From IMG/VR virus record IMGVR_UViG_3300033141_006329, positions 124,001 through 188,000 of that record: 64,000 nucleotides of DNA. The stretch is one strand, 5' to 3'. Below the pieces are notes generated by a model, which saw only the letters and a program-made list of their open reading frames with translations, did no database searches and was not told where the DNA came from. A program made the translations under genes and the position numbers. How positions within the stretch are numbered: position 1 is the first letter of the stretch; the number at the start of each line of letters is the position of its first letter. Positions 1 through 64,000 of this stretch are shown here, piece by piece.

Positions 1-1
1 A

Positions 2-1387
2 CTCAGTGAAGAAACTAACCGAATGGAAGAATCCGTAGTGACAATGAGCGAAGTAGATGTAACTCTTAAGGGACATGCAATGAATGAGTTTGGAAAAGTT
101 GTGGAAGAAAGTCAATCCATGAGAATAAGACCTACCATAATCGAAGATACAAATAGTGCAAGTACAATTCCCATAGAAAATGTAAGACTGATAATCCACG
201 ATCCCAGATATATAATAAAGTTACAATCCAATAGGTTCAAAATGTGTTTAGGATATTTAGTATTACCTAGACCTAGTGATGGCGGCGGATCAAATGGTAT
301 ACCAGGTGCAAGTTGCGGTAGTTCTACAGGATCTTCAGGGTTACAATTTTATGGATCACACAGTATGCGACCAATGACAGGTATAGATAGATTATATTCA
401 GAAATAATAACATCTATAAAGAAAAAGTTAGGAACCAAAGAATTATCGATTCAGAAAAAAGAAATATTGGATATGTTAACCAGAGTTGTTAAGGAATATG
501 ATGCTCAGGAAAATCTCCAATTTAATATAAGATATGTCCCACCAGAAAGAATGGAACATTTCAATATAGAAAGTAGAAGGTTTTTTCCATACGGTGAAGG
601 AATATTTTATAAATCCTCATTCTCAGCTAAATTATTGGCAGTATTTGAAACGGCATTGGTAATAAAAAGAGTATCTGACTCTAGTGATAAAAGGGTAATA
701 TATGTAGAATCCGGTTTACCCAGAAATGTAAGGAATCTGATCGAAGAACTTAAAGAGTCAATGCAGAAGAGGAAATTTAGTATGGATACTATGGGTAATA
801 TAAGTAGTGTTGTATCAATGATTACAAGCTATGAAACCTATTATATTCCTCAAAAACAAGGCAAGCGATATGTAGAGTTTGATCAAATCCCATCCAATAT
901 AAATATAAGAGATTTACATGACGAACTAAAAACCTTTAGAGATCAATTAATATCATCATTAGATGTACCACCTGCATTTGTTAATGTTGATGAAAATACA
1001 CCAAATAAGAATGCCCTATCACACGAGTCAATGTTATTCGCAAAAACTATTGTAGGATATCAAGATCAATTGTCAAGACCAGTGCAAGGCTTATTTTCAA
1101 AAATATATAAGCTGGTGCATGATCAGAAGATACCTTTAGGTATAAATATAACCTTCTTTCCTCCAAGGATGTTGGAAATAGAGAGGGATGCGGAACATAA
1201 TGAGACTGTAGTTAGATTAATCAATGCTTTAGCTGAAGTTGGTATTGATAAAGAATATCTCAAGAGGAAGTATTTATCTATTGACTGGGTCGAACATGAA
1301 GAATATAAGACTAAATCCGAATTAGAGAATAAAACAGAGGGTGAGAAGAAGGATGAAGAAGGTGGAGGTTTTGGTGGTGGATATTAA
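2..1387 (+). CDS. gp20: Portal (head vertex) protein, T4 gp20-like; 5' end lies outside the window
   Basis: Frame is open from the window edge; PYGEGI, ALVIKRV..S.DKRVIYVESG, ETYYIPQKQG and SSLDVPP motifs resemble T4-like portals; followed by scaffold and protease genes. Confidence 0.85.
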   Translation, partial: LSEETNRMEESVVTMSEVDVTLKGHAMNEFGKVVEESQSMRIRPTIIEDTNSASTIPIENVRLIIHDPRYIIKLQSNRFKMCLGYLVLPRPSDGGGSNGIPGASCGSSTGSSGLQFYGSHSMRPMTGIDRLYSEIITSIKKKLGTKELSIQKKEILDMLTRVVKEYDAQENLQFNIRYVPPERMEHFNIESRRFFPYGEGIFYKSSFSAKLLAVFETALVIKRVSDSSDKRVIYVESGLPRNVRNLIEELKESMQKRKFSMDTMGNISSVVSMITSYETYYIPQKQGKRYVEFDQIPSNINIRDLHDELKTFRDQLISSLDVPPAFVNVDENTPNKNALSHESMLFAKTIVGYQDQLSRPVQGLFSKIYKLVHDQKIPLGINITFFPPRMLEIERDAEHNETVVRLINALAEVGIDKEYLKRKYLSIDWVEHEEYKTKSELENKTEGEKKDEEGGGFGGGY

Positions 1388-1411
1388 CAGGAAACTACTG
1401 TTAAATAAGGC

Positions 1412-1426
1412 AGGACAAACTATAAA
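1412..1426 (+). promoter_or_regulatory. Putative late promoter motif AGGACAAACTATAAA
   Basis: One of 9 near-identical intergenic copies upstream of genes. Confidence 0.7.
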
Positions 1427-1444
1427 CAATAGAAGGAGAAATAA

Positions 1445-1897
1445 ATGAGACTTTACGATCTGTTGGAAGATATCCTGCTTTACACTGAACAGGAACAAGA
1501 AGATCCACCCGAAGAACAAGAGGCTCCAGATGAGGAAGCTCAAGCGGAACCTCCTGCAGAGGAATATGAAGAAGAACCCGCAGCGGGTGGGGATGAATTT
1601 GGAGAACCAGAAGTATCTCCTGAAGAAACAATCACAATCATAGATAAGGCATATAGACTTAAGAAGATATATTCGCGGCTAATAGCCCTATCTCGTATAT
1701 TAGATTATGAAACAGATCCTAAATTAGAGGAAATTAGAGATAAGACCTTGGAAGCTATAGACCTCTTTCATATCATCGTTTCAAATTTCGATAGTTTTAA
1801 GGATAAGTTAGACAATATAATAGATGGATTTTATAAATTTTTAGAGAAAGCGACAGAAGAGCTGGATAAATTAACGAAGGAAACGAAGGAAGAATAG
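1445..1897 (+). CDS. Acidic prohead core/scaffold-like protein
   Basis: Very acidic N-half with LLE motif; between portal and prohead protease; AGGAG RBS. Confidence 0.5.
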   Translation: MRLYDLLEDILLYTEQEQEDPPEEQEAPDEEAQAEPPAEEYEEEPAAGGDEFGEPEVSPEETITIIDKAYRLKKIYSRLIALSRILDYETDPKLEEIRDKTLEAIDLFHIIVSNFDSFKDKLDNIIDGFYKFLEKATEELDKLTKETKEE

Positions 1898-1906
1898 GAG
1901 AGAGAT

Positions 1907-2593
1907 ATGTATATAATTTCTGAAGCATCAAGTGTAAGAACAATTCCTAAGAAATTAAAATCACTGAAAGAAGGTAGAATCCGATTGAAAGTTGGTCTTC
2001 AAACAGGTGATGTTATTAATAGGAATAGAAGGAGATATAGTAAAGGTTTACTAGAGAACGGAGTTAAGAGTGTCAGCGAAAGAGTTAAAGAAGGTAGTTT
2101 TTTAGGCGAGTTGGACCATCCTACAGATAAGCAAAATCCATCACGCCAAATAACAATTTTATATAAGGAAGCATCTCACAAATTCTGCGAACTCGGATGG
2201 GAGGGCAATAAGCTCGTTTCGGTTATAGAGACTTTAAGAACCCCAAATGGAACCATTCTTAAAAATTTAGCAGAAGATGGTGTACCAGTAGGCTTCTCTT
2301 TTCGGGGGATGGGGGATTTACGACAATGCCACGAAGGAGGCAAGACCTTCTATGAAGTACAAGGACCTTTACATGTAATAACCTGGGATGCTGTATCTTA
2401 CCCTTCACACGATGGAGCGCGTCTAATAGAAATTACAGAAGGTGTAACAAAAATGATATATGAATCTACAGGATTGACGGAATCCGCCGATGGGATGATT
2501 TGTACAGAAGAAGGTCATTGTTATTTTCCCAATGATTTTGACAAACTTGTAGAACAACGAATATTTAGATTAACGAATAAATTTCAAATTTAA
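1907..2593 (+). CDS. gp21: Prohead protease, T4 gp21-like
   Basis: NRNRRRY, GELDHP, ASH, TPNG.IL, GFSFRGMG and WDAVSYPS motifs. Confidence 0.92.
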   Translation: MYIISEASSVRTIPKKLKSLKEGRIRLKVGLQTGDVINRNRRRYSKGLLENGVKSVSERVKEGSFLGELDHPTDKQNPSRQITILYKEASHKFCELGWEGNKLVSVIETLRTPNGTILKNLAEDGVPVGFSFRGMGDLRQCHEGGKTFYEVQGPLHVITWDAVSYPSHDGARLIEITEGVTKMIYESTGLTESADGMICTEEGHCYFPNDFDKLVEQRIFRLTNKFQI

Positions 2594-2612
2594 GGAAAGG
2601 AGGAAATAAATT

Positions 2613-3170
2613 ATGGCTATAACTGCACCAGTACAAGAACGAGCTGTAGACCCTTATAGTTCAAATAGATATTCATCAATAATCAACAGGCTATCTAGAA
2701 TAGTTACTAGTGGGAGCGATGTGATCCTTTATCCTTTTCAATCATTCCAGTTAACACGTTTGAGTGATACAGAGATTAGCGTGGGTCCAGGAATGTGTAT
2801 TAAGGATGATGTATTGATACATATAAAGGAAACATTTGCTTTGGATTTTGAAGACAATGCTCATTATATAGATGATGATTATGCTATGGATTCTGCTGGA
2901 TATTACTATATGGTTTTACAATATTACTATGCGAGATCTTTACCTGCTCCTCGTGCATGGATTAAGATAATTAGAGATACAGCTGGATTATATAGAGCAG
3001 ACAATAAATCTGATAGTTATATTTTCTTAGGAGCTGCAAAAATAGTAGATGATGGTGGATATAAATTGGAAGATCCCGATTGTTTATATTATTCAGATCC
3101 TGACTATCCCTCTGTGATAAGATCTACCCAAAGTGGAAATTGGACATATGTTGATGGGGGGACATTATAA
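2613..3170 (+). CDS. Putative virion structural protein (paralogue of next gene)
   Basis: Shares G.C.I..V.I.IK, Y.FLG and terminal DGG with 3170..3799; late operon. Confidence 0.5.
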   Translation: MAITAPVQERAVDPYSSNRYSSIINRLSRIVTSGSDVILYPFQSFQLTRLSDTEISVGPGMCIKDDVLIHIKETFALDFEDNAHYIDDDYAMDSAGYYYMVLQYYYARSLPAPRAWIKIIRDTAGLYRADNKSDSYIFLGAAKIVDDGGYKLEDPDCLYYSDPDYPSVIRSTQSGNWTYVDGGTL

Positions 3171-3799
3171 TGTCAGAGAGAACTATAACATTGCCACCCA
3201 CAGAACAATATTCTATTATAGAGACCTTTAGTGCAAACACTGCTGATATAATAAACCAAGCAATAATTCATATGGTAGGAAATCCTCCAGTGACAGGTAG
3301 CAACTCTATATATGGAGATGTTTATGACCTAACAGAAGATATTGAATATAACCCCTGTGTATTACCAGACTCATTTATAATTACAAAAACAAGTTCCACA
3401 ATTTTGACAGTGGGATTAGGAGAATGTTTTATCAATGGTGTATATATTAAAATTAAAGCTGAAAAGTCATTATCTGCAAATAGTGCGGATTCATATATAG
3501 ATGGAGCAGTAGCACACTCTGGAGATATATATGTCGTCGTAAAATATGATCCTACAGAGATTGCACCGAATGCATATGTTGGCCTCATTAAAAAAGCTAC
3601 ATATGTTGCATTGTCAGATTCAGATAAAAAGAAATATTTGTTTCTAGGATCTTTAGATGCAACTTATATATCATCAACAGTGAGTGATATTATAACATAT
3701 TATTATGATGTAGATGATGATACACAAACCAGAAGTTACCCCCATAATTTTTTAGATGGTGGTTGGCTTGATTTGCCACCAGATCTATGGCACCCATAG
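3170..3799 (+). CDS. Putative virion structural protein
   Basis: Paralogue of 2613..3170; TAATG coupling. Confidence 0.5.
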   Translation: MSERTITLPPTEQYSIIETFSANTADIINQAIIHMVGNPPVTGSNSIYGDVYDLTEDIEYNPCVLPDSFIITKTSSTILTVGLGECFINGVYIKIKAEKSLSANSADSYIDGAVAHSGDIYVVVKYDPTEIAPNAYVGLIKKATYVALSDSDKKKYLFLGSLDATYISSTVSDIITYYYDVDDDTQTRSYPHNFLDGGWLDLPPDLWHP

Positions 3800-3810
3800 G
3801 AGAAGATAGT

Positions 3811-4512
3811 ATGGAAGGTATAAATATGGAGAGATTGAAGGATATGCAGGAAATATGGAGAGAAGCACTTGATATGATATGGGAGGAAGGTCTGGAACAA
3901 GTCAATATCAACAAAAGTGGAAGACACGGTAGTTATAAAGGAACGCCATTTCATCATTGGACTTGGAATCTCTATCATCCTGATGATCCTAAAATATTAG
4001 GTGATAGTATGCATATTCATCATAAAGATTTGAATCATTTAAATGACCATATATCTAATCTTCAAAAAATGACTAGTGCCGAACATACGAGCTTACATAT
4101 GACCGGCCATTGCCCATCAAAAGAAACCAGACAAAAAAGGTCTGAATCACAAATGGGTGAAAAAAATCACATGTACGGGCGTATAGGTAAGGATAATCCT
4201 CGAACTAATACACATCATACAATTGAATCTAAGCTATTAATGTCACAAAATAAAAAAGGTAAGTGCTGCGGAAAAGATAACCCCTTTTATAATAAACATC
4301 ACACGATAGAAAGTAGACAAGCAATGTCTATTAATCGTACTGACGTTTCGGGTAAAAATAATCCTAATGCAAAGGCTGTAGTGGCGGAATATAAAGAATA
4401 TTCCACTATGAAATCGGCTGGTGAGGCTTTAAACGTGAGTCCAGATACCATAAATCATCGCATCAAAACAAACAAACCAGGATATTCATATATTCCTAAA
4501 AACAAAAACTAA
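3811..4512 (+). CDS. HNH homing endonuclease with NUMOD3-like repeats
   Basis: HIHHKDLNHLNDHISNL...EH..LH HNH motif; GKDNPFYNKHHT repeats; start chosen from GGAG RBS. Confidence 0.85.
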   Translation: MEGINMERLKDMQEIWREALDMIWEEGLEQVNINKSGRHGSYKGTPFHHWTWNLYHPDDPKILGDSMHIHHKDLNHLNDHISNLQKMTSAEHTSLHMTGHCPSKETRQKRSESQMGEKNHMYGRIGKDNPRTNTHHTIESKLLMSQNKKGKCCGKDNPFYNKHHTIESRQAMSINRTDVSGKNNPNAKAVVAEYKEYSTMKSAGEALNVSPDTINHRIKTNKPGYSYIPKNKN

Positions 4513-4533
4513 CTCAAATAAAGGAGAACAAAT

Positions 4534-7500
4534 ATGTCAACAAAAATAAAGTTAAAACGCGGTACTAATGCTGCTGTTCTTGCATATACAGCTGATATTG
4601 GTGAGCCCATCTTGGATACAGACAATATGCAAGTCAGAATAGGAGATGGCTCCACGCCAGGTGGTATACTTCTCAGTAAATCTGATTCGCTATATCAAGT
4701 AGAAAAGAATGCAGAGCAGATGAGAGCAATTACACCTTCTGGATTTTTACCACCTCATCAAAATGCTGAGGATGCTGTAGGATTAGTAAATACTACTACT
4801 GTATTATACACTGCTACAACAGCAAGATCAACTGGGATACCTTCCCTATTAACCAAAGCTAATGCATCTGTAGTCTCAGATGATAGTAATAAATTCTATC
4901 TCCACAATGCTCCTCAGAAAGTGAATGTGAACGGATATTCTATAGTTTTGGAAAATCAACCATCAAAATATTGTAATAATATAATAGAGCTTCCTGCTGC
5001 TCCTTCCTCAGGTACACGTCAAGATCTCATCATACTAGAGGTTTGGAAGGAAATGGTCACCCCAGGCGCTTCTGATGATGCATTTTTACCTTATGGATCA
5101 GTAAATTACGATCCCAAGAATTATGAAAGTACTTATGATTCCTGCACTCTATTCTCAACAGTTCAAACAGGCGGAAATTGGCCCTTATATTTAGCAGGTA
5201 CTTATGGCAACCCCTCAGAAGATTCCTCCTATCATGGAAAATATGTGAAGGCTAATGATGCAAACATAGCAACTTTCATAGCTAATCCAGAAAATAATGT
5301 AGGAATAACAGATGATGGTAAGTTCTTTCAAATTAGGTGGAGAATTGCTACATTAGAGAATATAAATCCTGATAGGGCAATCCCTACGGGTACCCAGTGG
5401 GTATTTAATGATAATAATGGTGATAATTTTAGACCTCAAGGCCAAAAAGCCTCAAGACCAATATCTGGTTCTTCAACAGGTACTGATGGTGTATTGGGTG
5501 TGCAGCTAGGAGGATATGCAGTTAATTCTACTATTTTAGATTCTGGGTTGTATCTTGGTGGTAAATATACCAATGGCAATACACCTCTGACTGCTATATC
5601 TGGTGTTTCCTTAGATGGCTTTACTTATAATATCCCAATCTGCGCAGTCCATCGTAGAAACTCAACTGCCTATTCTCTCTCAAATCCAAACGGAGCAGGA
5701 TCAATAGCTTCTGGTATATCTGGTAGACCTGACGATAAATATTATGATGAAGTTAATAAAGATGATATACTCGATTTAAGACATAGAGTAAGCCCTAATG
5801 GATTTGATGTGAAGGCTTTACATGAAGAGACTCAGCAACAATTATTGAAGAGTGATTTGACAACTAACTGGGAAAATTTGAATTCAGATCCTGGTGGATA
5901 TGCAGTTTATTCTGATAGTGATGTGTATGGTACTAAGATATTAAGAAGTGAGGGTGTAACGGGCGAAGATAAAGTGCTCGGTGATAGTATGTTCGGAACT
6001 ACTGGAAGTGAATTAGTTACTAATGGTGATTTTACAACTGATTATTCTGGATGGACTGACGGTTCTAGTGGGTCAGGATCAGTATCAGTTATTTCTAGTC
6101 AATTAAATATTACTGGAATAGATACTAATAATAGAGGAATAGCTAAACAAAGTGTTTCTGTTACGATAGGTAAATTATATAAAGTGTCTATAGATATAAT
6201 TAATGCTGGGGTTGATGCAAGAGTAAATATGGGATCTATAAATGGTGCTTATGATTATGCTCAATTTGACTGTAAAGGAACATATAATTCTTTATTCAAA
6301 GCAACAACAAGCACTGCTTATATATATGTGTCTGAATTAGGTAATGGAACTATGATTGTAGATAATGTTTCACTTTATGAAATCGATGCAGGAACTGAAG
6401 CTGCTTTCACACAAATAGATGAAACCAACAATTCTGTACCAGCTCGTCTTGACGGTCTTCGTAATTATTTTTCTGATCGTCCAGGTGAACAAGTTATATA
6501 CGGAGTTGTAGAAGATACTTCTAATGCTGCTGAAAATCCAAACCCACAAGGATTCTTTGATTTTGGCACACCAGCAACGGGAAATATGTGGAGTTTAAGT
6601 AAGGCTCAGATGGTTATAGATATAGGTGATGAAGGCACCTATGATGTATCACATGCCTCTGCCCCATCAGTAATTCTTGATGGTAGTACTTATAAATGTT
6701 GGTATTCAGGATATGGTGTAGGTGCTTATAGAACTATTTATGCCGAAGGACCAGATGGTATAAATTGGTCAAATCATGAAATGGTTATAGATAAAGATGT
6801 GGAAGGCACTTATGATACATCATATGCCTATCAACCATCAGTAATTCTTGATGGTAGTACTTATAAATGTTGGTATACTGGATATGATGGAAGTACTTAT
6901 AGAATTCTTTATGCTGAAGGACCAGATGGTATAAATTGGTCAAATCATGAGATGGTAATAGATAAAGATGTGGAAGGCACTTATGATACATCACATGCCT
7001 ATACACCATCAGTAATTCTTGATGGTGGTACTTATAAAATGTGGTATGCTGGATTTGATGGAAGTAATAATAGAATTATTTATTGTGAAGGTACAGATGG
7101 TATAAATTGGTCAAATCATGAAATGGTTATAGATAAAGATGTGGAAGGAACTTATGATACATCATATGCCTATTCTCCATCAGTAATTAAAGATGGCAGC
7201 ACTTATAAATGTTGGTATGCTGGATTAACTGGAAGTAATTTTAGAACTCTTTATTGTGAAGGACCAGATGGCATAAACTGGTCAAATCATGAGATTGTTA
7301 TAGATATAGGGACGGAAGGTACTTATGATACAGTACGTGTCTATTCTCCATCAGTAATTCTTGATGGTAGTACTTATAAATGTTGGTATTCTGGATATGA
7401 TGGAAGTAATTATAGAATAATCTACAATGAAGCCTGCTATGGCGTCCGTCTAGATTCCCGTTCACTAAATGCCGCTGGTACTAGGCAGGATTTAGAAACA

Positions 7501-9810
7501 GATAGACCTCATTTCTCTGGAAGAACTCCTGACATATATTGGTCAGATGATGTTAATAATTCTGATTATGCTGGTAAGGGCTGTAAAGCTGATGTGAACT
7601 GGTGGACAGATGGTAGCCTGACTATGACGGGGGATATGTTGTATGGTGAAGTTTTGGAGCCTACATGGACTAAACTTACAATCAATGCAGCTTCCAGTTT
7701 AGTAGCTGGTGATACATATACTGTTGATGCTGTAGTATGTACTGTTAAATGTTGGAATACTGCTAAAACAATCTTATGGGTAACTTATGCTGGATCAACT
7801 ATTGTAGATACTACAGGTGCATCCTCTGCTCATACAGGAAGTGGTGATGCTTCTATAACTGTAACAGCAATAGTAACAGGAGAAGGTAATCTTGATATGA
7901 GTGGCAATGCCGTTTCTGGTGTTACTGATTTGGCTGGTAGTTATGTCGGAGAAGGTGAAGATCTTCATGCTGGCAAATCCCTCCTCATGAATGCTTATGT
8001 CGAATATAATGCAGGTTCTGGATTTCTAACTCGTGTTCCTTATGATGATCATACCACTACATATCCTGACGGTAGAGAAAGCATAAAAGCATGTCAATTT
8101 TATATTGATGGTACACAAGTATTACCAAATGATGGTATTGATTTTCAACCATTTGGAACACCAATAGATCCTACCACTGACGATGCTGGTGAGCCGGATA
8201 CACATTGTAAGAGTACTGGACTTATGGGATTTGTTAAGAGAGGTGCTGTGATTGATATAGGTGCGGAAGGCACTTATGATACATCACATGCCTATCAACC
8301 ATCAGTAATTCTTGATAGTGGTACTTATAAATGTTGGTATGCTGGATATGGTGCAAGCGCTTATAGGATTCTTTATGCTGAAGGACCAGATGGTATAAAT
8401 TGGTCAAACCATGAGATGGTAATAGATAAAGATGTGGAAGGCACTTATGATATATCACATGCCTATACGCCATCAGTAATTCTTGATGGTAGTACTTATA
8501 AATGTTGGTATTCAGGACATGATGGAAGTAATTATAGAACTCTTTATTGTGAAGGACCAGATGGCATAAACTGGTCAAATCATCAATTGAGTATAAATAT
8601 AGGCGATGAAGGAACTTATGATACAGGACGTGCCTATTATCCATCAGTAATTCTTGATGGTAGTACTTATAAATGTTGGTATACTGGATTTGATGGATCT
8701 TATCTTAGAATTATATATTGCGATAGTGCAGATGGTATAACTTGGACAAATCATCAAATGGTTATAGATAAAGATGTGGAAGGTACATATGATACATCAC
8801 ATGCCTATCAACATTCAGTAATTCTGGATGGTAGTACTTATAAAATGTGGTATGCTGGAGAGGCGTCAGGTATTAATAGAGTTCTTTATGCTACATCTAC
8901 AGATGGTAAGAACTGGGCTAAACCTGTATTATTTATGGATATAGGAACAGAAGGTAATCAAGATAGTGTAGATTTATCGAAAGTAAGTATAATAAAAGAT
9001 GATGCTGCATATAAGGTGTGGTATACTGGGTTTAGTGGCTCTTATTTGAGAATATTCCACTCAGTTCTCACTATGACAGATCCTGCCAATACTGGTTCCT
9101 CCACTACTGGTGTGTATTCTACTACTGGAAATATGAATTTTGCTCCAGGTAAAGATGACTCGGTATTAATTCAATATGAGCATCGTGCATTGCAATTTGA
9201 TACAAGTAGATTGGGTGGAAGTGATCCTTCTCATACCCTGACTTATACATTGAAGTATTTACCTGATACTGCTATGGTGACTACGTTGGGAACTGGTGGT
9301 AAACCAGCGGATAATACATACTATGAAGATTATAGAGATTTTACTAACGAAATTGGTTATACAGCTTATAGCGACTATATGCTTACAGGTGTAGAATTAG
9401 AGATGGACCCACAAGGTGGTAATATTGAATTTAGTTCAGCATCTTTTGATAAACCTTGGCTCACTCTCGATACACATGTCCCATATAAATTTTCTAAATA
9501 TTATGGAAGGAGCAGTTATTCATATAAAAGCTTAGAAGGGGATTATATAAGTCTGAGTAGTCTTGATATGTATAGCTTTAATGGATTATCAACTTTGGTA
9601 ACTGATATATATTATCCAGCATTTGGAAGTTTAGGCATGTTGCCACCAGTCGCAATAGCTGGTTGTGTTATTATGTTACCAGGTATAGGTGAAAAAAATA
9701 AGGAGTTATTTATTATTATGGGACTGAATCTATACGGGAATATAACAGAGACAACTAATGTAAGCTCTGTTACAATGTACAATCTAATAGGCAGACCTGT
9801 AACAAAATAG
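4534..9810 (+). CDS. Large tail fibre / receptor-binding protein with CBM-like domain and two 5-bladed beta-propellers
   Basis: N-terminal KIKLKRG...GEP..DTD...IGDG (Mtd_N-like); ELVTNGDF..W CBM-like segment; 57-aa repeats PSVILDGSTYKCWY.G...I.Y.EG.DGINW. Confidence 0.75.
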   Translation: MSTKIKLKRGTNAAVLAYTADIGEPILDTDNMQVRIGDGSTPGGILLSKSDSLYQVEKNAEQMRAITPSGFLPPHQNAEDAVGLVNTTTVLYTATTARSTGIPSLLTKANASVVSDDSNKFYLHNAPQKVNVNGYSIVLENQPSKYCNNIIELPAAPSSGTRQDLIILEVWKEMVTPGASDDAFLPYGSVNYDPKNYESTYDSCTLFSTVQTGGNWPLYLAGTYGNPSEDSSYHGKYVKANDANIATFIANPENNVGITDDGKFFQIRWRIATLENINPDRAIPTGTQWVFNDNNGDNFRPQGQKASRPISGSSTGTDGVLGVQLGGYAVNSTILDSGLYLGGKYTNGNTPLTAISGVSLDGFTYNIPICAVHRRNSTAYSLSNPNGAGSIASGISGRPDDKYYDEVNKDDILDLRHRVSPNGFDVKALHEETQQQLLKSDLTTNWENLNSDPGGYAVYSDSDVYGTKILRSEGVTGEDKVLGDSMFGTTGSELVTNGDFTTDYSGWTDGSSGSGSVSVISSQLNITGIDTNNRGIAKQSVSVTIGKLYKVSIDIINAGVDARVNMGSINGAYDYAQFDCKGTYNSLFKATTSTAYIYVSELGNGTMIVDNVSLYEIDAGTEAAFTQIDETNNSVPARLDGLRNYFSDRPGEQVIYGVVEDTSNAAENPNPQGFFDFGTPATGNMWSLSKAQMVIDIGDEGTYDVSHASAPSVILDGSTYKCWYSGYGVGAYRTIYAEGPDGINWSNHEMVIDKDVEGTYDTSYAYQPSVILDGSTYKCWYTGYDGSTYRILYAEGPDGINWSNHEMVIDKDVEGTYDTSHAYTPSVILDGGTYKMWYAGFDGSNNRIIYCEGTDGINWSNHEMVIDKDVEGTYDTSYAYSPSVIKDGSTYKCWYAGLTGSNFRTLYCEGPDGINWSNHEIVIDIGTEGTYDTVRVYSPSVILDGSTYKCWYSGYDGSNYRIIYNEACYGVRLDSRSLNAAGTRQDLETDRPHFSGRTPDIYWSDDVNNSDYAGKGCKADVNWWTDGSLTMTGDMLYGEVLEPTWTKLTINAASSLVAGDTYTVDAVVCTVKCWNTAKTILWVTYAGSTIVDTTGASSAHTGSGDASITVTAIVTGEGNLDMSGNAVSGVTDLAGSYVGEGEDLHAGKSLLMNAYVEYNAGSGFLTRVPYDDHTTTYPDGRESIKACQFYIDGTQVLPNDGIDFQPFGTPIDPTTDDAGEPDTHCKSTGLMGFVKRGAVIDIGAEGTYDTSHAYQPSVILDSGTYKCWYAGYGASAYRILYAEGPDGINWSNHEMVIDKDVEGTYDISHAYTPSVILDGSTYKCWYSGHDGSNYRTLYCEGPDGINWSNHQLSINIGDEGTYDTGRAYYPSVILDGSTYKCWYTGFDGSYLRIIYCDSADGITWTNHQMVIDKDVEGTYDTSHAYQHSVILDGSTYKMWYAGEASGINRVLYATSTDGKNWAKPVLFMDIGTEGNQDSVDLSKVSIIKDDAAYKVWYTGFSGSYLRIFHSVLTMTDPANTGSSTTGVYSTTGNMNFAPGKDDSVLIQYEHRALQFDTSRLGGSDPSHTLTYTLKYLPDTAMVTTLGTGGKPADNTYYEDYRDFTNEIGYTAYSDYMLTGVELEMDPQGGNIEFSSASFDKPWLTLDTHVPYKFSKYYGRSSYSYKSLEGDYISLSSLDMYSFNGLSTLVTDIYYPAFGSLGMLPPVAIAGCVIMLPGIGEKNKELFIIMGLNLYGNITETTNVSSVTMYNLIGRPVTK
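6610..7424 (+). repeat. Five tandem 171-bp coding repeats (propeller 1)
   Basis: Units start at 6610, 6781, 6952, 7123, 7294. Confidence 0.9.
8245..9060 (+). repeat. Five tandem ~171-bp coding repeats (propeller 2, last unit diverged)
   Basis: Units start at 8245, 8416, 8587, 8758, ~8929. Confidence 0.88.
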
Positions 9811-9822
9811 TAACAATTTTTT

Positions 9823-9850
9823 TGGGAGGAGTTCTTCTGGACTTCTCCCA
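9823..9850 (+). terminator. Hairpin after fibre gene
   Basis: TGGGAGGAGT/ACTTCTCCCA stem; weak U tract. Confidence 0.4.
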
Positions 9851-9913
9851 TTATTATAGGAACCCTAATTCTATGGCTGGATTATTTGGAAGGGATTAGG
9901 GGGTAGGTAAATA

Positions 9914-9950
9914 AATGGACGAACTCTGAATTATCAGAGTGGAAATTAAC
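9914..9950 (+). promoter_or_regulatory. Motif AATGGACGA-hairpin-GGAAATTAAC, copy 1
   Basis: Stem ACTCTGA/TCAGAGT; flanks identical to 10843-10875. Confidence 0.5.
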
Positions 9951-9973
9951 AATTTTATTTAAGGGAGAAGGAA

Positions 9974-10765
9974 ATGAGTAATTTAATTAATGGTTACAGT
10001 GATATATTGAGTAGAAATAATTTGACAACTAATGGTAGTTTCAGAATAAATCAAAGAGGGAATTTTACTGGTTGGGCACCTTGTGCTGTGAATGATTATG
10101 TGGCGGATTGTTGGCGTGTTATTTATAATGGTTTAGATTATTGTGAAGCTATACAAAACTCAGATGGTTATTTGGGATTAAAAGGATATGGTAAAAAAGG
10201 CCAATACTTTAGACTTAAAAATAAAGATATTAGTAATTTTGGACAAAATGGTAATAACTCCCTGGCGGCGATAACTGGGACAGTAGTAGCATATAACGCA
10301 GTAGGTGGGGGTCCTTTATACGTATCAGGATATCCACGATTTAACAGTAGTGGCGACACAATGATTTTTATAAAAGATACTATATTAAAATCTGGTGAAA
10401 CAACTGAAAATCTGTCTGTTTATACAACTTTATCACACAATTTTAATTACGACCCTCAAATTTTCTTATCATTGAAGGTAACAGGTCAATTTGAAGTTTA
10501 TCTTTATAATTATAGAGAACTAGCCGGTGCATTTAGAAATCCACCAAGTTTTGTTCCTGTCCCATATGCTGAGGATTTACAACGAGCTGAAAGATATTAT
10601 CAGGAAGGTTCTTTTAAAGGTGATGTTTATGTTCCATTTAGAACCAAAATGGCAGGAACCCCCTCAGTTACCTTAAGTTCGGGTAGTGCAAGTGATATAT
10701 CGGCTGATGGGTTTGTAACTGGAAGTAGTACTGGCGTTTATACTTGGACAGCAGAAATAGCATAA
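9974..10765 (+). CDS. Tail fibre-associated protein
   Basis: N...NG.F.I.QRG, Y.ADCW, YAEDLQRAERYYQ and V.F...M...P motifs typical of phage fibre modules. Confidence 0.6.
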   Translation: MSNLINGYSDILSRNNLTTNGSFRINQRGNFTGWAPCAVNDYVADCWRVIYNGLDYCEAIQNSDGYLGLKGYGKKGQYFRLKNKDISNFGQNGNNSLAAITGTVVAYNAVGGGPLYVSGYPRFNSSGDTMIFIKDTILKSGETTENLSVYTTLSHNFNYDPQIFLSLKVTGQFEVYLYNYRELAGAFRNPPSFVPVPYAEDLQRAERYYQEGSFKGDVYVPFRTKMAGTPSVTLSSGSASDISADGFVTGSSTGVYTWTAEIA

Positions 10766-10819
10766 CTTTAACAAAAATTAAAGTCCTACAAAGAGGGGTT
10801 AAAATTCCTTTAACCCCTA

Positions 10820-10834
10820 AGGACAAACTATAAA
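10820..10834 (+). promoter_or_regulatory. Putative late promoter motif AGGACAAACTATAAA
   Basis: Identical to 1412 copy; follows hairpin GGGGTTAAA/TTTAACCCC. Confidence 0.7.
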
Positions 10835-10842
10835 CAATATTG

Positions 10843-10875
10843 AATGGACGAAGGGAAGGTTCCCTGGAAATTAAC
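10843..10875 (+). promoter_or_regulatory. Motif AATGGACGA-hairpin-GGAAATTAAC, copy 2
   Basis: Stem AGGGA/TCCCT; same flanks as copy 1. Confidence 0.5.
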
Positions 10876-10910
10876 CGACTTCAATACAAATTATAAAGGA
10901 GTAAGAAGAA

Positions 10911-11990
10911 ATGAGTTTATTACATGTAACATTTGATGGAGAAACAATTTGTGCAATGAGACCAGAGGATCCCACTAAGACTTTTTCAAGTAGTGATGTT
11001 CCTAGTGGTACGGCATCTGTTATTTATAAGGCTGCCAAAATCTCATCTAAAAGTCATGGTAAAACCTTAACCACTGGTCTACCCACCCTCACATCCGCCG
11101 AAATAGCCACCAAAATATCCGATAGAGTAGATGCCCTTACAGCCGTTACACCCGGCGAAGTTATATATGATGGTACTAGTGATACAATAGGTACTATATC
11201 CACTTATGACGCCGACTTAGACGCTATAGATCAGACAAAAGTCCTAAAACCCACAGCCGCAGAAATCCAAGCAAAAATAGATGAAACAAGAGGATTCACC
11301 GAAGCAGAAGCCCAGCAACATGCTGATCAAGAAAATCATGTAAATTTATGTTCAAGCCTCACGGCAAAATCCACAGGTACTTGTACTATAGATGGTGTTA
11401 CACTTAGTGACTCATCCGCTGATTTTGTTACTGATGTAGTAGCCGCAAATGATACAGTAGTTATTGGTAGTGATATGGCATTTGTTGTAGATAGTACCAC
11501 AGATGAAATTACATTATCACATGCTATCGCTGAAGGTGATTACAACGTATATACACCAATGAGTTTATCCGACGCTATGGCTGCGATGAGGACCAAAGAT
11601 AATGATGGTGATACCATTGATGACTTAACTGATAACGAAGCAGATACAGCCCTTACAGTCGCATCTAAGACCGCTCTCGCAACACAGCAAGTTAATGTTG
11701 TTGTTGATGGTTGTTTAGAAGTTCCGACTCTTTATACAGAATTAGAATCCGGCAATTGTACAACGTCCACTACTACTCTAACTGATGGTACCGCTGACTT
11801 TGTTACTGCTGGTGTAGCTGAAGATGATTTAGTAAAAGTTGATGGTGGTATGTATAAGGTAGCCTCAGTAACTAGTGCTACGGTTTTAGAATTGAAGGTA
11901 GCCCCAGCTCCAGAACTTGCAGAAGCCACATCATATTCCGTATTGAACAGTGCATTTATGGCACAATTTGATTATATAAAATCCGCGTAG
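10911..11990 (+). CDS. Putative virion structural protein with internal duplication
   Basis: Thr/Ala/Asp-rich; TL.D..ADFVT..V...D.V occurs twice; late motif upstream. Confidence 0.5.
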   Translation: MSLLHVTFDGETICAMRPEDPTKTFSSSDVPSGTASVIYKAAKISSKSHGKTLTTGLPTLTSAEIATKISDRVDALTAVTPGEVIYDGTSDTIGTISTYDADLDAIDQTKVLKPTAAEIQAKIDETRGFTEAEAQQHADQENHVNLCSSLTAKSTGTCTIDGVTLSDSSADFVTDVVAANDTVVIGSDMAFVVDSTTDEITLSHAIAEGDYNVYTPMSLSDAMAAMRTKDNDGDTIDDLTDNEADTALTVASKTALATQQVNVVVDGCLEVPTLYTELESGNCTTSTTTLTDGTADFVTAGVAEDDLVKVDGGMYKVASVTSATVLELKVAPAPELAEATSYSVLNSAFMAQFDYIKSA

Positions 11991-12008
11991 TTTAAGAGGA
12001 GATAAAAT

Positions 12009-12341
12009 ATGCCGCCCGATGGTTTGAACCGAGATGATTTAGTCCTGCTCATGGATTCCTATAAGAAACAAGTAGAAGTAAATACTCAGTTACAGAATGC
12101 GCAATCTCATCTTTTAAGTAAGATGAATATGATAATAGATATCCAGAAAAGAACTTGTGAGATTGTAGAACAAAGTTCCAGTAGTTTTTCAATTGGAATG
12201 AATAAACTTGTAGACAGGATGGGTCGAGACAGGGTAGAAAATGTTAGAGATCATAGTGCAATTAAAAATCGTATTTATATCTCAATGATTGGTATGGTAA
12301 CAATAATTGCAACATTAATAGCTTTATTTGTAAAAGGGTAA
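12009..12341 (+). CDS. Small protein with C-terminal TM helix (possibly lysis-related)
   Basis: Coiled-coil-like region plus terminal hydrophobic helix. Confidence 0.4.
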   Translation: MPPDGLNRDDLVLLMDSYKKQVEVNTQLQNAQSHLLSKMNMIIDIQKRTCEIVEQSSSSFSIGMNKLVDRMGRDRVENVRDHSAIKNRIYISMIGMVTIIATLIALFVKG

Positions 12342-12416
12342 TAATATAATCTTTAGGGGGGAGTAAAATCATTATTCCTCTCTGAAGAATTCTAAAAAAA
12401 TCACCAGTGATGTAAC

Positions 12417-12431
12417 AGGACAAATTAAAAA
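12417..12431 (+). promoter_or_regulatory. Putative late promoter motif AGGACAAATTAAAAA
   Basis: Motif copy upstream of lysis genes. Confidence 0.65.
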
Positions 12432-12464
12432 AGAATAAAAATTTAATAAGAAGGAGGGGAAATT

Positions 12465-13025
12465 ATGATACCTATATTAGGTGCGTTGATTGGGGGCCTG
12501 ATGAAGAATGGCTTAGGATTATTGGCTAATGTAGCAAAGAAAAAGGGTAAAGAATTTATAGAAGAAAGGACAGGAATAAGTCTTGACGACACAGATAATC
12601 TTACAGAGGAACAATTGCTAAAATTGAAGCAATATGAGATGGATCATGAGGAAGAATTGCTGAAAATAGCAATAGAAGATAAAAAGCTAAGTATAGAAGA
12701 ACAGAAGATGTTCTTGGGGGATGTTCAAGACGCTCGGGGCATGCAAAAACAGGCTCTGACGGGGCAAGGAGATTTGTTCTCAAAAAGATTTGTGTATTAC
12801 TACGCCGCATTTACTACTATATTTACGTTTATTTATATCTTTTGGATTACTTTTGGAACTATACCAACTGCGAATATTCGCTTTGCTGATACAATTCTGG
12901 GATTTTTAATTGGTTCAATTATTTCGGTTATTATCAACTTTTTCTATGGCAGCAGCGAGGGGTCAAAAGAGAAATCGGAAGAGCTTAAGGATAGTATAGC
13001 TAGTAAGATTAAAGGGGGAAATTAA
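12465..13025 (+). CDS. Holin-like membrane protein
   Basis: DVQDAR.MQ motif, two C-terminal TM helices, FFYGSS; directly upstream of endolysin. Confidence 0.65.
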   Translation: MIPILGALIGGLMKNGLGLLANVAKKKGKEFIEERTGISLDDTDNLTEEQLLKLKQYEMDHEEELLKIAIEDKKLSIEEQKMFLGDVQDARGMQKQALTGQGDLFSKRFVYYYAAFTTIFTFIYIFWITFGTIPTANIRFADTILGFLIGSIISVIINFFYGSSEGSKEKSEELKDSIASKIKGGN

Positions 13026-13027
13026 AA

Positions 13028-13405
13028 ATGGGTATGGTAAGTAAACAGTGGGAATTTCTCCAAGACTTGTGTAAATTGTTAGACAGAGCTAAAGATTTAG
13101 GATTCACGGTAACCGGAGGCGAATTACAAAGACCAATTTCTCTACAGCGTCTTTATGTAAAGACGGGCCGTTCGAAGACTATGCGATCCAGCCATCTAAA
13201 CAGATTAGCTATAGATTTAAACTTCTTTTTAAAGAATGAAAAAGGTAGGTTAAGATTAACTTGGAATAGAGAAGATATCCGACCACTCGGTGATTACTGG
13301 GAAAGCCTTGATCCTAAAAACGTATGGGGAGGGTCATGGCGTGGCCTAATCGATAAAGGTAAATCCACCTTTGTAGATGTTCCTCATTTCGAGAGAAGAT
13401 TATAG
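13028..13405 (+). CDS. Endolysin, peptidase M15 family
   Basis: R...Q..LY..GRS, SSHLNRLAID, WGGSW and DVPHFE zinc motifs. Confidence 0.88.
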   Translation: MGMVSKQWEFLQDLCKLLDRAKDLGFTVTGGELQRPISLQRLYVKTGRSKTMRSSHLNRLAIDLNFFLKNEKGRLRLTWNREDIRPLGDYWESLDPKNVWGGSWRGLIDKGKSTFVDVPHFERRL

Positions 13406-13407
13406 TC

Positions 13408-13833
13408 ATGAAACACCTACAAATAAAATTAACTAAAGCTCAATCAAAATTCTTTTCAAATATATACAAAAAATATGCTTGGATGAAAATGACTACAAAA
13501 AATGATGTCGTATATTTTCCTGAAGATAATATTGTAGATGTTTGTATGTTAGTTGATAATGGAGGAACGGGTAATAGTTTTAGATCACTGAGGACAAAAT
13601 TGGATAAGGTCATTAAAACATATGATCCGCTCATACAAGCTGGTATAAAAGAAAGTATAGAAACAGGTAAGGCTTTACAATTAATCAAATTAGAAAAGGA
13701 TTTAGCTAGACTTACAAAAAAAGAAGAGCAAATAAAAGAGTTAGAGATCAAGAAGAATTTCAATGCCAAAATTACCGAAGAGAAGAAACAAGAAGGATAT
13801 AAAACAGTAACTATGGAGGTATATGAGATATAA
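13408..13833 (+). CDS. Hypothetical protein
   Basis: 141-aa ORF in operon. Confidence 0.55.
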   Translation: MKHLQIKLTKAQSKFFSNIYKKYAWMKMTTKNDVVYFPEDNIVDVCMLVDNGGTGNSFRSLRTKLDKVIKTYDPLIQAGIKESIETGKALQLIKLEKDLARLTKKEEQIKELEIKKNFNAKITEEKKQEGYKTVTMEVYEI

Positions 13834-13914
13834 TGGGTATAAGAGGTTCACAGATAAAGGGTAAAGAGGAAGAGTCCGAGATAAAAGAAAAACCAGAAGA
13901 AAAGGAGAAAGACA

Positions 13915-14439
13915 ATGAGTAAAAAGAAAAAGTTAACAACCGAAGAAATTTTAGAAGATATGAAAACTCGTATAGTGGTTAAGGATCACGAAAGAACAAA
14001 AGAGTTTAAAAGTGCTTCTAAATTATTAGAAGAAGGAACAATTTCTAAGGGTGTGTTTAAAAAGATATTGGAAGCTGACCGAAATATAAAAGTCATGACG
14101 CCACAAGAATATGATAACTTACCTACATTTGATGGACAGTTTATAAAAACCAAAACCAAAGAAGAGATTAGTAAGTATATAGAAGGACCATTTAAAATGG
14201 GTGAGAGAGCCTCAGAGAAATATGCCATGATAATGATAGGCGAGCTTGAATCGTATGGCCAACTGCATGAGTTGGATACTGAACCAGATGGCATCGAACC
14301 TCATATAAGATTTAATACTCGTATGATAGCCCTCACCGATACAAAATCTACGACAGAAGAAGCAGGTGAAGTTGTATGGTCAGATGATCCAGATATAATT
14401 GAAAACAGGATAAAAGAAATATCCAGAGATATATCTTAG
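13915..14439 (+). CDS. Hypothetical protein
   Basis: 174-aa ORF with AGGAG RBS. Confidence 0.6.
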   Translation: MSKKKKLTTEEILEDMKTRIVVKDHERTKEFKSASKLLEEGTISKGVFKKILEADRNIKVMTPQEYDNLPTFDGQFIKTKTKEEISKYIEGPFKMGERASEKYAMIMIGELESYGQLHELDTEPDGIEPHIRFNTRMIALTDTKSTTEEAGEVVWSDDPDIIENRIKEISRDIS

Positions 14440-14453
14440 TTAGGAGAAATAAA

Positions 14454-14699
14454 ATGGAACAAAAAACAGAAACGAAATCAGGAATAAAACCAGGTTGGCA
14501 ATCGACAGAATTTTGGATAACAATTGGGTCTATATTATTGGGCATACTTGTACTGACAGGAGTATTAACCCCTGCTCAATCCGCAGCAAATATGGTTATA
14601 GTAGAGAGAATAGCAGCCTCCCTAATGGTAATATTACCTCAATTGGGTTATAGTATTTCTAGAGGGAAAGTAAAATCTTTAGATGTATTGAACAAATAA
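14454..14699 (+). CDS. Small two-TM membrane protein (holin-like)
   Basis: KPGWQSTEFW then two hydrophobic helices and YSISRG. Confidence 0.5.
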   Translation: MEQKTETKSGIKPGWQSTEFWITIGSILLGILVLTGVLTPAQSAANMVIVERIAASLMVILPQLGYSISRGKVKSLDVLNK

Positions 14700-14740
14700 T
14701 AGGCGCGTCTCAGAGGGGTGACGATTCCTCTGTTTATCAT

Positions 14741-14777
14741 AGGGAGGAGGAAGATTTTATACTCCTCCCCTTTTTTC
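14741..14777 (+). terminator. Intrinsic terminator
   Basis: GGGAGGAG/CTCCTCCC stem followed by T6. Confidence 0.7.
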
Positions 14778-14803
14778 ATATATATAGGACCAATCATCTT
14801 AAA

Positions 14804-14818
14804 AGGACAAACTAAAAA
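14804..14818 (+). promoter_or_regulatory. Putative late promoter motif AGGACAAACTAAAAA
   Basis: Motif copy. Confidence 0.65.
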
Positions 14819-14830
14819 TAGGAGGTGATA

Positions 14831-15013
14831 AATATGGCAGTAGCAGAAGAATATATTAATAATTTACTTAAGAACATTATAAACCAAAGAGAAGTACCCG
14901 TAAGAGCTGCAAAATTTATGGTTGGAAAAATTGGAAATGATGATGATCCGAATACTAAATTAATACAGAATAGATGTGATTGCAAACAGGCCGATGTAAA
15001 GGATAAGGAATAA
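14831..15013 (+). CDS. Hypothetical protein
   Basis: Short ORF after GGAGGTGA RBS; exact start uncertain. Confidence 0.45.
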   Translation, partial: NMAVAEEYINNLLKNIINQREVPVRAAKFMVGKIGNDDDPNTKLIQNRCDCKQADVKDKE

Positions 15014-15035
15014 TCTATAATTAACGAGGGGCGAA

Positions 15036-15329
15036 ATGAGGATAGATAAAATTAGACAAAAAAAAGAAAACAAACCTATCAATGAAGGATTTATAACTGA
15101 CGCTATAAATAACTATATTGATAAAGTCATATTCCCAAAAAATTTGGTATTTAGAAAACTTGCCCTTATAGAGAGTAAGTTTAATAAAGAATATGAAGAT
15201 GTCACTAAGTTAATAGTTCAAGGAAATAAATCTATCAACGAACTTATAGGCAAATCAGAGGTTTTAAACAACCGTTGCAATAGTTTGTTATACAGATTGC
15301 GAATGGAATTTTCTGGTAGTGAACATTAG
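15036..15329 (+). CDS. Hypothetical head-associated protein
   Basis: INE motif; upstream of capsid gene. Confidence 0.45.
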   Translation: MRIDKIRQKKENKPINEGFITDAINNYIDKVIFPKNLVFRKLALIESKFNKEYEDVTKLIVQGNKSINELIGKSEVLNNRCNSLLYRLRMEFSGSEH

Positions 15330-15365
15330 TGAAAATCCATATCCCGACGGCAATGACATTTACAA

Positions 15366-15380
15366 AGGACAAACTAAAAA
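15366..15380 (+). promoter_or_regulatory. Putative late promoter motif AGGACAAACTAAAAA (capsid operon)
   Basis: Motif copy followed by AGGAGG RBS. Confidence 0.7.
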
Positions 15381-15399
15381 ACAAGGAGGATATTTCCTG

Positions 15400-15807
15400 A
15401 TGGAAATTTCGAAACTTATAGAATGTAACGGACACAATACATCTACCGAAGATTTATTATCATACTTGTCTCAAATAGTTCTCACTCAGACAGATGAAAA
15501 GATTGAACAGAAGAGAAGAACTTTGGACACTGTTAAGGAGTCAGTCTCTGAGTCAAAGGATGATTTAAAAATCTTAAAGGAGAGATTAATACGTGTGAGG
15601 TCTGAACAACGACGATTAGATGCGCTTTATAAGGTACTCAAATTAATCGACAACCTAAAACAAGAGGGTGTCATGATTGGAGCCAATAAAGCAAAGATCT
15701 CAAATTTATTGTACAAGGTTCAGGATCAAGATGTGAAGAGTTTGATTAAATTAAAATCTAGGCTCTCTACATATATTCCCGATCACAGCAAAATAACTAT
15801 GTCCTAA
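15400..15807 (+). CDS. Coiled-coil protein, possible scaffold
   Basis: Start moved to ATG 15400 (RBS and promoter motif lie upstream); immediately before capsid gene. Confidence 0.55.
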   Translation: MEISKLIECNGHNTSTEDLLSYLSQIVLTQTDEKIEQKRRTLDTVKESVSESKDDLKILKERLIRVRSEQRRLDALYKVLKLIDNLKQEGVMIGANKAKISNLLYKVQDQDVKSLIKLKSRLSTYIPDHSKITMS

Positions 15808-15821
15808 AGGAGGATAACTTA

Positions 15822-17282
15822 ATGAAACATTTATTGAAAGAAACTTACGACCGAACCAAAAGGATGACTGGTATTGATGTACGGTCTCCACAGGGGTTCA
15901 AACAAACTTTAGCAGATCCTAATGCATTTAAGGTTTATGCAAAATCATTATCCGAAGGTCTTGACAAACAAGATCAAGAGGATTTCATGCTGTTAGCAGA
16001 GTGTACTCGTCAGGCATTGATGGAAAATTCTATGTTCCAACTCAATCCTTATGAGACATTAACTATGCCTGTATTACGTAACTTTTATCCCCGCCTTATA
16101 GCTAGGGAATTAGTAAACGTTATGCCTATTGATAAACCTGATGTAATTAAGGGTTTTATTCATGCGAAATTTAAGAAACATGGCGAATCCGCTTTTGATC
16201 ATAATTTCCCAAGTACAGCTACAGATATTTCTCGTGGTCCTTCTGTTGGTATTAATGTAACTAAGACTGCCAATATTGGTACTACTGATATTCTAGCTGA
16301 AGCTGGACTAAGTTCAAGTCAGAGTCATGTGGAACACGATTTTCATATCACTGGTATTTATGATGCAACATCTGGTAGCCCAGCGGTTGTTGATATTATT
16401 CCTACTGTCGATGGTATGTTTTCAGAGACGGTTACTACAGCAAGTCATGAGACTGATGTAATTTCTGGTCACATCGACTTTTTGAATGGAACAATTACGT
16501 GGTCTTCTGCTAATGGTGCGGTTACAGCTATTCGTTATACTGCTGTATGTTCATTAGAAGAGAATCAAATTAATCCTACTGTGAAATTTGAAGTAGAAAA
16601 AATTAGATTTACGACCGTAGATCGAAGAATATCTGCTGAATGGACAATCAACATGGAGCAGGATGTGAAGGCTCTGTGGGATCTGTCATTACAGGGAGAA
16701 TTCGTTAATATAATTGGTGAGCAGATTGCATTGGATATCGATCGTGAGATCATTAATGCTCTCGTGGCTGCTAATGCTGCTTTAAACCCAGCATCTCATA
16801 CACAAACATTTAACCTTTATCCGCCTACAGCTTTTACGTGGGGAAGGAAAATGTGGTATGAGAATGTTATTCCTACACTCAATAACTTAAGTGCACAAAT
16901 TTATAATAGTACATTAATGGGTCCTGCTAATACTTTAGCATGTAATCCTCTTGATGCTGCTGTATTTGAGTCTTTAAATAGTTTTGAGTATACTGGTAAT
17001 AGTGTTGACGGTGGTGATGTTGGATATAGAAGTGCAACTGTAACTGGTGGAAAATGGAAAATACTGGTAAGCTCTATTGTACCACAAGGTAAAGTAATAG
17101 CTAAATATCGTAGTTCTGATTTATCTCGTGCGGCATACGTGTATGCCCCATACGTGCCAGCCCTACTTTCGCCGTATCCTTTGGGAAATATTCCCTCATT
17201 GACAATTTTAACTCGCTATTCGAGTAAAGTTATTCGTCATAAGGCTCTTGGTGTTCTTAATATTACTGATGTTGCTCCTTAA
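15822..17282 (+). CDS. gp23: Major capsid protein, T4 gp23-like
   Basis: P.LIARELVNV.P, R.ISAEWT...EQD..A, IA..IDREII, YVYAPYVP and LTRY motifs. Confidence 0.93.
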   Translation: MKHLLKETYDRTKRMTGIDVRSPQGFKQTLADPNAFKVYAKSLSEGLDKQDQEDFMLLAECTRQALMENSMFQLNPYETLTMPVLRNFYPRLIARELVNVMPIDKPDVIKGFIHAKFKKHGESAFDHNFPSTATDISRGPSVGINVTKTANIGTTDILAEAGLSSSQSHVEHDFHITGIYDATSGSPAVVDIIPTVDGMFSETVTTASHETDVISGHIDFLNGTITWSSANGAVTAIRYTAVCSLEENQINPTVKFEVEKIRFTTVDRRISAEWTINMEQDVKALWDLSLQGEFVNIIGEQIALDIDREIINALVAANAALNPASHTQTFNLYPPTAFTWGRKMWYENVIPTLNNLSAQIYNSTLMGPANTLACNPLDAAVFESLNSFEYTGNSVDGGDVGYRSATVTGGKWKILVSSIVPQGKVIAKYRSSDLSRAAYVYAPYVPALLSPYPLGNIPSLTILTRYSSKVIRHKALGVLNITDVAP

Positions 17283-17324
17283 TAAATCAAAAAATAATTT
17301 TGGCTAATATGCCTAATTAAAAAT

Positions 17325-17360
17325 AAAGTCCCTAGATCATTTCTGGTATAGGGACTTTTT
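17325..17360. terminator. Intrinsic terminator between convergent genes
   Basis: AAAGTCCCTA/TAGGGACTTT stem with T tract. Confidence 0.75.
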
Positions 17361-17384
17361 CTTTCAAAAACCTAATTTAAATAA

Positions 17385-18830
17385 TTATTCTATCATTATT
17401 ACATTTTGATCTGAACTCTTAAAAAGTTCAATATTATGTATAACGATATCATCAATGGGTACACTACTAACATTATCCATATTTTTAAATCTTATAACTC
17501 TCCAACCTATCTGATTAAACTGAAAATCTCTATAATCATCTCTATCTTTATCTTGATGATATCTTGATCCATCTGACTCAACAATTATATTTAAACTTGA
17601 AATCACTATATCAGCAGTTCTGTTTATTTCAAAAAACGGTACTTCTAACTCTGCGTCTGGATAATATTTCTTAATAATCTTATATAAAGCTTTTTGGGGC
17701 TTGGTGGTGTTTGTAGTGTTAAATGAATTTACATATGTTGCAAATCCGCTTAAAAACTTCAAACTCTGCTTTTTTCTATATTCATCACTCCCAGTATAAC
17801 CTTCATATTTGACCCCCTCCCTTTTGCACTGTGGGCACCGGGTAAAACTATCTGCACATAATCTTGATTTAAATACTACATTACAATGTCTACAAGTCAT
17901 AAATTTAAAACCAATCGGATGACCCAACGAACCACCAATAATGCCACCAATTCTTGACATTTCTATAAAATGTTTACTAAAAAGAGGAGCATTTGAATAT
18001 TTTAATTTATATTCACTTAATGTCATATCATGTTTAGCCAGATGTTTATGATCTATTCGACCATAAGCTTTCCAACAAACCTGACAAACTATTCGTTTAT
18101 CATCAACCTCCAGTTGATTGGGATATGTCATATTATTACAATCTGGGCATATTTCATTTTCATAGTTTATAGCAACTCTAACCTCTCTATCACATACTGT
18201 GCATTGAATAGTTTTATTTTTAAATTTCTCAATATGCATAGCGTTTTCATTATCATATTCGTTTAACATGGTTCTCCTAGTTTTATCTCCAGAAGACCCA
18301 GCCATACCTATACCGCCATATCTTATAGTACAGGTTTCTAAAATTTTATCATTGACCCCATCTATACCACGGGCATTTGTTACATCCTCACCATATCTTT
18401 TTTGTAACGTTTCTATACGAGCTACATTAGCATGTTCATGAGTTCTCCCATCAGGATCTTCTTTTCCAGCCCTTTTACAATGATCACAAAATCCAAATTT
18501 TCCATGATTGCCATTAACTGTTAAATCATCATCGGGACAATCATCATCTTCATGATAAAAACATTTTACTATTTTGGATGCAACTGCACTATTCTTTCCC
18601 CTCATAACTCTTTTTTGTTGCTGTTCATACGTCATTGTTATCCAATCAGGAAATTCTGTCCTTACATCCTCTAATGTTTTTCCATGCTTTCTTACATGCT
18701 TCCCATCTAAAATTTGTTTACCTTTCCCATCCAATTCCTTACAATAAGGACAGGTTATAGCTTCCGCAACACCAATTAAATTCTTTCCTTTTGCAAATGG
18801 TATCATACTTCTTTTCCTCTCTTCTCTCAT
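17385..18830 (-). CDS. Free-standing homing endonuclease: zinc fingers plus C-terminal Vsr/DUF559-like nuclease
   Basis: Multiple CxxC; ADIV.....IIVESDG..YH...D..RD...GWRVIRF; start may be 18806. Confidence 0.75.
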   Translation of the reverse strand: MREERKRSMIPFAKGKNLIGVAEAITCPYCKELDGKGKQILDGKHVRKHGKTLEDVRTEFPDWITMTYEQQQKRVMRGKNSAVASKIVKCFYHEDDDCPDDDLTVNGNHGKFGFCDHCKRAGKEDPDGRTHEHANVARIETLQKRYGEDVTNARGIDGVNDKILETCTIRYGGIGMAGSSGDKTRRTMLNEYDNENAMHIEKFKNKTIQCTVCDREVRVAINYENEICPDCNNMTYPNQLEVDDKRIVCQVCWKAYGRIDHKHLAKHDMTLSEYKLKYSNAPLFSKHFIEMSRIGGIIGGSLGHPIGFKFMTCRHCNVVFKSRLCADSFTRCPQCKREGVKYEGYTGSDEYRKKQSLKFLSGFATYVNSFNTTNTTKPQKALYKIIKKYYPDAELEVPFFEINRTADIVISSLNIIVESDGSRYHQDKDRDDYRDFQFNQIGWRVIRFKNMDNVSSVPIDDIVIHNIELFKSSDQNVIMIE

Positions 18831-18956
18831 TTAAAATTATACTTTAAAACCTACCATTCTTTAACCTTCTTATTTTTAACATTCATCACACCTCTCTTAA
18901 ATTTGTCCACACCATCATGTGGGATTTTATCCACTCAAAGCAATTTCCTCCTTATA

Positions 18957-19310
18957 TCAGATAATCACTCCTAAGTTAAATAGATCCATAAGACAATCAT
19001 CCAAATCAATTGTTAAATAATAATTAGACTTTATATTTATAATTAATATATATAAATCCTCAATAGAGTTCAACAACAAAAATTTATCAACTATATTAAT
19101 TAGTTCTAATATCATTCTTCTATCTCTCGTAATAATGTAAATATCTATATATTGCATTATTCGTATAGTTGAAATAATCCCGACTGTTAATGTAACATCA
19201 TTATAATCATAGAGCGCATCGATTCTATCGTAAACATAAACAACATGACCATATTCATCATGTAGTTCTTGCCTGTGTATCTGACAATCCCATTTCCACT
19301 TGCTATTCAT
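18957..19310 (-). CDS. Array family protein
   Basis: Ends IDLDDCLMDLFNLGVII. Confidence 0.6.
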   Translation of the reverse strand: MNSKWKWDCQIHRQELHDEYGHVVYVYDRIDALYDYNDVTLTVGIISTIRIMQYIDIYIITRDRRMILELINIVDKFLLLNSIEDLYILIINIKSNYYLTIDLDDCLMDLFNLGVII

Positions 19311-19322
19311 AAAAATATCTCC

Positions 19323-19757
19323 TTATAATTCAGCTCCTTCCTCAAGTAATATATCAAGTGCATTGTGAACATTTATATGATTGGACGATTGCTCTCGCAC
19401 TAATCCAAAAAGAAGTTCAAAACCATAATGCTCAATATATTTTTCTGCTATTTCCATTAGTACTAAAGAAAATCTATCATCAGAAATTTCAAACCATATT
19501 CCATCAGAACTCCTATTAGAACATTTCCAAATAATTATAGCCCACAAAAATCTTCCAGTACTCATAAATTTATATTTTTTTACAATAATCCAGTTATCCC
19601 CTATATTTTTACTTATACCACCTTTATAAATGTCTCCAATATTTTTATTTATATCATACTTAAATTTTTCATCAAAACATTTTATCACATCATACCCTAA
19701 GAGTGACATCAAATATAGTTCCCAACCAAGTTTTTCATAATCTCCTATATCTACCAT
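19323..19757 (-). CDS. Array family protein (YEKLGW subfamily)
   Basis: DYEKLGW...WFEIS.D.F..VL; ends LDILLEEGAEL. Confidence 0.7.
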   Translation of the reverse strand: MVDIGDYEKLGWELYLMSLLGYDVIKCFDEKFKYDINKNIGDIYKGGISKNIGDNWIIVKKYKFMSTGRFLWAIIIWKCSNRSSDGIWFEISDDRFSLVLMEIAEKYIEHYGFELLFGLVREQSSNHINVHNALDILLEEGAEL

Positions 19758-19759
19758 AA

Positions 19760-20152
19760 TTATAATTCAGCTCCTTCCTCAAGTAATATATCAAGTGTAT
19801 TGTAAACCCTTATACGGTAGGATGATCGTTTTCGCAGTAACTCAAAAAGAAGTTTAAAATTATAAGGTTCAATGTAGTTCTCCATAACATCCACTAGTAC
19901 CAAAGAAAAATCATCATTAGAAACTTCAAACCATATTGTACTAGAATGTTTTCTAATGCGGTCCCAAATAATTATGCCCCAACAATGTTTTCCGGTATCC
20001 CTAAATTTATATTTTCTTATAATAACCCTAAAGTGCTCGGTGTACGCACTTCCTTTTTCAAAATGCCCACCGTAACATTTTTCTAGATCGATTAAATCAT
20101 TAAACGATTTTTTTCTCCAGCCAAGTTTTTCATAATCTCCTAAATTTATCAA
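19760..20152 (-). CDS. Array family protein (YEKLGW subfamily)
   Basis: Close paralogue of 19323..19757 with identical 38-bp 3' end. Confidence 0.7.
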   Translation of the reverse strand: MINLGDYEKLGWRKKSFNDLIDLEKCYGGHFEKGSAYTEHFRVIIRKYKFRDTGKHCWGIIIWDRIRKHSSTIWFEVSNDDFSLVLVDVMENYIEPYNFKLLFELLRKRSSYRIRVYNTLDILLEEGAEL

Positions 20153-20200
20153 AACTACCCCCTTCCTCAGTTCACAGTAGGATTAAATATCCTTTATGAT

Positions 20201-20515
20201 TTACATAATTTGCCCTTCATCTACCACACTTATCAATAATTCATCCTCATTTGTAGTTACCTCCCCTAGATTTAATATAACATCTATCATACTAGGACCA
20301 TATCGATTTATAGCTTCTGATATAATTATTTTCAATTCTTCTCTAAAGGATGATGTAGTATACAAACGAGTAGTTCCATCATAATAATGATTTAAAATAC
20401 CCCAAAAACCTTCATTATAAAATGTATGAAACAACTCTCTAAAGTCATTATGATATTCATCTAAATTGTCCCAACAATTCTCCCTAAAATTATGCACAGT
20501 AATCCATTTATTCAT
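20201..20515 (-). CDS. Array family protein
   Basis: Paralogue of 24562..24894 (LDEY....ELFHTFY, SFREELKII). Confidence 0.65.
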   Translation of the reverse strand: MNKWITVHNFRENCWDNLDEYHNDFRELFHTFYNEGFWGILNHYYDGTTRLYTTSSFREELKIIISEAINRYGPSMIDVILNLGEVTTNEDELLISVVDEGQIM

Positions 20516-20901
20516 AAGATAATCCCTTCCTCAAGTAATATATTAAGAGCATCGAGAGTAGTTACATGAGGGCTTATATTATAATCATTGTCCATTGGGA
20601 TATTTCGTATTGTATGCACAAGAGATTTGAAACCATAAATATCAATATAGCTTTCCACTAATTCCAGTAGTACTAAAGCAAAATTATCTTTTGATATTTT
20701 AAACCATACGGCATCATTATTTTTTGTAACATTAGTTATAACTATACCCCAACAAATATTATACTCAGGTCCATATCGAAAGCCCCATTTTCTTACAGTA
20801 ATTTTTCTATCATTGTTAAATTTTTTCACTGTATCAACATACGATGAATAATCATTATATACAGCAACCCAGCCTAAATTCTTATAATCTCCTATATTCA
20901 T
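20512..20901 (-). CDS. Array family protein (YEKLGW subfamily)
   Basis: MNIGDYKNLGW; ends LNILLEEGIIL. Confidence 0.7.
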   Translation of the reverse strand: MNIGDYKNLGWVAVYNDYSSYVDTVKKFNNDRKITVRKWGFRYGPEYNICWGIVITNVTKNNDAVWFKISKDNFALVLLELVESYIDIYGFKSLVHTIRNIPMDNDYNISPHVTTLDALNILLEEGIIL

Positions 20902-20921
20902 AAAAACTATCCTTCCATAAT

Positions 20922-21164
20922 TTACCCATCCAAATCTGCATCCAGGTAATCGCCAACCCACCCAATTATAAATACAAGAACAATTGCAAATACCGTAAAG
21001 AAAATACGGTTTGTCATCAGATCCTGAATCATATATCTTTCATAACCACTCTCTACCATATATACAAAGCGACTATAATGCCAAGGAACCCACCAACATA
21101 ATAACCCTATATCTACAAACAATGCTCCCAACTTCCCCTTATGTCTATTTAGAAATTTTATCAT
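20922..21164 (-). CDS. Small membrane protein
   Basis: Two hydrophobic segments. Confidence 0.5.
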   Translation of the reverse strand: MIKFLNRHKGKLGALFVDIGLLCWWVPWHYSRFVYMVESGYERYMIQDLMTNRIFFTVFAIVLVFIIGWVGDYLDADLDG

Positions 21165-21499
21165 TAGTTTTCCTCCAATATTTCATACCAACCACACACC
21201 TCAGCTCTTTCTTGAGCCACAGTTTGTGACATGTCCTCTAACTCCTCATTTGTTATACTATCATCAATCTCAACATCTTCATATTCTTTTTGGTGACCTC
21301 TCCAAGAATACCAATATCTTACTTTCATCTTAATTATCTCCTTACATATGTCCAAGTGCGTAAAATATCCCTGACAATACTGTGGCAATCAAAGCAATAA
21401 ACAACCCATCAATATCCTGTGTCCCTATAGAAGCAATAGCTCCACACATCAAACACCCTATATTTAACATTACCCAATTATTCATTATTTTTCCTCCAG

Positions 21500-21961
21500 T
21501 TAAATAATCATACCACTCAAATCTCCCAATAACATATCAATATCCAGCCTCATAATATTATCGTCGCAACCTATAATATCAGAAACACAATCAGCATTCT
21601 CCATCTTCCTATCTATATAATTCATGATGTCATTTCCTAGTTTTTCCTTCAACGGGAAATGAGAAAGGGTTAATATGTTATCTAAAAATATATTAATCAT
21701 AGCATAAGAGGAGGAGTGATAATAGATACCATTCCTATGTATACAGATATGTACCCCACCTCCTTTTCGTCTTTCTTCTTCTAAAAAGAATATACCCACG
21801 CCGTAGATATTTATAGTGATATACCAATGTTGTGAGATACAAGCTTCCCACACACCAACACGGATATTTTTCCACTCTAATTTATCACGCCGTTTCCTAT
21901 GTACAAATTCATTATCCATAAATTTTCCATCCCTAACTACAGGGAATTCCATCTTCTTCAT
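21500..21961 (-). CDS. Array family protein
   Basis: Ends LDIDMLLGDLSGMII. Confidence 0.55.
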   Translation of the reverse strand: MKKMEFPVVRDGKFMDNEFVHRKRRDKLEWKNIRVGVWEACISQHWYITINIYGVGIFFLEEERRKGGGVHICIHRNGIYYHSSSYAMINIFLDNILTLSHFPLKEKLGNDIMNYIDRKMENADCVSDIIGCDDNIMRLDIDMLLGDLSGMII

Positions 21962-22254
21962 GATTTATTTTCCTTATAGTAATTCTCGATTCTTCTTTTC
22001 TCATCTCTTTCTTTTTCCTCTTCCAAAAATACCTTATCAATAACAGCATCTATACCCTTCTCGATTATACTTCTGACCATTTCGCTATCCTGTCCTTCTA
22101 TTTCTATTATAGACTGTTCTCTTAAAGTTGCCAGCCATCTTTTTCTTTCTTCATATGCACCTGCATCCCAAGCGTCCTGCGCTATTGCCTCTGATCCTCG
22201 AAATCTCCAAGTTAAATTACCTATCCATTTATTCCACCATTCTTTAAATTTCAT
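21958..22254 (-). CDS. Hypothetical protein (not array family)
   Basis: FKEWW...AQDAWDAG; coupled ORF. Confidence 0.55.
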   Translation of the reverse strand: MKFKEWWNKWIGNLTWRFRGSEAIAQDAWDAGAYEERKRWLATLREQSIIEIEGQDSEMVRSIIEKGIDAVIDKVFLEEEKERDEKRRIENYYKENKS

Positions 22255-22619
22255 AATTCTACCCCTCCCTCAATCATAGAGTCCAGAAAGTTATCTTCTA
22301 TCATCTTATGTATAAACTTGAATATGTTTTTTGTTGGTATAAGGTAGATATTATAATCATCTCCTTCAATATATAAAACTCTGTTTAACATATCCAAACA
22401 TTGGACCAAAGCTTCACTGAGTGGAGTATATTCTGGAGAACAACCATTTGTCAATTGGTCAAATAAACCTTCAACTGTTCCAATTATATGATCCTCAATT
22501 TCCTTCACGTGTCCATCTTCAACATAATATTCAATCTCCACCTTAATAATTTCGTTCGCAAGCAATAGAGGTATCAATTCTTCAAAGTCTAATCCTTCAA
22601 CATTAACTATTGTTGGCAT
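22251..22619 (-). CDS. Hypothetical protein with array-type tail
   Basis: Ends FLDSMIEGGVEL. Confidence 0.55.
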   Translation of the reverse strand: MPTIVNVEGLDFEELIPLLLANEIIKVEIEYYVEDGHVKEIEDHIIGTVEGLFDQLTNGCSPEYTPLSEALVQCLDMLNRVLYIEGDDYNIYLIPTKNIFKFIHKMIEDNFLDSMIEGGVEL

Positions 22620-22685
22620 ATTATCTCCTTTTCTTTTTTGAAAACATCACCTGAAAAGTCAAACCAACCTAACGTTCTGTATTTT

Positions 22686-23054
22686 TCAAGATTCATAACC
22701 AACTCCTTGTTCATTATACATACTAAAGATATATTCCACATCGCACCTACTTATAAGAAATTTCTCACTTGCTATATCATAATGTTTTAATATTTTTAAG
22801 AGTGCGTTGAACCCTTTGTTTCTTATAACATGATCTGCTATTTTCATTAATTCCAATCTAAATTCATTACTAAAAATATCAAACCATATTGCTCTACCTT
22901 GGCATGTATGTGATTTCTCGCCTACAATTCCTATATATTTTTGAAGAGCAGATTTTCTTATCCACATCCAATCAGTTGTTGTGCGAAATGATAAATCTTC
23001 AAAACCACATTGTTCCCAACCCCTCATTCTATATTTTTCAAAGTCCACAACCAA
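22686..23054 (-). CDS. Array family protein (FEKY..GW subfamily)
   Basis: DFEKYRMRGW...AIWFDIF. Confidence 0.65.
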   Translation of the reverse strand: MVVDFEKYRMRGWEQCGFEDLSFRTTTDWMWIRKSALQKYIGIVGEKSHTCQGRAIWFDIFSNEFRLELMKIADHVIRNKGFNALLKILKHYDIASEKFLISRCDVEYIFSMYNEQGVGYES

Positions 23055-23427
23055 ACCCCCCCCACATTATATTGATTAATAGATCAATATTAATATCGAC
23101 ATTGTTATACCTTTGCATATAATGATCTAGTATATCTGTAACCATTTTTATATTTCCTCTCTTCTCAGACTCTTCGATAATATCTAATAAAACCAAACCA
23201 AACTTATCAGTTCCAATATCAAACCACATGGAACCAGTTGTCGGCCCATCACTTTTCCCGCTAAGAATACCCCATTCCGGAATGTTGTTCAATTTAAATT
23301 TTCGCAGTAGTATCCAATGATTACCAATTACTTTTATCGCATTTATCCTCTGAGATGCTGTTTTGAAATTACTTAGAGCCCAGCCTTTCTTAGCATACTG
23401 TTCAGATATTATATCCTCTAAATCCAT
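23038..23427 (-). CDS. Array family protein
   Basis: YAKKGW...HWI...WGI...WFDI. Confidence 0.65.
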   Translation of the reverse strand: MDLEDIISEQYAKKGWALSNFKTASQRINAIKVIGNHWILLRKFKLNNIPEWGILSGKSDGPTTGSMWFDIGTDKFGLVLLDIIEESEKRGNIKMVTDILDHYMQRYNNVDINIDLLINIMWGGFGCGL

Positions 23428-23822
23428 ATCGTACCCTCCTCTAAAATTATATCACATACTTTTTCTGCACATACTTTGATAGGATTTGTTGGTATACATC
23501 CTTCTTGTTTGGGATTTTTATTGCGATTCCATATTAAACCTACAACCTCTGAAGTATTATTCTTCTGTTCAGCATCATCTACTATATCCATCAGGATATG
23601 AGGAAAGTCATTATTACTCATATCAAACCATATTGCATTACCATTATACTCGTCGTATAATGGACCTACAATGATGCCCCAATTTGGTATATTTCTTACA
23701 ACAAACCAATGATGACCAGTTTCTTTTACCATATCTAGATTATCAGGATTATATTCTTCAGGGTCATCTTCATTAAGTTTGTTTATTTCCCACCCCTTTT
23801 TCTCATATTTTTCAAAGTTCAT
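23418..23822 (-). CDS. Array family protein (FEKY..GW subfamily)
   Basis: MNFEKYEKKGW; ends IILEEGTIWI. Confidence 0.7.
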   Translation of the reverse strand: MNFEKYEKKGWEINKLNEDDPEEYNPDNLDMVKETGHHWFVVRNIPNWGIIVGPLYDEYNGNAIWFDMSNNDFPHILMDIVDDAEQKNNTSEVVGLIWNRNKNPKQEGCIPTNPIKVCAEKVCDIILEEGTIWI

Positions 23823-24204
23823 TGCAACCCCCTTCAAATATTATATTGATTGTTTTGTTTAGGTCACTATTTATATTGCAAACCTTTATATTATAAGTCT
23901 TTTTATTATAATGAGTTTGAATATAATCTATTAGTGTTTTAATATCTTTAACATTGTAATCAACAACAATATTAAATAAAACTGAAATAAAATCCTCTGT
24001 TAATATATTAAACCATATTGTGACAGTAGTATCCTCTTTAATTTTTCCAATAATAATACCATATTTATAATGTCCATCTAATCTTCCATTTAATTTTCTT
24101 GCAATAACCCAATGCTCTCCAATTATGGTTGATATGTCTATACTATTAATAAACTTATTTTTGCACCCATCCCAACCCTTCTCAATGTATTTTTCAAAGT
24201 TCAT
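23812..24204 (-). CDS. Array family protein (FEKY..GW subfamily)
   Basis: MNFEKYIEKGW; ends IIFEGGCNEL. Confidence 0.7.
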   Translation of the reverse strand: MNFEKYIEKGWDGCKNKFINSIDISTIIGEHWVIARKLNGRLDGHYKYGIIIGKIKEDTTVTIWFNILTEDFISVLFNIVVDYNVKDIKTLIDYIQTHYNKKTYNIKVCNINSDLNKTINIIFEGGCNEL

Positions 24205-24565
24205 AACCATCTCCTTCGAATATTAGATCACACAATTCATCTGTATTTATATCGATACAATGAAGAGAACTACTCATAGAAACTAAGTCTATCAGCCCCC
24301 TAAGAGTATTTTCTTCCTCATGATCTATAATTATATCCAACAAAACAGTGAGGAAATTTTCAGAAGAAATCTTAAACCATATCGATCTTCCAGATCCTAC
24401 ACCTGTCCTACCTATAATTATACCACACTCATCTCCAGTACTAATTCCCCATATCTTTCTTACAATAACCCAATGACTTTCAATTGTTTTTGATATGGTT
24501 ACTGTATTACTGGTAATGTAATCCCGACTGTTCCACCCTAATTTCTCATATTTTTCAAAGTTCAT
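24194..24565 (-). CDS. Array family protein (FEKY..GW subfamily)
   Basis: MNFEKYEKLGW; ends LIFEGDGYEL. Confidence 0.7.
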   Translation of the reverse strand: MNFEKYEKLGWNSRDYITSNTVTISKTIESHWVIVRKIWGISTGDECGIIIGRTGVGSGRSIWFKISSENFLTVLLDIIIDHEEENTLRGLIDLVSMSSSLHCIDINTDELCDLIFEGDGYEL

Positions 24566-24894
24566 AATTGATAACCTCCTTCTAATATCCTCATAAGAGT
24601 ATCATCAATATCTAATTCTATAAATAACTCACATCCAGATAAAAATTCTATGGGGAAATCGTCTAGTTTTTCCACCATTTCAGATAAAATTATCTTTAGT
24701 TCTTCTCTGAATGATAATGGTGCTACTATACATAAATTACCACTATAATTATAATCCTTTACACCCCAGCATAATTTGGTTTTCCACCTACTATAAAATG
24801 TGTGAAACAATTCTTTATGATCCTTATAATATTCATCTAAATTTCTACAGTTTCCACAATAATCATTTATTTTCATCCACCCATTCATTTTCAC
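24562..24894 (-). CDS. Array family protein
   Basis: Ends LDIDDTLMRILEGGYQL. Confidence 0.65.
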   Translation of the reverse strand: MKMNGWMKINDYCGNCRNLDEYYKDHKELFHTFYSRWKTKLCWGVKDYNYSGNLCIVAPLSFREELKIILSEMVEKLDDFPIEFLSGCELFIELDIDDTLMRILEGGYQL

Positions 24895-24897
24895 CTC

Positions 24898-25263
24898 CTA
24901 TAGATTTATTCCTTTATTATATGACTCCACACAAAATCTATCTATATCAAAATTGATATAATTATAAAAATATTTTCCAGATGATATGAAATCGCACCCT
25001 GACAATTGTATAGGATTATTAATGATATTGTATAACTTATGTAATACTCCTTTATCAACATAATCTTGAACTAACCTCTTTAAAACCTTTTCAAAATTCA
25101 AACCATATCCATCAAACACAATAGAAGGAGATAGTGGATTCCAATTCCCCTTACATATAGATATATCCCAATATTCAAAATGAGATGCCCAACAAATACG
25201 AATCCCATATTCCTTGTAATTTGTTTCATGCCACAAATATCTAGTATTTGTCCAGACTAACAA
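24898..25263 (-). CDS. Array family protein
   Basis: W.I.I...IVFD....F..VL core. Confidence 0.6.
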   Translation of the reverse strand: MLVWTNTRYLWHETNYKEYGIRICWASHFEYWDISICKGNWNPLSPSIVFDGYGLNFEKVLKRLVQDYVDKGVLHKLYNIINNPIQLSGCDFISSGKYFYNYINFDIDRFCVESYNKGINL

Positions 25264-25604
25264 TTTGCACCCCCCTCCAATATAATATCCAATGTATCTC
25301 GCATGCTCATCCTAGTGTAACCATAATCGTCATGTAGGTTCACATAGTGAATCCGGTTCAGTAATTCGGCACACCCAAATCTCTCGATATAATCACTTAA
25401 TACATCAAGTAAAATATATTTGAGTTTGTTACCAGTATCCATAAAAATCATAGCTTCCCCACCCATAGATATTTTTCCAATAGATAATATCCAACCATTC
25501 CAACAAGAAGCTTTGGAAATACATATCCAATATTCATCTTTTTTGATATGAGTCCCTGCATAATCCGTAATCCAAGTTAATCCTATATCCTCATTTGATA
25601 TCAT
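25257..25604 (-). CDS. Array family protein
   Basis: Ends LDIILEGGANC. Confidence 0.6.
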   Translation of the reverse strand: MISNEDIGLTWITDYAGTHIKKDEYWICISKASCWNGWILSIGKISMGGEAMIFMDTGNKLKYILLDVLSDYIERFGCAELLNRIHYVNLHDDYGYTRMSMRDTLDIILEGGANC

Positions 25605-25999
25605 AATATTAATCCTCCCATATCGAACATACTATTTAGTATATCTTCCTCAGCCTCAATATTAATATATTGCGCATTGTTGGAGTTGAGATCGCTAATC
25701 ATCTCAAAAAGCTCTTCGAGCTGATTATTTGTTATACACTTGTCCACGATATTCATGAGAGTATCAAAAAAGTTTTTACAACACAACATGAAAGTTATAG
25801 TATTGGTGGAGTTGGTCTGCCACTGATCTTTATATAATGTTAATCTCCAAGCGTCCTTTCCCATATACCATCCAATCTGCATAATATATCTTCCGTGTAT
25901 TTTGTTATAATTCCCTGCACACTCATTCCAACGATCTGTCATATTTCTTATCACTTCTTCGCCCAAATTCTTAAATAAACCCTTCTTTCGAATAATCAT
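25601..25999 (-). CDS. Array family protein
   Basis: Ends ILNSMFDMGGLIL. Confidence 0.6.
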   Translation of the reverse strand: MIIRKKGLFKNLGEEVIRNMTDRWNECAGNYNKIHGRYIMQIGWYMGKDAWRLTLYKDQWQTNSTNTITFMLCCKNFFDTLMNIVDKCITNNQLEELFEMISDLNSNNAQYINIEAEEDILNSMFDMGGLIL

Positions 26000-26220
26000 A
26001 ATATTAATCCTCCCGCAGTAAGTAAATCTAATAGATCCTCAATATGAATACCTATGAAATGTGTTCCACCATTCTTTACGAATTCCGTTCTTTTAGTACG
26101 ATCCGAATTCAATATATCTTTAATCTTTTCTGAGTTTTCAGGTGTAGTTGTCATATCAAAATGCAATGTAGTACCACCATAAAAAACGAAGGTCATATCT
26201 TTAACCCATTTTTTAAACAT
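25996..26220 (-). CDS. Short array family protein
   Basis: Ends IEDLLDLLTAGGLIL. Confidence 0.55.
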   Translation of the reverse strand: MFKKWVKDMTFVFYGGTTLHFDMTTTPENSEKIKDILNSDRTKRTEFVKNGGTHFIGIHIEDLLDLLTAGGLIL

Positions 26221-26539
26221 CCATATTTCCTCCCATAAATTGATTCAAAAGATCATCTATATCAAGCGCGACAGTATCATCACATGCTTGTATTGTTTTC
26301 TTAAAGGTTTCTGAAAAATCATCATATATTTTCTCAATGCATTCGATTATAACATCTCTAAAATTATGGCCAATAATATCAAATATAATATGACCATCAT
26401 TATCTCCGCCGGGCCATTTGATTAATTCCACCCCACTATAAGGATCTCCATCGTCCCAAACTGCAATATCACAACCATGTGTACTATGTATCAGGGCACC
26501 ACATACATCCCAGCCCCAATGAAGTTTTTGCTTATACAT
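26213..26539 (-). CDS. Array family protein (DI.VWD subfamily)
   Basis: Paralogue of next two ORFs; C...V.LDIDD.LN. Confidence 0.7.
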   Translation of the reverse strand: MYKQKLHWGWDVCGALIHSTHGCDIAVWDDGDPYSGVELIKWPGGDNDGHIIFDIIGHNFRDVIIECIEKIYDDFSETFKKTIQACDDTVALDIDDLLNQFMGGNMDV

Positions 26540-26541
26540 GT

Positions 26542-26880
26542 TTATATCCCTCTTCCAATCATGATATTCAAAATATCATCTATATCAAGAGTAACAACAT
26601 TATCACAACTACAAATCAAATCCCTAAATTTATCAATATTACCATCAAATACTTTTTTGATACATTCAATTATAACCTTATCAAAATGTTGGCCGGCAAT
26701 ATCGAATAAAATAAAAGCATCAGTATATTTGTTCCAGTTACCATCATCTATCTCCATGCCACTAACCATTCCGTCAATAGCATAAAAACTATTTTCATTA
26801 TCCCAAACCACTATATCACAATCTGGGAATTCGCAAATAAAATCACCATCTTCTTTAGTCCATTTAAAATTTCTAGTCAT
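26542..26880 (-). CDS. Array family protein (DI.VWD subfamily)
   Basis: FDKVIIECIKKVFD...LDIDDILNIMIGRGI. Confidence 0.7.
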   Translation of the reverse strand: MTRNFKWTKEDGDFICEFPDCDIVVWDNENSFYAIDGMVSGMEIDDGNWNKYTDAFILFDIAGQHFDKVIIECIKKVFDGNIDKFRDLICSCDNVVTLDIDDILNIMIGRGI

Positions 26881-27202
26881 CGCACCCTTCCTCCATCAAA
26901 TCATTTAACACATTATCTATATCAATTATAACTTGAGTATCACATTTTCCTATATGCTGTTGAAATGTATACGCAGAATCAAATATTTCCTCAATACAAC
27001 TGATTAATACTTTATCAAAATTGGGATTATTGATATAAAATTCAATATAATCTATTGTATCAGCAGATTTTCTACATACTAATTCTAGTCCCATGCGGTC
27101 AATACCATCGTTCCATATGATAATATCATAATGTTCTGTAGTATGAGTAAGACGATCATCACCCCATATATCGTTATACCAACTAAGTTTCCTCATACAC
27201 AA
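26873..27202 (-). CDS. Array family protein (DI.VWD subfamily)
   Basis: FDKVLISCIEEIFD...LNDLMEEGCDD. Confidence 0.7.
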   Translation of the reverse strand: MCMRKLSWYNDIWGDDRLTHTTEHYDIIIWNDGIDRMGLELVCRKSADTIDYIEFYINNPNFDKVLISCIEEIFDSAYTFQQHIGKCDTQVIIDIDNVLNDLMEEGCDD

Positions 27203-27350
27203 TCCCGCCCACTACAAAATAATCCAACATAATATCTACGTTATCCTTTATAAAACAATGACAAGGCGTGATTTGTGCTATATATGTACGAGACATCCCT
27301 GCAAATCTATATAAAGGCGTCAGCACCACCTTCTCATTACAATTTTTCAT
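27183..27350 (-). CDS. 55-aa ORF with array-type tail (not in ORF track)
   Basis: AGGAG RBS; MKNCNEKV...VDIMLDYFVVGGIVYEET. Confidence 0.45.
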   Translation of the reverse strand: MKNCNEKVVLTPLYRFAGMSRTYIAQITPCHCFIKDNVDIMLDYFVVGGIVYEET

Positions 27351-27487
27351 AATTTCTCCTCAATAAATCTCACCTTTATTATTAATCAACTGTATCATTG
27401 TCTCTAATTTATATGGAAAATCTACCATATCCTTTCGTGCTAAACCGTCCCAAATTCTATTTTCTTCTTTCCTCCATTCTTTTTCGG

Positions 27488-27823
27488 TCATAATATATTA
27501 TATCCCTCCTCCATAAATTGATTTAAAATATTATATTGACTTATCTGTATATTCAATTCATAAATCTCTTTGACTAACTTTTTAAATTTTTGCAAATTAT
27601 ATTCCTCGTCGCGAGATTTGATAATAACCATTAACTCTTTTCTGAACGATGAAGATTTAATGCAGAAACGGATATGACCAAAACCCGAAGCTGAGATGAT
27701 CCAATCCTTCTCGCTAGGAAACAATCGAAATAATTCAATGTGCTCTTCTCTATAGACTGCATCTGTAGTAATATAACTAGGGTAATGTTTACGGTTCTCA
27801 AAGCTAATCCACCGGCTGCTCAT
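27488..27823 (-). CDS. Array family protein (Y.TTD subfamily)
   Basis: Ends ILNQFMEEGYNIL. Confidence 0.65.
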   Translation of the reverse strand: MSSRWISFENRKHYPSYITTDAVYREEHIELFRLFPSEKDWIISASGFGHIRFCIKSSSFRKELMVIIKSRDEEYNLQKFKKLVKEIYELNIQISQYNILNQFMEEGYNIL

Positions 27824-28151
27824 AACGACATCCCTCCTCCATAAATTTCATCAATAAATCATTGTCATATATTTTCACATTCACTGTTTTATTAATACTT
27901 TTCCGCACTACATATTTAAAAAATTCGACACTCTGACTTATATTCGATTTGGTAATAACTGATTTTAAACACTCTCTAAATAATAATGAAGTGGTATAAA
28001 ATTTAATAACACCTCTTCCAGAACCCGAAAGGATCCAATAATAAGTACCTTGATATATACGTAGTTGATCCCGGCCATTTATCCTAAATGTATCCGTAGT
28101 ATAATAACTTTTGGGAGGACCTTCTTTTTCCTCATTCCAACCATCTATCAT
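27804..28151 (-). CDS. Array family protein (Y.TTD subfamily)
   Basis: Ends LLMKFMEEGCRYEQPVD. Confidence 0.65.
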   Translation of the reverse strand: MIDGWNEEKEGPPKSYYTTDTFRINGRDQLRIYQGTYYWILSGSGRGVIKFYTTSLLFRECLKSVITKSNISQSVEFFKYVVRKSINKTVNVKIYDNDLLMKFMEEGCRYEQPVD

Positions 28152-28461
28152 CTCCTACTCCTTTCACTAATAATATTTCTAATATATCGTCTTTTACTTC
28201 TATATATTTACAAGACTCATCATTCACAATAGGTTCAATTCCGCACTTATTAAAAAATTCAGATAATACTGTTTTTATAACAACTTTTATCTTAGGTGAA
28301 AATATTTTAAATACAAGAATACAATAATTATTGTGTGGAGTTACAACATTCCAACCATCATTATCTGGAAAGAGATTAAATTGTTTTACATCATCCTTAT
28401 AATATCGATCCGTTGTATTATAAGAACAAATAGTATTAGTAATAGATTTCCAACCTGTCAT
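28132..28461 (-). CDS. Array family protein (Y.TTD subfamily)
   Basis: GW......SYNTTD; ILEILLVKG tail. Confidence 0.65.
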   Translation of the reverse strand: MTGWKSITNTICSYNTTDRYYKDDVKQFNLFPDNDGWNVVTPHNNYCILVFKIFSPKIKVVIKTVLSEFFNKCGIEPIVNDESCKYIEVKDDILEILLVKGVGDDRWLE

Positions 28462-28781
28462 AATTCTTCTCCCTCATTTATAATTGTGATTAGTATATCT
28501 AGTTCCAATTTTATACTTGGATAACTATTCATAAACAGATATAGGCTGTCTAATCCATGTTTTTCAATATATTCTGATATAATTGTTTTTATCACTTCTC
28601 TAAAAGATAATAGACCAGTATAAAATTTAATATTGCCTAAGTTTATATGTTTTGATAACAACCAACGATATTCGGTAACATATAGGTATAGAAAATATTT
28701 TTCACCGATCCAATATTTATCACAAGCCGTGTATCTAAAAACTTTATCTGTTAATTCGAGCCAACCGTTGCTATAACTCAT
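28458..28781 (-). CDS. Array family protein
   Basis: Ends LDILITIINEGEEL. Confidence 0.65.
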   Translation of the reverse strand: MSYSNGWLELTDKVFRYTACDKYWIGEKYFLYLYVTEYRWLLSKHINLGNIKFYTGLLSFREVIKTIISEYIEKHGLDSLYLFMNSYPSIKLELDILITIINEGEEL

Positions 28782-29094
28782 ATCCTTTCTCCATCAAACT
28801 GTTTATATTCTCATCGATATTGATTTTCACAACAATTTTATGCAGATTTCTCATCATCATTGTTACACCTTTAAAATCATGAAAAATTTGATCCCCTATA
28901 GCATCACGTATTTCATACTTAAAATCTATGGATGATTTGGGAGGAATCTTGAACCAGAAAAGATTTATAATACAACCGCCTCCTCTAAATACTTCACGTA
29001 GGCTCACACACCAGTAAACATAATCAACCGCAGAGATAGATAGGGTGTGGTCGCCATAATTAAAGCGTATACCATTCTCACATTTTTTCCACAT
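28771..29094 (-). CDS. Array family protein
   Basis: MWKK..NG; paralogue of 30207..30554 (E.RD.IG.QI..DF). Confidence 0.65.
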   Translation of the reverse strand: MWKKCENGIRFNYGDHTLSISAVDYVYWCVSLREVFRGGGCIINLFWFKIPPKSSIDFKYEIRDAIGDQIFHDFKGVTMMMRNLHKIVVKINIDENINSLMEKGYEL

Positions 29095-29455
29095 ATTGCG
29101 CCCCTTCCTCTGACATATTATAAAATAAAGATTCCACACTCATGTCGATATTAATAATAATACCATTGGGATTATGTGTTTTTACAATATTTAACATTTT
29201 TGCACGGAATGTTTCGACTGATTTTGATTTCAAATTCTCATATATAATATCCAACAAAATAGGAATAAAATCATCATTTATATTTTTGAATATAATAGCA
29301 ACGCCACTATAATCTTCGTATCCAATAGCTATTCCCCAACCAGATCCTAATCCATACCTGATTGCTATCCAATATGCCCCTACTCTTGTGCCCATCCCAG
29401 TATGCCCATATTCTACAGACCAGCCTTCCCTTACATAACACGAAATATCATTCAT
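29078..29455 (-). CDS. Array family protein
   Basis: GWGIA.GY.D..G.AIIF shared with 30555..30917. Confidence 0.65.
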   Translation of the reverse strand: MNDISCYVREGWSVEYGHTGMGTRVGAYWIAIRYGLGSGWGIAIGYEDYSGVAIIFKNINDDFIPILLDIIYENLKSKSVETFRAKMLNIVKTHNPNGIIINIDMSVESLFYNMSEEGAQYVEKM

Positions 29456-29844
29456 GTCCTTCTTTCCCTCCCCAATAAAATGTTTCCAATGTATCCTCCA
29501 ATCTCACAGCAATAAAATCTTTATTATTTTTTATAAAGTTATAAAATTTATCATAATTTTTTTCAATAGCCTTCTCAACAATAAGTATTATTTCGCCAGG
29601 AAATTTATCATCTGAAATTTCAAAATCAATACCACCAATAAAAGTGTTACCATTGTCTAATTTCAAACGAAGGGATCCATCAGAATTACTTTCCTCCCAA
29701 AAATCTAAAAAAATACCACCCATCCGTCCACATGATGCAATAATTATTCCCCTCATAAACAAGATCATCACCCTCAGCAGGGCTCATCTGCGCTTTTCCT
29801 TCCTTTATATGAGCATAATATTCATACATCTCATTTGAGTCCAT
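29448..29844 (-). pseudogene. Array family gene apparently split by a frameshift in a T7 run
   Basis: Removing one base from 29707-29713 joins MDSNEMY...DGWY to LDFWEE...FYWGG in one 131-aa ORF. Confidence 0.45.
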
Positions 29845-30220
29845 AACAACCTCCCTCAAAAAATTCTTGTATAACCAAATCAAATACATCATATTTGTAA
29901 TCATAAGATGTATAAGGAGCAATTGTCTCATATAAATCCTCTACAGATCCAGACCTTAAAAATTCTGTCATTAGATCCAATAATATATACATGAAATCAT
30001 AATCATTTGTATTAAATACGATATATTTGCAACCAAAAGCGAATTCAGATCCTCGTATAGTCCTCTTAATATTTGATGTCATTATAGCAATCTTGGTGGG
30101 ACCAAAACTATTGACATCATACATGACCCCTATAGTATATGGATTTTTTTCATAAAAGAATCTTTCTCCATGATCCTTAACGGACCAACCAAAATCAATA
30201 TAATGTTTAACATTGTTCAT
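29831..30220 (-). CDS. Array family protein
   Basis: HYIDFGW; ends IQEFFEGGCYGLK. Confidence 0.65.
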   Translation of the reverse strand: MNNVKHYIDFGWSVKDHGERFFYEKNPYTIGVMYDVNSFGPTKIAIMTSNIKRTIRGSEFAFGCKYIVFNTNDYDFMYILLDLMTEFLRSGSVEDLYETIAPYTSYDYKYDVFDLVIQEFFEGGCYGLK

Positions 30221-30554
30221 ATGACCCTCCCTTCAATAACTCATTCAAACAATTATAGATATCAACATGTATAACCTCATTATAATTATCCTTCATAATA
30301 TCTAGAACACTTTCAAAATCCTGATAAATCTGTTTCCCTATAATATCTCGTAATTCGCATTGAAAAGAATTAGTCATATAAGAAGGCATTACAAATTTTA
30401 TATAAACCATCATCGAGCAACTACCCCTACTATACCAATGCCGATGTTCCAGATATACGCTCTCTTTATATCTATCTTTTTCATATGTTTGCGATATGAC
30501 TATCTCATCTTTATCATATGCGAACCACATGCCATTATAGAATTTTTCCCACAT
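30207..30554 (-). CDS. Array family protein
   Basis: Ends LNELLKGGSYEQC. Confidence 0.65.
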   Translation of the reverse strand: MWEKFYNGMWFAYDKDEIVISQTYEKDRYKESVYLEHRHWYSRGSCSMMVYIKFVMPSYMTNSFQCELRDIIGKQIYQDFESVLDIMKDNYNEVIHVDIYNCLNELLKGGSYEQC

Positions 30555-30917
30555 TTATCTTCCCCTCTCTAATATATCAAAAAGAAATTTATCTATATCA
30601 ATTTTTATATAAACAGTACTACCTATACAAAGATCATTTAGAACTATATCTATCAATGTGGATTCTAACTTATGTAGTGTATTTGTCTGTATATATTGTT
30701 CTACAATATCCAATAATAGAGGAATGAAATCAGTACCAACTTTCTCAAATATTATAGCAAGTCCTTTACAGTCTGTATATCCCATAGCAATTCCCCAGCC
30801 ACAACAATTAACTCCACATATCACAGCCACCCATATATCATCAATATTTTTATACATACCCACCCCATGCCTACTATCAAATATCCAATCATTTCTGCGA
30901 TATTGTTCTAGATTCAC
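30555..30917 (-). CDS. Array family protein
   Basis: Ends IDIDKFLFDILERGR. Confidence 0.65.
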   Translation of the reverse strand: MNLEQYRRNDWIFDSRHGVGMYKNIDDIWVAVICGVNCCGWGIAMGYTDCKGLAIIFEKVGTDFIPLLLDIVEQYIQTNTLHKLESTLIDIVLNDLCIGSTVYIKIDIDKFLFDILERGR

Positions 30918-31216
30918 AATTCACCTCCCTCAGCCATAAAATTCAAAATACTTTCATCGTCCATAAACAGACCACCACCATCATAATTCATAATATTGTT
31001 GATATTCAAATTCACATCATCTATAGCCTTGCGTAAAATATTTTCAAGTATATACATAAAATCATTGTGATATTCTTCATTCATAAGAAAAACAAAACGT
31101 ACTAAAAACGTAATACCATCAGATATATCCAAACCAGGATAATAACCAGTGAAACAATTCCTCAATCCTATATTTATCTGATATTTTTTATAAGGTGTAT
31201 ATATGTTACTAATCAT
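30914..31216 (-). CDS. Array family protein (YPG subfamily)
   Basis: YPG..I.DGI, M.EEYH..FM.IL and MDDESILN shared with next ORF. Confidence 0.7.
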   Translation of the reverse strand: MISNIYTPYKKYQINIGLRNCFTGYYPGLDISDGITFLVRFVFLMNEEYHNDFMYILENILRKAIDDVNLNINNIMNYDGGGLFMDDESILNFMAEGGEL

Positions 31217-31560
31217 TATAATTTCTCCCAATATCCTTCACTCATTATACAATTTAAAATACTTTCATCATCCATCCACATTTTACACAACTCTTTACTA
31301 TTCATCTCATGGATCAAAATCTTCATATTAATATCTATAGAATTAATAGCTTTTTGTAGAGTTGAATTGAGTATATCCATAAATTCAGGATGATATTCCT
31401 CATCCATATAGAAGACAGGAGTAGCTATAATTTCAATACCATCATCTATATACATTCCAGGATATTCAGGACCAGCACAATCTTTCATACATATGTGTAT
31501 ATTGTATTTGCCATATTTTTTACTTTCGTATTTTTCTATCTCATATTCGTACGATCTCAT
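31216..31560 (-). CDS. Array family protein (YPG subfamily)
   Basis: Tandem paralogue of 30914..31216. Confidence 0.7.
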   Translation of the reverse strand: MRSYEYEIEKYESKKYGKYNIHICMKDCAGPEYPGMYIDDGIEIIATPVFYMDEEYHPEFMDILNSTLQKAINSIDINMKILIHEMNSKELCKMWMDDESILNCIMSEGYWEKL

Positions 31561-32308
31561 TATAATCCTCCTTCTTAGGATACCAATTCCATATAGCTTC
31601 TTCTCCCGATCTCTCAGGCAGATATATACCATCCCTTTTATCCAGCCTAACATATTTACATAAAAAATCAACTACCCATCTTCTATCACCTCTCTTATTT
31701 ATTACCTTATTCCGTTCAACTCGCCATACGGCCCCCTCCACCTCATCAATGGCTCCATGGAATCCATACTTACCTAATCTTACCATTATATCAGCCACAG
31801 ATATAGCCCCACCAACATGAAGGATATGAGGAGTTATGAAATCGAATTGTCCTACTCTTGATTTTAAATCATTAAAAAGAATGCGCTTATAATTGGAAAA
31901 TAAATCAAATGTAACAAATGGTTCATGCGTTAGATTATATCTTGTACTATGAGCTTGTGCTAACCACTCTCCGCAAATCCTCTCATCATTATTAAGAAGC
32001 TCATCAAAGCGAGTTCTATTCCTCTCAACCCAATCAGCAAAAAATCGATGTTGTTTATAATCAGAGCTAACGGCTAAATAACCTGCTCTTATGAGAGGGT
32101 ATATTATTCCATCCTTTTTTGCTACACCGACATTTGTTCCGTCCAATTTTTCCAGGACAGTTATTAAATCATGTTCGTCTCTGGTCTTTTTTATAGCTAT
32201 ATTTCCTTGTCTCTCAGGACAATGATGATCACCGTATCCTGTTCTACTGTTGGGTAGATGCGGAATGTGACCATAACATTTAATTCCTAACGGTTTTTTA
32301 GGTCTCAT
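31541..32308 (-). CDS. ATP-dependent RNA ligase family protein
   Basis: Nucleotidyltransferase motifs EKLDGTN, ICGEW, FVTFD, EGAVWR, CKYVR. Confidence 0.8.
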   Translation of the reverse strand: MRPKKPLGIKCYGHIPHLPNSRTGYGDHHCPERQGNIAIKKTRDEHDLITVLEKLDGTNVGVAKKDGIIYPLIRAGYLAVSSDYKQHRFFADWVERNRTRFDELLNNDERICGEWLAQAHSTRYNLTHEPFVTFDLFSNYKRILFNDLKSRVGQFDFITPHILHVGGAISVADIMVRLGKYGFHGAIDEVEGAVWRVERNKVINKRGDRRWVVDFLCKYVRLDKRDGIYLPERSGEEAIWNWYPKKEDYNEIVRI

Positions 32309-32600
32309 ATTGTTTCCCTTCATACATAAAATCAATATCATGATATTCAAAGTAACTATATTTTTCCAATACATTTAAAAATCCACTCTTATCACCCACA
32401 TCAACCAGAGCCTCAATAAATTCTTCCGCCTCCTTAACATCAAAGTTTTTTAACATACCAATGTGTGTTTCGGTCGTTTCTCTCATATCATGATATATAA
32501 TATAACAACCAGGATGATTACATAAAATAACAGATAATTCCGAATTCTCCTGACACGATACCTTATCTTCCCAATGACTATTGATAATATTTGAGTTCAT
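32298..32600 (-). CDS. Array family protein (PGC...LKNFD subfamily)
   Basis: Ends LEKYSYFEYHDIDFMYEG. Confidence 0.7.
   Translation of the reverse strand: MNSNIINSHWEDKVSCQENSELSVILCNHPGCYIIYHDMRETTETHIGMLKNFDVKEAEEFIEALVDVGDKSGFLNVLEKYSYFEYHDIDFMYEGKQYET
32317..32366. repeat. 50-bp repeat, copy 1 of 3 (others 32610-32659, 33919-33968)
   Basis: CCTTCATACATAAAATCAATATCATGATATTCRAAGTAACTATATTTTTC. Confidence 0.9.
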
Positions 32601-33094
32601 AATTCAACTCCTTCATACATAAAATCAATATCATGATATTCGAAGTAACTATATTTTTCCAATATATATTGAAATCCTCCTCTACTGCACCCATTGATTA
32701 ATATCGTGATAAATTCTTCCGCTTCCTCAACATCAAAGTTTTTAAGTATACAAATATGTCTTTTCCCTGAGTATAAAATATAATGAGTCAATAACCAGCA
32801 ACCAGGATATTTGTTCAAGAAGACAGATAATTCTTTGTTCTCACAATACATTTTGTGAGTTTTCCAACTACCAAATCCTACCGCTTTCATAATAACTTCC
32901 CCCTCATTCATAATAATCTCAAATAACTTCTCATAATCAATATTCACAGAATGCATTTGATAATTAGTATTATTAAAATCATCTCGTTCTATAGTGAACA
33001 TCATCTTTACTGCACCACTACCGACTTTCCAATTTCGAATAACCATATCAAATCTCCCTTCAATAATATCATTAACTAATGTAACATTACACAA
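32597..33094 (-). CDS. Array family protein, apparent in-frame fusion of modules
   Basis: Internal tails DIIEGRFD and IIMNEGEVI precede a PGC...LKNFD module. Confidence 0.6.
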   Translation of the reverse strand: MCNVTLVNDIIEGRFDMVIRNWKVGSGAVKMMFTIERDDFNNTNYQMHSVNIDYEKLFEIIMNEGEVIMKAVGFGSWKTHKMYCENKELSVFLNKYPGCWLLTHYILYSGKRHICILKNFDVEEAEEFITILINGCSRGGFQYILEKYSYFEYHDIDFMYEGVEL

Positions 33095-33476
33095 GTTGAT
33101 ATCCCTTCCCCGAAAACCCTTCTAATAACTCATAGATTTTTATCCTTACTGTATGTGGTGATACAGGATGGTGATCATATATTAGGTTGTCAGTTTCGTA
33201 AGGTTTTAAAGTCTGTTCAGACATTAGAAATATAAGATGCTCGTTAAAAGCTTTGTATTTTTTATCCGATAACAATATATCAAATACCAATACCTTACGA
33301 GGGAGGGTATTATGATTAGTATAAAATCTAATTGTTGGAAATGTGTTATTAACCATCATCCAAATCTCATAATATAAATCCTGTAATACATAAGCACCTA
33401 TAGGGCAATATTTCCATGTTACACCATTAATATTAATACTCTTCTCACAGTTATCAGATCCCGATCGATTAATCAT
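33087..33476 (-). CDS. Array family protein
   Basis: INGVTW; ends IYELLEGFSGKGYQLV. Confidence 0.6.
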   Translation of the reverse strand: MINRSGSDNCEKSININGVTWKYCPIGAYVLQDLYYEIWMMVNNTFPTIRFYTNHNTLPRKVLVFDILLSDKKYKAFNEHLIFLMSEQTLKPYETDNLIYDHHPVSPHTVRIKIYELLEGFSGKGYQLV

Positions 33477-33909
33477 ACTGACATCCTCCCTTATAAAAAA
33501 TATCAAAAAGAATATGTAGAGAAGTATGTGCATTATATACTTTTCTGACCCCAGTAAAATCAAAACGATCTATAGGAAATCTATCAATATGCACTAATGC
33601 ACTTCGGCCTATTTCCAATATTTCCCCATGAAACTTGTCATTAATTGGTTTGAATAATATGGACAATATTGTAGTTCTTGGAGATGGCTCATCTTGATTA
33701 TAACCCCATTTTCTTGTAGGATTTACCTTAGAGATATCCAACATCGATATGAATATATACACTATATGTGGTCTGCATACAATACCTGCCTCTAATGTGT
33801 AACCATTGTATTTTCTCTGATATCTGCCAGAAGTTTTGTTCCATTTTATCTCACCCTCTTTTAAGGTCAGATAAGAATAATCAAATATATCAACATACAA
33901 ACTTTTCAT
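33469..33909 (-). CDS. Array family protein
   Basis: Ends ILFDIFYKGGCQYD. Confidence 0.6.
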   Translation of the reverse strand: MKSLYVDIFDYSYLTLKEGEIKWNKTSGRYQRKYNGYTLEAGIVCRPHIVYIFISMLDISKVNPTRKWGYNQDEPSPRTTILSILFKPINDKFHGEILEIGRSALVHIDRFPIDRFDFTGVRKVYNAHTSLHILFDIFYKGGCQYD

Positions 33910-34880
33910 AATTCAACTCCTTCATACATAAAATCAATATCATGATATTCAAAGTAACTATATTTTTCTAGTGTGCGCATGAATTGTTGTTCACCACCGA
34001 CTGCAAACAATGCTACAACGAAATCCTTTGCTGTTCTGATGTCAAAGTTTTTTAACACAGCAATATTTAAAAGAGATGTTGAACTTAGTCGCTTGGTATA
34101 TGTCAACTCAAAACAGCCAGGATATTTGTATAAATTAATAGATAATACGCGATGGTCGTAACTCGTGCAATTATCATACCACTCATCGCCAAATGCCGTG
34201 CCCCCGACACTCTTAAGCTTTTGAAGTTTACCTTCCTTAGTCAAAGATAATAATTTGGCAAATGTATTTACATCGTACCGACCATTAAACGTTTCTATAT
34301 TTTTTAATTTCGAAAGAGGTTCATAAGGAATATCTAATCTCTTATTGAAATCAACACTAAGATATTCTAAATTTTCTAACTTGCCTAGAGTATTCACAGA
34401 AGTTGCCGCACCACCATACAAATAAAGATGTTTTAACGACCTAAGATTTTTTAAGAAAGACATATCCATAATCTCACCGTTATTTAAAGATAAATATAGC
34501 GATTGTAATTGATTCAATTTCCCAATGTGCGACACACAACCAGAACAATTTGTAATTTTCAAAAAAGTCAGATTTGGAAGTAAAGATAAGAAAGGTTTAT
34601 CCCCTAAATCGAAATTTCTCATGGTGAGAGATTTTAAATTACTTAAAGTATTTATATTACTGAGATCCCATTTATCAATGCAATAATTTGCCCCTGATAT
34701 ACTCAATTCTGTCAGAGATTTAAAATATGGTAATATATTCGATAAATCTCTATTATTGCATAATCCAATGCTATCTATATGTTTCAAATGAATAGGTAGG
34801 ATGGTTCCATTTTTTGATAACCCGTTCTTTTTTCTTATCAACCTTCTTGCACTAAGTCCTTCAATGTTTAAACTCTTCAC
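33906..34880 (-). CDS. Leucine-rich repeat protein fused to array-family module
   Basis: LxxLxxLxL repeats, then YPGC...LKNFD...YHDIDFMYEGVEL. Confidence 0.8.
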   Translation of the reverse strand: MKSLNIEGLSARRLIRKKNGLSKNGTILPIHLKHIDSIGLCNNRDLSNILPYFKSLTELSISGANYCIDKWDLSNINTLSNLKSLTMRNFDLGDKPFLSLLPNLTFLKITNCSGCVSHIGKLNQLQSLYLSLNNGEIMDMSFLKNLRSLKHLYLYGGAATSVNTLGKLENLEYLSVDFNKRLDIPYEPLSKLKNIETFNGRYDVNTFAKLLSLTKEGKLQKLKSVGGTAFGDEWYDNCTSYDHRVLSINLYKYPGCFELTYTKRLSSTSLLNIAVLKNFDIRTAKDFVVALFAVGGEQQFMRTLEKYSYFEYHDIDFMYEGVEL

Positions 34881-35200
34881 AATTCAAATCCTCCCTCATT
34901 CATAATCTCTAATACGTCATATAGATCATAATGATCCCCGTTTTTCCTGTTCATGACATCAACCAAATTCTTTATGCTTCTTGTTTCCATAAATGAGGAT
35001 AATATTTTGGCTAATTCGTTGTCAAATCTTTTCGGCATATTGTAAAAATATAGTTTAAGAAATCTTCCACCCCTACTCAGATATACAAGTCTATGATTTG
35101 AAAATGTAAATGACCCAACCCATAAAGAACTTTTCCGATTATTACTTGATATCATATCAGAATGTTTTCCCACACTGCTTTCCTTCCAAATCAATTTCAT
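34877..35200 (-). CDS. Array family protein
   Basis: Ends LYDVLEIMNEGGFEL. Confidence 0.6.
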   Translation of the reverse strand: MKLIWKESSVGKHSDMISSNNRKSSLWVGSFTFSNHRLVYLSRGGRFLKLYFYNMPKRFDNELAKILSSFMETRSIKNLVDVMNRKNGDHYDLYDVLEIMNEGGFEL

Positions 35201-35565
35201 ACCCAGACTCCCTCAAAATAAAATTGTTGTACAAGATGTTCTACAATACATACAGATATTCTTGTATTTGTTTTAATATTTTTTATTAACTCAAGATTCT
35301 CCTCGATAATTATAAAAGGTTGTAGTATATCCATTATCTCACAGTAGAATATATCATTTCCAATATCAAATAAGAAGTATGCACTAGTACTACCATCATA
35401 ACTTATTCTTGCCCACCATGTTTCAGGGGATATTGTACTTAAAGATATGGTAGCATTTACATTAAATTTAGAATTGGTTCTATATGTAATATAACGTTTC
35501 CTGCTATTGTTATTACTATAAGATTTGATTGTCCATGTTATACCATTTCGTTTGAAACGATTCAT
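35197..35565 (-). CDS. Array family protein (first of array)
   Basis: NGITW...WW..I...FDIGND.F; ends QQFYFEGVWV. Confidence 0.6.
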   Translation of the reverse strand: MNRFKRNGITWTIKSYSNNNSRKRYITYRTNSKFNVNATISLSTISPETWWARISYDGSTSAYFLFDIGNDIFYCEIMDILQPFIIIEENLELIKNIKTNTRISVCIVEHLVQQFYFEGVWV

Positions 35566-35722
35566 AAGGTCTCCCAAAAAAATTAAAACTAATAATCCGT
35601 AATTTCTCATTAAAAGAAATTCCCCGCCACGATAATGACAGGGAAATAATATATTATCACATGATATGATATAAAAGGGCTCTACCCCTGAATAGAACCC
35701 TGATTATAAACAGATTGAAATA

Positions 35723-37516
35723 CTAACCAATCATTTCCATAAATGCATCCAGCGTCACTACAGGCACATTATATTTTATAGCCTTATCAATTTTACCCGA
35801 TGTAAAATCTGAGTCGGGTTTAACTAATAATGATAGAGTCTTAGTAACAGATTTAGAAGGTGACCATCCCCACACCTCTGCTAATTTGTGATAATGCGCT
35901 TTCTTTTTAGGAAATGTTCCTGTAAAACAAATTGTTTTTACTTCCATGTTTATTTCCTCCTTTTTGCGAATTTTTAATATGCTTTTTAACGCATCGATAT
36001 AATTCCCTAATATATTTAAACTCAGGAAAATTTCCCCTGAGCGTTCTATACCAATGCCCTCAATTTCCATTAATTCATCTGTTGACATTTTCCTCAGATC
36101 CGATAAAGAACGAGTTTTGAGGACAGATTCACTCATTCTTATCCCAACGCCCTCAATATTAAGAGAGGCGAGGATTTGCCATTCATATACTCCATTGTCT
36201 ATAACCTTATGTATTTCATCATATAGGTTTTGAGCCGAACTATTTGCAAATCCATCCAGCTCCAAAATATCTTCTTTAGTGAGATTAAAAATATCAATCA
36301 GACTGTTACAGTCCTTATTGTCTATTAATTTTTTCAGGGTGGGTTCTCCTAATCTCTCTATGCCTATACGAACAACAGAATCAGAGAGGCATTGTAATAG
36401 CTTACCAGTACACTCATCGTTACTACATCTCAATACAGGCTCGTCATATATGACTTTTTCACCACAAGCAGGACACATGTCCAGTTTTATCTCAATTCTA
36501 TTCTTGCCTGGAATAACTTTTTGGACATCAGGAATTATATCACCACATCGTTCGACTATGATCTCATCCCCTATATGTATATCGTTATCCAATACATACT
36601 TATAGTTATGAAGATTGACATTAGATACTATGACTCCACTAATCTCTACAGGCTCAACTTTGCCTACGGGGGTAATAACATTCTTTCCCGAACTCCAGAA
36701 TATATCTATCAACTTAGTTCTACCTGTAGGGTTTTTGAATTTTAGTGCCATCTGCCCTTTTGGATGATGAGAGGTTGCGCCTAAAGATTTAGAATATTCC
36801 TCATCATGCAATTTAATGACCAGACCATCTGTGGGATATTTATTCATGATAGCTTTTTGTATCAAAGTATTCCAATCTAATTTGGCCATGTGTTTATATT
36901 TCACAGATAGATTGACATGATTAAATGGAACAAAGGTTAATATTTTTCCTAAAGAATCATCTATATCATCTCTATTAAACAAACCAGCACACGCGTTCCT
37001 AGGAGTCTTATATGCCTCACCATTTTTTCTACAGATCTTATCTCGTATTCGATCAAAATCTTTAAGGGTCATAACAATCTCACCGACAACATATTTGGGA
37101 TTTTCATTGCCCTCAAATTTGATTATTGGTAATTTATCGGATATATTCACACCTATATATCCGTTACCTCTTGTCGATAAAACACCAGCATTAAACTCAC
37201 CAGTTGCTCCATCCAATTTTAATTGAATGTCAAATAATTCATTATCGGTCCTCGCTGTTTTTCCACACCATTCTAATATTTCATTTACAGAATATTTTTT
37301 GGCTAATGATAGCATAGGATTTTTATGTGTAATCTTACCTGCTGGTATGGATACAGGTGTATTAATCTCATTTAATAGAGGATGTTTTGGATCAATTGCT
37401 CGCAACTCTTCTACCAGTACATCATACTCTGAATCAGATATGTTCGAGTCATCATCCTCCCAATATAGGCGATCGTGATAGGTAATTAATCTTTCTAATT
37501 CTTCTTTTCTATTCAT
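35723..37516 (-). CDS. ligA: NAD-dependent DNA ligase
   Basis: ISDSEYD, H..PMLSL.K, KLDG, TRGNG..G, PRNA.AG, DGLVIK, ALKF, R.GDIIP, Zn finger, HhH and BRCT. Confidence 0.95.
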   Translation of the reverse strand: MNRKEELERLITYHDRLYWEDDDSNISDSEYDVLVEELRAIDPKHPLLNEINTPVSIPAGKITHKNPMLSLAKKYSVNEILEWCGKTARTDNELFDIQLKLDGATGEFNAGVLSTRGNGYIGVNISDKLPIIKFEGNENPKYVVGEIVMTLKDFDRIRDKICRKNGEAYKTPRNACAGLFNRDDIDDSLGKILTFVPFNHVNLSVKYKHMAKLDWNTLIQKAIMNKYPTDGLVIKLHDEEYSKSLGATSHHPKGQMALKFKNPTGRTKLIDIFWSSGKNVITPVGKVEPVEISGVIVSNVNLHNYKYVLDNDIHIGDEIIVERCGDIIPDVQKVIPGKNRIEIKLDMCPACGEKVIYDEPVLRCSNDECTGKLLQCLSDSVVRIGIERLGEPTLKKLIDNKDCNSLIDIFNLTKEDILELDGFANSSAQNLYDEIHKVIDNGVYEWQILASLNIEGVGIRMSESVLKTRSLSDLRKMSTDELMEIEGIGIERSGEIFLSLNILGNYIDALKSILKIRKKEEINMEVKTICFTGTFPKKKAHYHKLAEVWGWSPSKSVTKTLSLLVKPDSDFTSGKIDKAIKYNVPVVTLDAFMEMIG

Positions 37517-37528
37517 ATTTTTCTCCTT

Positions 37529-37798
37529 TTAATCAGGGTATTTCCCTTTTTGTATGTCCTCAACACTTCTAGACTTTTCTTTTTCCTTAGCCTCACATTC
37601 TTTTTTAGAACAACCTTTCTTAGCATAGTCGTTGCAATAAAACCCTGCCCCTTTAAAAATTATACCTGTACCACCTGTAATAATCCTTCTTATTTCCTCA
37701 CCACATTTTGGACAAATTGTTAGAGGTTCTTCAACCATTTTTTGGAATATCTCAAATTGGTATCCGCATCCTTCACATTTATAATCATAATTTGGCAT
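37529..37798 (-). CDS. FmdB-family zinc ribbon protein
   Basis: MPNYDYKC..CG..FE......CP.CG......FKG.GFY.NDY. Confidence 0.85.
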   Translation of the reverse strand: MPNYDYKCEGCGYQFEIFQKMVEEPLTICPKCGEEIRRIITGGTGIIFKGAGFYCNDYAKKGCSKKECEAKEKEKSRSVEDIQKGKYPD

Positions 37799-38027
37799 TC
37801 GATTTCTCCTTATTGATAATTGAACCTACAATGGCTCCATATGTAACACAGCATAAACATGCTACTATGAAAGGAAACCAAGGTATGCCATTGTTCTTCG
37901 TGGTACATAGCCACCCAATATATATGGGCGCACCTATAGCAGCAGGTATAAAAAGGTATCTATCCTTTCCTGTAGTTTTGTATTTTCTTGCGGGCCAAAT
38001 AACAATATCCTTTAATTTTTTAAGCAT
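37785..38027 (-). CDS. Small two-TM membrane protein
   Basis: AGGAG RBS before MLKKLKD; two hydrophobic segments. Confidence 0.45.
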   Translation of the reverse strand: MLKKLKDIVIWPARKYKTTGKDRYLFIPAAIGAPIYIGWLCTTKNNGIPWFPFIVACLCCVTYGAIVGSIINKEKSNAKL

Positions 38028-38251
38028 TTTCTTTCTCCTTATTGATAAGATATTTGCACATTTGCGGGTAAAAGAATGCAAATACATACCATATCCCCAT
38101 AAACGAAATGGAAAATAATCTTTCATCAAATATACCAAATATCACAAACACACAAATAGGCGGGACAAAGACAAATATTAAAAATAATAATATCTCTATG
38201 TAAGTGGTTCTGGCCCCTGTAAATTTTCTCCAATACCAAGTAAACATCTTT

Positions 38252-38782
38252 TTAAACATTCTGCTCCTCCTTTATTTTTTGAATATATGGTTTTAATTCC
38301 TCAAACGATACGGGTTTATAATCCCAAACATCTACTCCCACATTTATTACATTTTTTTGAATTTTAAACAGATCGTGTACATGGGCACATATAAAAATCT
38401 TAGATCTGTCAATACAACTCAAGGCAGGATCATGACACAATATTAAATCAATACCATCAATAGTAATTTCTAAACTTGTATGTACACTCCGAAACCCTAT
38501 ATTATTTACATATGAAAAAGGTTTAAGGGTATCATGATTTCCCAATATTAAAATTTTTATTCCTTTTAATTTTCTAATAACCGACTGATAATAATTCATA
38601 TGTTGGTTTGATCTGAGACTTAAATCACCAACAATATAAACAGTATCATCTTTTCCAACGACCTCATTATGATTTTTTATTAAAGCTTTGTCCATCTCTT
38701 CGCTGGTTTTGTATGGGCGATTACAATACAGAATTGCATTGTAATGACCATAGTGTGGATCCGCCGTAAAGTATATACTCAT
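38252..38782 (-). CDS. Calcineurin-like metallophosphoesterase
   Basis: DPHYGH, GD, GNHD, H and HVH motifs; INVGVD. Confidence 0.9.
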   Translation of the reverse strand: MSIYFTADPHYGHYNAILYCNRPYKTSEEMDKALIKNHNEVVGKDDTVYIVGDLSLRSNQHMNYYQSVIRKLKGIKILILGNHDTLKPFSYVNNIGFRSVHTSLEITIDGIDLILCHDPALSCIDRSKIFICAHVHDLFKIQKNVINVGVDVWDYKPVSFEELKPYIQKIKEEQNV

Positions 38783-38870
38783 TATCCTCTCTCCTTTCTT
38801 TAAAAATAAAATTAGCAAACAAGGTTCTTCATTCATAATTTAATATATATAGTTGAACCGCATATTAGGT

Positions 38871-38885
38871 AGGACAAACTATAAA
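38871..38885 (+). promoter_or_regulatory. Putative late promoter motif AGGACAAACTATAAA
   Basis: Motif copy at divergent junction. Confidence 0.7.
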
Positions 38886-38916
38886 GAAAACATTGAATTA
38901 GGAGGGTATATGTATT

Positions 38917-40164
38917 ATGGGGTTTTGTCCTTTTTTATCATTGAGAAAAATAATACAAGTGAATGTTGCACCAAGGACAATTGGTGGTAGCATCACAAGA
39001 GATAATGGGAGTACGGTAACGTCGTGGATTCCAGGAACAGAAGAAGCTGTTTATAAACCCACATCTATTTCTGCTGCTATAGACACAGTAGATTACAATT
39101 CGGCTATAACATATGAACCTTGTCAAACTACAGCATGTCAATTATGGGATGATAAAAATAGTAGATGTGGCGCAAGAAGTTCAGATTTTATATACAATGG
39201 CAACACAGTTGAATCTGATGCAATAGTTAATATTATAAAAGCTGTAGTAGGTTCATACAGTCAAATAACTTCAGGTAATACATTGGTCCAAGAATTTCAA
39301 GATGTTGTAGGAAAAAGCACAGAGCAAGATAATTCAAGTAGTTTATATAAATATCTTCAGGATGTTATAGGAACACATGCTGAGAAAGATGGTATTAATA
39401 ATTCAACTAGTCTAATAAACTATCTACAGGATGTTGTAGGAAAAAATGCAGATAAGGATAATGATAAAAGTCTGTTATCATTCCTATCATCAATATTAGG
39501 GGCAAATACAGATAAGGATTCTGGTAATTCTTTTCTTAAACAGTTTACAGAAATAGTAGGATCAATAACAGACAAAGATGTAGCATCAGCTGATTGGGGA
39601 ATTTTAACCAGTCTCCTGAGTACATTCAGATTAACACATGTACCATCTGGAGAAGCACCCGCACCCTCAACACTGATAATGGAATTTTTAAATAAAACAG
39701 ATGCAGATAAGGTGGATTTTAGTTCATTGGGAGTTTCGGGTAGTATATATGGTCACGAGTTTATGATATATGAATCAAACCCGGATGATTTACCACCCAT
39801 ACTTAAAACGATACAGGAACATCCAGATTTTAAAACAGATGATATAGTAGATTTAGCAAATAGTAATTGTTCAGTGACTAATACTGTACCAGGGCATGAT
39901 AGTACTGATGAATGGGAATATACAATAGAAGCGACTGATGGTACAACAGATTTTGTAGTTGATGGTATAACTACGGATATGTATGTATTCGTTGAAAGCA
40001 TAAATAAAGTGGGAACCATAACTGAAGTTGCTCCGGATAGTGTTGCTACAAAATTAAAAATAAATATGGGCGTATATGATATTGATCCTTTACCAAACCT
40101 GTCATATTTCTTTATAGCAGGTAGGAAAAGAATATCATTTGCAGAATATGAATCCATGTTTTGA
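38917..40164 (+). CDS. Putative virion (baseplate/spike-associated) protein with internal repeats
   Basis: FCPF...C....CQLW motif; QDVVG...D...SL repeats; next to PAAR-like gene. Confidence 0.45.
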   Translation: MGFCPFLSLRKIIQVNVAPRTIGGSITRDNGSTVTSWIPGTEEAVYKPTSISAAIDTVDYNSAITYEPCQTTACQLWDDKNSRCGARSSDFIYNGNTVESDAIVNIIKAVVGSYSQITSGNTLVQEFQDVVGKSTEQDNSSSLYKYLQDVIGTHAEKDGINNSTSLINYLQDVVGKNADKDNDKSLLSFLSSILGANTDKDSGNSFLKQFTEIVGSITDKDVASADWGILTSLLSTFRLTHVPSGEAPAPSTLIMEFLNKTDADKVDFSSLGVSGSIYGHEFMIYESNPDDLPPILKTIQEHPDFKTDDIVDLANSNCSVTNTVPGHDSTDEWEYTIEATDGTTDFVVDGITTDMYVFVESINKVGTITEVAPDSVATKLKINMGVYDIDPLPNLSYFFIAGRKRISFAEYESMF

Positions 40165-40179
40165 TAAGGATAATATAAT

Positions 40180-40494
40180 ATGCCAGCAAATAGTAGATTG
40201 TTCGATCTATATGCAGGGGTAACACCATTACCTCCCCATCCACCAATCCCGCCTCCACCAATGGTCGGAGCAATAATAGCATTATGTTCAGGCGATCATA
40301 CAGTAGAATCTTTTAGTCAAGCCACTATCGGAAGTATGGGGTTGGACAACTGTATGATTCATGTGACATTCATAGTAGCAGGAAGCGGGACATCTAAAAC
40401 AAACGGGAAAGCAAAAGCTCGTGTTGGAGATCCTGTTGTCGGTGGTACTATAGGGGTAATGGTAACAGGCGCAGGGACAGAACAGACAGGATGA
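40180..40494 (+). CDS. PAAR-like spike tip protein
   Basis: MPANSRLFD...H; GS....NG...ARVGD.V. Confidence 0.7.
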   Translation: MPANSRLFDLYAGVTPLPPHPPIPPPPMVGAIIALCSGDHTVESFSQATIGSMGLDNCMIHVTFIVAGSGTSKTNGKAKARVGDPVVGGTIGVMVTGAGTEQTG

Positions 40495-40514
40495 TGATAA
40501 TCATCTCAGCCACA
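40494..40514. repeat. Left arm of long-range inverted repeat (partner 41392-41411)
   Basis: ATGATAATCATCTCAGCCACA pairs with TGTGGCTGAGGTATTATTAT. Confidence 0.6.
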
Positions 40515-40531
40515 CATATTAACAAACCAAT

Positions 40532-40569
40532 CTATCTTTAAAAATAATAAGCGTTTAGATAGTGCGCTT
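40532..40569. promoter_or_regulatory. Pseudoknot-like element upstream of RBS
   Basis: Interlocked pairings CTATCT/AGATAG and AAGCG(T)/(G)CGCTT. Confidence 0.45.
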
Positions 40570-40582
40570 TGAGAGGAAAGTT

Positions 40583-41383
40583 ATGAACATGTATCAAGAA
40601 AAATTTGTAGCAGTGGTTAAATGTAATGGAAAAATTATGAGAGAAAGGGATGGAGTTATATCCTTACCATTTGGATCAGAATATTCTATATTATTAAAAA
40701 ATCTTAATACAGTAAAAGCATCTGTAGATATATCTGTAGATAGTATGGATGTGGTTGATGGTCATTCTATTTTAATAGAACCTGAAAAATCTGTAGAGTT
40801 AGAAGGATTTATGAGAGGATCTGTTGCGAGGAATAGATTCAAATTTATAAATAAAACTAAGGAAATATCTGAATATAGGGGTGATAGAATAGATGATGGG
40901 TTAATACGAGTAGAGGTTACATTTGAGAAGAAAATAGAAAAAACAATTACAATATCAGATGGTACTTATTATACTTATTATCCTCCAGTTTATAATCATT
41001 TTACATGGACAGATGGTGGAAGTGGCAGTACTGGTGGTTTATTATCAGAAATGGATTTTTCGATCTCTAATACATGTAGTACCAAATTGGGATCAGGTCA
41101 TGTATCATGTAGTGCCGCCCAGAGTGACATGAGCGAGCCATTATCAGATGAGGGTATAACAGTTAAAGGATCTTCTTGTAATCAAGCATTCGCCCCGGCA
41201 TCAATAGGAATGTTGGAAGATAATTCCTCAGTTATAATATTACAGTTGAGTGGTTATAATGCTGAGGGTATTAAAGTAAAAAGTCCTATAACAGTTAACA
41301 CCAAGATAACATGTGAAACCTGCGGTAAGGGTTCCAAATCTAATTTAAAATTTTGTGGGAATTGTGGAACCTCACTAATATAG
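40583..41383 (+). CDS. Hypothetical protein, beta-rich N-domain and C-terminal zinc ribbon
   Basis: LPFGSEYSILLKN...DGLIRVE...EGITVKGS...C.TCG......FC.NCG; start from GAGAGG RBS. Confidence 0.75.
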   Translation: MNMYQEKFVAVVKCNGKIMRERDGVISLPFGSEYSILLKNLNTVKASVDISVDSMDVVDGHSILIEPEKSVELEGFMRGSVARNRFKFINKTKEISEYRGDRIDDGLIRVEVTFEKKIEKTITISDGTYYTYYPPVYNHFTWTDGGSGSTGGLLSEMDFSISNTCSTKLGSGHVSCSAAQSDMSEPLSDEGITVKGSSCNQAFAPASIGMLEDNSSVIILQLSGYNAEGIKVKSPITVNTKITCETCGKGSKSNLKFCGNCGTSLI

Positions 41384-41459
41384 TACAATCTTGTGGCTGA
41401 GGTATTATTATATTTTTTGAGGATATTATTTTTTATAGTTAATTATCGGAGGATTAAAA

Positions 41460-41738
41460 ATGAAAGAACAAACCGTTAAACAATCTGAGGAATTAAAACA
41501 AGCAATAGAATCAAGGGATAAATTTTTACAAAGACATCCTAACCTAAAAATATTTCAAATGGAAATCGACAATGCTTTAGATAGGGTAAAGGACCCCTTA
41601 GAGAGATTGAGAATTCTATTCAAGTTAATAACTAAAAGAAATAATGAGCTACAGGAGGCAATAAACGAATACAAAATTGAATATACTTCATTACCTGAGG
41701 ATGTCAAGAAAGAAGTAGAACCTGTAACAATGTTGTGA
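41460..41738 (+). CDS. Hypothetical helical protein; stop codon supplied by IS end
   Basis: GGAGG RBS; TGA lies inside the IS right end. Confidence 0.6.
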   Translation: MKEQTVKQSEELKQAIESRDKFLQRHPNLKIFQMEIDNALDRVKDPLERLRILFKLITKRNNELQEAINEYKIEYTSLPEDVKKEVEPVTML

Positions 41739-41880
41739 ACTACCACAACTTCAAGTTGCAGCTTCCTGCTTCGCTGAAATCCACTTGACAAGGTTCTATA
41801 CAAGCAACCAAGTTAGAGGTTGATCTCTCAGCAGGCGTTGAACTGATGCGTCCCGCACCAGTTTGATTTAACCCTTTATA
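41735..41880 (-). ncRNA. Predicted omegaRNA/reRNA scaffold overlapping tnpB 3' end
   Basis: Position at right end as known for TnpB; 5' boundary approximate; guide would start at 41734 (AACAUUGUUACAGGUUCUAC). Confidence 0.55.
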
Positions 41881-42990
41881 GAGGATGTTCTTTGCAGCAT
41901 GAATGTCACGATCTTTTCTATAACCACAGTCGCAGACGAACATCCTATCTTTTAAGGTTAGTGATTTGTTAATTGCGTTACACGCAGGACATAATTTAGT
42001 GGAGGGATAGTATCTATCTACGAGCCTTAGAGTATGTGACTTTTTCTTTAAGTCACTCATTATTCCTCCAAGGATTGAATGTTGAACTGATTTTCCAAAC
42101 CACTTCTCGCTCCACCCTTTAATATTCTCGTCTTGCACACAGACAATTTTATACTTCTTTGTGATATGCGAAACAATTTTGTTTTTCGCATCTTTCTTCT
42201 GATTAGTTAACTTGTTGTATTTCTTAGCTATCTTCGAATTGAGTTTCCTATTATTCTTAGAGCCTTTCTTCTTGTGTTTCTTCTTTCGTTGAAGACGTTT
42301 TAGACTTTCTGGTATTGGGAATGAGAAGCTATGCTTCTCACCATTATCAAAAGTAAGAGAAGTCTTGATGCCGAAGTCAATGCCTATAGCTTCCTGTTCA
42401 AACACTTTCTCTTCCTTCGGTAAATAGCAAGTGACATGTAAGAAATAATCTTCGCATTTTCGTACGAGGTTCGCTGTTGCAATCTCTGCATTTGAAGGGA
42501 TTTGTTTCAAACCTATCAGTTTGAAACTACCCTTAAATCCTTGCAGCTTGAGATACTTGCCTCGCAGCTTATGCGTACTATTGAATTGCTTCAGATAAAT
42601 GCTATTCGATCTACTCTTGAACTTCAATCTACCTACTTTCTTACCTTTCTTCTTCTTAGCAGATAGTCCACAAATGTTGTGAAACAACCTCTCTCGAACG
42701 CCCTGCTTCATCTGAGAAGAAATCGCTTCAAGCGAACGAGTTTCGGCGATTTTATCTTTTCCGCAAATTGAGATCTCGTTCACTTTAGTATTAAAATTTA
42801 CCGGGTTATCTGTACCTAACATACAATTATACAACCACTTAGCTTCTAAGAATAAACGATCCAGGTACTCTCGTTTTTTCTTGGAGAGATGTGATTTATC
42901 AAACTTCAGCTCGTAAACTTTACAAATCAAAGACTTACGTCTTTCTCTTGTAGCCTTACCAGCCAGTTTGATTCTTTCGTTTTTTGTCAT
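41740..42990 (-). CDS. tnpB: TnpB RNA-guided endonuclease
   Basis: AIGIDFGIK (RuvC-I), YYPSTKLC.AC, C.CG...DRDIHAAKNI (RuvC-III). Confidence 0.93.
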   Translation of the reverse strand: MTKNERIKLAGKATRERRKSLICKVYELKFDKSHLSKKKREYLDRLFLEAKWLYNCMLGTDNPVNFNTKVNEISICGKDKIAETRSLEAISSQMKQGVRERLFHNICGLSAKKKKGKKVGRLKFKSRSNSIYLKQFNSTHKLRGKYLKLQGFKGSFKLIGLKQIPSNAEIATANLVRKCEDYFLHVTCYLPKEEKVFEQEAIGIDFGIKTSLTFDNGEKHSFSFPIPESLKRLQRKKKHKKKGSKNNRKLNSKIAKKYNKLTNQKKDAKNKIVSHITKKYKIVCVQDENIKGWSEKWFGKSVQHSILGGIMSDLKKKSHTLRLVDRYYPSTKLCPACNAINKSLTLKDRMFVCDCGYRKDRDIHAAKNILYKGLNQTGAGRISSTPAERSTSNLVACIEPCQVDFSEAGSCNLKLW

Positions 42991-43008
42991 TTACAGATTT
43001 CCTCTTTA

Positions 43009-43023
43009 TTTGTAGTTTGTCCT
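43009..43023 (-). promoter_or_regulatory. Late promoter motif AGGACAAACTACAAA inside the IS, upstream of tnpB
   Basis: Reverse complement of TTTGTAGTTTGTCCT, followed by GAGG RBS and ATG. Confidence 0.65.
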
Positions 43024-43133
43024 CTGAGAAGGCTGGGAAAAAACAACAGAATTCATCCACAGCTTCAGGTTGTGGTATTCTTCTTGGATGGGAGGAATAA
43101 TATCCTTAGATAAAAATGTGTCTGATTTTATAA

Positions 43134-43148
43134 AGGACAAACTGTAAA
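43134..43148 (+). promoter_or_regulatory. Putative late promoter motif AGGACAAACTGTAAA
   Basis: Motif copy. Confidence 0.65.
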
Positions 43149-43235
43149 GAAGAATTTAAATTTTATTTCTTGTGAGGAAATAGAAATTAAGAGTTAGTTT
43201 TATAAGGAACTCAAAAAATTGAAAGGAGAATTAAA

Positions 43236-44273
43236 ATGAGTTTTGAATTATTAGATGATGTTTTGTTAGAGTCTGGGTATAAAACTCCAGATGAAGAGAA
43301 AAAAGAAGAGGAAGTTGTCAATACTGAAGATAATGATATATTCGAGGAATTAGATGGAATGATCGAAGGGGCTATGAGAGAATCCCTGAGAAATACTGTT
43401 TTTTGTAGTGAAAATGATAGTGATGTTAAATTAGAGCATCTCGAAGTAGTTGAGAGTGCTGAATTTACCGAAGAGCAAATGACTAAGTTTATGGATACTA
43501 CGATATATCCTATATTGGAGATGTCTGGTTCATTAGAAGATAATGATAATGAAACTGTATCGTTGCCAATATTTGAAATAGTTGGTCTCTTAGAGGATTT
43601 AGGTTCAGATGAAATAACTGAGGAAAATGCTGATATAGAATTAGAAGCAATATGCGAATTCTATGGTATAAATGATGAAGATAGGGAAACTATCATTGCA
43701 GAGGCTACAGAATTGTTAGAATCACATGGTATAGATAAGCTTGATCCTTCAATGCAGGATGTTAGTCTTTTAGTATGTGAGACTATAGTTATTTTAGGCG
43801 AAGTTGATACGAGTGAAAATTTGGAAGAAGCAAAGAAGAAGGGTGGACGACCTACAAAGAAACAGGTTCAAATGAGAATACTCAGAGGACGCATAAAAGA
43901 TGCACCTGGAAAGGCTTTGGCTTATAGTAAAGAAAAAGGAAAAGAAGTTGGAAGTTGGGTTGCTGCTAAAGGTAAGGCAGGTTTGGCTAAAGGAAAAGAA
44001 GCTTTGGGTACGAAAAAAGGTAAGATTATAGCTGGTGCTATTACAATGGCTGCTGTAGCTGCTGCTGCTGCTCTTGCATATAGACGTAAGGGAGATAAAT
44101 GTAAAGGTCTTGATGGCGATGCGAAATCTAAATGTAAAGCCGCCGCTGTTAATGATGCAATCAAAGCATTGAACCAACAGAAATCACAATGTAAAAAAGC
44201 AAAAAATCCCGCCAAGTGTGCTGCTGGTGTTGATAAACAAATAGCAAAATGGAAAGGCCGCATGGCTGCATAA
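43236..44273 (+). CDS. Putative internal head protein: acidic N-half, basic C-half with hydrophobic helix
   Basis: Charge switch at LEEAKKK; many L-x-E sites; late motif upstream and terminator downstream. Confidence 0.55.
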   Translation: MSFELLDDVLLESGYKTPDEEKKEEEVVNTEDNDIFEELDGMIEGAMRESLRNTVFCSENDSDVKLEHLEVVESAEFTEEQMTKFMDTTIYPILEMSGSLEDNDNETVSLPIFEIVGLLEDLGSDEITEENADIELEAICEFYGINDEDRETIIAEATELLESHGIDKLDPSMQDVSLLVCETIVILGEVDTSENLEEAKKKGGRPTKKQVQMRILRGRIKDAPGKALAYSKEKGKEVGSWVAAKGKAGLAKGKEALGTKKGKIIAGAITMAAVAAAAALAYRRKGDKCKGLDGDAKSKCKAAAVNDAIKALNQQKSQCKKAKNPAKCAAGVDKQIAKWKGRMAA

Positions 44274-44303
44274 GTAAGGATAAATATATTTTATAGGATA
44301 GAA

Positions 44304-44336
44304 GGGGTCGGGTTTTAAATCCTGACCCCGCTTTTT
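44304..44336 (+). terminator. Intrinsic terminator
   Basis: GGGGTCGGG/CCTGACCCC stem followed by T5. Confidence 0.7.
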
Positions 44337-44356
44337 CTTAAGAGGAGTTTTGAAAG

Positions 44357-44746
44357 ATGCATTATTTAAAAAGATGGTTCGAGGAGTTAGGTAGTGGTAA
44401 TTGCTCACAATCCGTATCCACATATGAGACTCCTGCCAAACCCATTTTGAGACCCGAAACTGAAGATGAAATTACAACCGAAGAAGATGATGAACAAGAA
44501 GATATAAATGAAGGCACCACAGATAGGATAGATAAAAAAATACATGGGAGAAAAGATTATTGGGACCGACGAATAGAATATATTAGCAAGTTAATGGATG
44601 ATATAAAGACAGAGAGTAGGAAATGCAGAGATATGGGAGACCCCAAGAAATCTAGAGATTGTGTAGAGAAATGGAGAAAGGAAATGATTAGGGCTAGAGA
44701 GAGTATGGATAAAGCACAGACTGCATTGAGAAAGACAGAAGACTAG
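44357..44746 (+). CDS. Hypothetical protein (acidic then basic)
   Basis: GAGGAG RBS; charge switch at DINEG. Confidence 0.55.
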   Translation: MHYLKRWFEELGSGNCSQSVSTYETPAKPILRPETEDEITTEEDDEQEDINEGTTDRIDKKIHGRKDYWDRRIEYISKLMDDIKTESRKCRDMGDPKKSRDCVEKWRKEMIRARESMDKAQTALRKTED

Positions 44747-45432
44747 TGTCAATACCAAAACATCTCAATACAGTAGTGGTAAAAAATAAATACTACCCTG
44801 GAGGTTTAACCGAAGGTCAAGTTTGGTCACATTATCTAAAAAATAAACCTGAGATATTAAAGGAGATAAATAGAAAACCCGTAACTCTATTTATATTTAC
44901 AGATATAAATGAATGGATCGTCAAAAGAAAATTATTTAATTCTCCGTTCACATTAGATAATAGTAATTTTTCCTCAGTTCTTACGGGTCGCACTGTTTCA
45001 ATATCCGCCGAACAAGGAAAGATGACAGAATTTTGGATAATAGATATAGACCCCGGTCCAAGTGCAAATGAGATGTTGTTGAAGGATTGTATAACAGATT
45101 TAATATCCTCAACTATTTTTAAGATCCCTACAGTAAAGGGTATGAGAATAATTTCTACTTCTAAAGGATATCATTTTTATGTTTTATTAAAAAAGAAAAT
45201 GAATATCGATGTATCTAGAAGGATATTATTTAAAATGCTGACCTCAGAATTCACCGGCAAATATCTAATCAATAAAAAAAGTCCTAAAGGTCCAGAAATT
45301 AATTTGGATTTATCTCCCACTTCTTTTAGAGGATCTCATGTAGTTCCTGGTGCCCTTACAAGAAATGGTTTAGTGGCAGTAGATTGTACAAGAAATTGGG
45401 AATCCTTTACCAGACAAAGGGCGATAATATAA
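44746..45432 (+). CDS. Archaeo-eukaryotic primase domain, LigD polymerase-like
   Basis: YYP.GLT...V..HY, IIDIDPG (DxD), TSKGYHFYV motifs; GTG start. Confidence 0.7.
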   Translation: MSIPKHLNTVVVKNKYYPGGLTEGQVWSHYLKNKPEILKEINRKPVTLFIFTDINEWIVKRKLFNSPFTLDNSNFSSVLTGRTVSISAEQGKMTEFWIIDIDPGPSANEMLLKDCITDLISSTIFKIPTVKGMRIISTSKGYHFYVLLKKKMNIDVSRRILFKMLTSEFTGKYLINKKSPKGPEINLDLSPTSFRGSHVVPGALTRNGLVAVDCTRNWESFTRQRAII

Positions 45433-46373
45433 TGAAACAATATATACCTGAGCTGGATTATCATTTCGATCAATATTGGTCAACCAGAGGTGAGATACGT
45501 ATTAATAATGTGTTTCTTCCCGAAGTCGAAACTGAAGAAAACAATATCCCGACTGGATCATTTATAGAATTATTATTTAGTCAGGCATTTGTATATGATG
45601 ATTACAAGTATCGATTTGAGGAAATTGCATATACTTTATTTACTAAACCCATACGAGAAAGATTACAAAATAGTTCCACCCTGATAAATTGTTATATATC
45701 CACAGACTCGACATCTGAAACTAATTTATTTTCCTTAGAAACAACCGACCTTATTCTATTGGATAAACTTAAGGATTATAGACAAGATGTTGAGGGTTTA
45801 AATTTAGATGATGTAATTTATGATGACCTCACCACAGCATTATCAAAACTAATTTATATATATTTGGATATAATGCTACACAATTCATACGAACGATTTA
45901 ATACAATTGATACCTTAAGTACTGAGGATAATCTATTGTGTAACTTGTTTGAAACATATGTAGTTAACGAAGCATACAAGGCTATGAAAAACTGGTCATT
46001 CTTAATAGATGCTAATTTATTGGAATTAAGATTGGTACATGACGCAGTTGTTTTGAATGAGGAGCAGATAGAAAACGAACAAGCTCCAATGTCAACCTCT
46101 ACATATGATTTGGATATTTGGGTTTGGTGGAATGGTAGAAAATTAACATATGAAGAGGAGTATGATTTGTATAGGATATGGGATGGTCAAGATGGCCGCT
46201 TCTATACGCGAGTTGGTTGGCACGATAAGGGATTGGATATAAAATTAGGACATACTATAACTATGGAATATTATGTTGTTGTTCAACCATTGGATGCAGA
46301 AAAAGATCCTTTTGTTGATGGTGAAGAATATTCAGAAATAATGACCTGGTTACTAGATGGAGGTCTTTTTTAG
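45432..46373 (+). CDS. Putative baseplate/virion protein
   Basis: Acidic; V.WNG.KL....Y domain; terminal DGG; start by TAATG coupling. Confidence 0.45.
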   Translation: MKQYIPELDYHFDQYWSTRGEIRINNVFLPEVETEENNIPTGSFIELLFSQAFVYDDYKYRFEEIAYTLFTKPIRERLQNSSTLINCYISTDSTSETNLFSLETTDLILLDKLKDYRQDVEGLNLDDVIYDDLTTALSKLIYIYLDIMLHNSYERFNTIDTLSTEDNLLCNLFETYVVNEAYKAMKNWSFLIDANLLELRLVHDAVVLNEEQIENEQAPMSTSTYDLDIWVWWNGRKLTYEEEYDLYRIWDGQDGRFYTRVGWHDKGLDIKLGHTITMEYYVVVQPLDAEKDPFVDGEEYSEIMTWLLDGGLF

Positions 46374-48785
46374 ATGGCTAATGAACATGAGAGAATAGAT
46401 CAATTTTTCGAACTATTGGAATGGTTAAAACAGACTGACAGTATACCAGAAGAAGATATAGAAACATGGTTACACAGAAGTCCTGAACTCGAATATAAAC
46501 AAAAGCAACTGGCATATGATGATAAACAAAAAACAGTAGAATTTTTTGAAACAATTATAGATCAACCCGCATTCTCCTCCAACGATCATAAAAGATTAAG
46601 AAAATTCCTCATAGATTGGTATGCGAGTCATAGGTCATATGTAACCCAAATGTTTAAAAGTACTGATCCATTCAGTATGAGTTCAGAAGCCTTAAATGAA
46701 ATAATCCTAAGTTTTGGTTTTCCTTACCCTCAGAAAATAATATCAACCTCAAGAAAAGCTCAGTTTATATTAGATCTTATAAACATGTATCAAAAGAAAG
46801 GCACACCATCAGTTCTAGTAAAAGCACTACAAACGTATTTTGGTTTAAGCAATGTTATTTTATCTGAGTGGTGGATAAATAGAAGACCTAACGGTGAATT
46901 TTATGCTGTATCTGAACCAATATTTCCTGTAGGTTTGCAAGGGAATCCTTTATATAGAACAGAAATAAGTTATAGTGCATTTGCAGATGTCGATCCACTC
47001 TGGCATTTGAGTGAAGCAGAGTTGATATCAACTTATGCCAGTGCTAAAATTAAATTACCATCTATAACCTCACATATATCATTACAAGCAACAGTTAGTA
47101 TATTTGGAGTAAATGCAGCTCTGGCAATATTAAATAGAAAATTACAGGAATCATATGAATATTGGTCAGGGACAGGAGACCTTAATAGAGATATATCGTT
47201 ATCAAAATATGCGTGGACAATATCTCCTTTAGAATTAACCTTACTGATTGATTATGTTTTTAACAGCACAACTGATACTGCGGATAAGAGATTTATATTT
47301 TATAATGGTAGACATACACCCTTAGACATACCCGAATTAGATGAATCACGGGACGATATCGATGATGTGGAATTTAGTCTCATCATAGATGAATATAATC
47401 AAATAGTAAGGAAACCCGGAACCAGAGCAGAACGAGATGAATTATTAGCATTAAAAAAAGAAAGTTTTTCAGGAGTTATATCAGAACAATCTGTAACTGA
47501 TACCCTTAGAGATTCGGGTACCGTGTTAAATAGTATAAATCCAGAACTCAAAAGTGAATTTGATATATTGCTTGCAGCTGTAGGTAGTAATAGAAGAGAT
47601 ATATTAGATTCTCTATTGAGAGATTTGGAATATTATTTAATGGATACTTTAGGTGTCATGGAATATCCTATAAGTTATCTCATAACAGGATCTCCTATAC
47701 AAGATACATTAAAGGATGTTATGGATTTCTTTAAACCTTATAGAGCAAGAATAAGAGAATTTATAAGTTCTATGGCATTTGATGATCCTTTGGAAGATTC
47801 ACAGAGGGTTGATGATAGTCACTTTTATAATATGTATCTTCAAATGGTTGATAAAGGATATCTATCAGATTTAACGTTTGAACAATGTATGGTGGAAGAT
47901 CGTTTATACTTAGCATTGAATATGCCTTTCCATGAATATCTACTCAGTATGGGTGGGATTAAAGATTACCTATTTACAACAATTACTCACATGGCATCAT
48001 CTGTATCAGAAGTAGAAGATAGTAAACTCATAACACTAGATCAATGGTTTGTGGAACAGAATTATAACAAATTTGATTGGGGTATAGTTGAAGATAATTT
48101 GAGACATACCTTGATAACACAGAGATTGGGGTCTATATTACATATTCCTTACGACGCCACAACTGAAAATTATGGAGAGCAATTAGAAGATAATTTAGAG
48201 GCAATAATATATCACACAGAGAGATCTCACCTAGAAGATTTGCGTGATTCAAAAATAATTTCAATAGGTAATTCATTTCTAGAAACTAAACAGTTTGGAT
48301 TCAATTGTGGTTTCAATAAGGACAAACTCTTGATAGAACAAAATCAATTGATATACGATAGAGTTATTTATCCTGATGGATCTATAGGAACAATTAAGTG
48401 TGGAACAGATAGTTTAGGTTTATCTATTATTAGATTCTCCAACATAACTGATAATATTACACTTTCTGAAAATAGAATATATACTATTAATCAGCAATTC
48501 GTTGAAGAAGATAATAGAGGCTGGTGGGAAGATGGATTCTATTATGATAACATGATACCCGCAGTTAACAACATAGTTCATGATGATGCTTTTAGAAACG
48601 GACTCGATGAAGGTGGTTTGGATTATTTTATAGAGCATATGGCGCAAAGGTTATCAGATACTTATAATCCAACTGAACAACCAATAATAGGAACACATAT
48701 ACGTTTAATAGAGCCCTCAAATAATGACTTCTTAGATATGTCTCATGTTGAGGATTCTATTGAAATAGAGATTATAGATTTATAA
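46374..48785 (+). CDS. Putative baseplate wedge protein
   Basis: L......GF, YQKKGT...L and FFKPYRAR motifs seen in wedge/tail-I-like proteins. Confidence 0.55.
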   Translation: MANEHERIDQFFELLEWLKQTDSIPEEDIETWLHRSPELEYKQKQLAYDDKQKTVEFFETIIDQPAFSSNDHKRLRKFLIDWYASHRSYVTQMFKSTDPFSMSSEALNEIILSFGFPYPQKIISTSRKAQFILDLINMYQKKGTPSVLVKALQTYFGLSNVILSEWWINRRPNGEFYAVSEPIFPVGLQGNPLYRTEISYSAFADVDPLWHLSEAELISTYASAKIKLPSITSHISLQATVSIFGVNAALAILNRKLQESYEYWSGTGDLNRDISLSKYAWTISPLELTLLIDYVFNSTTDTADKRFIFYNGRHTPLDIPELDESRDDIDDVEFSLIIDEYNQIVRKPGTRAERDELLALKKESFSGVISEQSVTDTLRDSGTVLNSINPELKSEFDILLAAVGSNRRDILDSLLRDLEYYLMDTLGVMEYPISYLITGSPIQDTLKDVMDFFKPYRARIREFISSMAFDDPLEDSQRVDDSHFYNMYLQMVDKGYLSDLTFEQCMVEDRLYLALNMPFHEYLLSMGGIKDYLFTTITHMASSVSEVEDSKLITLDQWFVEQNYNKFDWGIVEDNLRHTLITQRLGSILHIPYDATTENYGEQLEDNLEAIIYHTERSHLEDLRDSKIISIGNSFLETKQFGFNCGFNKDKLLIEQNQLIYDRVIYPDGSIGTIKCGTDSLGLSIIRFSNITDNITLSENRIYTINQQFVEEDNRGWWEDGFYYDNMIPAVNNIVHDDAFRNGLDEGGLDYFIEHMAQRLSDTYNPTEQPIIGTHIRLIEPSNNDFLDMSHVEDSIEIEIIDL

Positions 48786-48976
48786 GGAGAGGGGCTAATG
48801 GGTAAAGTTAAAAGGATTCCAATAATAATTGGAGACAATCAAAGGAAAAATATCAGAGATGAGTTTATTTCTGGGGATATTAAACCAAAAATAAATGTCA
48901 TTAAAAAAGATATAGAAAAAAATGATGGAACAAAGGATAGTTTATACATTGTCAAGGAAAAGAGGAGGATTGAATA

Positions 48977-49708
48977 ATGGGTAGTAAATATGAGACCCCT
49001 ATAGTCGTGCCTAAAGATTATATTGTAAATCCCAAAGAACGTGGAATGTTTGGAAGGACTAATCTTGTTAATATTAAGGTTCGAAATATTGTAACAGGGG
49101 AAATAGAAAGTGATCAAAATAGTAACCTTATAGTATACAGAGGAAGAGACTGGCTATTACAAAGGGCTTATAATGCTGGATTTGGAAGCGGCACTAGAGA
49201 TGGTGAACAATGGGAAGCTATGTGGATAAATTGGTTAGCAGTAGGTACGGGTGGGTCAGTAGGTGGAAATCCATTGACTCCTACAAGTCCTGCATTACCA
49301 GATTATGTATTAAATACGCATGGAACTGTTGATGTGGGAAGTAATTATATTACAGTTGGCGGAAAGGAATATCATACATTTGATTCTGGATTCCCAAAAT
49401 TCTTACACGATACGGATGTAACGGAGACTGTATATGGTCCTTCTTTTACTGATTATAACGGTACAACTAATCCTAGTGACAGCGTATTGATAGGGCTGGT
49501 TAAAGTGACGCTCTCATCTGAAGAATGTAATGGTGGGGCACTGGATACAGATTATCAGGATATTTCTGAGGCAGGTTTATTTATAAGCAGCTCGGCTAGT
49601 GTTGGATCTCCTCCTACTCAGTTGGAATTATTTGCAAGAGTGTGCTTTTCAACAGTAAGAAAGAACAACGAAAGGGAAATTATCCTAAGTTGGTTCACGT
49701 ATTTCTAA
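48977..49708 (+). CDS. Baseplate / tail-fibre attachment protein
   Basis: NLIV..GR..L, AVGTGG, ISEAGLF, LFARV.F....K motifs. Confidence 0.65.
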   Translation: MGSKYETPIVVPKDYIVNPKERGMFGRTNLVNIKVRNIVTGEIESDQNSNLIVYRGRDWLLQRAYNAGFGSGTRDGEQWEAMWINWLAVGTGGSVGGNPLTPTSPALPDYVLNTHGTVDVGSNYITVGGKEYHTFDSGFPKFLHDTDVTETVYGPSFTDYNGTTNPSDSVLIGLVKVTLSSEECNGGALDTDYQDISEAGLFISSSASVGSPPTQLELFARVCFSTVRKNNEREIILSWFTYF

Positions 49709-49759
49709 TGATTTCAATGAGTTGGAATATATCAACTCATTTCATGGTAAAAATCAAAC

Positions 49760-49804
49760 AGGACAAACTCTAAACTTAAACAATTTAAGAGAGGGGTTTG
49801 TCCT
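49760..49804 (+). promoter_or_regulatory. Late promoter motif forming an RBS-sequestering hairpin
   Basis: AGGACAAACTCT pairs with GGGGTTTGTCCT directly before ATG; inner stem CTTAAA/TTTAAG. Confidence 0.65.
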
Positions 49805-50998
49805 ATGGTTAGTTGTAAATTATGCGGTAAAAAATTTGAAACTTTAAGAGGTGTTGCTACGCATCTAAGATTTTGTAAAAAGAATCTGAATGAAATGAAA
49901 ATTGTAGATTATTATAATCAATTTATAAAACAAGGTATTGAAGGAAAGTGTGTACTGTGTGGAAAATATACTAGATTTAACGGATTAGATATAGGTTTTT
50001 CTACGTATTGTGGGAGTCGATGTGCAGCACTTGGTGTAAATAAAGGATTAAAGGCAAATCCCAGAATAAATGAACCAAAAAAGAAATCGGTTATCTGCAA
50101 AATGTGTAATAAAAAATTAAACAATATAAATAGCTTGGGGAACCATCTTAAATATTGTAAATCTAATATTGATAGATTAAATTCAAACCAATATTATAAT
50201 AAATATATAAAGAAAGATGATGAAGAATTATGTAAAACATGTGGAAATGTTACTAAATTCAAAGGTCTGGAGAAAGGTTATGATGCATATTGTAGTAAGA
50301 TTTGTTCAAACAGAGATAGACCGATTTCAGAAAAATTAAATAATACTATTATGTATACAGATAGATTACAAAAAATTGGACTTGAACCTATATATGAAGG
50401 TGAATATTTTACCGGACGCCAAGAGATAGAATTCAAGTGTTCAAAATGTAGTCGTATATTTAAAAATTATACATTTAATATATTAAAAATTAGAAACAAA
50501 TGTCCATTTTGTACAGATAAAAGTAGATCAATATCTGAAAGATTAATATATTCATATCTAAAACATAAATTTCATAAATATAATGTTTATAACAATTATA
50601 AAAAATTATTATATCCATTTGAAATAGATATAATAATGCCTTCTCTTAATATATCTTTAGAATATAATGGTCTTTATTATCATTCAAGTCAAAATTCTCA
50701 AAATAGAGATTTGTGGAAATCACATGGATGCATCAAAAATAATTTCAAGCATGTGGTTATATGGGAAGACGAGTTTAATATACATAATAAAGATTATAAA
50801 TTTATAGATACCATAATAAAAAATGCTATGGAATGTGATGTTAAAAAATACATGAAAAATACAAAATATTTTACAACATTTCCTATCAGTATAGCCGATA
50901 TAGACAACTTCGATAAAACTAAAAGATTTAAACTTTTACAGTTGAGTGAATGTAATAAAAACTTTAAAAGACCTCCAAGATCATTATTCGTCCCATAA
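49805..50998 (+). CDS. Free-standing homing endonuclease: duplicated zinc-finger module plus Vsr-like nuclease
   Basis: Two C..C...HL..C...C..CG....F.GL..G...YC modules; EIDI......LEYNGLYYH...IWED. Confidence 0.75.
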   Translation: MVSCKLCGKKFETLRGVATHLRFCKKNLNEMKIVDYYNQFIKQGIEGKCVLCGKYTRFNGLDIGFSTYCGSRCAALGVNKGLKANPRINEPKKKSVICKMCNKKLNNINSLGNHLKYCKSNIDRLNSNQYYNKYIKKDDEELCKTCGNVTKFKGLEKGYDAYCSKICSNRDRPISEKLNNTIMYTDRLQKIGLEPIYEGEYFTGRQEIEFKCSKCSRIFKNYTFNILKIRNKCPFCTDKSRSISERLIYSYLKHKFHKYNVYNNYKKLLYPFEIDIIMPSLNISLEYNGLYYHSSQNSQNRDLWKSHGCIKNNFKHVVIWEDEFNIHNKDYKFIDTIIKNAMECDVKKYMKNTKYFTTFPISIADIDNFDKTKRFKLLQLSECNKNFKRPPRSLFVP

Positions 50999-51024
50999 TT
51001 TCTAAAAATAATCAAAAAGATATT

Positions 51025-51052
51025 AGGGAGGGGCTTTCGCCCCTTCCTTTTT
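51025..51052. terminator. Intrinsic terminator
   Basis: AGGGAGGGGC-TTTC-GCCCCTTCCT followed by T tract, between convergent genes. Confidence 0.75.
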
Positions 51053-51791
51053 ATCCAACCATTTCTCCGGATCCTAACCGTATATCCCAAGAATACTTCC
51101 CACTTATATCCGATAGTTCATCGCTTATTTGATCTTTACTTTTAACCACAACTCCGCTAAAACATCCTAACGCAGTGTCTTGAAAACAACCTCTAATATG
51201 TTCGAATTGTGTCATATAGATCTCCTCTTGTATTGACTTGTTAATAGATAAATCGTTAAATATATCAATCAATGATGGTTTCTTAAAATCTATCCATACA
51301 TAATTTATGATACTTTCTGCTTCACCTTTAGTCGCACAATACTCATCCTCAAGAAGTTTCTCCTGAAGATCTTTCCTAGTAACTAGACATAAATCTCTAT
51401 CATTTGAACCACAGATATTAGATATAAGTTCTCTGGGATTTATACTTATATTAAATTTCTTCACCAACTCATGTAAAATAATACACATAGTCTCTGCTTT
51501 ATCGTATTCTATTCTACGCAATAACCCAATTGCTCTCTGCCCTGGTTTTATTATCAATGCCTCTATACCTTCCGCCGATATAAATTTAATGGAAGGAATA
51601 ATATTAATATTCAAATTATTACCTAAAACTTTTAAAGGATATTTAGTATACAAATCAAAATTTTCCGGAACATTAAAACTGACGGTTATAGGTGAATTAT
51701 TATATTTTATTGAACACACCTTCAGCCAATCAGCAACAGCAGAATAATTAGGAGAAGTTAAGCATACATTAAAGTCCTCTAAACATGTCAT
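51051..51791 (-). CDS. Hypothetical protein
   Basis: 246-aa ORF overlapping end of LRR gene. Confidence 0.55.
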   Translation of the reverse strand: MTCLEDFNVCLTSPNYSAVADWLKVCSIKYNNSPITVSFNVPENFDLYTKYPLKVLGNNLNINIIPSIKFISAEGIEALIIKPGQRAIGLLRRIEYDKAETMCIILHELVKKFNISINPRELISNICGSNDRDLCLVTRKDLQEKLLEDEYCATKGEAESIINYVWIDFKKPSLIDIFNDLSINKSIQEEIYMTQFEHIRGCFQDTALGCFSGVVVKSKDQISDELSDISGKYSWDIRLGSGEMVG

Positions 51792-52584
51792 CTTTGTCCT
51801 CCTCTTCTACTAGTTCTGTCCCTAATAAATTTTCATCTACTCCTAAATTAAAATATTCAGGACAAGATGTAATAAACTCTTTTTGTATAACTTCTTTGGT
51901 TTTGAATAAACCTTCAGTCATTAACATTTCCTCTACTATTGTGATAGCATCATTTATAGATATATTCTTAATATGAGATACTCTGGGTAGAAGACTGAAT
52001 ACAATGCGATCAGAACTATGCCTAGTGTGAGTTTTTATTTCAACTCCACCAAAAACTGCCATTATGAAAATATCACCACCTACTAAATTTACTACAAATT
52101 CATCATCCAACCAAGTGTATCTTTTAGATATAAAGGGTTTACCATTGAAGGTTTTTAAATTTGGTAGAGCTTTTAAAATATAGGATTGATGAAAAGGTAT
52201 ATCTGCATAGAGATGAACTAAATTTTTCAAATTACATAATGGAAGATAATTGTTGATACTATTGTTAGATATGTTTAGATATTGTAGAGTAGTCATATCT
52301 TTTAAGGGTGCTATATCACCTATACAGTTACTATACAAATCAATATGTTCTAAAGGAAGATTTTCTAAGGGTGTTAAATCACAAGCATACCCATTCTGCA
52401 TCCTAAGAGATATTAAATTTCTACATTTATGTAATCCTGTAAGATTAGTAATATTATCCTTTATTATTAATGATTTAACTTTTAAAAAATCCTCTTTAGT
52501 CAGTTTATGCATACAACTTAAACCAAGCATATGTTGTATACAACGCTTCATTACAGGATTAAGTGTTTTATATTTGTGTGTCAT
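51769..52584 (-). CDS. Leucine-rich repeat protein
   Basis: ITNLTGL..C.NL..L, DLTPL..L.L..IDL..N.I.DI.PL repeats; start from GGAGG RBS. Confidence 0.8.
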   Translation of the reverse strand: MTHKYKTLNPVMKRCIQHMLGLSCMHKLTKEDFLKVKSLIIKDNITNLTGLHKCRNLISLRMQNGYACDLTPLENLPLEHIDLYSNCIGDIAPLKDMTTLQYLNISNNSINNYLPLCNLKNLVHLYADIPFHQSYILKALPNLKTFNGKPFISKRYTWLDDEFVVNLVGGDIFIMAVFGGVEIKTHTRHSSDRIVFSLLPRVSHIKNISINDAITIVEEMLMTEGLFKTKEVIQKEFITSCPEYFNLGVDENLLGTELVEEEDKDDMFRGL

Positions 52585-52676
52585 TTTTATTTCCTCCATT
52601 TTTAAATTTTTTAAAACCACCTTTATATATCTGTTTTTTAATGAGTTCCTCCTATTCAATCCAAACCCTTTTATAA

Positions 52677-52691
52677 AGGACAAATTAAAAA
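52677..52691 (+). promoter_or_regulatory. Putative late promoter motif AGGACAAATTAAAAA
   Basis: Motif copy upstream of sheath gene. Confidence 0.65.
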
Positions 52692-52753
52692 GACTAGGAT
52701 AAACGTTTAGGATGATAATCCTATTTAAAACACTCATAAAAAAGGAGATTATA

Positions 52754-54448
52754 ATGGCTCATGTAGCACCCGGTGTATACACCAAGATAATTGACCTTTC
52801 CGAATATGTTGCAGGAATTCCCTCTACTATAGGGTTCCTACCAATCATATGCGAACAAGGTCCAGACAATCAGTTAATTCAAACTAATGCTAAGGATTTC
52901 TATGTTGATTTTGGCGAACCTAACATTAGTTATGCAGGAAAAGCAGCAGGACAAGGTCCTTATATTGCAGGATCTTATCTAAGAGAAAGTGATTCTCTTT
53001 ATGTAATCAGGTGTTTACCTGAAGATGCTAATTTTTCGAACTTAAGTATTTTAGCGGAAGCAGAAGGCGGCTATGGGGCGGATTCCACATCAGATGTAAC
53101 CATTGATAGTGATACTGGTATTAACACAACTGGTGAGCTAGAAACATTACTAACGAGCGGTGACGCATGTATAGTTTTTTACGGAGTAGGAAGAGGAGAT
53201 TTTTATAATAATTTCCAAGTTAGTATAAGCAAACATTCTAATCCACAACTATCTGATCCTGCAATTATGGGTCATTATGATATGGTTTATGTGCTGGATT
53301 TATATAAGAGACAATCTGAGGATGATGAGGATGGTTTACCACAGTATGAAATCATATCTTCCTTTGAGGTATCATTTAATCCTGTCCGGCTAGATGCGAG
53401 TGGAGAAAGTATGTTCATCGGGGATATCATAGATAGATATAGTCGATATGTAAAATGCGTTGTTGATAGAGATAAATGTGGCGTAGCCGTTAATGCTGGA
53501 CATGCCGATTTTTCTCAACCATTTGTATCAGGTGCTATTAATCTGGACAATGGCGATGTGGGTAGCCTTTTTACTGCGACTGGTATTGACCTTGATGTTG
53601 CGAAGCAAATATTAGGTAAGGCTTATACAGGTACTTTACCTAAGACTCAGACAGGACTTTACGTTGACGAAGTTTTGGATACAGAAGATGTCTATTTTAC
53701 TATCGTTTTGGATGGTGGATATGCAACGGATGTAAAGAGTCAGATATATACGCTAGTCCAAACTAGGAAGGATTGTGTTGCCCTGATTGATAACGGCGAC
53801 AATACAACTCCTGCTAATGCTATAGTAGCTCGTGATGATAACCATACTTATAATACTAAGTATATGGCATTATATGAGAGCTACAGTAAAATATACGATA
53901 CTTATACCGGACGTGATATATGGGTCAGCCCAATATATCATATGGCTAATATCGTTCCTTATACTGATAATGTAGCTGAGGTTTGGTGGGCACCTGCAGG
54001 ATTTAATAGAGCCACTATCGGAACTATTAAGGAACTGCGTTATAGCCCCCGTCTAGGAGAGAGAGATAATTTTTACTTAAAACAAATAAATCCAATCGTG
54101 AAATTTAATGTTGGGTATACAGTGTTTTCACAATTAACCACACAGAAGAGACCAAGTGCATTACAAGATTTAAATATCATACGTTTAGTGCTATATTGCA
54201 AAAGGGCCATAGAACAATTTGCCAAATTTTTTATTTTTGAGCAAAATGATGCCCTCACATGGTCATCAATTTCTATACAAGTAAATAAATTCTTAAAAGT
54301 TATACAAGATAAGAGAGGTTTGTATAGTTACAGTGTTGATGTTGGGGCCTCAGAATATGAGTTAAAAAGCAAGCAAATACATCTGAACGTTACCCTTGAA
54401 CCTACCCGCGTGGTGGAACAAATTTATCTAAATTTCTTCATTAAGTAA
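52754..54448 (+). CDS. gp18: Tail sheath protein, T4 gp18-like
   Basis: APGVYTKIIDLS, FGEP, RKDCVALID, WWAPAGFNR, INPI, FEQND..T motifs. Confidence 0.93.
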   Translation: MAHVAPGVYTKIIDLSEYVAGIPSTIGFLPIICEQGPDNQLIQTNAKDFYVDFGEPNISYAGKAAGQGPYIAGSYLRESDSLYVIRCLPEDANFSNLSILAEAEGGYGADSTSDVTIDSDTGINTTGELETLLTSGDACIVFYGVGRGDFYNNFQVSISKHSNPQLSDPAIMGHYDMVYVLDLYKRQSEDDEDGLPQYEIISSFEVSFNPVRLDASGESMFIGDIIDRYSRYVKCVVDRDKCGVAVNAGHADFSQPFVSGAINLDNGDVGSLFTATGIDLDVAKQILGKAYTGTLPKTQTGLYVDEVLDTEDVYFTIVLDGGYATDVKSQIYTLVQTRKDCVALIDNGDNTTPANAIVARDDNHTYNTKYMALYESYSKIYDTYTGRDIWVSPIYHMANIVPYTDNVAEVWWAPAGFNRATIGTIKELRYSPRLGERDNFYLKQINPIVKFNVGYTVFSQLTTQKRPSALQDLNIIRLVLYCKRAIEQFAKFFIFEQNDALTWSSISIQVNKFLKVIQDKRGLYSYSVDVGASEYELKSKQIHLNVTLEPTRVVEQIYLNFFIK

Positions 54449-54465
54449 AATAATCAAAATTTAAT

Positions 54466-54498
54466 AAAAAGGGAGAGCAATATTACTCTCCCTTTTTT
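54466..54498. terminator. Bidirectional intrinsic terminator
   Basis: AAAAAGGGAGAG/CTCTCCCTTTTT. Confidence 0.8.
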
Positions 54499-54534
54499 CT
54501 TCGTTATAAAATTACATTCTCTTTCAAAAACCTA

Positions 54535-55644
54535 TTATTCCATTAAAATCTTTTTAAATTCTTTATCATTTATATCTAAAATACTACCTTTTTTATTAAC
54601 TTTAATTCTAATAAATCTACAACCCAACTCTTTAATTATTTCTTTCTGTCTTCTAACATCTTCAAGTTTGAGACACCCTCCCAGATAATGGTGAGACTCG
54701 TCTATTTCTATAGCAATATTTCTTTTCTTATCATACCCATCTAGAAAATACCCAATGACTCTATATTCACCACCCCTCTCAGCATGCTGAAAATCAAATC
54801 CTTTATCATTTAGAATTTCTATTATATGGCAACCCTTAGAATTATAATAGGGAGTCACTTGACCATTACAATTTTCAATTTTAGATAATGTCATTTCCCT
54901 TCTCTGTAGTCGAAATTCTTTTGTTTTTGAATAACTGTCTACACCATATTTTTTTAAACAAGTTTGTTTTCTATTAATTATTGCTTCGGGACTAAGTAAT
55001 ATTGCAGCCGCATCTCTATCTAAAGAAGCACAACTAATATTACAATAACTATCAACTGCAAAACCCTTAATAAGACTAATAAATTTGGTAGCATTATTAC
55101 AACTGTCTCTTTTACATTTTGAAGGTTTACCTCCTAAATATTTGATATGATATTCTTCCAGCTCTTTGTCACCAAATCGATGTATACCATTATGAATAGA
55201 AAGATGTTTAGATAAATCATATTTATTTTCAAATCTTTTCTCAATACTATTCTCTAAACAAATCATACAAACTTCTGGTAGTTCATAATATCCTTCCTCT
55301 ATTTTCTTATGTTCTGCTTTATCCTTCCAGTTTTTAGATCTAATTTTCTTGGAGTCAGGGTTTAGATTTCTACAATGTTTACAATATTGATTACCGCTAT
55401 TGCTTTTATTTGCCCGGTAACCATTATTTGTCTCATAAAAACTCATCTCCCCACCACAAACACAACAATATTTTTCTTTCTTTAATTCATTAGGGTTATC
55501 TATAATATAAACATCAAAATATTTATTTTTTATATTTTTCAAACCCTGAATATTATGTGCATTTCTTAAATGTTGTGCCAAACCATTTGCATTTGCAACC
55601 AGTTTTCCACATATTGCACATTTAGTTTTAAATTCTTCTCTCAT
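54535..55644 (-). CDS. Free-standing homing endonuclease (C2H2 fingers plus Vsr/EDxHD-like nuclease)
   Basis: QHAE.GGEY...GYFLDGYD...IAIEIDE.HH. Confidence 0.75.
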   Translation of the reverse strand: MREEFKTKCAICGKLVANANGLAQHLRNAHNIQGLKNIKNKYFDVYIIDNPNELKKEKYCCVCGGEMSFYETNNGYRANKSNSGNQYCKHCRNLNPDSKKIRSKNWKDKAEHKKIEEGYYELPEVCMICLENSIEKRFENKYDLSKHLSIHNGIHRFGDKELEEYHIKYLGGKPSKCKRDSCNNATKFISLIKGFAVDSYCNISCASLDRDAAAILLSPEAIINRKQTCLKKYGVDSYSKTKEFRLQRREMTLSKIENCNGQVTPYYNSKGCHIIEILNDKGFDFQHAERGGEYRVIGYFLDGYDKKRNIAIEIDESHHYLGGCLKLEDVRRQKEIIKELGCRFIRIKVNKKGSILDINDKEFKKILME

Positions 55645-56639
55645 ATACTACTTCCTTTAAACAACTCACTCTCAAAATCAAAACTAATAACAGGATTATC
55701 CTTAAGATAAGTCTTGAGTTTACATCTGCTCATACCTAAAATAAGAACCTTTAAAAAATCAAATAATTCATATAAATTCACATCTTTGATGGTTGAATGT
55801 ATATTTTCATCATTATCCTCAGGAGAATATAAAATTTCCCAATATAATTTCGACATAGGATAAATTGTCAATATAGAATAAATCTCACCATAATATTCAT
55901 GTGTTTCTTCCAACCACCATCTCTTCAAATTAGGTTGTGTGGCCCACACTACTCCATTTATAAATACATTATCATAGTTTATACGGTTTAGCCCAGAAAC
56001 ATTATATAATTTTTTAACGATGTCATTTGAAATTCCACTGCCTTCATAATCAATATCCAATTCAGTCAGCTTTGGTAACTGTTCTAATATACTTAAATCT
56101 AAGGAAGAATTATTTGGAATACCTAAATAACTCAATTTATCTAAATTAGAAATAGGATATACATTTTTTAATAATTCACAATATTGCAAATCCAATCTCC
56201 TCAATTTTAATAACCCACTGATTGGACATATATCAGTAATTGGATTATTGCTTAAATTCAATTCTTCTAAATTTAATAGATTTTCAATCCCGCATATTGT
56301 GGGAATTTTATTATCAGCAATGTATAAGTATTTTAAATTATATAGACATACTAACGGGGATATGTCCATAATTCTATTTGAAAATAAATCCAGTTTCTTC
56401 AGACTGATAAGATTTTTTAAAGGCTTTAAATCTGTTATTGTATTGTTAAACAAATCCAACTCTACCAAATTAATAAAATATTCTAATCCACCTATCGATT
56501 CTAATTTCTTTTCAGATAAATCTAATTTTGTTATACTCTCTACTTCATCCTTATATACAGGATCATCAGATCTTTTATTTAAAATTTCTTTTATAATATC
56601 TCTTAATTTTCCATATTCAAATTTCAATTCTTCTCTCAT
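55641..56639 (-). CDS. Internalin-like leucine-rich repeat protein
   Basis: About 7 LxxLxxLxLxxNxIxDLxPL repeats; C-domain INGVVW...W.I.Y. Confidence 0.85.
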   Translation of the reverse strand: MREELKFEYGKLRDIIKEILNKRSDDPVYKDEVESITKLDLSEKKLESIGGLEYFINLVELDLFNNTITDLKPLKNLISLKKLDLFSNRIMDISPLVCLYNLKYLYIADNKIPTICGIENLLNLEELNLSNNPITDICPISGLLKLRRLDLQYCELLKNVYPISNLDKLSYLGIPNNSSLDLSILEQLPKLTELDIDYEGSGISNDIVKKLYNVSGLNRINYDNVFINGVVWATQPNLKRWWLEETHEYYGEIYSILTIYPMSKLYWEILYSPEDNDENIHSTIKDVNLYELFDFLKVLILGMSRCKLKTYLKDNPVISFDFESELFKGSSI

Positions 56640-56749
56640 AACCCAACTTTATTCCTTCCTCTCTATTTAACCTCTTGTTTTCTTTAGTATGTCCTCTTCC
56701 TACTATGGTTTTCCATTCATTCTATCCTTTTTAATAGATTTTTTGGATA

Positions 56750-57136
56750 TCATGGGTGAATATCTACAAATGTTAGGCTATCTCCCGGCCGACCATGATA
56801 CCAAAACTGGTCACGTGTAGAATATTGATCTTTTTTGTATACAGCTTTGACGTGGTTGCGGAATTCCATATAGGTTTCGGGTTTATCATCTTCCCATTTA
56901 TATTTTATGTCATGTAAATCAGTAAAAAAGTATACTTTCCATGTTTTGTCAGTAACAACCTTACTTAGAATTTGGGCCAAACAATGATGACAATCTAGTA
57001 TAGATGGTGTAACATATATATTTTGAATTGTCCCACCAAATCTTGACCAAGTTATTCCTTCTACATATGCACATTGCCCCAAACTACTATATAGTAATAT
57101 AATTCCCAATAATATAATTATTATTTTTTCTTTCAT
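56750..57136 (-). CDS. Secreted or membrane-anchored hypothetical protein
   Basis: N-terminal signal-like MKEKIIIILLGIILL. Confidence 0.55.
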   Translation of the reverse strand: MKEKIIIILLGIILLYSSLGQCAYVEGITWSRFGGTIQNIYVTPSILDCHHCLAQILSKVVTDKTWKVYFFTDLHDIKYKWEDDKPETYMEFRNHVKAVYKKDQYSTRDQFWYHGRPGDSLTFVDIHP

Positions 57137-57236
57137 TTTAAATCTCCTATTATGTTATGATTTTTATTTGCAATTTTCTTTCTCATCCATTCTTATTTTT
57201 TAATACATTTCACCATTATTTTAAAGATCCAGCATC

Positions 57237-57596
57237 TTATCTTTTCCGACACTTCTCTTTAATTTTCATTCTTAACTCTGGAGATGGGAATGGGTTTTCT
57301 ATACCATATTTTAGAGCTGTTGCTTTAATCTTCTCCTGAACCATATTCTTCTCCTTTTCAACCTTCAGTTCTTCCTGCTCCTTCTCATGTCCCCCACCAA
57401 ACCAATATTCATGCAGTTCTGTTTTTGCCTTTTCTACTGCTTTATTATATTCCTTAAGTTTATATTTATATATACTACTGCCCTTATCATCTCCAACAAA
57501 TTTATGGGTTGAAAAATCATATTCTTTTCCATAATGCTCTGATATGTATTCTTTTATTTTCTTCTGTGTTTTTGATCCATAGTCGTCACCTAACAT
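57237..57596 (-). CDS. Hypothetical protein with one KYG.ENP endonuclease-type repeat
   Basis: KYGIENPFPSPELRMKIKE. Confidence 0.45.
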   Translation of the reverse strand: MLGDDYGSKTQKKIKEYISEHYGKEYDFSTHKFVGDDKGSSIYKYKLKEYNKAVEKAKTELHEYWFGGGHEKEQEELKVEKEKNMVQEKIKATALKYGIENPFPSPELRMKIKEKCRKR

Positions 57597-57610
57597 TTTA
57601 AATTCTCCTT

Positions 57611-58621
57611 TTATTGTTTATAATTTTCCATCAAAATATTTTTAAATTCTTCATCGTCTACATCCAAGATATTATTATCTTTATCAACCTTAACTCTCAC
57701 AAATCTACACCCTAACTCCTCAGTTATCTCTTGTTGTCTTCTGATATCTTTCTTTTGACGATAATTATAAGAATGTTCGGGTTCATCTATCTCTATAGCT
57801 ATATTCTTTTCCTCATCATAACCATCCAAAAAGTATCCTATAACTCTATACTCACCACCATTTTCAGCATGTTGAAAATTAAAACCATTATCATTCAAAT
57901 TTTCAATTATGTTGCAACCGCTTGGATTGTAGAGAGGTAAAATCTGACCATGACAATTTTTTATCCTTCTTAAATAACTATCACGGGCTCGTTGACGATT
58001 TTCTTTTGTTTTGGCGTAACAAACTTCACCATATTTTCTTAAACAAGTTTTTATAATTTTTTCTTTAATCATTTCTGATTGTAGTGAACACCCCACACCA
58101 TATTTTTTAAAACAAGTTTTTTTTACTTTCAATTTGAACCATATTGTCTGAGAGGGGTGTTCTACGTTATATTTTTTCAAACAAGTCTTTTTTATTTTAT
58201 CCTGTATTTCATCATATTTTTCTAAACAAGTTTGTCTAAGTTTTTCTCTTACCTCTTCGATTTGTAACGGACAACATACGCCATGGTTTTTAAAACAAGT
58301 CTTTTTCTTTTTTTCTTTTATTTCCTTAGACTGTGACGGATTTTCTACACCTCTATTTCTCATATTAGTTTGTTTCTTTTTTTCTTTTATTTCTTTAGAC
58401 TGTGAGGGATGTTCTACATTATGATTTTCTAAACAAGTTTGTCTACGGTTTTCTCTTACCTCTTTTGTCCATGCTCTTTGTTTTATTTTTTTTCTTGTTT
58501 CTGGACATTTACTTTGATTGGTTTCACAACACCACTTACCATTCTTAAACCTATGCTTCGCTTCCCTGCCACATCCATACTCACACAACCTTACATTCTC
58601 TTTAACCTTAACTTCTTCCAT
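57611..58621 (-). CDS. Free-standing homing endonuclease (TC..KYGV repeats plus Vsr/EDxHD-like nuclease)
   Basis: CEYGCG N-terminus, about 7 basic repeats, nuclease closely similar to 54535..55644. Confidence 0.78.
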   Translation of the reverse strand: MEEVKVKENVRLCEYGCGREAKHRFKNGKWCCETNQSKCPETRKKIKQRAWTKEVRENRRQTCLENHNVEHPSQSKEIKEKKKQTNMRNRGVENPSQSKEIKEKKKKTCFKNHGVCCPLQIEEVREKLRQTCLEKYDEIQDKIKKTCLKKYNVEHPSQTIWFKLKVKKTCFKKYGVGCSLQSEMIKEKIIKTCLRKYGEVCYAKTKENRQRARDSYLRRIKNCHGQILPLYNPSGCNIIENLNDNGFNFQHAENGGEYRVIGYFLDGYDEEKNIAIEIDEPEHSYNYRQKKDIRRQQEITEELGCRFVRVKVDKDNNILDVDDEEFKNILMENYKQ

Positions 58622-58676
58622 AATTTATTCCTCTCTATTCTTCCTCTCGTATCCTTCCTACAAAATTAGATTTTCC

Positions 58677-59081
58677 TTATATCTTCTCATATTTATTTTC
58701 AGCCACCTCTAATAATTCAGGAACTGTCCTTATCATCCTTAATAAAGTTACTCCGGCAGCTGGTATTAAATCACCCTCCATCCACACTGTTAAAGTCCGT
58801 TGAGGTAAATCTAAAATTCTTTCCATAGTCGATAAGCTAACACCGGCCTCAACAAAATAATTTAATATATTTATTACCGCTCTTTTTCTTTGTCTGATAA
58901 TGACAACATTAATTTTTTCATCATTTTCACCGAAGAAATCGCCCTCTGTAAGACAAGTATTACATTTATAATTAACAATAGTAATATATTCCTCATCAGA
59001 ATAAGGTAATGAAATTAATTTTTTTTCTTCGGATTTTATAATATGCCCTGAACCACATGCTGGACAAATATTGTTAGTCAT
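58677..59081 (-). CDS. MqsA-like zinc-ribbon plus HTH protein
   Basis: CPACG...CNTC; LS..ER.L.L...TL..W..G.....TLLRMI...PELL. Confidence 0.7.
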   Translation of the reverse strand: MTNNICPACGSGHIIKSEEKKLISLPYSDEEYITIVNYKCNTCLTEGDFFGENDEKINVVIIRQRKRAVINILNYFVEAGVSLSTMERILDLPQRTLTVWMEGDLIPAAGVTLLRMIRTVPELLEVAENKYEKI

Positions 59082-59343
59082 TTTTTCTCCTCCAATCTTT
59101 TATTCACTAATTCCCCATCCACCCATCTACTATAGATTTTGCTTTAGTATATTGTACCATTTTTTCTATTTCATCTCTAAAAGCATACTTAAGTGCTTCT
59201 AAGAATTTTTGGTCTAATTTTAGCTTAGCATATTCTTCTTCACTTATTGTTATTGTTTTTTTATTATCCAATTTATTTCTTCCCATTATCTGTTTAACTT
59301 ATTTATATTTTTTAATTTGTTCAACCATCTCACTGGATTTCTC

Positions 59344-59667
59344 TCATTCATATTCTCCTCCTACCTCATAAAACGTTGTCAATAAATCCCCCACAATTAT
59401 TTGACATCTATTAGTATATTCATTATTTTCATTTTGAAAGTCTCTAGGATTACATTTACTTAAATAATTATGCACTATCATTTTTAATTCTGCTTCAAAT
59501 CTTTCATTTGGTTCTTCAAATATACAATCCCAGCAACAATTGTCCCACTTACCAACTATCAGATACAAAAAACCAGATGCTTGCCCTCTGAAGGTACTCA
59601 TAATACAGTTGTCAGTACAATCATTACACATCATATCCATCATCAGTATTCCTCCCCCTCCTCCCAA
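59344..59667 (-). CDS. Array family protein (second cluster)
   Basis: FE.P.ERF...L..IV.NYL; ends LLTTFYEVGGEYE; true start probably near 59646. Confidence 0.55.
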   Translation of the reverse strand: MGGGGGILMMDMMCNDCTDNCIMSTFRGQASGFLYLIVGKWDNCCWDCIFEEPNERFEAELKMIVHNYLSKCNPRDFQNENNEYTNRCQIIVGDLLTTFYEVGGEYE

Positions 59668-59933
59668 AATATCCTAAATAAATTATCCTCAATATTTATA
59701 AATACGTCATCATTATATAAGTTGATCCGATATTTAAGTTCTTTACATGTATGATCCTTCAAATAATTAGAAACAATATTTCCCAACACATTTTTGAACT
59801 TTTCACTTCTCGTCTCAAAAGGATAAGAGGAATAAACCGAACCTCCACTATCCATCATTAAATACCAATAATTACTGATTGGACCTCTGACAATAGATAT
59901 GGTCCAACTATCTATATGAATTAATTTGTTCAT
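59643..59933 (-). CDS. Array family protein (second cluster)
   Basis: WYL...FE...EKF...L..IV.NYL; ends LFRIFWEEGEEY. Confidence 0.6.
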   Translation of the reverse strand: MNKLIHIDSWTISIVRGPISNYWYLMMDSGGSVYSSYPFETRSEKFKNVLGNIVSNYLKDHTCKELKYRINLYNDDVFINIEDNLFRIFWEEGEEY

Positions 59934-59945
59934 TTTTCCTTTACC

Positions 59946-60242
59946 TCAATATAACCCCACACTTGTCTTTTTCCCTCTAAACTTTTTATTGTTGACTTTA
60001 GAAGGTTTAGTAATATATTTTCTAACTTCTGGTCTATTTTTAATAATGTCACAATAAGTTTTAGCCCAATATGAATTAGTTATTCTTCTCCACATTTCCT
60101 CTATATCATTTATATGTCTACAATATAAAAAAGCATCATTACTCTCGGTGATTAGTTTTCTTAGTTGTTCTGTCTCGACTCCTCTCAGACATTCGTTCAC
60201 TGCCCAGTGACTCTTTTCATATTTGTTTGTTAATTTATTCAT
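59946..60242 (-). CDS. Small helical-repeat protein
   Basis: IT.S..A..YC..I repeats. Confidence 0.5.
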   Translation of the reverse strand: MNKLTNKYEKSHWAVNECLRGVETEQLRKLITESNDAFLYCRHINDIEEMWRRITNSYWAKTYCDIIKNRPEVRKYITKPSKVNNKKFRGKKTSVGLY

Positions 60243-60250
60243 AGTGCCCC

Positions 60251-60523
60251 CTAAAATGGATCCTTCCTCACACTTATAAAATTTTCTGCATATCCTGAAA
60301 AATTCATTTCATAAACATCATCCACATCCGCCATCTCCTCTATAAAACCTTTCTCAATCATCCATGCAATCAATGGTACACTGTAAGGATCTTTCCCAGT
60401 ATCATCAGTATAATCAGTCTGGATAGAATTTTTATCTATTTCCTTTAGTGTCCTATATAATCCAAATATTACAGAATCAGCACCCGCAGACGTTACAAAT
60501 AATTTTCCTTTAGGTATTTTCAT
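60251..60523 (-). CDS. Hypothetical protein
   Basis: Coupled ORF. Confidence 0.5.
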   Translation of the reverse strand: MKIPKGKLFVTSAGADSVIFGLYRTLKEIDKNSIQTDYTDDTGKDPYSVPLIAWMIEKGFIEEMADVDDVYEMNFSGYAENFISVRKDPF

Positions 60524-60963
60524 TTTATTTCCCTTACCATATAACGTTTTTGCTCTACTAAATTTAGTTTCTTCCCTCTAATAACTGCTTCGGGGCGATC
60601 ATCGATATAATCTCCTTCATCATCTTTTTCAAATTCCTGTAAAAACTTTAAAACTTTATCTTCATCATCAACCCCAAATTCTTCAATCCTATAATAATTT
60701 TCATCGGGTCTATCTATACAACACGCCACATAAATCTTATCTGATTTTCTTGGCTTACTGTTTCCAAAATCTAAAATATATTGATCTAACACCATAGGAT
60801 TGGATTCTATTCCTCTAATCACACCGATAACATCTCCATCTTCATTGTCAATTTCATTTGCCCAATCCTCTGCTTTTTTTATTGTATCACACGATCCCGA
60901 TTGTTGATAATGATGAGGATCTTGAAATATTACATATATTTTTTCACTATTTTCTTTTTTCAT
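60520..60963 (-). CDS. Hypothetical protein with internal duplication
   Basis: S.KIYV...VIRG occurs twice. Confidence 0.55.
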   Translation of the reverse strand: MKKENSEKIYVIFQDPHHYQQSGSCDTIKKAEDWANEIDNEDGDVIGVIRGIESNPMVLDQYILDFGNSKPRKSDKIYVACCIDRPDENYYRIEEFGVDDEDKVLKFLQEFEKDDEGDYIDDRPEAVIRGKKLNLVEQKRYMVREIK

Positions 60964-61373
60964 TTTAATTCTCCTTCATAAAATATTCCTAATAAATTGT
61001 CTAAATCTATGTCTACTGGTTTCAATCCAACACGCCTAAAACTAACATTAGGCTCTCCACATCCCAATGTTGTAGATATTATTCTTGCTATGCTACCTTT
61101 TGATTTAAGATCCGTTTCACTAGATATCAATTCAGAAATTACCCTTGCCAAAACATAACCAAACTTAAAGTCATTGGTATCAAATCTTTGAGTATATAAA
61201 CAACGACTACTAATATATTCAATGCACCATGCCTCTGGAAATCTTTGTAGAATAATACGAATATTATAGGATACTTTTGGTGTAAAATAATCTACAACTA
61301 ATCCTTTATGCTTCTCCCATATTATTCCTTCAAATTGTCTACATGTGGGTAATTCTTTTTCGAGGTTGCTCAT
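60960..61373 (-). CDS. Array family protein (second cluster)
   Basis: Ends IDLDNLLGIFYEGELK. Confidence 0.6.
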   Translation of the reverse strand: MSNLEKELPTCRQFEGIIWEKHKGLVVDYFTPKVSYNIRIILQRFPEAWCIEYISSRCLYTQRFDTNDFKFGYVLARVISELISSETDLKSKGSIARIISTTLGCGEPNVSFRRVGLKPVDIDLDNLLGIFYEGELK

Positions 61374-61675
61374 CTTAATTCTCCTCCACCATTAAATATT
61401 TCTCCCAACAAATTATTGGTAACATAATCATCAGTTCCGATATCTAATGCGCGATGAATCATGGGATCAACATTAAAATAGCTATTGTAGTGAGATTTTA
61501 CGTTTACATGCCAACCCTTATCATCCATAGATATACTATGAAATATCAAATACTCGAACTCATAGATTAGAGAATTTGCATTTGTACTATAACCAGTATA
61601 TACATTTTCTTCCCCACAATTATGATCCAGCCAGAGTTCATTTTTTGTAAATCTTGCTTTTGCAAATTCTATCAA
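61370..61675 (-). CDS. Array-tail protein (LIF...M...GW subfamily)
   Basis: Ends LLGEIFNGGGELR. Confidence 0.6.
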   Translation of the reverse strand: MIEFAKARFTKNELWLDHNCGEENVYTGYSTNANSLIYEFEYLIFHSISMDDKGWHVNVKSHYNSYFNVDPMIHRALDIGTDDYVTNNLLGEIFNGGGELR

Positions 61676-62010
61676 TACGTTCCTCCCTCATAATAAACTC
61701 CCTCTATCAGTTTATCGATCCCTATATGTTTATCAACCGCAGTATCCAATGCTCGAAATAAAAATGCAGGAATAGTAGAATGTTCATAAGATGCTGACAT
61801 TTGAGCCTGCCAACCTTTTTGAGTCATAAACAATCTATCAAAAATTAAATCCTTCTCGTAAAAATAATAAGTGAGAGGCTCTATGCGTTCCAAACGACCT
61901 CTACTTTGATGATAATTTTGATTTCCAAAATCATAATCCATGATAATCCCGGTTTCGTTGAAGTTCGCTTCTATAATATACATCAATATTTTTCTCCCTA
62001 TATCATCCAT
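61672..62010 (-). CDS. Array-tail protein (LIF...M...GW subfamily)
   Basis: Ends LIEGVYYEGGTY. Confidence 0.6.
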   Translation of the reverse strand: MDDIGRKILMYIIEANFNETGIIMDYDFGNQNYHQSRGRLERIEPLTYYFYEKDLIFDRLFMTQKGWQAQMSASYEHSTIPAFLFRALDTAVDKHIGIDKLIEGVYYEGGTY

Positions 62011-62318
62011 CTCACTACAGTTACCTTTAAATCATCTCCGGTCCCAGGATACATTATCTTAAAGAAGTTTAACATTTGTTCCCTGCCGGCAAAGCCATGA
62101 TCAATACTGTCCCTTCTTTCTACTTCTCCTATAGTGATATGCTTAACAGAAATTATCCTTCTTATAACTGCCCAGCTGGGATCCTCATTTCCTATCAGGA
62201 CAGTTCCTAGTTCATAATGACGATGACCTTTTCTTATAACCGTACTTTTCTTTTTATTTTGAACATCATCTCGCATATGATGTCCTCCTATTAATATTGC
62301 TTGTACTGGTGGTTTCAT
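61998..62318 (-). CDS. ASCH/PUA domain protein
   Basis: KK.TVIRKG...G...I...D....GF......FF..MYP. Confidence 0.7.
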   Translation of the reverse strand: MKPPVQAILIGGHHMRDDVQNKKKSTVIRKGHRHYELGTVLIGNEDPSWAVIRRIISVKHITIGEVERRDSIDHGFAGREQMLNFFKIMYPGTGDDLKVTVVRWMI

Positions 62319-62737
62319 TTTTCTTCCTCCTTTCCTATCTCCATAAATTGTGTCAATAATTTATCTATAGTTATTTCATAATCTTCATCCTTTAAAATCT
62401 CATTCTTCAAAATTTGGATCCCACCCTTCTTCTTTGTAAGATCTGAAACAATTTGAAATAATATCTCACCAAAATTAAAATTACGAACGACAAAGAACAA
62501 CCAACCTTGATTAACGAAACGAGTTGAAGAAAGATCGATAATATAGTTACCATCTATATTGGGAAATAATTCAAACTTACACTTATTTTCATAATATAAA
62601 ACCCAGCAATCATAATTACCATGTCTCTGATTCTTTATTTTATGCCATTTCAAATTATTCTCCCTCCTTTTCCCATTCATCCAAAAGATTTGCTGCATCA
62701 CTACATCCTTCCCAATTATCAAGTCCAGATTGTTCAA
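62315..62737 (-). CDS. Array family protein (second cluster)
   Basis: ELFP...F..IL..IV; ends IDKLLTQFMEIGKEEEK; start uncertain. Confidence 0.55.
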   Translation of the reverse strand: MNNLDLIIGKDVVMQQIFWMNGKRRENNLKWHKIKNQRHGNYDCWVLYYENKCKFELFPNIDGNYIIDLSSTRFVNQGWLFFVVRNFNFGEILFQIVSDLTKKKGGIQILKNEILKDEDYEITIDKLLTQFMEIGKEEEK

Positions 62738-62822
62738 GTGCTTGTAACCATAGTCGATCCTTCAATAATTCATCATATTCTTTTTTGCTTATAGTTATTT
62801 GTTCTTCCATGATCTTCTCCTT

Positions 62823-63323
62823 CTAATATCTCAACTTATATAATCTGTTAAATTCATTACTCGGTTTAGCCCCTTCTATAATATCAATTAGTTCTTTCAA
62901 TTGTTTAAGATATCTCATATTATAACCTTCCCATATATTTCGTTCCTTAAACTCACCATATCCCCTAACTATACTAAAATCGATACCTAAACCAAAACGT
63001 ATTTCAATGATAGCTGGTAGATTATACTTATTAGAGAAATAGTTTTTCCATCCCTCACAGGGTGTTCCATAAAAATTATAATGATTGTTTTTTAATACAT
63101 AATCAGATAGGTTGATATAAGTAAAACTATATTTATTTTCTGGATCTTTTCCTAATGGACCATATTTATAACGTTTTGCCCAACTCTGTAATTTTTCTTC
63201 TGTTTTCTTTCTTTTTTCACAGTATAAAAAATGATATTCTGCATCATTGTTGTTTTCAAATGTATTTTTACAAATGGGACATTCGTATTCAGTTAAGATA
63301 GTTTTTATCTGTTTGATTTTCAT
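62823..63323 (-). CDS. Hypothetical protein with N-terminal zinc finger
   Basis: YECPIC...F.....A..H...C. Confidence 0.55.
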   Translation of the reverse strand: MKIKQIKTILTEYECPICKNTFENNNDAEYHFLYCEKRKKTEEKLQSWAKRYKYGPLGKDPENKYSFTYINLSDYVLKNNHYNFYGTPCEGWKNYFSNKYNLPAIIEIRFGLGIDFSIVRGYGEFKERNIWEGYNMRYLKQLKELIDIIEGAKPSNEFNRLYKLRY

Positions 63324-63350
63324 TATTCTCCTTATTCAACTTAAAATTGT

Positions 63351-63575
63351 TCACCAAAACTTAAGGTCATGTTTTGTTGCACTCACCATAAATAATGTAA
63401 ATAATGTTATAGGTCCAAACAAACTCAGAAATAAAGATATTTTCATATTTGTCCAATAGTTTCGTTTTGCAAAGATGGGCCATTCTCCTTGGCACCAAGC
63501 AAAGTAAAAGCCGTGAGATAAAACACTACATATTAACCATCCTAAAATTATTACTATTATTATAATCTCTTTCAT
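63351..63575 (-). CDS. Small membrane protein (paralogue of next)
   Basis: W....V.S.G..FA; ends LKFW. Confidence 0.6.
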   Translation of the reverse strand: MKEIIIIVIILGWLICSVLSHGFYFAWCQGEWPIFAKRNYWTNMKISLFLSLFGPITLFTLFMVSATKHDLKFW

Positions 63576-63591
63576 AAGTCAACTCCTTTCT

Positions 63592-63813
63592 CTACCAAAA
63601 TTTTAAACCATACTTAAGCCTGTGCATTAAAAAACTAATTACCAATCCTGGAAATCCAAAACCAAACCCTATAATCATAGAACCAATCATATATCTATAA
63701 TAATCTTTTTCAAAATATCCTGTAGGTTCTCTTATGAAATAGGCAAAGTTAATACCGTAAGAAATCACACCACTCACAATCCATATAATAATAATTACCA
63801 TATTCTCACTCAT
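63592..63813 (-). CDS. Small membrane protein
   Basis: W...VISYG..FA; ends LKFW. Confidence 0.6.
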   Translation of the reverse strand: MSENMVIIIIWIVSGVISYGINFAYFIREPTGYFEKDYYRYMIGSMIIGFGFGFPGLVISFLMHRLKYGLKFW

Positions 63814-64000
63814 ATTTTATACCTCTCTCCCATATCTCCTCTAATAAATTATCAGTTACATATTCATCAACAGCATTTGATACAAGATTTAACAATTGTT
63901 CACACCGACTTACTAAGTTTTCGTTCTGATACATATCGAAATGCCAACCATTCTTAGTCATAATCAAACCACTGAATACTAAGTCGTGAAATCTATAATA
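63806..64000 (-). CDS. Partial array-tail protein (LIF...M...GW subfamily), cut by window edge
   Basis: Manual translation YYRFHDLVFSGLIMTKNGWH...DEYVTDNLLEEIWERGIKYE. Confidence 0.6.
   Translation of the reverse strand, partial: YYRFHDLVFSGLIMTKNGWHFDMYQNENLVSRCEQLLNLVSNAVDEYVTDNLLEEIWERGIKYE

What the first reader, a model, noticed from the sequence alone, without database searches (positions are those of the whole stretch)
1412..52691. A 15-bp motif heads the structural gene islands (candidate late promoter)
Seen: AGGACAAAYTNWAAA at 1412, 10820, 12417, 14804, 15366, 38871, 43134, 49760 and 52677 on +, and at 43009-43023 on -. All are intergenic and roughly 10-90 bp before a start. I saw none before the array or ligase operons. 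Known: T4 late promoters are a bare TATAAATA read by gp55. Inference: an extended late promoter for a phage sigma factor or RNA polymerase encoded outside the window, with the conserved core (AGGACAAA) upstream of the TATA-like part.
Basis: partly seen in the sequence, partly recalled or inferred. Interest (0 to 1): 0.6.

Follow-up and report, generated by a model that had tools for sequence, protein, structure and literature searches.

The report
Late promoter of a jumbo phage
A 15-base signal that sits just before the virus-particle genes of an uncultured giant marine-sediment phage is most likely the late promoter read by the phage's own AR9/phiKZ-type RNA polymerase, and it is far more sharply defined than the late promoters known for that kind of phage.

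Summary
AGGACAAAYTNWAAA occurs 9 times in the window (0.02 expected) and 22 times in the 223-kb record. Every copy points at the next gene; 21 of 22 have a ribosome site and start 11-87 nt downstream. The genes served are structural: portal/protease, capsid, sheath, baseplate, tape measure, plus two mobile-element genes. Five related IMG/VR records repeat the motif 8-20 times each, against 0 for the backwards control.

No sigma-70 or T4 gp55 relative was found. An AR9-like AT-rich early motif heads the small-gene arrays.

- A sister class, AAAAnCCAC-N9-TGGACAAAYTAAAAA, precedes replication genes and the second polymerase operon.
- At the HNH gene the motif core forms the 5' arm of a hairpin that hides the ribosome site, as at T4 I-TevI. 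This places the transcription start inside the motif's 3' A-run.

No RNA data exist, so promoter function and the start site are inferred. I rate it a new variant of a known kind.

The parts
1412..1426 (+). Class-1 (late) motif AGGACAAACTATAAA, 18 nt before ORF 1445-1897. The head maturation protease gene 1907-2593 follows and the portal-like gene 23-1387 lies just upstream.
10820..10834 (+). Class-1 motif, directly after a GC-rich hairpin and 76 nt before ORF 10911-11990 (359 aa, no family hit).
12417..12431 (+). Class-1 motif, 33 nt before ORF 12465-13025 (phrog_1544). An endolysin-like gene, 13028-13405, follows.
14804..14818 (+). Class-1 motif. The Shine-Dalgarno AGGAGG begins 2 nt after the motif end and the ATG is at 14834, so the transcript must start within the motif or at its 3' end.
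15366..15380 (+). Class-1 motif before ORF 15400-15807 and the Gp23-type major capsid gene 15822-17282. The same position is conserved in relatives G001, G002 and G004.
38871..38885 (+). Class-1 motif, 31 nt before ORF 38917-40164. It lies back to back with the early-type motif on the other strand.
38838..38849 (-). Early-type AT-rich motif TATATATTAAAT, heading the minus-strand array of small genes (38836 down to about 19000, which includes the NAD-dependent DNA ligase gene 35723-37516). It shares TATATATTA with the AR9 early promoter.
43009..43023 (-). Class-1 motif with one mismatch (AGGACAAACTACAAA), 18 nt before the TnpB/OrfB_IS605-like gene 41740-42990.
43134..43148 (+). Class-1 motif, 87 nt before ORF 43236-44273 (345 aa), the head of a plus-strand module.
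49760..49774 (+). Class-1 motif, 30 nt before the HNH homing-endonuclease gene 49805-50998.
49760..49804 (+). Hairpin whose 5' arm is the motif core (49760-49771) and whose 3' arm covers the ribosome site up to the base before the AUG (49793-49804). Free energy -19.6 kcal/mol, z -4.2. It cannot form in an RNA that starts at motif position 14.
52677..52691 (+). Class-1 motif, 20 nt before the tail sheath gene 52712-54448.
18895..18927 (-). Class-2-like site: TGGACAAATTTAAGA (18895-18909) with the upstream AAAATCCCAC element, 88 nt before gene 17385-18806 (DUF559 / endonuclease-like).
59309..59323 (-). Degenerate class-2-like site TGAACAAATTAAAAA with AATCCAG upstream, in an intergenic gap of the second minus-strand array. 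A possible weak member.
56681..56695 (-). Variant AGGACATACTAAAGA in an intergenic gap. An identical 15-mer lies at G000 219018 (+), and a related AGGACATATTATAAA precedes the set-A polymerase operon in G004. A possible third, weaker form.

Best explanation
The window belongs to an uncultured jumbo phage of about 306 kb from marine sediment. Its transcription scheme is of the AR9/phiKZ type, with two phage-encoded multisubunit RNA polymerases.

AGGACAAAYTNWAAA is the late promoter. It is most likely read by the non-virion polymerase (set A: beta' about 890 aa, beta about 1,000 aa) together with a 481-aa homologue of AR9 gp226 / phiKZ gp68, the sigma-like specificity subunit.

I infer that GGACA corresponds to the AR9 -11..-8 element AACA, which AR9 reads on the template strand. 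Transcription would then begin in the 3' A-run, at about motif position 14, giving leaders of 13-89 nt.

A sister class with the same core plus an upstream AAAAnCCAC element, about -31 to -23 from the inferred start, drives replication genes and the set-A polymerase operon (middle or continuous expression). An AT-rich motif, TATATATTAAAT, drives the early small-gene arrays through the virion polymerase.

Shown: the motif, its statistics, orientation, gene association and conservation, the polymerase genes, and the fold match of the specificity subunit.
Inferred: that the motif is a promoter, which enzyme reads it, the start site, and the timing.
For: - Enrichment: 9 copies in the window vs 0.02 expected; 22 in the genome vs 1 for the control; the core is the top non-SD heptamer in non-coding DNA.
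- Orientation: strictly polar. 21/22 copies in G000 and 16/16 in G004 have an SD plus ORF within 160 nt downstream, against 32% and 18% of random positions.
- Genes served: portal/protease, Gp23-type capsid, sheath, baseplate hub and wedge, tape measure and virion proteins.
- Divergent junctions: the motif sits about 20 bp from the opposite-strand early motif, so no other + strand promoter can lie upstream.
- Conservation: 14, 11, 20, 11 and 8 copies in five related records, 0 for the controls. It is an island of identity before the gene preceding the capsid gene.
- No host-type signal: sigma-70-like promoter matches are not enriched in the structural block, 21 vs 28.8 expected.
- No sigma: no Sigma70_r2 or gp55 family match.
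- Two polymerase sets.
- Specificity subunit: the 481-aa protein gives phrog_25005 E 1.4e-4. Its AF2 model has pLDDT 85. The best PDB matches are 7s01_A (AR9 gp226), Foldseek E 1.6e-5 and VIA Z 20.4 over 408 residues, then phiKZ gp68 at Z 8-9; the next unrelated chain scores 5.8.
- Early expression of that subunit: its gene follows an early-type motif, as g226 does in AR9.
- Start site: SD sequences abut the motif, and the HNH hairpin makes regulatory sense only if late transcripts start 3' of the core.
- Published comparison: the AR9 late consensus AACA-N6-TA/G and early consensus AAATATATATTAT.
Against: - No RNA data. No public RNA run holds the sequence, so no 5' end supports a start site.
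- Which polymerase reads the motif rests on analogy. The set-B polymerase operon itself follows a class-1 copy (G000 38412), and the set-A operon follows a class-2 copy. The non-virion enzyme would therefore need first synthesis from an upstream early promoter.
- Both beta subunits resemble bacterial RpoB (E about 1e-75 to 1e-79) more than AR9 beta (1e-27 to 1e-37), and they are unsplit. The enzyme may behave differently from AR9's.
- Homology of the 481-aa protein rests on a predicted structure with global TM of only about 0.4. A sequence profile did not retrieve gp226 from the PDB.
- The alignment with AR9's AACA shares only ACA, and AR9's T at -1 has no counterpart.
- The upstream CCAC element was not seen in relative G004.
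- All records are incomplete (58-87%), so a sigma factor could lie in unseen DNA.
Confidence: 0.72

Rival explanations
1. The motif is a late promoter, but it is read by the other phage polymerase (set B, the large intein-bearing beta/beta' set) or by both enzymes. In that case the gp226-like protein is not the determinant.
For: The set-B operon lies in the record and is itself preceded by a class-1 copy. The assignment of set A as non-virion rests on small differences: 129.8 vs 97.9 bits to AR9 non-virion beta, and a weak virion-protein PHROG hit on set-B beta'.
Against: In AR9 and phiKZ the late-expressed polymerase is the packaged one, and it reads AT-rich early promoters. Such an early motif exists here and resembles AR9's. 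A gp226/gp68 homologue is known only as part of non-virion enzymes.
Confidence: 0.12
2. The motif is a promoter for the host RNA polymerase, redirected by an unrecognised phage sigma or gp55/gp33-like factor (the T4 model).
For: The 3' half resembles TATAAATA. The capsid protein is Gp23-type and the phage has a T4-like clamp loader. The records are 58-87% complete, so a factor could be missing.
Against: No phrog_234 (gp55) or Sigma70_r2 match was found in four related records. Two complete phage polymerases and a specificity subunit are present. With T4 spacing the start would fall inside or beyond the ribosome site at 14804 and at G004 115767.
Confidence: 0.07
3. The motif is not a polymerase recognition site. 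It would instead be the operator of a phage regulator, or an RNA-level element in 5' leaders such as a processing site or translational signal.
For: It always lies close to start codons. The AR9 study also reported conserved motifs within 5' UTRs.
Against: - The motif is asymmetric and strictly polar, unlike a typical dimeric operator.
- Its spacing to the start codon varies from 11 to 87 nt.
- Leaders are unstructured: 39 of 40 sites show no pairing of the core.
- It sits at divergent junctions where no upstream promoter for that strand exists.
- It is the only strongly enriched non-coding word besides the SD, so otherwise late genes would have no promoter signal at all.
Confidence: 0.06

Closest known systems
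Late promoters of Bacillus phage AR9, read by the non-virion RNA polymerase with gp226 (AACA-N6-T-A/G(+1); template strand 3'-UUGU-N6-AU-5')
   Same: - A jumbo phage with two multisubunit polymerases and a gp226-type specificity subunit.
- A single-block promoter near -10 with no -35 in the late class.
- An ACA core at the right distance from an A/purine start, if the start is motif position 14.
- Late copies before structural genes, with some genes carrying early plus late signals.
- An AT-rich early motif that shares TATATATTA.
   Different: - Here 13 of 15 positions are fixed or nearly so, against 6 loosely conserved positions in AR9. The promoter is therefore visible by sequence alone, which the review says fails for such phages.
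- G rather than A at the position aligned to AR9's -11, and no T at -1.
- A uracil requirement is unknown. A ThyA-family gene is present.
- beta and beta' are unsplit and much closer to bacterial RpoB/RpoC.
- A second class carries a sequence-specific upstream element, whereas the AR9 gp226 C-terminal domain contacts upstream DNA without sequence preference.
phiKZ middle and late promoters (late: TATG with G at +1; middle: a weak AT-rich motif at -24), read by the non-virion polymerase with gp68
   Same: The same enzyme family. Two non-early promoter classes are attributed to one polymerase. The 481-aa protein also matches gp68, with Z 8-9 over the C-terminal half.
   Different: phiKZ signals are minimal and not predictable from sequence. 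Here both classes share a long common core.
T4 late promoter TATAAATA (gp55 with gp33 and the gp45 clamp on host polymerase)
   Same: A -10-only late promoter in front of structural genes, with an A/T-rich TATAAA-like stretch. Late promoters are also used by mobile endonuclease genes.
   Different: No gp55 homologue was found. The invariant part is GGACAAA, upstream of the TATA-like stretch. The start is inferred inside the A-run rather than 6 nt beyond it. The phage brings its own polymerases.
T4 I-TevI / segB / Aeh1 mobE control: a hairpin hides the ribosome site on read-through RNA, and the late promoter starts inside the hairpin
   Same: At the HNH gene (window 49805) the 5' arm of a -19.6 kcal/mol hairpin is the promoter core and the 3' arm covers the ribosome site. 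An RNA starting at motif position 14 cannot fold it. The T4 design is described in PMC2988022.
   Different: A different phage lineage, polymerase and promoter. Only one of 40 sites has it. It is untested.

Membership tests
Promoters of AR9/phiKZ-type jumbo-phage non-virion RNA polymerases | The phage encodes two sets of beta/beta'-like subunits (virion and non-virion). | tested here: met
   Set B lies in the record: beta of 1350 aa, beta' in pieces of 310 and 1614 aa. Set A (beta' 890 aa, beta 996 aa) lies on a sibling contig with identical flanking proteins. Relative G004 carries both sets in one record. Unlike the known members, the subunits are not split into N and C halves.
Promoters of AR9/phiKZ-type jumbo-phage non-virion RNA polymerases | A gp226/gp68-type fifth subunit that confers promoter specificity. 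| tested here: met
   The gene is at G000 42598-44043 (481 aa). phrog_25005 gives E 1.4e-4. The AF2 model (pLDDT 85) has its best PDB matches at 7s01_A and 7um0_A (AR9 gp226; Z 20.4 and 18.4) and at phiKZ gp68 (Z 8-9). The match is by predicted fold; sequence identity is about 11%.
Promoters of AR9/phiKZ-type jumbo-phage non-virion RNA polymerases | The motif precedes late (structural) genes and is absent from early operons. | tested here: met
   The small-gene arrays lack the motif and are headed by an AT-rich motif instead. Timing is inferred from gene function, not measured.
Promoters of AR9/phiKZ-type jumbo-phage non-virion RNA polymerases | Primary transcript 5' ends at a fixed distance from the motif, appearing late and dependent on phage protein synthesis. 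| not testable with these tools
   No RNA run holds the sequence. There are only indirect constraints from ribosome sites that abut the motif and from the HNH hairpin.
Promoters of AR9/phiKZ-type jumbo-phage non-virion RNA polymerases | Match to the AR9 consensus AACA-N6-T-A/G, with template-strand and deoxyuridine-dependent recognition. | tested here: inconclusive
   Only ACA plus a purine start can be aligned. G replaces the first A and there is no T at -1. Strand and base-modification dependence cannot be tested. A ThyA-family gene is present.
T4-type late promoters (gp55-dependent) | A gp55-family late sigma encoded by the phage. | tested here: not met
   phrog_234, taken from T4 gp55 itself, finds nothing at E <= 1 in G000, G001, G002 or G004. 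Sigma70_r2 finds nothing either. These records are 58-71% complete.
T4-type late promoters (gp55-dependent) | A bare TATAAATA about 6 nt upstream of the start, with no other conserved bases. | tested here: not met
   The invariant bases are AGGACAAA. The TATA-like part varies (CTATAAA, TTAAAAA, CTGTAAA, CTCTAAA). T4 spacing would place the start inside or past the ribosome site at 14804.

The most novel reading that the evidence does not exclude
This sediment phage clade may carry a less diverged, unsplit form of the jumbo-phage two-polymerase system, in which the gp226-like subunit reads a long, information-rich promoter. One shared core would serve two temporal classes. The middle class would add a sequence-specific upstream element, AAAAnCCAC at about -31 to -23, contacted by the subunit's C-terminal domain. 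That would be the first bipartite, sigma-like promoter architecture for a non-virion jumbo-phage polymerase. Specificity might also depend on 7-deazaguanine-modified G in the GG of the core, as AR9's depends on deoxyuridine.
Probability: 0.25. Interest if true: 0.7.

Novelty: new variant of a known kind. Interest (0 to 1): 0.55.

Why it matters
A 2020 review states that sequence analysis fails to predict the middle and late promoters of polymerase-encoding jumbo phages. AR9's late signal is six loosely conserved bases and phiKZ's is TATG.

Here a clade of uncultured phages shows a sharp 15-base late signal and a related second class. That gives a ready template set for biochemistry on the gp226/gp68 family, namely how a non-sigma subunit reads DNA. 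It also allows late and middle genes to be annotated in these genomes by sequence alone.

The polymerases are unsplit and closer to bacterial RpoB/RpoC, which could help in tracing how these viral enzymes arose.

The hairpin at the homing-endonuclease gene suggests that the T4 strategy of confining translation to late-promoter transcripts has arisen in an unrelated transcription system.

Tried and rejected
- **Nucleotide search against cultured phages:** no match. The nearest capsid proteins are AR9/PBS1 and staphylococcal jumbo phages at about 22% identity.
- **Public reads:** only four DNA runs, from marine sediment or unspecified metagenomes, and no RNA. Read laying was not used and no start site could be mapped.
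- **T4 model:** gp55 (phrog_234) and Sigma70_r2 searches were blank.
- **Second polymerase set in the record:** phrog_3148, phrog_2962 and PF00562 find only one set. It was found by walking off the left end on a sibling contig.
- **Metagenome scan with set-A beta:** swamped by unrelated polymerase genes, and it did not return the 306-kb contig. Those 80 loci, some from gut metagenomes, were not analysed or used.
- **IMG/VR scan for the exact 15-mer:** mostly single chance hits. Only multi-copy records were followed.
- **Sequence-only link of the 481-aa protein to gp226:** weak (BLASTP E 0.009) or absent. The link rests on the fold.
- **RNA-structure role for the motif:** rejected, since 39 of 40 leaders show no pairing of the core. 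The second inverted copy, at 38924-38931, gives no significant fold (z 0.16).
- **Rfam and tRNA scans of the window:** nothing.
- **Most distant relative, G003 (59% capsid identity):** no exact copy. The orthologous spot reads AGGAATAAATTATAAA, and no repeated variant could be defined in 21 kb.
- **Bacteroidota -7 (TAnnTTTG) reading of the reverse strand:** rejected from memory of that consensus. The orientation and spacing do not fit, and strong Shine-Dalgarno sites argue against such a host.


Full report
**1. The observation**

The pattern AGGACAAAYTNWAAA has nine exact copies on the + strand of the window, at the coordinates given. Dinucleotide-preserving shuffles give 0.02 on average and never more than 1. 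The copy claimed at 43009-43023 (-) exists but reads AGGACAAACTACAAA, one mismatch from the pattern.

Each copy ends 15-87 nt before a start codon with a Shine-Dalgarno sequence on the same strand. Five further AGGACAAA octamers in the window lack the 3' half.

**2. Genome context**

The window is bases 124001-188000 of a 223,370-bp IMG/VR record with 33% G+C, estimated 71% complete and labelled 'provirus'. Identical proteins occur on JGI contigs of 306,137 and 289,095 bp. The record therefore looks like a trimmed piece of a phage genome of about 306 kb. DNA runs that hold parts of it are mainly marine-sediment metagenomes, and none is RNA.

- The record holds 22 exact copies, against 1 for the backwards control.
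- All point at the next gene. The few that fall 'inside' an ORF do so only because my gene model took the longest possible ORF.
- 21 of 22 have an SD plus an ORF of at least 30 aa within 160 nt, compared with 32% of random positions.
- GGACAAA is the most over-represented non-coding heptamer apart from ribosome-site words.

**3. What the motif precedes**

In the window:
- an ORF next to the portal gene, followed by the head protease
- the operon ending in the Gp23-type major capsid protein
- a block with an endolysin-like gene
- the tail sheath gene
- an HNH homing endonuclease gene
- on the - strand, a TnpB-like gene

Elsewhere in the record: baseplate hub and wedge, virion proteins, the 1,914-aa tape measure protein and a glycosyltransferase.

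Sigma-70-type promoter matches are not enriched in the structural block, 21 against 28.8 expected.

**4. A second class with the same core**

Listing every GGACAAA splits the sites cleanly in two.

- **Class 1.** A before the core, no conserved upstream sequence, variable positions 11-12.
- **Class 2.** T (sometimes C) before the core, an almost invariant TAAAAA, and an upstream element AAAAnCCAC ending 9 nt before the T. Seventeen sites were aligned.

Class-2 sites precede the clamp loader, a RusA-like resolvase, an exonuclease-like gene and the DNA-polymerase operon, and one lies upstream of the ribonucleotide-reductase gene. One degenerate member lies in the window at 18895-18909 (-). This upstream element was not seen in relative G004.

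**5. Conservation in relatives**

- The capsid protein retrieves four IMG/VR relatives.
- The three at 71% identity carry GGACAAAYTNWAAA 14, 11 and 20 times, with 0 for the control.
- Two further records carry it 11 and 8 times.
- The copy before the gene preceding the capsid gene is at the orthologous place. In an alignment it stands out as an island of identity in diverged flanks.
- In G004 the heptamer is again the top non-SD word, and 16 of 16 class-1 copies face a gene start.
- The 59%-identity relative has AGGAATAAATTATAAA at that place and no exact copy.

**6. Who reads it**

*Polymerase set B.* The record encodes a beta-like protein of 1,350 aa and a beta'-like protein. The beta' is in pieces of 310 aa and 1,614 aa. 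The longer piece gives LAGLIDADG and intein-splicing domain hits.

*Polymerase set A.* Relative G004 has this set plus a second, smaller one: beta' of 894 aa and beta of 1,013 aa. Walking off the left end of the record on the 289-kb sibling contig shows the same smaller set in the window's own phage: beta' of 890 aa and beta of 996 aa. It lies behind a class-2 site.

*No sigma.* No Sigma70_r2 and no T4 gp55 family match exists in four related records.

*The specificity subunit.* The PHROG built on the AR9 464-aa non-virion subunit gives a weak hit (E 1.4e-4, 0 of 14 control genomes) in a 481-aa ORF at G000 42598-44043 and in its G004 orthologue.
- This ORF belongs to a family of at least 71 uncharacterised metagenomic proteins.
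- An AlphaFold model from 39 of them has a mean pLDDT of 85.
- Its best matches in the whole PDB are AR9 gp226 (7s01_A, 7um0_A) and then phiKZ gp68 (8que_B, 9rjs_B), all with Foldseek probability of at least 0.89. The next chain has probability 0.06.
- VIA-align gives Z 20.4 over 408 residues for gp226 and Z 8-9 for gp68. The next unrelated chain scores 5.8. Chain 7s01_A is indeed that AR9 protein.
- The gene is preceded by an early-type motif with one mismatch. In AR9, g226 likewise has early promoters.

**7. Early signal**

TATATATTAAAT occurs five times in the record, always intergenic. Four copies head the minus-strand arrays of small genes. One of these is at window 38838-38849, which heads the array that contains the NAD-dependent ligase gene. 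G004 has 11 exact copies.

The motif shares TATATATTA with the AR9 early promoter AAATATATATTAT. Relaxed to one mismatch it is not enriched in the window, so only the exact, extended copies count. Several lie about 20 bp back to back with a class-1 copy. At those junctions the class-1 motif is the only candidate promoter for its strand.

**8. Where transcription would start**

- At 14804 the ribosome site begins 2 nt after the motif.
- At G004 115767 it abuts the motif.
- Several other sites leave only 11-15 nt to the start codon.

The start must therefore lie within the motif's 3' end or immediately after it. If ACA is aligned with AR9's A(-10)C(-9)A(-8), +1 falls on motif position 14, an invariant A.

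Independent support comes from the HNH gene. Bases 49760-49771 (the core) pair with 49793-49804 (the ribosome site up to the AUG) in a hairpin of -19.6 kcal/mol, z -4.2. An RNA beginning at position 14 loses it, folding at only -5.1 kcal/mol with z 0.5. This is the design described for T4 I-TevI, segB and Aeh1 mobE. It is found at only 1 of 40 sites, and the other leaders are essentially unstructured. That also argues against an RNA-structure role for the motif.

**9. Assessment**

The motif is real, polar, conserved, and tied to late functions. The phage lineage has the full AR9/phiKZ-type apparatus and lacks a recognisable sigma.

The most likely reading is a late promoter for the non-virion polymerase with the gp226-like subunit. 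A sister middle or continuous class shares the core.

The following remain inferences, because no RNA or biochemical data exist:
- which enzyme acts
- the start site
- the timing
- any role of the template strand or of modified bases

The class-1 copy before set B fits a packaged, late-made virion enzyme. The class-2 copy before set A implies that the first non-virion enzyme comes from read-through of an early unit, followed by self-reinforcement.

Compared with AR9 (AACA-N6-TA/G) and phiKZ (TATG), this promoter is unusually information-rich, and the polymerases are unsplit and closer to bacterial ones. I therefore rate it a new variant of a known kind.

**10. Operators' notes**

- The loci that come from gut metagenomes are microbial or viral contigs, and they were left unused.
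- No alternative genetic code was needed.

Noticed in passing
G000 27565-37990 (-), outside the window (loci L011:565-10990): The set-B beta' gene is fragmented. A 310-aa ORF carries the start of Rpb1 domain 2. A 194-aa ORF lies between. A 1,614-aa ORF resumes domain 2 (DFDGD at residue 83) and gives LAGLIDADG and intein-splicing hits, so at least one intein and perhaps a free-standing insertion interrupt it. Rfam finds no intron there.
   Followed up: partly
G000 about 4-9 kb and 38412-39449; sibling contig loci L043/L125; G004 locus L025:10489-11112: There is a 7-deazaguanine pathway set: PTPS (QueD-like), radical-SAM (QueE-like), a GATase-QueC fusion and GTP cyclohydrolase I. The phage DNA probably carries modified guanines, and the promoter core contains GG. 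A ThyA-family gene lies at G000 78795-79712.
   Followed up: no
whole record G000 compared with JGI contigs Ga0366833_1000001 (306,137 bp) and Ga0366832_1000005 (289,095 bp): The IMG/VR 'provirus' record looks like a trimmed lytic jumbo-phage contig. The trimmed part includes bacterial-looking genes such as the second RNA polymerase, which may be why it was cut as 'host'.
   Followed up: partly
window 41740-42990 (-) and 49805-50998 (+); also 3787-4512 (+): Mobile-element genes sit inside the structural region, and two have their own late-type motif: a TnpB/OrfB_IS605-like gene and an HNH homing endonuclease. A further HNH-like gene lies between head genes.
   Followed up: partly
G000 194841-195047 (+), outside the window: One exact class-1 copy has no ORF within 160 nt. 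It is followed by a GC-rich, hairpin-prone stretch, and an inverted core copy lies just upstream (194828 -). This could be a small RNA or a decoy. ARAGORN finds no tRNA.
   Followed up: partly
G000 99645-100882, outside the window: Three unusually long non-coding gaps (264, 397 and 289 nt) lie in an otherwise tightly packed genome, next to class-1 and class-2 sites. They were not examined for RNA genes or an origin of replication.
   Followed up: no
window 33906-34880 (-): A leucine-rich-repeat protein (LRR_14, LRR_4, LRR_8 hits) is encoded within the early small-gene array, which is unusual for a phage.
   Followed up: no
G000 27014 (-) and window 38849 (-) (G000 162849): Two early-type motif copies share about 35 nt of identical flank and run straight into ATGAATG. 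With AR9 spacing (start 8 nt after TATATATTA) the mRNA would be nearly leaderless.
   Followed up: partly

What the first reader, a model, noticed from the sequence alone, without database searches (positions are those of the whole stretch)
18957..35565. 16.6-kb array of about 40 divergent paralogues sharing a C-terminal helix-EGG tag (top candidate system)
Seen: most ORFs are 100-150 aa with a similar pattern (early W, beta strands W-x-I-x-I, then F-x-I-x3-F-x3-L-x2-I) and end in [IL]D-x2-L-x2-hydrophobic-[ED]-G-G/x-x2-L. At least seven subfamilies occur in tandem runs, with about 7 more members at 59.3-64 kb. EGG often doubles as the SD of the next overlapping gene, but two controls argue for a protein-level role. 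19323..19757 keeps LLEEGAEL although the next gene has its own GGAG. Unrelated coupled genes in the same operons (21958, 31541, 60520, 61998) lack the tail. Inference: a library of variable binding domains with a common docking or targeting tail, such as adaptors to one host or phage hub (protease, RNAP) or diversified anti-defence proteins. Processing at the Gly-Gly or at L-x-E is possible but speculative.
Basis: partly seen in the sequence, partly recalled or inferred. Interest (0 to 1): 0.85.

Follow-up and report, generated by a model that had tools for sequence, protein, structure and literature searches.

The report
Giant paralogue family in jumbo phage
A T4-like jumbo phage gives about a fifth of its genes to one orphan family of small proteins, and their shared C-terminal "tag" is the domain's last helix overlaid on the ribosome-binding site and start codon of the next gene.

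Summary
Window 18957-35610 (minus strand) has 45 ORFs. Thirty-two belong to one HMM-defined family, and 8 more carry the same tail.

Across the 223-kb record the family has 64 members, 19% of ORFs and 10% of the DNA. They lie in translationally coupled tandem arrays. There is no Pfam or PHROG match and no convincing fold match. Outside this phage, only a close relative and one other fragment carry it.

The tail has three layers:
- **Protein level:** a beta-strand, an amphipathic helix (D-x-L-L-x-x-phi-phi) and a Gly cap. Codon identity there is the same as in the protein body.
- **RNA level:** the E-G-G codons (GAG GRA GGA GG) form the next gene's Shine-Dalgarno site, shown by strong synonymous-codon bias.
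- **Overlap:** the last residues (L, I, or Y-E) come from the overlapping start codon (TTATGA, ATATGA).

Conservation runs through the whole domain, so the tail is not a detachable tag in the main family. Some very divergent small ORFs keep only the tail, so a docking role is not excluded. Orthologues evolve fast but under purifying selection.

Most likely this is an accessory, probably early-expressed family of binding or inhibitor proteins, expanded by repeated tandem duplication. Function is inferred, not shown.

The parts
18957..35610 (-). Main tandem array: 45 co-directional ORFs. 32 are HMM-defined family members and 8 more carry the tail. Most are translationally coupled by start/stop overlaps.
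24194..24565 (-). Representative member (123 aa) used for the structure model: helix, five-stranded antiparallel sheet, two helices, strand 103-106, helix 108-116, disordered last 7 residues.
   Evidence: pLDDT 83, pTM 0.73, 64-sequence alignment A2
24562..24582 (-). Example junction. Codons E-G-G-Y-Q-L-stop of gene 24562-24894 read GAA GGA GGT TAT CAA TTA TGA. GAAGGAGGT is the SD of the next gene, and its ATG overlaps the stop as ATGA.
19323..24565 (-). Largest subfamily within the range (7 members: 19323, 19760, 20512, 23038, 23418, 23812, 24194), with N-terminal x-Y-E-K-x-G-W.
26213..27202 (-). Three-member subfamily (26213, 26542, 26873), about 40% identical to each other.
28771..30917 (-). 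Duplicated two-gene cassette: 30555+30207 pair with 29078+28771.
31541..32374 (-). Unrelated gene inside the array: RNA ligase (PF09414). No tail.
32298..34880 (-). Divergent subfamily ending in Y-x-D-I-D-F-M-Y-E-G (32298, 32597, and the C-terminal ~95 aa of 33906-34880). The last is fused to an N-terminal leucine-rich-repeat domain. Family members 33087 and 33469 also lie in this span.
   Evidence: (W234 and G321 invariant)
35611..35701 (-). Cassette upstream of the array: two terminator-like hairpins flanking a TGTGATAAT extended -10-like element. It resembles the promoter-early stem-loop cassettes of T4-type phages.
   Evidence: PMC2839356
59344..64000 (-). Start of the second array (members 59344, 59643, 60960, 61370, 61672, 62315, 63806). 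It continues beyond the window to genome position 193.5 kb.
55641..56639 (-). Second LRR protein, with a C-terminal domain of the divergent subfamily. A third lies at 51769-52737.

Best explanation
This is a lineage-specific multigene family in a T4-like (gp23-type capsid) jumbo phage. It has at least 64 members, and probably about 90 if tail-only relatives and the unseen part of the ~306-kb genome are counted.

Each gene encodes a small, mostly acidic, cytoplasmic alpha+beta domain of about 100-130 aa. The genes sit head-to-tail in long polycistronic arrays built by repeated tandem duplication of single genes and two-gene cassettes. They are translated by coupling.

The conserved 'helix-EGG tag' is a composite, dual-coding element with three layers:
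1. The last beta-strand (phi-D-phi-D) and last amphipathic helix (D-x-L-L-x-x-phi-phi) of the domain, ended by a Gly cap. This layer is conserved as protein.
2. The purine-rich codons around that Gly (GAG GRA GGA GG) are the Shine-Dalgarno site of the next cistron. This layer is conserved as RNA.
3. The 1-12 trailing residues are whatever the out-of-frame overlap with the next start codon encodes.

Every duplication copies this junction, so it recurs in all members.

Shown: the family, the coupling, the dual coding, fast evolution under purifying selection, and restriction to this phage lineage.

Inferred: the proteins are accessory, probably early-expressed binders or inhibitors of host or defence proteins, diversified in an arms race. 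The three LRR fusions would be versions with an added binding module.
For: Family.

Tandem origin: the best paralogue is the adjacent gene in 19 of 64 cases, against 2.0 expected. Duplicated cassettes appear.

Coupling: 44 of 64 family genes overlap the next start, 20 of them by the 4-nt NTGA overlap. Mean SD duplex energy of family-gene starts is -9.5 versus -7.9 kcal/mol for other genes.

RNA-level constraint:
- The anchor Gly codon is GGA or GGG in 55 of 64, against a 48% background (p 4e-10).
- Glu at position -2 is GAG 25: GAA 5, against a 30% GAG background (p 2e-9).

Protein-level constraint:
- Identical residues in the tail helix use the same codon in 52% of pairs, against 53% in the body.
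- The hydrophobic positions follow an amphipathic spacing.
- About seven members whose tail is not the next gene's SD still keep the Gly.
- Non-family coupled genes encode their embedded SD as K-E, E-E or R-R. The SD core runs through a Gly codon in 19 of 50 of them, against 36 of 48 family genes (p 2.6e-4).

Fold: pLDDT 83, with the tail modelled as a paired strand plus helix. Conservation is spread over the domain.

Real genes: orthologue dN/dS is 0.13-0.73 (pooled 0.37), against 0.06 for the capsid protein and 0.10 for the sheath.

Fast turnover: family orthologues are 61-90% identical while the capsid protein is 98.6% identical, and array content differs between the two phages.

Orphan status:
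- No Pfam or PHROG match.
- Only 38 hits among 1.84 billion representatives, 30 of them the phage's own proteins.

Context: a PeSL-like cassette lies upstream, and an RNA ligase and endonuclease-like genes are interspersed.
Against: - No expression, interaction or phenotype data exist; no sequencing run could be listed.
- Early timing rests on a weak promoter-like match.
- Fold searches give only noise-level hits: best Z 6.6 to an Rhs immunity protein, then PsiB, CdiI and AcrF1 at Z 5.4-5.7. The 'inhibitor' idea is therefore analogy only.
- I could not inspect model coordinates, so packing of the tail helix against the sheet rests on DSSP and pLDDT alone.
- Between orthologues the tail is not more constrained than the body (omega 0.38 vs 0.37).
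- About 14 small ORFs beyond the record's end and several inside it match the family only in the tail (hhalign 16 columns, E 2.7e-4). This is more easily explained if the tail has a function of its own.
- The members not coupled to a downstream start also use purine-ending Gly codons, so they do not cleanly separate protein from RNA constraint.
Confidence: 0.6

Rival explanations
1. The tail is a functional docking or targeting motif (an amphipathic helix plus Gly) shared by a library of variable binding domains. It brings them all to one hub such as a host protease, RNA polymerase, chaperone or phage assembly, or lets them pair with one another. The SD overlap is a secondary economy.
For: - The tail is the only segment shared with several very divergent mini-families and with the LRR-fused subfamily.
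- The helix is conserved at the amino-acid level without extra nucleotide constraint.
- A variable-length loop precedes the tail strand in many members.
- The Gly is kept where coupling is absent.
Against: - In the main family the tail is no better conserved than the core residues.
- It is modelled as an integral strand plus helix.
- The true C-terminus varies in length and sequence.
- No candidate hub was identified.
- Orthologue omega in the tail equals that of the body.
- The tail-only ORFs may simply be members that have diverged past HMM detection.
Confidence: 0.25
2. The tail is only a nucleotide signal: SD plus spacer plus overlapping start, inherited through duplication. It has no protein-level meaning.
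For: - Strong synonymous bias at the E-G-G codons.
- The terminal residues are explained by ATGA or GTGA overlaps.
- The last gene of the array (18957) has lost the Glu before the Gly: its tail reads N-L-G-V-I-I instead of E-[E/G]-G.
Against: - The 8-10 residues upstream of the SD are conserved as an amphipathic helix with ordinary codon variation.
- Non-family coupled genes place SDs in other reading frames.
- Uncoupled members keep the Gly.
Confidence: 0.05
3. The proteins are packaged or processed cargo. By analogy with T4 internal proteins, they would be cleaved by the prohead protease at phi-x-E in the tail, or cleaved after Gly-Gly like ubiquitin-like proteins or double-glycine leader peptides.
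For: - The phage has a gp23-type capsid gene next to the array.
- Many tails read [I/L]-x-E-[E/G]-G.
- From background knowledge, T4 internal proteins are variable and share a short targeting peptide; the topic appears in the papers listed, which were not read.
Against: - The T4 targeting peptide is N-terminal, whereas this motif is C-terminal.
- The second Gly is present in only about a third of members.
- The fold is not a beta-grasp.
- Cleavage would remove only a few disordered residues.
- No virion proteomics is available.
Confidence: 0.05
4. The array is decaying duplicated DNA, and its ORFs are no longer functional genes.
For: - Some fragments exist: 27183 (55 aa, tail only) and 25996 (74 aa).
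- Gene content differs between close relatives.
Against: - All 13 orthologue pairs have dN/dS below 1.
- The ORFs are intact and tightly packed, with strong SDs.
- Core residues are conserved across paralogues of 25-47% identity.
Confidence: 0.03

Closest known systems
ORFan clusters in the hyperplastic regions of T4-type phages, with promoter-early stem-loop (PeSL) cassettes (Arbiol et al. 2010, PMC2839356)
   Same: - T4-like phage with long runs of small, non-core, fast-turning-over genes of unknown function between conserved modules.
- A hairpin-promoter-hairpin cassette lies at the head of the array.
- Gene content differs between phages whose structural proteins are nearly identical.
   Different: - Here the genes are paralogues of one family rather than unrelated ORFans.
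- They are joined by overlapping stop/start codons, not each flanked by its own PeSL.
- The recurring junction is a coding tail plus SD.
Genomic accordions and viral multigene families (poxvirus K3L amplification; T4 tifA amplification, bioRxiv 10.1101/2022.04.14.488369; gene duplication in giant viruses, reviewed in PMC13359090)
   Same: Tandem amplification of accessory genes followed by divergence, with rapid gain and loss. The proposed driver is conflict with host defences. Duplication also contributes to large genome size.
   Different: - These copies are old (47% identity at most), not recent amplicons.
- 64 or more members of one family, 10% of the DNA, is on the scale of eukaryotic giant-virus families. 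I found no phage precedent in the papers searched.
- No target is known.
T4 internal proteins sharing a capsid targeting sequence
   Same: A set of variable small proteins in a T4-like phage that share a short conserved peptide.
   Different: - The T4 peptide is N-terminal and is removed by the prohead protease.
- Here the motif is C-terminal, is part of a homologous domain, and overlaps the next gene's translation signals.
Polyimmunity loci and small alpha+beta inhibitor proteins (Rhs/CDI immunity proteins, PsiB, anti-CRISPRs)
   Same: Tandem arrays of divergent small alpha+beta proteins. The weak structural neighbours of the model are of this kind.
   Different: - Z scores (5.4-6.6) are in the range expected for unrelated folds.
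- There is no sequence similarity and no toxin partner.
- The arrays are in a lytic-type phage, not a bacterial locus.
Translationally coupled operons with an SD embedded in the upstream coding region
   Same: ATGA-type overlaps and an SD inside the preceding gene, also seen in many non-family genes of this phage.
   Different: In the family the SD is always read in the same frame, through the Gly that ends a conserved helix. One element therefore serves both protein and RNA in 64 paralogues.

Membership tests
Any Pfam or PHROG family | Significant profile match | tested here: not met
   46 proteins were scanned. Only the LRR part of one protein matched Pfam. PHROG matches were isolated single hits, none shared by the family.
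   phmmer single-linkage gives 45 proteins and the iterated HMM gives 64, with alignments spanning profile positions ~2-108. Conserved columns are spread along the domain.
Single homologous paralogue family | Common fold | tested here: inconclusive
   One confident model was built from the joint alignment. The model of the LRR-fused divergent member has the same order of strands and helices but pLDDT of only 55-61. Tail-only ORFs align only over 16 columns.
T4-type hyperplastic-region gene cluster | T4-like core genes; small non-core genes between conserved modules; content varies between close relatives | tested here: met
   The Gp23 capsid protein (PF07068) lies next to the array, along with sheath and ligases. 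Array content differs in a relative with a 98.6% identical capsid protein.
T4-type hyperplastic-region gene cluster | PeSL cassette (strong early promoter plus stem-loop) flanking individual ORFans | tested here: not met
   One PeSL-like cassette lies at the head of the array. Genes inside the array overlap and have no intergenic cassettes.
T4 internal proteins | N-terminal capsid targeting sequence ending in [L/I]-x-E; presence in virions | not testable with these tools
   The motif here is C-terminal. No virion proteome is available.
Ubiquitin-like or double-glycine processed proteins | Beta-grasp fold or N-terminal leader; invariant Gly-Gly at the cleavage site | tested here: not met
   The fold is helix, five-stranded sheet, then helices. 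The residue before the anchor Gly is Gly in only 18 of 64 members. The motif is C-terminal.
Toxin immunity / anti-defence inhibitor folds (TriTu, CdiI, PsiB, AcrF1) | Structural match clearly above background | tested here: not met
   Best Z is 6.6, and the tool states that a typical best Z for unmatched models is 7-8. Foldseek E-values are 0.007 or worse in PDB, AFDB and BFVD. Atlas TM is 0.52 or lower.
Translational coupling element | SD 4-10 nt upstream of a start that overlaps or abuts the upstream stop; synonymous-site bias toward SD bases | tested here: met

The most novel reading that the evidence does not exclude
The phage carries a combinatorial library of roughly 70-90 small recognition domains. 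All end in the same amphipathic helix-Gly motif, which plugs them into one common partner: a host machine, a phage hub, or one another. It would be a phage-encoded adaptor repertoire built on a shared docking peptide, and that peptide is also hard-wired to the translation start of the next library member.
Probability: 0.2. Interest if true: 0.85.

Novelty: new variant of a known kind. Interest (0 to 1): 0.55.

Why it matters
- **Scale.** Gene-family expansion is an accepted route to large genomes in giant eukaryotic viruses and is only sketched for phages (PMC13359090). This phage puts at least 64 genes and 10% of its DNA into one orphan family.
- **An unexplored family.** It has no Pfam or PHROG match and no fold neighbour. 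It evolves several times faster than the virion proteins yet stays under purifying selection, which is the usual signature of host-interaction or counter-defence genes.
- **A clean dual-coding example.** The junction shows one short element constrained both as protein (helix cap) and as RNA (SD plus start) across dozens of paralogues. This is a caution for motif hunters: C-terminal 'tags' in coupled operons can be partly translational signals.

Tried and rejected
- **Phage DNA and protein searches.** Megablast of the region, tblastn of one member and tblastn of a 27-aa tail against 50,697 phage records gave no match.
- **Flanks of related phages.** The flanks fetched around the sheath gene in 12 related IMG/VR loci (44-80% sheath identity) contain no family member. 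The family is seen only in the same phage on a 306-kb JGI contig, in a close relative from run SRR3715733, and on one 519-bp ENA scaffold.
- **Solved structures.** A profile search against PDB sequences returned nothing below E 0.1.
- **Fold searches.** PDB, AFDB clusters, BFVD, the wide VIA search and the ESM Atlas gave no convincing neighbour. Leads to p32, YbjN, WGR and immunity proteins were rejected as noise.
- **Concerted evolution.** I tested whether the tail is kept similar by gene conversion. Codon identity in the tail is not raised overall; only the pair 19323/19760 shows it.
- **Extra constraint in orthologues.** The tail is not more constrained than the body (omega 0.38 vs 0.37).
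- **Other attempts.** Sequencing-run look-ups listed nothing. A T4 late-promoter motif scan was uninformative.

Full report
**Setting**

The window is bases 124001-188000 of a 223,370-bp IMG/VR virus record with 33% GC. CheckV rates the record 71% complete. It corresponds to the first 223 kb of a 306,137-bp JGI metagenome contig.

The phage is T4-like. A Gp23-type capsid gene lies just upstream of the array, a tail sheath gene lies at 52712-54448, and an NAD-dependent DNA ligase lies at 35723-37516. No GenBank phage is close: the best sheath hits are about 25% identical. A close relative (capsid protein 98.6%, sheath 96% identical) is present in run SRR3715733, an anoxic methane-cycling metagenome.

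**The observation**

Between 18957 and 35610 there are 45 tightly packed minus-strand ORFs. All-vs-all phmmer on a greedy set of 333 ORFs from the whole record links 45 proteins into one cluster. Iterating an HMM brings this to 64. The six-frame genome tool independently found 53 at E<=0.001.

- Thirty-two members lie in the stated range.
- Eight further ORFs there carry the tail but fall below the HMM threshold.
- Seven members lie at 59.3-64 kb, and that array runs on to 193.5 kb of the record.
- A third array lies at 218-223 kb.

The family makes up 19% of ORFs and 10.1% of the DNA. A regular expression for the tail hits 56 of 333 ORFs, against a mean of 5.8 (max 15) after shuffling the C-terminal 40 residues. 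It hits 2 of about 410 ORFs in loci of more distant relatives. At least seven subfamilies are visible, and duplicated two-gene cassettes occur.

**What the tail is made of**

Printing the last 11 codons and the downstream bases of all 64 members shows a recurrent design...GAR GGA GGN nnn nnn TTA TGA.

- The purine run is the Shine-Dalgarno site of the next gene, with typical spacing of 4-8 nt and duplex energies of -8 to -15 kcal/mol.
- The terminal Leu or Ile is the TTA or ATA that precedes TGA, so that ATGA holds both the stop and the next start.
- The common Y-E-L ending is T-ATG-AAC-TTT-GA, the next gene starting ten bases before the stop.
- Forty-four of 64 members overlap the next start, 20 of them by four bases. 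Fifty of 64 have it within +8 nt.

Synonymous sites confirm selection at the RNA level. The anchor Gly codon ends in a purine in 55 of 64, against 48% genome-wide (p 4e-10). Glu two codons upstream is GAG 25 times and GAA 5 times, against 30% GAG genome-wide (p 2e-9).

**What is not explained by the SD**

- The eight to ten residues before the Gly form an amphipathic pattern (D/E, x, L, L, x, x, phi, phi) preceded by phi-D-phi-D. Where two paralogues share a residue there, they use the same codon in 52% of cases, against 53% in the rest of the protein. That conservation therefore acts on the protein.
- Non-family genes that are equally coupled encode their embedded SD as K-E, E-E, R-R or L-E-E. 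The SD core passes through a Gly codon in 19 of 50 of them, against 36 of 48 family genes (p 2.6e-4).
- About seven members whose tail cannot be the next gene's SD still keep the Gly. These are members with a gap of 9 nt or more where the next gene has its own SD, or where no downstream start exists. They also keep purine-ending codons, so this control is suggestive only.

**Fold**

An AlphaFold2 model of 24194-24565 was built on the 64-member alignment. It has pLDDT 83 and pTM 0.73. Its order of elements is a short helix, five antiparallel strands, two helices, a strand (103-106, the phi-D-phi-D motif), a helix (108-116, the tail helix) and a disordered end.

Conservation is spread over the domain. 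W11, Y16, W39, F64, F71 and L75 carry as much information as L112 and G119. In the main family the tail is therefore the last strand-helix of the domain with a Gly cap, not a detachable peptide.

No fold neighbour is convincing:
- Foldseek E-values are 0.007 or worse in PDB, AFDB clusters and BFVD.
- ESM Atlas TM scores are 0.52 or lower.
- The wide VIA search has a top Z of 6.6, within the range the tool reports for unmatched models.

The top rows are small inhibitor-type proteins (an Rhs immunity protein, PsiB, CdiI, AcrF1), which I treat only as a lead.

**Limits of the 'one domain' reading**

A subfamily ending in D-I-D-F-M-Y-E-G aligns with the main profile only over the helices and tail (hhalign E 0.0017). 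It comprises 32298, 32597, two genes at 194 kb of the record, and the C-termini of three LRR proteins. It keeps the two family hallmarks, an early Trp and the tail Gly, as its only invariant columns. Its model has the same order of elements at low confidence.

Beyond the end of the record, the 306-kb contig shows about 14 more small ORFs in alternating mini-families. Their tails fit the motif well, but their bodies are not recognised by the HMM; hhalign aligns only 16 tail columns (E 2.7e-4). Either these are members diverged beyond detection, or the tail is maintained for a function of its own. This is why I leave the docking model at about one in four.

**Evolution**

- Paralogues are old, at most 47% identical. 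The nearest paralogue is the adjacent gene in 19 of 64 cases, against 2.0 expected.
- Against the SRR3715733 relative, family orthologues are 61-90% identical with dN/dS of 0.13-0.73 (pooled 0.37). The capsid and sheath proteins have dN/dS of 0.06 and 0.10. The tail (0.38) is not more constrained than the body.
- Genes have been gained and lost within the arrays.
- The profile finds only 38 cluster representatives among 1.84 billion proteins. Thirty are the phage's own, seven come from the SRR3715733 relative, and one comes from a 519-bp scaffold from another sample.

**Mechanism proposed**

Repeated tandem duplication of genes and two-gene cassettes built polycistronic arrays. Each unit ends with a helix-Gly cap whose codons recruit the ribosome for the next unit. 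This design keeps all copies expressed without intergenic signals and is copied with every duplication.

The head of the main array carries a hairpin, promoter-like element and hairpin cassette, like the PeSLs of T4-type phages. The array also contains an RNA ligase, and putative homing endonucleases lie nearby. The proteins are mildly acidic, with a median pI of 4.96.

I infer, but have not shown, that they are accessory, probably early-expressed binders or inhibitors of host factors or defences. The LRR fusions would be variants with an extra binding module. The family would be the long-term product of accordion-like amplification.

**Verdict**

This is a new, lineage-restricted protein family and an unusually large expansion for a phage. 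I class it as a new variant of a known kind and score its interest at 0.55.

Noticed in passing
window 31541-32374 (-): An RNA ligase gene (PF09414) sits in the middle of the paralogue array. It is coupled to its neighbours but lacks the tail.
   Followed up: partly
window 17385-18830, 54535-55644, 57611-58621 (-): Zinc-finger-rich proteins with DUF559 / DUF7487 / REase-like C-termini (putative homing endonucleases) flank the arrays. 54535 and 57611 are paralogues.
   Followed up: partly
window 35611-35701 (-): Two strong terminator-like hairpins bracket a TGTGATAAT element between the DNA ligase and the first array gene. This resembles T4-type promoter-early stem-loop cassettes.
   Followed up: partly
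L022:7078-8154 (JGI contig, just beyond the end of the 223-kb record): A TnpB-like gene (Cas12f1-like_TNB) lies inside the continuing array. The IMG/VR record is labelled 'provirus' and ends close to it, so the 223-kb record looks like a trimmed part of a ~306-kb phage contig.
   Followed up: partly
window 45384-46373 (+): An unrelated 329-aa protein on the other strand ends in L-L-D-G-G-L-F, with the G-G codons serving as the next gene's SD. Its orthologue in L008 ends the same way. This is an independent example of an SD read as Gly-Gly.
   Followed up: partly
window 63351-63575 and 63592-63813 (-): Two adjacent paralogous small hydrophobic proteins (73-74 aa), both ending in L-K-F-W. They are conserved at 58-65% identity in the relative L006.
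   Followed up: no
window 19323-19360 and 19760-19797 (-): The last 36 nt of two neighbouring paralogues are 35/36 identical although the proteins are only 47% identical. This suggests local gene conversion or a recent junction exchange.
   Followed up: partly
window 51769-52737, 55641-56639, 33906-34880 (-): Three leucine-rich-repeat proteins carry the divergent family domain at the C-terminus. LRR proteins are uncommon in phages.
   Followed up: partly
L022:14057-16081: The same phage encodes a CCA-adding / poly(A) polymerase-family enzyme and a DnaJ-like protein next to the third array.
   Followed up: no

What the first reader, a model, noticed from the sequence alone, without database searches (positions are those of the whole stretch)
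19323..33968. Identical short DNA repeats sit at gene junctions of the array
Seen: 38 bp at 19323-19360 = 19760-19797 (19 bp also at 20525-20543); 23 bp at 23800-23822 = 24543-24565 (17 bp at 24188-24204); 20 bp at 25600-25619 = 25995-26014; 50 bp at 32317, 32610 and 33919 with one mismatch. Gene bodies between these are far more divergent. Each repeat covers a tail/SD/stop region or a start. Inference: junctions act as recombination handles, so genes duplicate, drop out or swap while keeping translational coupling, like an integrase-free cassette array.
Basis: partly seen in the sequence, partly recalled or inferred. Interest (0 to 1): 0.65.

Follow-up and report, generated by a model that had tools for sequence, protein, structure and literature searches.

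The report
Cassette-like small-gene array in a jumbo phage

Summary
Every repeat is exact at the stated coordinates, and the array has 140 shared 17-mer pairs against 0.15 expected.

The window lies in a 223-kb jumbo myovirus record. The region 18957-35565 (minus strand) holds 46 small genes. In 32 of 45 junctions the stop overlaps the next start. Nearly every gene ends in a hydrophobic-x-x-hydrophobic-hydrophobic-E-[E/G]-G tail whose codons are the next gene's Shine-Dalgarno site. About 70 such genes in three arrays form unannotated families found only in this phage and one close relative.

The repeats are the coding heads and tails of paralogues, not intergenic elements. In two to three families they are identical even at synonymous sites while the gene bodies are saturated, which points to gene conversion.

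A relative phage (capsid protein 98.7% identical) differs in this array by about ten insertion/deletion events. Eight have both breakpoints within about 30 nt of a start codon. One cassette (g44) is flanked by a 16/18 direct repeat that is single and chimeric in the relative. Two events are not junction-to-junction (one mid-gene and out of frame, one within a single gene).

So the "recombination handle" idea is partly supported. There is no dedicated site, and selection alone could produce much of the bias.

The parts
18957..35565 (-). Array 1. It holds 46 small genes (43-324 aa; named g01 at the low coordinate to g46 at the high one), all on the minus strand. 32 of 45 junctions overlap, and 13 of those are ATGA. 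43 of 45 starts are preceded by an SD core, mostly inside the upstream gene's last codons.
   Evidence: The gene calls of the identical JGI contig agree.
19323..19360 (-). A 38-bp exact repeat formed by the last 12 codons plus the stop of g02 (..LDILLEEGAEL*). It is identical to the g03 tail at 19760-19797, and 19 bp of it occur in the g05 tail at 20525-20543.
   Evidence: The synonymous difference in the last 20 codons is 0.08, against 0.41 in the body.
19760..19797 (-). The second copy of the 38-bp tail repeat, in the g03 tail.
23799..23822 (-). A 24-bp head repeat (ATGAACTTTGAAAAATATGAGAAA, MNFEKYEK) at the start of g14. It is identical to the g16 head at 24542-24565, and 17-19 bp of it form the g15 head at 24188-24206.
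   Evidence: The first 10 codons of g14/g16 have 8/8 synonymous codons identical, against 14/23 in the body.
24188..24206 (-). The g15 head copy of the repeat. The crossover that removes g15-g12 in the relative phage lies inside it.
   Evidence: (joint 22652/24188).
24542..24565 (-). The g16 head copy of the 24-bp repeat.
25600..25619 (-). A 20-bp exact repeat (GGGAGGATTAATATTATGAT) spanning tail GGLIL*, SD, ATGA and the next codon at the g20|g19 junction. The same 20 bp at 25995-26014 form the g21|g20 junction, so g20 is flanked by perfect direct repeats although g20 and g21 are barely alike.
25995..26014 (-). The second copy of the 20-bp junction repeat (g21|g20).
32317..32366 (-). A 50-bp repeat in the g40 tail (codons for EKYSYFEYHDIDFMYEG).
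32596..32664 (-). The g41 tail copy. It is 69 bp long with one mismatch to the g44 copy, and it runs through the stop and into the first 5 nt of g40.
33905..33973 (-). The g44 tail copy. It runs through the stop and into the first 5 nt of g43.
   Evidence: For g41/g44 the synonymous difference is 0.12 in the last 20 codons and 0.76 in the body (Fisher p = 0.0002).
33906..34880 (-). g44, made of leucine-rich repeats plus a g40-like C-terminal domain. The whole cassette is absent from the relative. In the window it is flanked by a 16/18 direct repeat TTGAATTrTGAArAGTTT (34869-34905 and 33895-33931) that is single and chimeric in the relative.
31541..32308 (-). g39, an RNA ligase (PF09414). It is the only array gene with a known family and it is under strong purifying selection (dN/dS 0.10).
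32597..33046 (-). g41, a fusion of a 54-aa gene (free-standing in the relative) with a g40-like domain. The joint lies exactly at the former SD/ATG.
22607..22696 (-). A 29-aa remnant consisting of the head (MNLEKYRTLGW) plus the last codons of a family gene whose body is deleted here. The gene is present in the relative.
35620..35701 (-). Two terminator-like hairpins between the NAD-dependent DNA ligase gene and the first array gene.
18906..18923 (.). A hairpin (CCCACATGATGGTGTGG) just after the last array gene. It is conserved at the array end in the relative.
59344..64000 (-). The start of array 2, which continues to genome position 194803. Its small genes have the same C-terminal tail/SD motif.

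Best explanation
**What it is.** The repeats are the coding heads and tails of tandem paralogues in a long, translationally coupled array of small genes without database relatives, in a jumbo myovirus.

**Why the tails look alike.** The tail of nearly every gene follows one pattern. An amphipathic last helix ends in E-[E/G]-G, and a few disordered residues follow. The codons GAR-GGA-GG form the ribosome-binding site of the next gene, and the stop overlaps the next ATG. This double duty keeps all tails similar. Common descent makes the heads and tails of close paralogues longer matches.

**How it evolves.** On top of that, paralogues exchange their ends. In the g40/g41/g44 and g02/g03 groups a short tract next to the junction has been homogenised recently by gene conversion or unequal crossing-over. 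The array as a whole evolves by birth and death of whole genes, through homologous or microhomology-mediated recombination between heads or tails. The phage's own RecA/UvsX-like recombination or replication slippage probably does this, not a site-specific enzyme. Selection then keeps the products that preserve reading frames and coupling.

**Shown.**
- The repeats and the coupled anatomy.
- The local loss of synonymous divergence.
- The gene-content differences and their breakpoints.
- The restriction of the families to this lineage.

**Inferred.**
- That the repeats raise the recombination rate, rather than merely marking where products survive.
- That the proteins are fast-evolving host-interaction factors, such as small inhibitors.
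For: **Anatomy.**
- 46 genes lie on one strand; 32 of 45 junctions overlap and 43 of 45 have an SD core.
- The junction consensus is GGAGG at -14 to -8 plus ATGA.
- In the AlphaFold model of g16 (pLDDT 83.8) the last helix spans residues 108-117 and residues 120-123 are disordered, so the SD-coding residues sit at the helix end.

**Paralogy.**
- 28 of 46 genes are linked by BLASTP.
- The genome has 53 members of superfamily A plus two further families of 5 and 12, in three arrays.

**Local homogenisation.**
- Synonymous difference, body versus last 20 codons: 0.76 vs 0.12 (g41/g44), 0.70 vs 0.19 (g40/g44), 0.41 vs 0.08 (g02/g03). Fisher p = 0.0002, 0.006 and 0.03.
- The identity boundary is sharp.
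- Two distant copies in array 2 encode the same EIDFMYEGVE motif with different codons, so codon constraint does not explain the identity.

**Turnover against the relative** (L001, L030, L031; capsid gene 95% nt, protein 98.7% aa).
- g44, g41C+g40, g35-38, g30, g24, g15-12 and g10-01 are absent from it, and it has one extra gene. Breakpoints lie in the tail/SD/ATG/first codons.
- It has a hybrid g31/g30 tail and a hybrid g24/g23 head.
- The g44 site is a single chimeric junction.
- One crossover lies inside the 24188-24204 head repeat.

**Other support.**
- Array genes have dN/dS of 0.26-0.90, against 0.10 for the RNA ligase.
- A RecA-like gene is present and no integrase or resolvase was found.
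Against: - Only one relative, in three short contigs from one metagenome run, was available, so the direction of each event (gain or loss) and event rates are unknown.
- Most breakpoints share only SD/ATGA microhomology, which is what selection for intact coupled genes would leave behind even if breaks were random.
- Two events are not junction-to-junction.
- Three paralogue pairs (g37/38, g15/16, g22/23) show no synonymous contrast at their tails.
- The function of the proteins is entirely unknown. There are no Pfam, PHROG, PDB or Atlas matches.
- The window and the 306-kb JGI contig are identical and may be the same assembly, so the array structure has no independent confirmation by reads.
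Confidence: 0.65

Rival explanations
1. Constraint and survivorship only. The repeats are simply the best-conserved parts of paralogous proteins (an N-terminal Y..GW head and a C-terminal helix) plus the embedded SD. Rearrangements happen anywhere, by illegitimate recombination, and only junction-to-junction products persist. The repeats play no part in making them.
For: - The most conserved columns of the family alignment are W11, F64 and G119, so the ends are conserved at the protein level.
- Across all junctions only GGAGG and ATGA are shared.
- A mid-gene, out-of-frame deletion exists in the relative, so breaks are not confined to junctions.
- Three paralogue pairs show no synonymous contrast.
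Against: - Synonymous sites are identical in the 50-bp, 38-bp and 24-bp tracts while the bodies are saturated.
- The same protein motif is coded differently elsewhere in the genome.
- g20 and g44 are flanked by 20-bp perfect and 16/18 direct repeats although their neighbours are not close paralogues.
- One crossover maps inside a 17-24-bp exact head repeat.
Confidence: 0.25
2. The repeats are functional nucleic-acid elements, as in the promoter/stem-loop cassettes (PeSL) of T4-type phages or the attC sites of integrons. They would be recognised by the transcription machinery or by a site-specific recombinase that moves the cassettes.
For: The g44 topology matches the published PeSL scheme: two motifs flank the cassette in one genome, and a single chimeric motif stands in the relative (PMC2839356).
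Against: - The repeats are coding sequence, and 32 of 45 junctions have no intergenic space.
- Folding of five repeat-bearing stretches gives z-scores from -0.65 to +1.96.
- Promoter-like sites number 132 against 115 +/- 8.5 in shuffles, and none of the listed sites spans a junction (one weak 9/12 match overlaps the g44 copy). No terminator-like site lies at the repeats.
- No tyrosine or serine recombinase is found in the record.
- There is no motif common to all junctions beyond SD and ATGA.
Confidence: 0.04
3. Assembly artefact. The array order or its copy number was created by mis-assembly across short repeats in a metagenome.
For: The record is a metagenome assembly. The only identical copy (L002) may be the same assembly.
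Against: - The repeats are 17-50 bp, shorter than usual reads and assembly k-mers.
- The reading frames are intact and coupled through 46 genes.
- Independent contigs from another sample are collinear with the window over every gene they share.
Confidence: 0.03

Closest known systems
PeSL-mediated modular shuffling in hyperplastic regions of T4-type phages (Arbiol et al. 2010, PMC2839356; Comeau et al. 2014, PMC4122927)
   Same: - A myovirus region full of small non-essential genes without database relatives differs between close relatives by whole-gene insertions, deletions and replacements.
- The differing genes are flanked by a repeated motif that includes the SD and the start codon.
- The relative carries a single chimeric motif at the empty site.
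- Host-type homologous recombination is invoked, not an integrase.
   Different: - PeSLs are intergenic elements of about 100 bp with a sigma-70 promoter and a terminator stem-loop, so each gene brings its own transcription signals.
- Here there is no intergenic space, no promoter and no hairpin.
- The shared sequence is the coding tail and head plus the SD, the genes are paralogues of each other, and they are read as one long coupled operon.
Tandem multigene families evolving by birth-and-death with gene conversion. Examples from my own knowledge: poxvirus 'genomic accordions' and the MGF360/505 families of African swine fever virus.
   Same: - Lineage-specific expansion of one protein family in tandem.
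- Rapid copy-number change between close relatives.
- Raised dN/dS.
- Local conversion tracts.
   Different: Those arrays have separately transcribed genes. Here the unit boundary coincides with an SD embedded in a conserved C-terminal motif and an overlapping stop/start, so each unit carries the translation start of its neighbour.
Integron gene-cassette arrays
   Same: Promoterless small genes lie in one orientation and are gained and lost as units.
   Different: - No attC-like structured site.
- No integrase.
- Cassettes are paralogous.
- Breakpoints show only homology or microhomology.
Polymorphic internal-protein (IP) loci of T-even phages (Repoila et al. 1994, recalled from memory; not read here)
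   Same: Tandem small genes next to head genes share a conserved 5' coding leader and differ between close phages. The products are anti-host proteins.
   Different: No capsid-targeting leader or protease site has been shown here. In the model the conserved head is part of the fold.

Membership tests
PeSL regulatory cassettes (T4-type phages) | A sigma-70-like early promoter inside the repeated motif | tested here: not met
   The consensus scan found 132 promoter-like sites against 114.8 +/- 8.5 in shuffles. None of the listed sites spans a junction; one weak 9/12 match overlaps the g44 copy of the 50-bp repeat.
PeSL regulatory cassettes (T4-type phages) | A stable stem-loop (terminator/attenuator) in the motif | tested here: not met
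   RNA folds of five repeat-bearing 91-nt stretches give z-scores of -0.65, -0.40, +0.84, +1.96 and -0.04.
PeSL regulatory cassettes (T4-type phages) | An intergenic location | tested here: not met
   32 of 45 junctions overlap, and the repeats lie in coding heads and tails.
PeSL regulatory cassettes (T4-type phages) | Differential genes flanked by two motifs, with a single chimeric motif in the close relative | tested here: met
   The g44 site and the g30 hybrid tail.
PeSL regulatory cassettes (T4-type phages) | Mini-circles formed by exchange between neighbouring motifs | not testable with these tools
   The only public run found is kept as contigs.
Integron cassette array | An integrase (tyrosine recombinase) next to the array | tested here: not met
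   PF00589 and PF00239 give no match in the 223-kb record, which is 71% complete by CheckV.
Integron cassette array | An attC site (imperfect inverted repeat that folds) at each cassette end | tested here: not met
   No folding signal at the junctions. The junction consensus is only SD plus ATGA.
Tandem multigene family with unequal crossing-over and gene conversion | Neighbouring genes are paralogues | tested here: met
   BLASTP links 28 of 46 genes. jackhmmer finds 53 members in the genome.
Tandem multigene family with unequal crossing-over and gene conversion | Copy number and content differ between close relatives, with hybrid genes at the breakpoints | tested here: met
   About ten events against a relative with 98.7% capsid protein identity, including a hybrid tail, a hybrid head and a chimeric junction.
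Tandem multigene family with unequal crossing-over and gene conversion | Conversion tracts: segments with much lower synonymous divergence than the rest of the gene, with sharp borders | tested here: met
   Met for g40/41/44 and g02/03, weaker for g14/16 and g20/21, and absent in g37/38, g15/16 and g22/23.
Translationally coupled operon | Stop/start overlap and an SD inside the upstream coding sequence | tested here: met
Translationally coupled operon | Downstream translation depends on upstream translation | not testable with these tools
   This needs reporter fusions or ribosome profiling.
Known protein families (Pfam, PHROGs, PDB folds) | A significant profile or fold match | tested here: not met
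   - Pfam and PHROGs give nothing for 25 array proteins.
- Foldseek gives no match with E <= 0.001, and the best VIA Z of 5.7 is inside the noise range.
- The Atlas gives no usable hit.

The most novel reading that the evidence does not exclude
The arrays are a built-in diversity generator. Every unit ends in a helix-cap motif that is at once protein tail, ribosome-binding site and recombination substrate. Any unit can therefore be duplicated, deleted, fused or moved next to any other and is expressed immediately, without a promoter or an integrase. The phage's own recombination machinery would thus keep up a rapidly changing repertoire of about 70 small anti-host proteins. This would be a coding-sequence counterpart of PeSL or integron cassettes.
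Probability: 0.25. Interest if true: 0.75.

Novelty: new variant of a known kind. Interest (0 to 1): 0.58.

Why it matters
**Gene turnover in phages.** Hyperplastic regions and orphan genes make up much of phage "dark matter", and how such genes are gained, lost and kept expressed is only partly understood. Here about 70 small genes (roughly a seventh of a jumbo phage genome) belong to families that an exhaustive search of 1.84 billion representative proteins finds only in this phage and one close relative. The array has changed by about ten whole-gene events while the capsid protein changed by 1.3%.

**A simple rule for new genes.** The unit boundary is a coding tail that doubles as the next gene's ribosome-binding site. 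This shows how newly duplicated or inserted genes can be expressed at once inside an operon. It extends the PeSL idea of recombination at conserved regulatory junctions to a case without intergenic DNA.

**A candidate protein family.** The proteins have a confidently predicted fold with no known relative and relaxed or diversifying selection. They are candidates for new host-takeover or anti-defence factors.

Tried and rejected
- **Close DNA relatives in GenBank phages.** None by megablast.
- **Relatives through the NAD ligase in IMG/VR.** None.
- **RNA-ligase homologues.** 27 metagenome loci with 43-60% identity carry none of the array families.
- **Capsid relatives.** Phage records of 182-236 kb with 59-71% capsid identity carry none of the families; the one hit is marginal, E = 0.0025.
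- **Protein family searches.** Pfam and PHROGs give nothing for 25 array proteins.
- **Fold searches.**
  - Foldseek against the PDB gives nothing at E <= 0.001.
  - The wide VIA search gives a best Z of 5.7. Small immunity and inhibitor proteins (TriTu, CdiI, AcrF1, PsiB, T7 Gp1.2) are among the tied top rows, but that is within noise, so I draw no conclusion.
  - The ESM Atlas gives no usable hit.
- **Link between families.** A profile-profile comparison of the g40-like family with superfamily A is not significant (probability 0.4%).
- **RNA structure or promoter in the repeats.** Rejected.
- **Read-level joints or circles.** Only one public run holds related DNA, and it is kept as contigs. 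Read laying could show only a contig-level joint (22652/24188), not molecules.
- **Tail-fibre-like proteins.** Two Mtd_N tail-fibre-like proteins give 8-9 weak repeated matches each to the family profile. Each match is only 1-13 bits, and I treat this as an untested lead, not as homology.

Full report
**1. Context**

The window is positions 124001-188000 of a single 223,370-bp virus record with 33% G+C.
- It encodes a Gp23-type major capsid protein (15822-17282), a portal protein, a tail sheath and an NAD-dependent DNA ligase (35723-37516, minus strand).
- The capsid protein is only 21-24% identical to those of known jumbo phages. A 306-kb JGI contig is 100% identical over the part compared.
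- This is therefore an uncultured jumbo myovirus.

**2. The observation**

- A full list of exact repeats adds a 46-bp match (32596-32641 = 33905-33950) that crosses a stop/start junction.
- The array has 140 pairs of shared 17-mers and a longest repeat of 50 bp. First-order Markov resamples give 0.15 pairs and a longest repeat of 15 bp on average, 19 bp at most.
- All repeats of 18 bp or more lie within about 75 nt of a gene's 3' end or about 32 nt of its 5' end. The single 17-bp exception covers the conserved IWFD motif in mid-gene.

**3. Anatomy**

Between 18957 and 35565 I count 46 genes of 43-324 aa, all on the minus strand. The gene calls on the identical JGI contig agree.
- 32 of 45 junctions overlap, and 13 of these are ATGA. 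43 of 45 starts have an SD core upstream, nearly always inside the last codons of the preceding gene.
- Almost every protein ends in a tail such as ..LDILLEEGAEL..MIEGGVEL..FMEEGYNIL or ..DFMYEGVEL.
- Aligned on the start codons, the only conserved positions are GGAGG at -14 to -8 and ATGA.
- The E/G-G of the tail is therefore the ribosome-binding site of the next gene. The last Leu/Ile (NNA TGA) comes from the stop/start overlap.
- Two terminator-like hairpins precede the array and one follows it.

**4. The proteins**

BLASTP links 28 of the 46 proteins into one superfamily, and the closest pairs are only 46-55% identical.
- Iterated searches of the whole record give 53 members of this superfamily: 33 in this array, 11 in a second array at genome 183344-194803, 6 in a third at 219727-223370, and 3 elsewhere. 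There are also a g40-like family of 5 and a third family of 12.
- Pfam and PHROGs recognise only g39 (RNA ligase) and the leucine-rich repeats of g44.
- With the paralogues as alignment, AlphaFold2 gives a confident model of g16 (pLDDT 83.8, pTM 0.74). It has a short helix, a five-stranded sheet, two helices, a strand and a last helix (108-117), followed by a disordered end.
- No solved structure matches above noise.
- An exhaustive profile search of 1.84 billion representative proteins returns 42 hits.
  - 38 are proteins of this phage or its close relative.
  - Two are small proteins at 32-33% identity.
  - Two are Mtd_N tail-fibre-like proteins with many weak repeated matches.
- Phages with 59-71% capsid identity lack the family.

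**5. Is the end identity more than protein conservation?**

I compared codon identity among identical residues in the gene body and in the last 20 codons.
- g41/g44: 17/37 in the body against 18/19 at the end.
- g40/g44: 12/23 against 15/16.
- g02/g03: 33/41 in the body against 21/21 for both ends together. Fisher p = 0.0002, 0.006 and 0.03.
- Nei-Gojobori synonymous differences, body versus last 20 codons, are 0.76 vs 0.12, 0.70 vs 0.19 and 0.41 vs 0.08.
- The alignment shows a sharp border, with 50 identical bases after a poorly conserved stretch.
- Two distant copies in array 2 encode the same EIDFMYEGVE motif with different codons, so neither codon bias nor the protein forces the identity.
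- The repeats contain no RNA structure and no promoter or terminator signal.
- Recent gene conversion or unequal exchange is the simplest reading for these groups.
- Three other pairs (g37/38, g15/16, g22/23) show no such contrast, so this is not a general property of all junctions.

**6. Comparison with a relative**

Three contigs from one marine-sediment run come from a close relative: L001 (3946 bp), L030 (6836 bp) and L031 (2058 bp). Shared array genes are 80-91% identical at the base level, the capsid gene 95%, and the capsid protein 98.7%.

Relative to it, the window differs as follows.

a. **g44 is absent from the relative.** In the window it is flanked by TTGAATTGTGAAGAGTTT and TTGAATTATGAAAAGTTT (16/18 identical). 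The relative has one junction, made of the left part of the first repeat and the right part of the second.

b. **The g40-like half of g41 and all of g40 are absent.** The 54-aa front of g41 is a free-standing gene that directly precedes the RNA ligase, and the breakpoints lie at the SD/ATG.

c. **g35-g38 are absent.** The breakpoints lie at the ligase SD and within the first codons of g34.

d. **The relative has an extra 114-aa family gene** exactly between g33 and g32.

e. **g30 is absent.** The g31 orthologue carries a hybrid g31/g30 tail.

f. **g24 is absent.** A hybrid g24-start/g23-body head stands in its place.

g. **The relative has a 1780-bp deletion** from mid-g23 to mid-g17. It is out of frame and shows only microhomology.

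h. **g15-g12 are absent.** The crossover lies inside the MNFEKY head repeat at 24188-24204.

i. **A family gene present in the relative survives in the window only as a 29-aa remnant** of its head and tail, at 22607-22696.

j. **g10-g01 are absent.** The relative's array ends after g11, at the same terminal hairpin.

Eight of these ten events have both breakpoints within about 30 nt of a start codon. That zone makes up about 17% of the sequence.

**7. Selection on the genes**

Between the two phages the RNA ligase has dN/dS of 0.10, while six array genes have 0.26-0.90. This indicates relaxed or diversifying selection.

**8. Recombination machinery**

The record holds a RecA/UvsX-like gene (64.5 bits) and no tyrosine or serine recombinase. 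The record is estimated to be 71% complete.

**9. Interpretation**

The repeats are coding heads and tails of paralogues. Three things keep them alike: the protein fold, the embedded SD with its overlapping start, and occasional conversion. The array evolves by birth and death of whole units, with breakpoints concentrated at these ends.

Whether the ends promote recombination or merely mark the survivors cannot be settled with one relative and no reads.
- Evidence for some mechanistic role:
  - the chimeric g44 junction;
  - the crossover inside an exact head repeat;
  - the perfect 20-bp and 32-bp repeats that flank single cassettes whose neighbours are dissimilar, g20 and a 93-aa gene in array 2;
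  - the conversion tracts.
- Evidence for a large role of selection:
  - the two events that are not junction-to-junction;
  - the lack of any array-wide motif beyond SD and ATGA.

**10. Comparison with known systems**

The closest described system is PeSL-mediated modular shuffling in T4-type phages (PMC2839356; PMC4122927, listed but not read). The outcome and the empty-site and occupied-site topology are the same. The defining promoter, stem-loop and intergenic position are not met here. Integron features (attC, integrase) are not met either. The array fits a tandem multigene family with unequal crossing-over and conversion. Its unusual feature is that the unit boundary is a coding tail that serves as the next gene's translation start.

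**11. Verdict**

I file it as a new variant of a known kind: a coding-junction, operon-embedded form of cassette turnover in a phage hyperplastic region, in a lineage-restricted family of about 70 genes with an unmatched fold.

Noticed in passing
window 29448-29931 (g33) and L001 1431-1810: g33 is split by a frameshift in the window (ORFs 29686-29931 and 29448-29771 overlap). Its orthologue in the relative is frameshifted at a different place. It is likely a decaying gene in both phages, or there are homopolymer errors.
   Followed up: partly
window 22607-22696: A 29-aa ORF is the head (MNLEKYRTLGW) and last codons of a family gene whose body is deleted. The relative keeps the full gene (L030 979-1295), itself frameshifted in a G-run.
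   Followed up: yes
window 20153-20200: The 48-nt spacer before g03 contains a relic of an LLEEG-type tail/SD (AACTGAGGAAGGGGG). This suggests that g04, from a different subfamily, replaced the body of an earlier paralogue.
   Followed up: partly
window 32597-33046 (g41): g41 is an in-frame fusion of a 54-aa gene, separate in the relative, with a g40-like domain. The fusion comes from one T fewer in a T-run at the former SD/ATG junction.
   Followed up: yes
window 17385-18830: A 481-aa protein with a DUF559 (endonuclease-like) part and a Ros/MucR-like part lies between the capsid gene and the array. In the relative it is replaced by two genes of 614 and 533 aa (the latter DUF7487). This is a second variable spot, possibly a mobile endonuclease gene.
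   Followed up: partly
window 59344-64000, continuing to genome 194803; also genome 219727-223370: Two further arrays of small minus-strand genes have the same tail/SD motif. Array 2 has a 32-bp exact repeat across two consecutive junctions (genome 189986 and 190264) that flanks a 93-aa gene.
   Followed up: partly
window 54535-58621: Three larger minus-strand genes (369, 332 and 336 aa) stand ahead of array 2. The 332-aa one (55641-56639) resembles the leucine-rich-repeat protein g44 (E = 5e-6).
   Followed up: no
proteins P0026 (1622 aa) and P0043 (1783 aa), from the exhaustive search: Two Mtd_N tail-fibre-like proteins from elsewhere give 8-9 weak, evenly spaced matches each to the sheet-plus-helix core of the family profile. 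This is either a remote link to a fibre repeat or a chance match amplified by repetition. The window's own 1758-aa Mtd_N protein (4534-9810) shows no match.
   Followed up: partly
whole record G000: IMG/VR labels the 223-kb record a provirus cut from a 306-kb contig. The gene content (T4-type capsid, sheath, portal, RecA-like gene, no integrase found) looks like a lytic jumbo phage, so the label may be a trimming artefact.
   Followed up: no
orthologue pairs, window vs L001: Synonymous divergence varies four-fold between neighbouring genes: 0.10-0.15 for g29, g32 and g34, against 0.37-0.48 for g31, g27 and the RNA ligase. This suggests mosaic exchange between the two phage lineages.
   Followed up: no

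Follow-up and report, generated by a model that had tools for sequence, protein, structure and literature searches.

The window analyzed here, 64,000 nucleotides of phage DNA that make up positions 124001–188000 of a 223,370-bp IMG/VR record, carries a minus-strand gene (P0001, 33906..34880) whose predicted 324-amino-acid product is a genuine in-array gene fusion of an LRR solenoid with a C-terminal domain from a subfamily of small array genes. The earlier note had described the gene as such a solenoid joined to a domain homologous to the stand-alone ORF 32298..32600 and to the end of ORF 32597..33094, and this is borne out at 42–47% identity and E values of 1e-21 to 1e-24; the PGC and LKNFD motifs that it singled out are among 35 columns that are invariant in the alignment of the three domains.

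The N-terminal part of P0001 (residues 1–224; 34209..34880) is basic (pI 9.55), and its LRR span (residues ∼30–205) consists of about seven LRRs of 21–26 residues each, with a TFNG cap-like motif last. It scores 30.5 bits against Pfam LRR_4 (cut-off 27), matches LRR_14 at E 8.7e-10, and among PDB sequences is most like Roco and internalin LRRs (best E 6e-18). The C-domain (residues 225–324; 33906..34208) is acidic (pI 4.8), and the protein is thus bipartite in charge. By BLASTP this domain is 46.6% identical over 88 amino acids to ORF 32298..32600 (E 1.6e-24) and 42.4% identical over 118 amino acids to the C-terminal end (about the last 97 residues) of ORF 32597..33094 (E 8e-22), and it matches the subfamily HMM over its full length with 168 bits (E 7.7e-52). 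The earlier note's proposal that the shared C-domain is an effector gained no support; no catalytic family was matched by this domain in Pfam, PHROG, NCBIfam or PADLOC. Within array 1, P0001 is the third cistron, following the pair of terminator-like hairpins that come after the ligase gene; it overlaps both neighbors, with its GTG start on the stop codon upstream and its stop codon on the ATG downstream. Directly downstream lies a 146-amino-acid ORF (33469..33909, minus strand) with a family-like tail, which the family HMM did not pick up but which is probably a further, highly divergent member of the family. The P0001 ORF is intact in a second, independently assembled sample (1 mismatch in 5,447 nt), so the fusion is not an assembly artefact. 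No stand-alone copy of the P0001 LRR was found, and the LRR/C-domain junction shows no evident relic of a start or stop codon. Homolog searches, IMG/VR and JGI metagenome scans and a search of 1.84e9 proteins returned no fusion of this type elsewhere.

The gene content of the window, which codes for a T4-type portal, a Gp23 capsid protein and a tail sheath, identifies the phage as a large T4-like jumbo myophage, with a contig of at least 223 kb. Further genes in the window encode an NAD-dependent DNA ligase, an RNA ligase and a TnpB-like protein, and the window's GC content is uniform at ∼32%. This GC level and the abundance of SD sites in the genome point to a host of Firmicute-like type. Nearest-sequence and protein-level searches of 50,697 phage records found neither a close relative of the phage nor a match to the window region or to P0001. 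A 306,137-bp JGI contig contains the same sequence (100% identity over the loci fetched). The record was labeled “provirus” by IMG/VR, that is, excised from a longer contig; the record is even in composition and is filled by arrays and by structural genes of T4-like type. The trimming may be an artefact, and the phage may exceed 300 kb.

Array 1 (18957..35610, minus strand) comprises ∼45 tandem small genes of ∼100–150 codons that are mostly translationally coupled and belong to one divergent family, and it is interrupted by the RNA ligase gene (31541..32374). A second array of the same family begins at 59344..64000, also on the minus strand, and extends beyond the window as far as genome position ∼195,000. 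A consensus scan placed two minus-strand terminator-like hairpins, with a promoter-like site between them, downstream of the DNA ligase gene (35620..35701), and this is the probable 5′ boundary of the array transcription unit; a scan for the T4 late-promoter word TATAAATA and for sigma-70 sites gave no informative pattern. Single linkage of phmmer all-against-all matches groups 45 ORFs, and 58 ORFs match the family HMM at E<1e-3; the family is put at 55 or more members. They are mostly acidic alpha/beta proteins (median pI 4.9), and the family, which is phage-specific, has no match in Pfam, PHROG, NCBIfam or PADLOC. A family model built from a 28-sequence alignment is confident (pLDDT 85.5) and shows a short helix, a five-strand meander, two helices, a short strand and a C-terminal helix; it has no Foldseek match to PDB or BFVD at E≤1e-3.

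The subfamily to which the P0001 C-domain belongs, marked by the motifs PGC, LKNFD and DFMYEG, has five genes in this phage, on which an iterated HMM search converged; three lie in the window and two in array 2 (L004:1498-1830 and L004:1778-2098). The stand-alone member 32298..32600 (minus strand, 100 amino acids) was related to the P0001 C-domain by BLASTP and alignment. In the 165-amino-acid ORF 32597..33094 (minus strand), the family and subfamily HMMs distinguish an N-terminal part of ∼68 residues, resembling a family remnant, from a subfamily domain at residues 69–165. These first ∼68 residues contain a strand motif and an “EGEVI” ending like the C-terminal part of a big-family member, and residues 43–68 match family HMM positions 89–113 (iE 0.033). 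An internal ATG with its own SD lies at residue 69, and the JGI annotation of the locus gives a 149-amino-acid product. The ORF looks like either a second in-frame fusion or a remnant upstream of a 97-amino-acid gene.

These three genes each carry a 54-nt stretch coding for an 18-residue C-terminal peptide (minus-strand positions 33918..33971 in P0001, 32609..32662 in ORF 32597..33094 and 32316..32369 in ORF 32298..32600), and the peptide is invariant in the three neighboring paralogs, which are otherwise 42–58% identical. At the DNA level the tails are identical at 51–52 of the 54 nt, compared with 46–60% identity in the remainder of the domain, and 16 of the 18 tail codons are identical, compared with 50–71% for identical residues elsewhere. 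The near-identity of the “identical 50-bp tail” reported previously is real, but it can be explained mostly by the invariant peptide and AT-biased codon use. The tail was also considered as a nucleotide-level element, for example a promoter, and this was rejected as unsupported (the consensus match is only 9/12, and promoter-like counts are not above those in shuffled sequences). For the invariance of the peptide itself, the options are gene conversion or a shared contact. When the subfamily profile was searched exhaustively with HMMER against 1.84 billion representative proteins, the matches were the phage's own proteins, three small proteins of sister-phage fragments (P0007, P0008 and P0010) and two long proteins, one of which was inspected and proved to be a repetitive surface protein. 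The core motif of the tail is retained in the sister-phage relatives. Word-based homolog searches with the P0001 C-domain, ORF 32298 and the P0003 C-domain (see below) returned only the proteins themselves or paralogs on the same contig.

Direct comparison of the subfamily with the big family gave no significant similarity, whether by HMM (2–6 bits; 1.8 bits and p 0.2 for the P0001 C-domain) or by hhalign of the two alignments (E 0.065, probability 0.85%), and iterative HMM searches within the genome merged neither the subfamily nor the LRR-protein C-domains into the big family. The weak alignment is nonetheless collinear over the strand-helix motif and the C-terminus. An AF2 model of the subfamily from an 8-sequence alignment, which is of low confidence (pLDDT 55.8), has the same order of elements, with four strands and two helices and a disordered tail, and 11 of 50 VIA neighbors are common to it and the family model. 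This model order, together with position, size and acidity, is moderate evidence that the subfamily and the big family may be one fold class; homology is not thereby proven.

Almost every array junction is a stop/start overlap of 1–4 nt, and nearly all array genes end in an SD-like GGAG/GAGG run; the start codon of the next gene (ATG, GTG or TTG) comes 5–9 nt after this run and shares bases with the stop. Genome-wide, an SD-like word is present in the last 24 nt of 103 of the 132 genes that abut the next same-strand ORF and in 55 of the 176 others (Fisher p 2e-16), and glycine at residues −7 to −3 is enriched in coupled genes (p 9e-7). Endings of the E-G-G-x-E-L type thus arise in part because they encode the SD and overlapping start codon of the next gene, and the shared glycine-rich C-terminus, which is largely this imprint, argues only weakly for protein homology. 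The glycine is nonetheless kept where a family member has a gap after its stop, so the motif is not solely an imprint of translation starts. In tightly coupled operons generally, conserved C-terminal motifs can reflect the ribosome-binding site of the next gene and should be read with caution.

The tempo of array evolution was estimated by comparing a 4.3-kb sister-phage fragment (L007, an SRR3715733 contig) with part of array 2 (genome positions 192836..196726). The flanking genes are 99.1–99.6% identical in protein sequence (dN 0.002–0.004, dN/dS 0.01–0.06), whereas six array genes are only 66–88% identical (dN 0.06–0.22, dN/dS 0.22–0.58), and one array gene is replaced in the fragment by a 37%-identical gene. 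The dN of the array genes is thus ∼15–100 times that of the flanking genes, and on this comparison the arrays are hypervariable islands. Gene-wide dN/dS in the array genes is below 1, and their dS is raised, so recombination may cause part of the divergence.

A scan of the whole 223,370-bp contig found only three LRR ORFs, P0001 and two others, P0002 (51769..52737) and P0003 (55641..56639), both on the minus strand. The latter two had been put forward as further LRR proteins, and both exceed the LRR_4 cut-off of 27 (36.3 and 78.7 bits, respectively). P0002 has about five LRRs and a TFNG cap, the same cap-like motif that closes the P0001 solenoid, and then a 127-residue acidic orphan C-domain (residues 196–322). 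P0003 has an internalin-like N-cap and seven or eight LRRs of 22 residues, followed by a 128-residue acidic orphan C-domain (residues 205–332). The pI values of the three LRR-protein C-domains are 4.7–5.0. P0002 and P0003 lie outside the arrays and adjoin the tail-sheath gene and endonuclease-like genes. The true start of P0002 is likely Met52 at 52584, with GGAGGAA 7 nt upstream, and the tail-sheath gene more likely starts at ∼52754 (AAGGAG upstream; window 52712..52760); with these starts the two genes are separated by a divergent control region of ∼170 nt, rather than overlapping as their longest ORFs do. The P0003 stop overlaps the start of 54535..55644, which is a paralog of 57611..58621 (both minus strand; a 143-residue C-terminal domain is common to them at 62% identity). 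Both have matches to DUF7487 and weak matches to REase_MTES_1575 or methyl-directed REase-like models, and they look like homing-endonuclease-type genes that flank P0003, the first of them coupled to it; the N-terminal part of 54535..55644 also weakly resembles 49805..50998. Scans of IMG/VR and JGI metagenomes with P0001, P0002, P0003 and queries A3 and A6 found no relatives, and the single metagenome match to P0003 (L009) was rejected because it is a secreted LRR protein whose contig is ordinary cellular DNA.

Whether the C-domains of P0002 and P0003 also derive from the array family is much less clear, and we put their homology to it at about even odds. The competing reading, with a probability slightly short of one-half, is that the three C-halves have nothing in common, so that P0001 alone is array-related and the other two proteins each end in an orphan domain of their own. 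It agrees with the comparisons of sequences and of profiles, none of which gave significant similarity: the C-domains of P0002 and P0003 do not resemble each other (BLASTP E 11), their hhalign probabilities against the subfamily and family alignments are below 1% and no hhalign combination is significant, and homolog searches with them return only the proteins themselves (a word-based search found no homolog of the P0003 C-domain outside the phage, and that of P0002 is likewise an orphan). On the other hand, all of these domains are acidic, and with 2,000 shuffles per domain the P0003 C-domain scores 5.2 bits (p = 0.012) against the subfamily HMM and 6.8 bits (p = 0.0145) against the family HMM, while the P0002 C-domain scores 3.6 bits (p = 0.018) and 1.5 bits (p = 0.31), respectively. 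These weak alignments are collinear, and the N-terminal Trp and the “IK[ND][IV]-helix” of both domains fall in register on the strand-helix motif of the family. Their ESM Atlas neighbors (a TriTu-family cluster for P0003; a PARP-containing cluster, a Knl1 RWD-C cluster and Imm61 for P0002) are all below TM 0.5, at 0.42–0.47, and are of the same class as those of the family model, whose WGR and YbjN neighbors are also below TM 0.5; our guess is that the PARP-containing cluster is matched through a WGR domain. The assertion that these two C-domains are in the style of the family therefore holds for acidity, collinear weak alignment and apparent gross fold class, but neither domain is significantly similar to the family or to the other. 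In the proposed structural comparison of the C-domains with array members, the low-confidence subfamily model follows the strand/helix order of the family model, and for P0002 and P0003 the comparison covered Atlas neighbors at TM<0.5. A recognition scaffold plus a module shared with stand-alone array genes is accordingly what is found in 33906..34880, while 51769 and 55641 have it in style only.

In considering function, the closest known relatives of the solenoids are the class 1 internalins (Listeria InlA and InlB) and related Firmicute LRR proteins, which have the same 22-residue LRR type; the N-cap and LRRs of P0003 match InlA residues 22–161 at E 2.5e-52. NCBIfam internalin models are the best matches for all three phage proteins, but through the LRR region only (92 bits at best, against a cut-off of 1600). 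The PDB alignments of P0003 to InlA and InlB stop at query residue ∼195, the end of the LRRs, and do not include an Ig-like inter-repeat domain; the Atlas neighbors of its C-domain are mostly alpha/beta proteins rather than Ig-like folds. Inspection by eye found charged N-termini in P0001 and P0003 and no LPXTG. Unlike internalins, then, the three proteins have no signal peptide (by eye), Ig-like inter-repeat domain, or LPXTG or GW anchor, and they are phage-encoded and presumably cytoplasmic, with orphan alpha/beta domains as their C-halves. The statement that LRRs are uncommon in phages stands, as the sole matches among the 50,697 phage records, obtained with the P0003 query, are Listeria contigs that resemble host DNA. 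Sequenced phages have almost no internalin-type LRR proteins, and in this phage one is joined to a huge, fast-evolving orphan family.

The reading that we prefer, tentatively and at somewhat under an even chance, is that the family comprises host-protein binders or inhibitors and that the P0001 LRR is an added recognition surface. Family members would be cytoplasmic, non-enzymatic, stoichiometric binders or inhibitors of host proteins (defense, toxin or takeover targets), and an arms race would drive their diversification. In P0001 the LRR would supply an extra or alternative target-binding surface while the family domain would keep the subfamily's common contact through the conserved tail, and P0002 and P0003 would be further cytoplasmic LRR binders whose acidic C-domains may belong, much diverged, to that same fold class. 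This suggestion is prompted by the array organization, the evolutionary tempo and the inhibitor/immunity flavor of the structural neighbors. Points against it are the gene-wide dN/dS below 1 with raised dS, the low confidence of the subfamily model, the nonsignificant links between subfamily and big family, and the location of P0002 and P0003 outside the arrays. The top neighbors of both models, weak and at noise level, are the TriTu immunity protein 7zhm_D, CdiI 6cp9_B, PsiB 3nct_A and AcrF1 6b46_I, and such proteins and polymorphic-toxin immunity arrays share with the family a length of ∼100–130 amino acids, a beta-meander on helices, acidity and fast-diverging tandem paralogs. The TriTu immunity family (PF24689) gave neither a Pfam match nor a structural match clearly above background. 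The hyperplastic regions of T4-like and jumbo phages similarly place many small, coupled genes that look non-essential in long stretches between core modules, but they differ in that a single family of at least 55 paralogs dominates here, with one member carrying an LRR and with no PHROG. Should the family prove to consist of binders that act in anti-defense or host takeover, P0001 would be a natural case of a phage recruiting a bacterial recognition scaffold, and an LRR or C-domain pull-down would then provide a handle on the targets of the family.

Two other readings of the fusion are each unlikely, and to a similar degree. In the first, a substrate-adaptor model, the conserved family domain or its tail would dock on a common hub (a protease, a modifying enzyme or a phage machine) and the variable bodies and LRRs would deliver targets. 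The tail peptide argues for this, being invariant in three paralogs of otherwise 42–58% identity and kept in its core motif by sister-phage relatives; its poor order in the AF2 model would also suit a docking peptide. The pairing of a basic LRR with an acidic C-domain argues for it as well. The next gene's SD and start codon, however, fix the final residues of the tail, the tail is carried by only 5 of more than 55 family members, and there is no candidate for the hub. F-box-LRR proteins, IpaH LRR-NEL proteins, XopL and the poxvirus ankyrin-PRANC proteins likewise combine a repeat-scaffold recognition domain with a shared C-terminal module and have undergone multigene expansion, but Pfam and NCBIfam searches found no F-box, NEL, U-box, XL-box, PRANC or other known adaptor domain in the phage proteins, and the XopL model matches the LRR only (20 bits against a cut-off of 500). 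Nor would a bacterial host imply a ubiquitin-like system. In the second reading the fusion is a near-neutral accident, in which the gene for an LRR protein became continuous with the array gene after it and no combined function was gained. Overlapping junctions of 1–4 nt, which nearly all array genes have, would ease in-frame fusion, and the P0001 fusion is found in no other phage in the databases searched; ORF 32597..33094, if it is a second in-frame fusion at a coupled junction, would show how such chimeras arise and keeps this reading alive. Against it, both halves of P0001 are intact, uninterrupted and the same in two samples, the LRR has no stand-alone copy, and at the junction neither a relic start nor a relic stop is evident.

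A more ambitious version of the adaptor model is very doubtful: by analogy, diversifying bodies and LRR solenoids could serve as target heads of a modular “plug-in” system in which the conserved C-terminal docking peptide or domain would link captured host proteins to one hub, a bacterial-virus analog of the F-box/PRANC adaptors of eukaryotic pathogens. That the LRR proteins are virion-borne or surface internalin-like adhesins, binding surfaces of the host or the environment and anchored to the particle by their C-domains, is highly improbable, since the closeness of the LRRs and N-cap to internalin A/B (E 2.5e-52) and the divergent adjacency of P0002 to the tail-sheath gene are outweighed by alignments that end with the LRR, by the absence of a signal peptide, Ig-like inter-repeat domain or anchor, by the position of P0001 in an operon of small non-structural genes and by the location of all three genes on the strand opposite the structural modules.

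Two additional features of the window were observed. The TnpB/Cas12f-like gene (41740..42990, minus strand), with OrfB_IS605 and TNB domains, lies within the phage genome. A plus-strand gene at 4534..9810 encodes a 1758-amino-acid protein with an N-terminal Mtd_N (major tropism determinant) domain and a GH130-like segment. Two opposite-strand ORFs inside this gene (6785..7009 and 8234..8644) are 86% identical, which points to an internal DNA repeat in the fiber-like gene.
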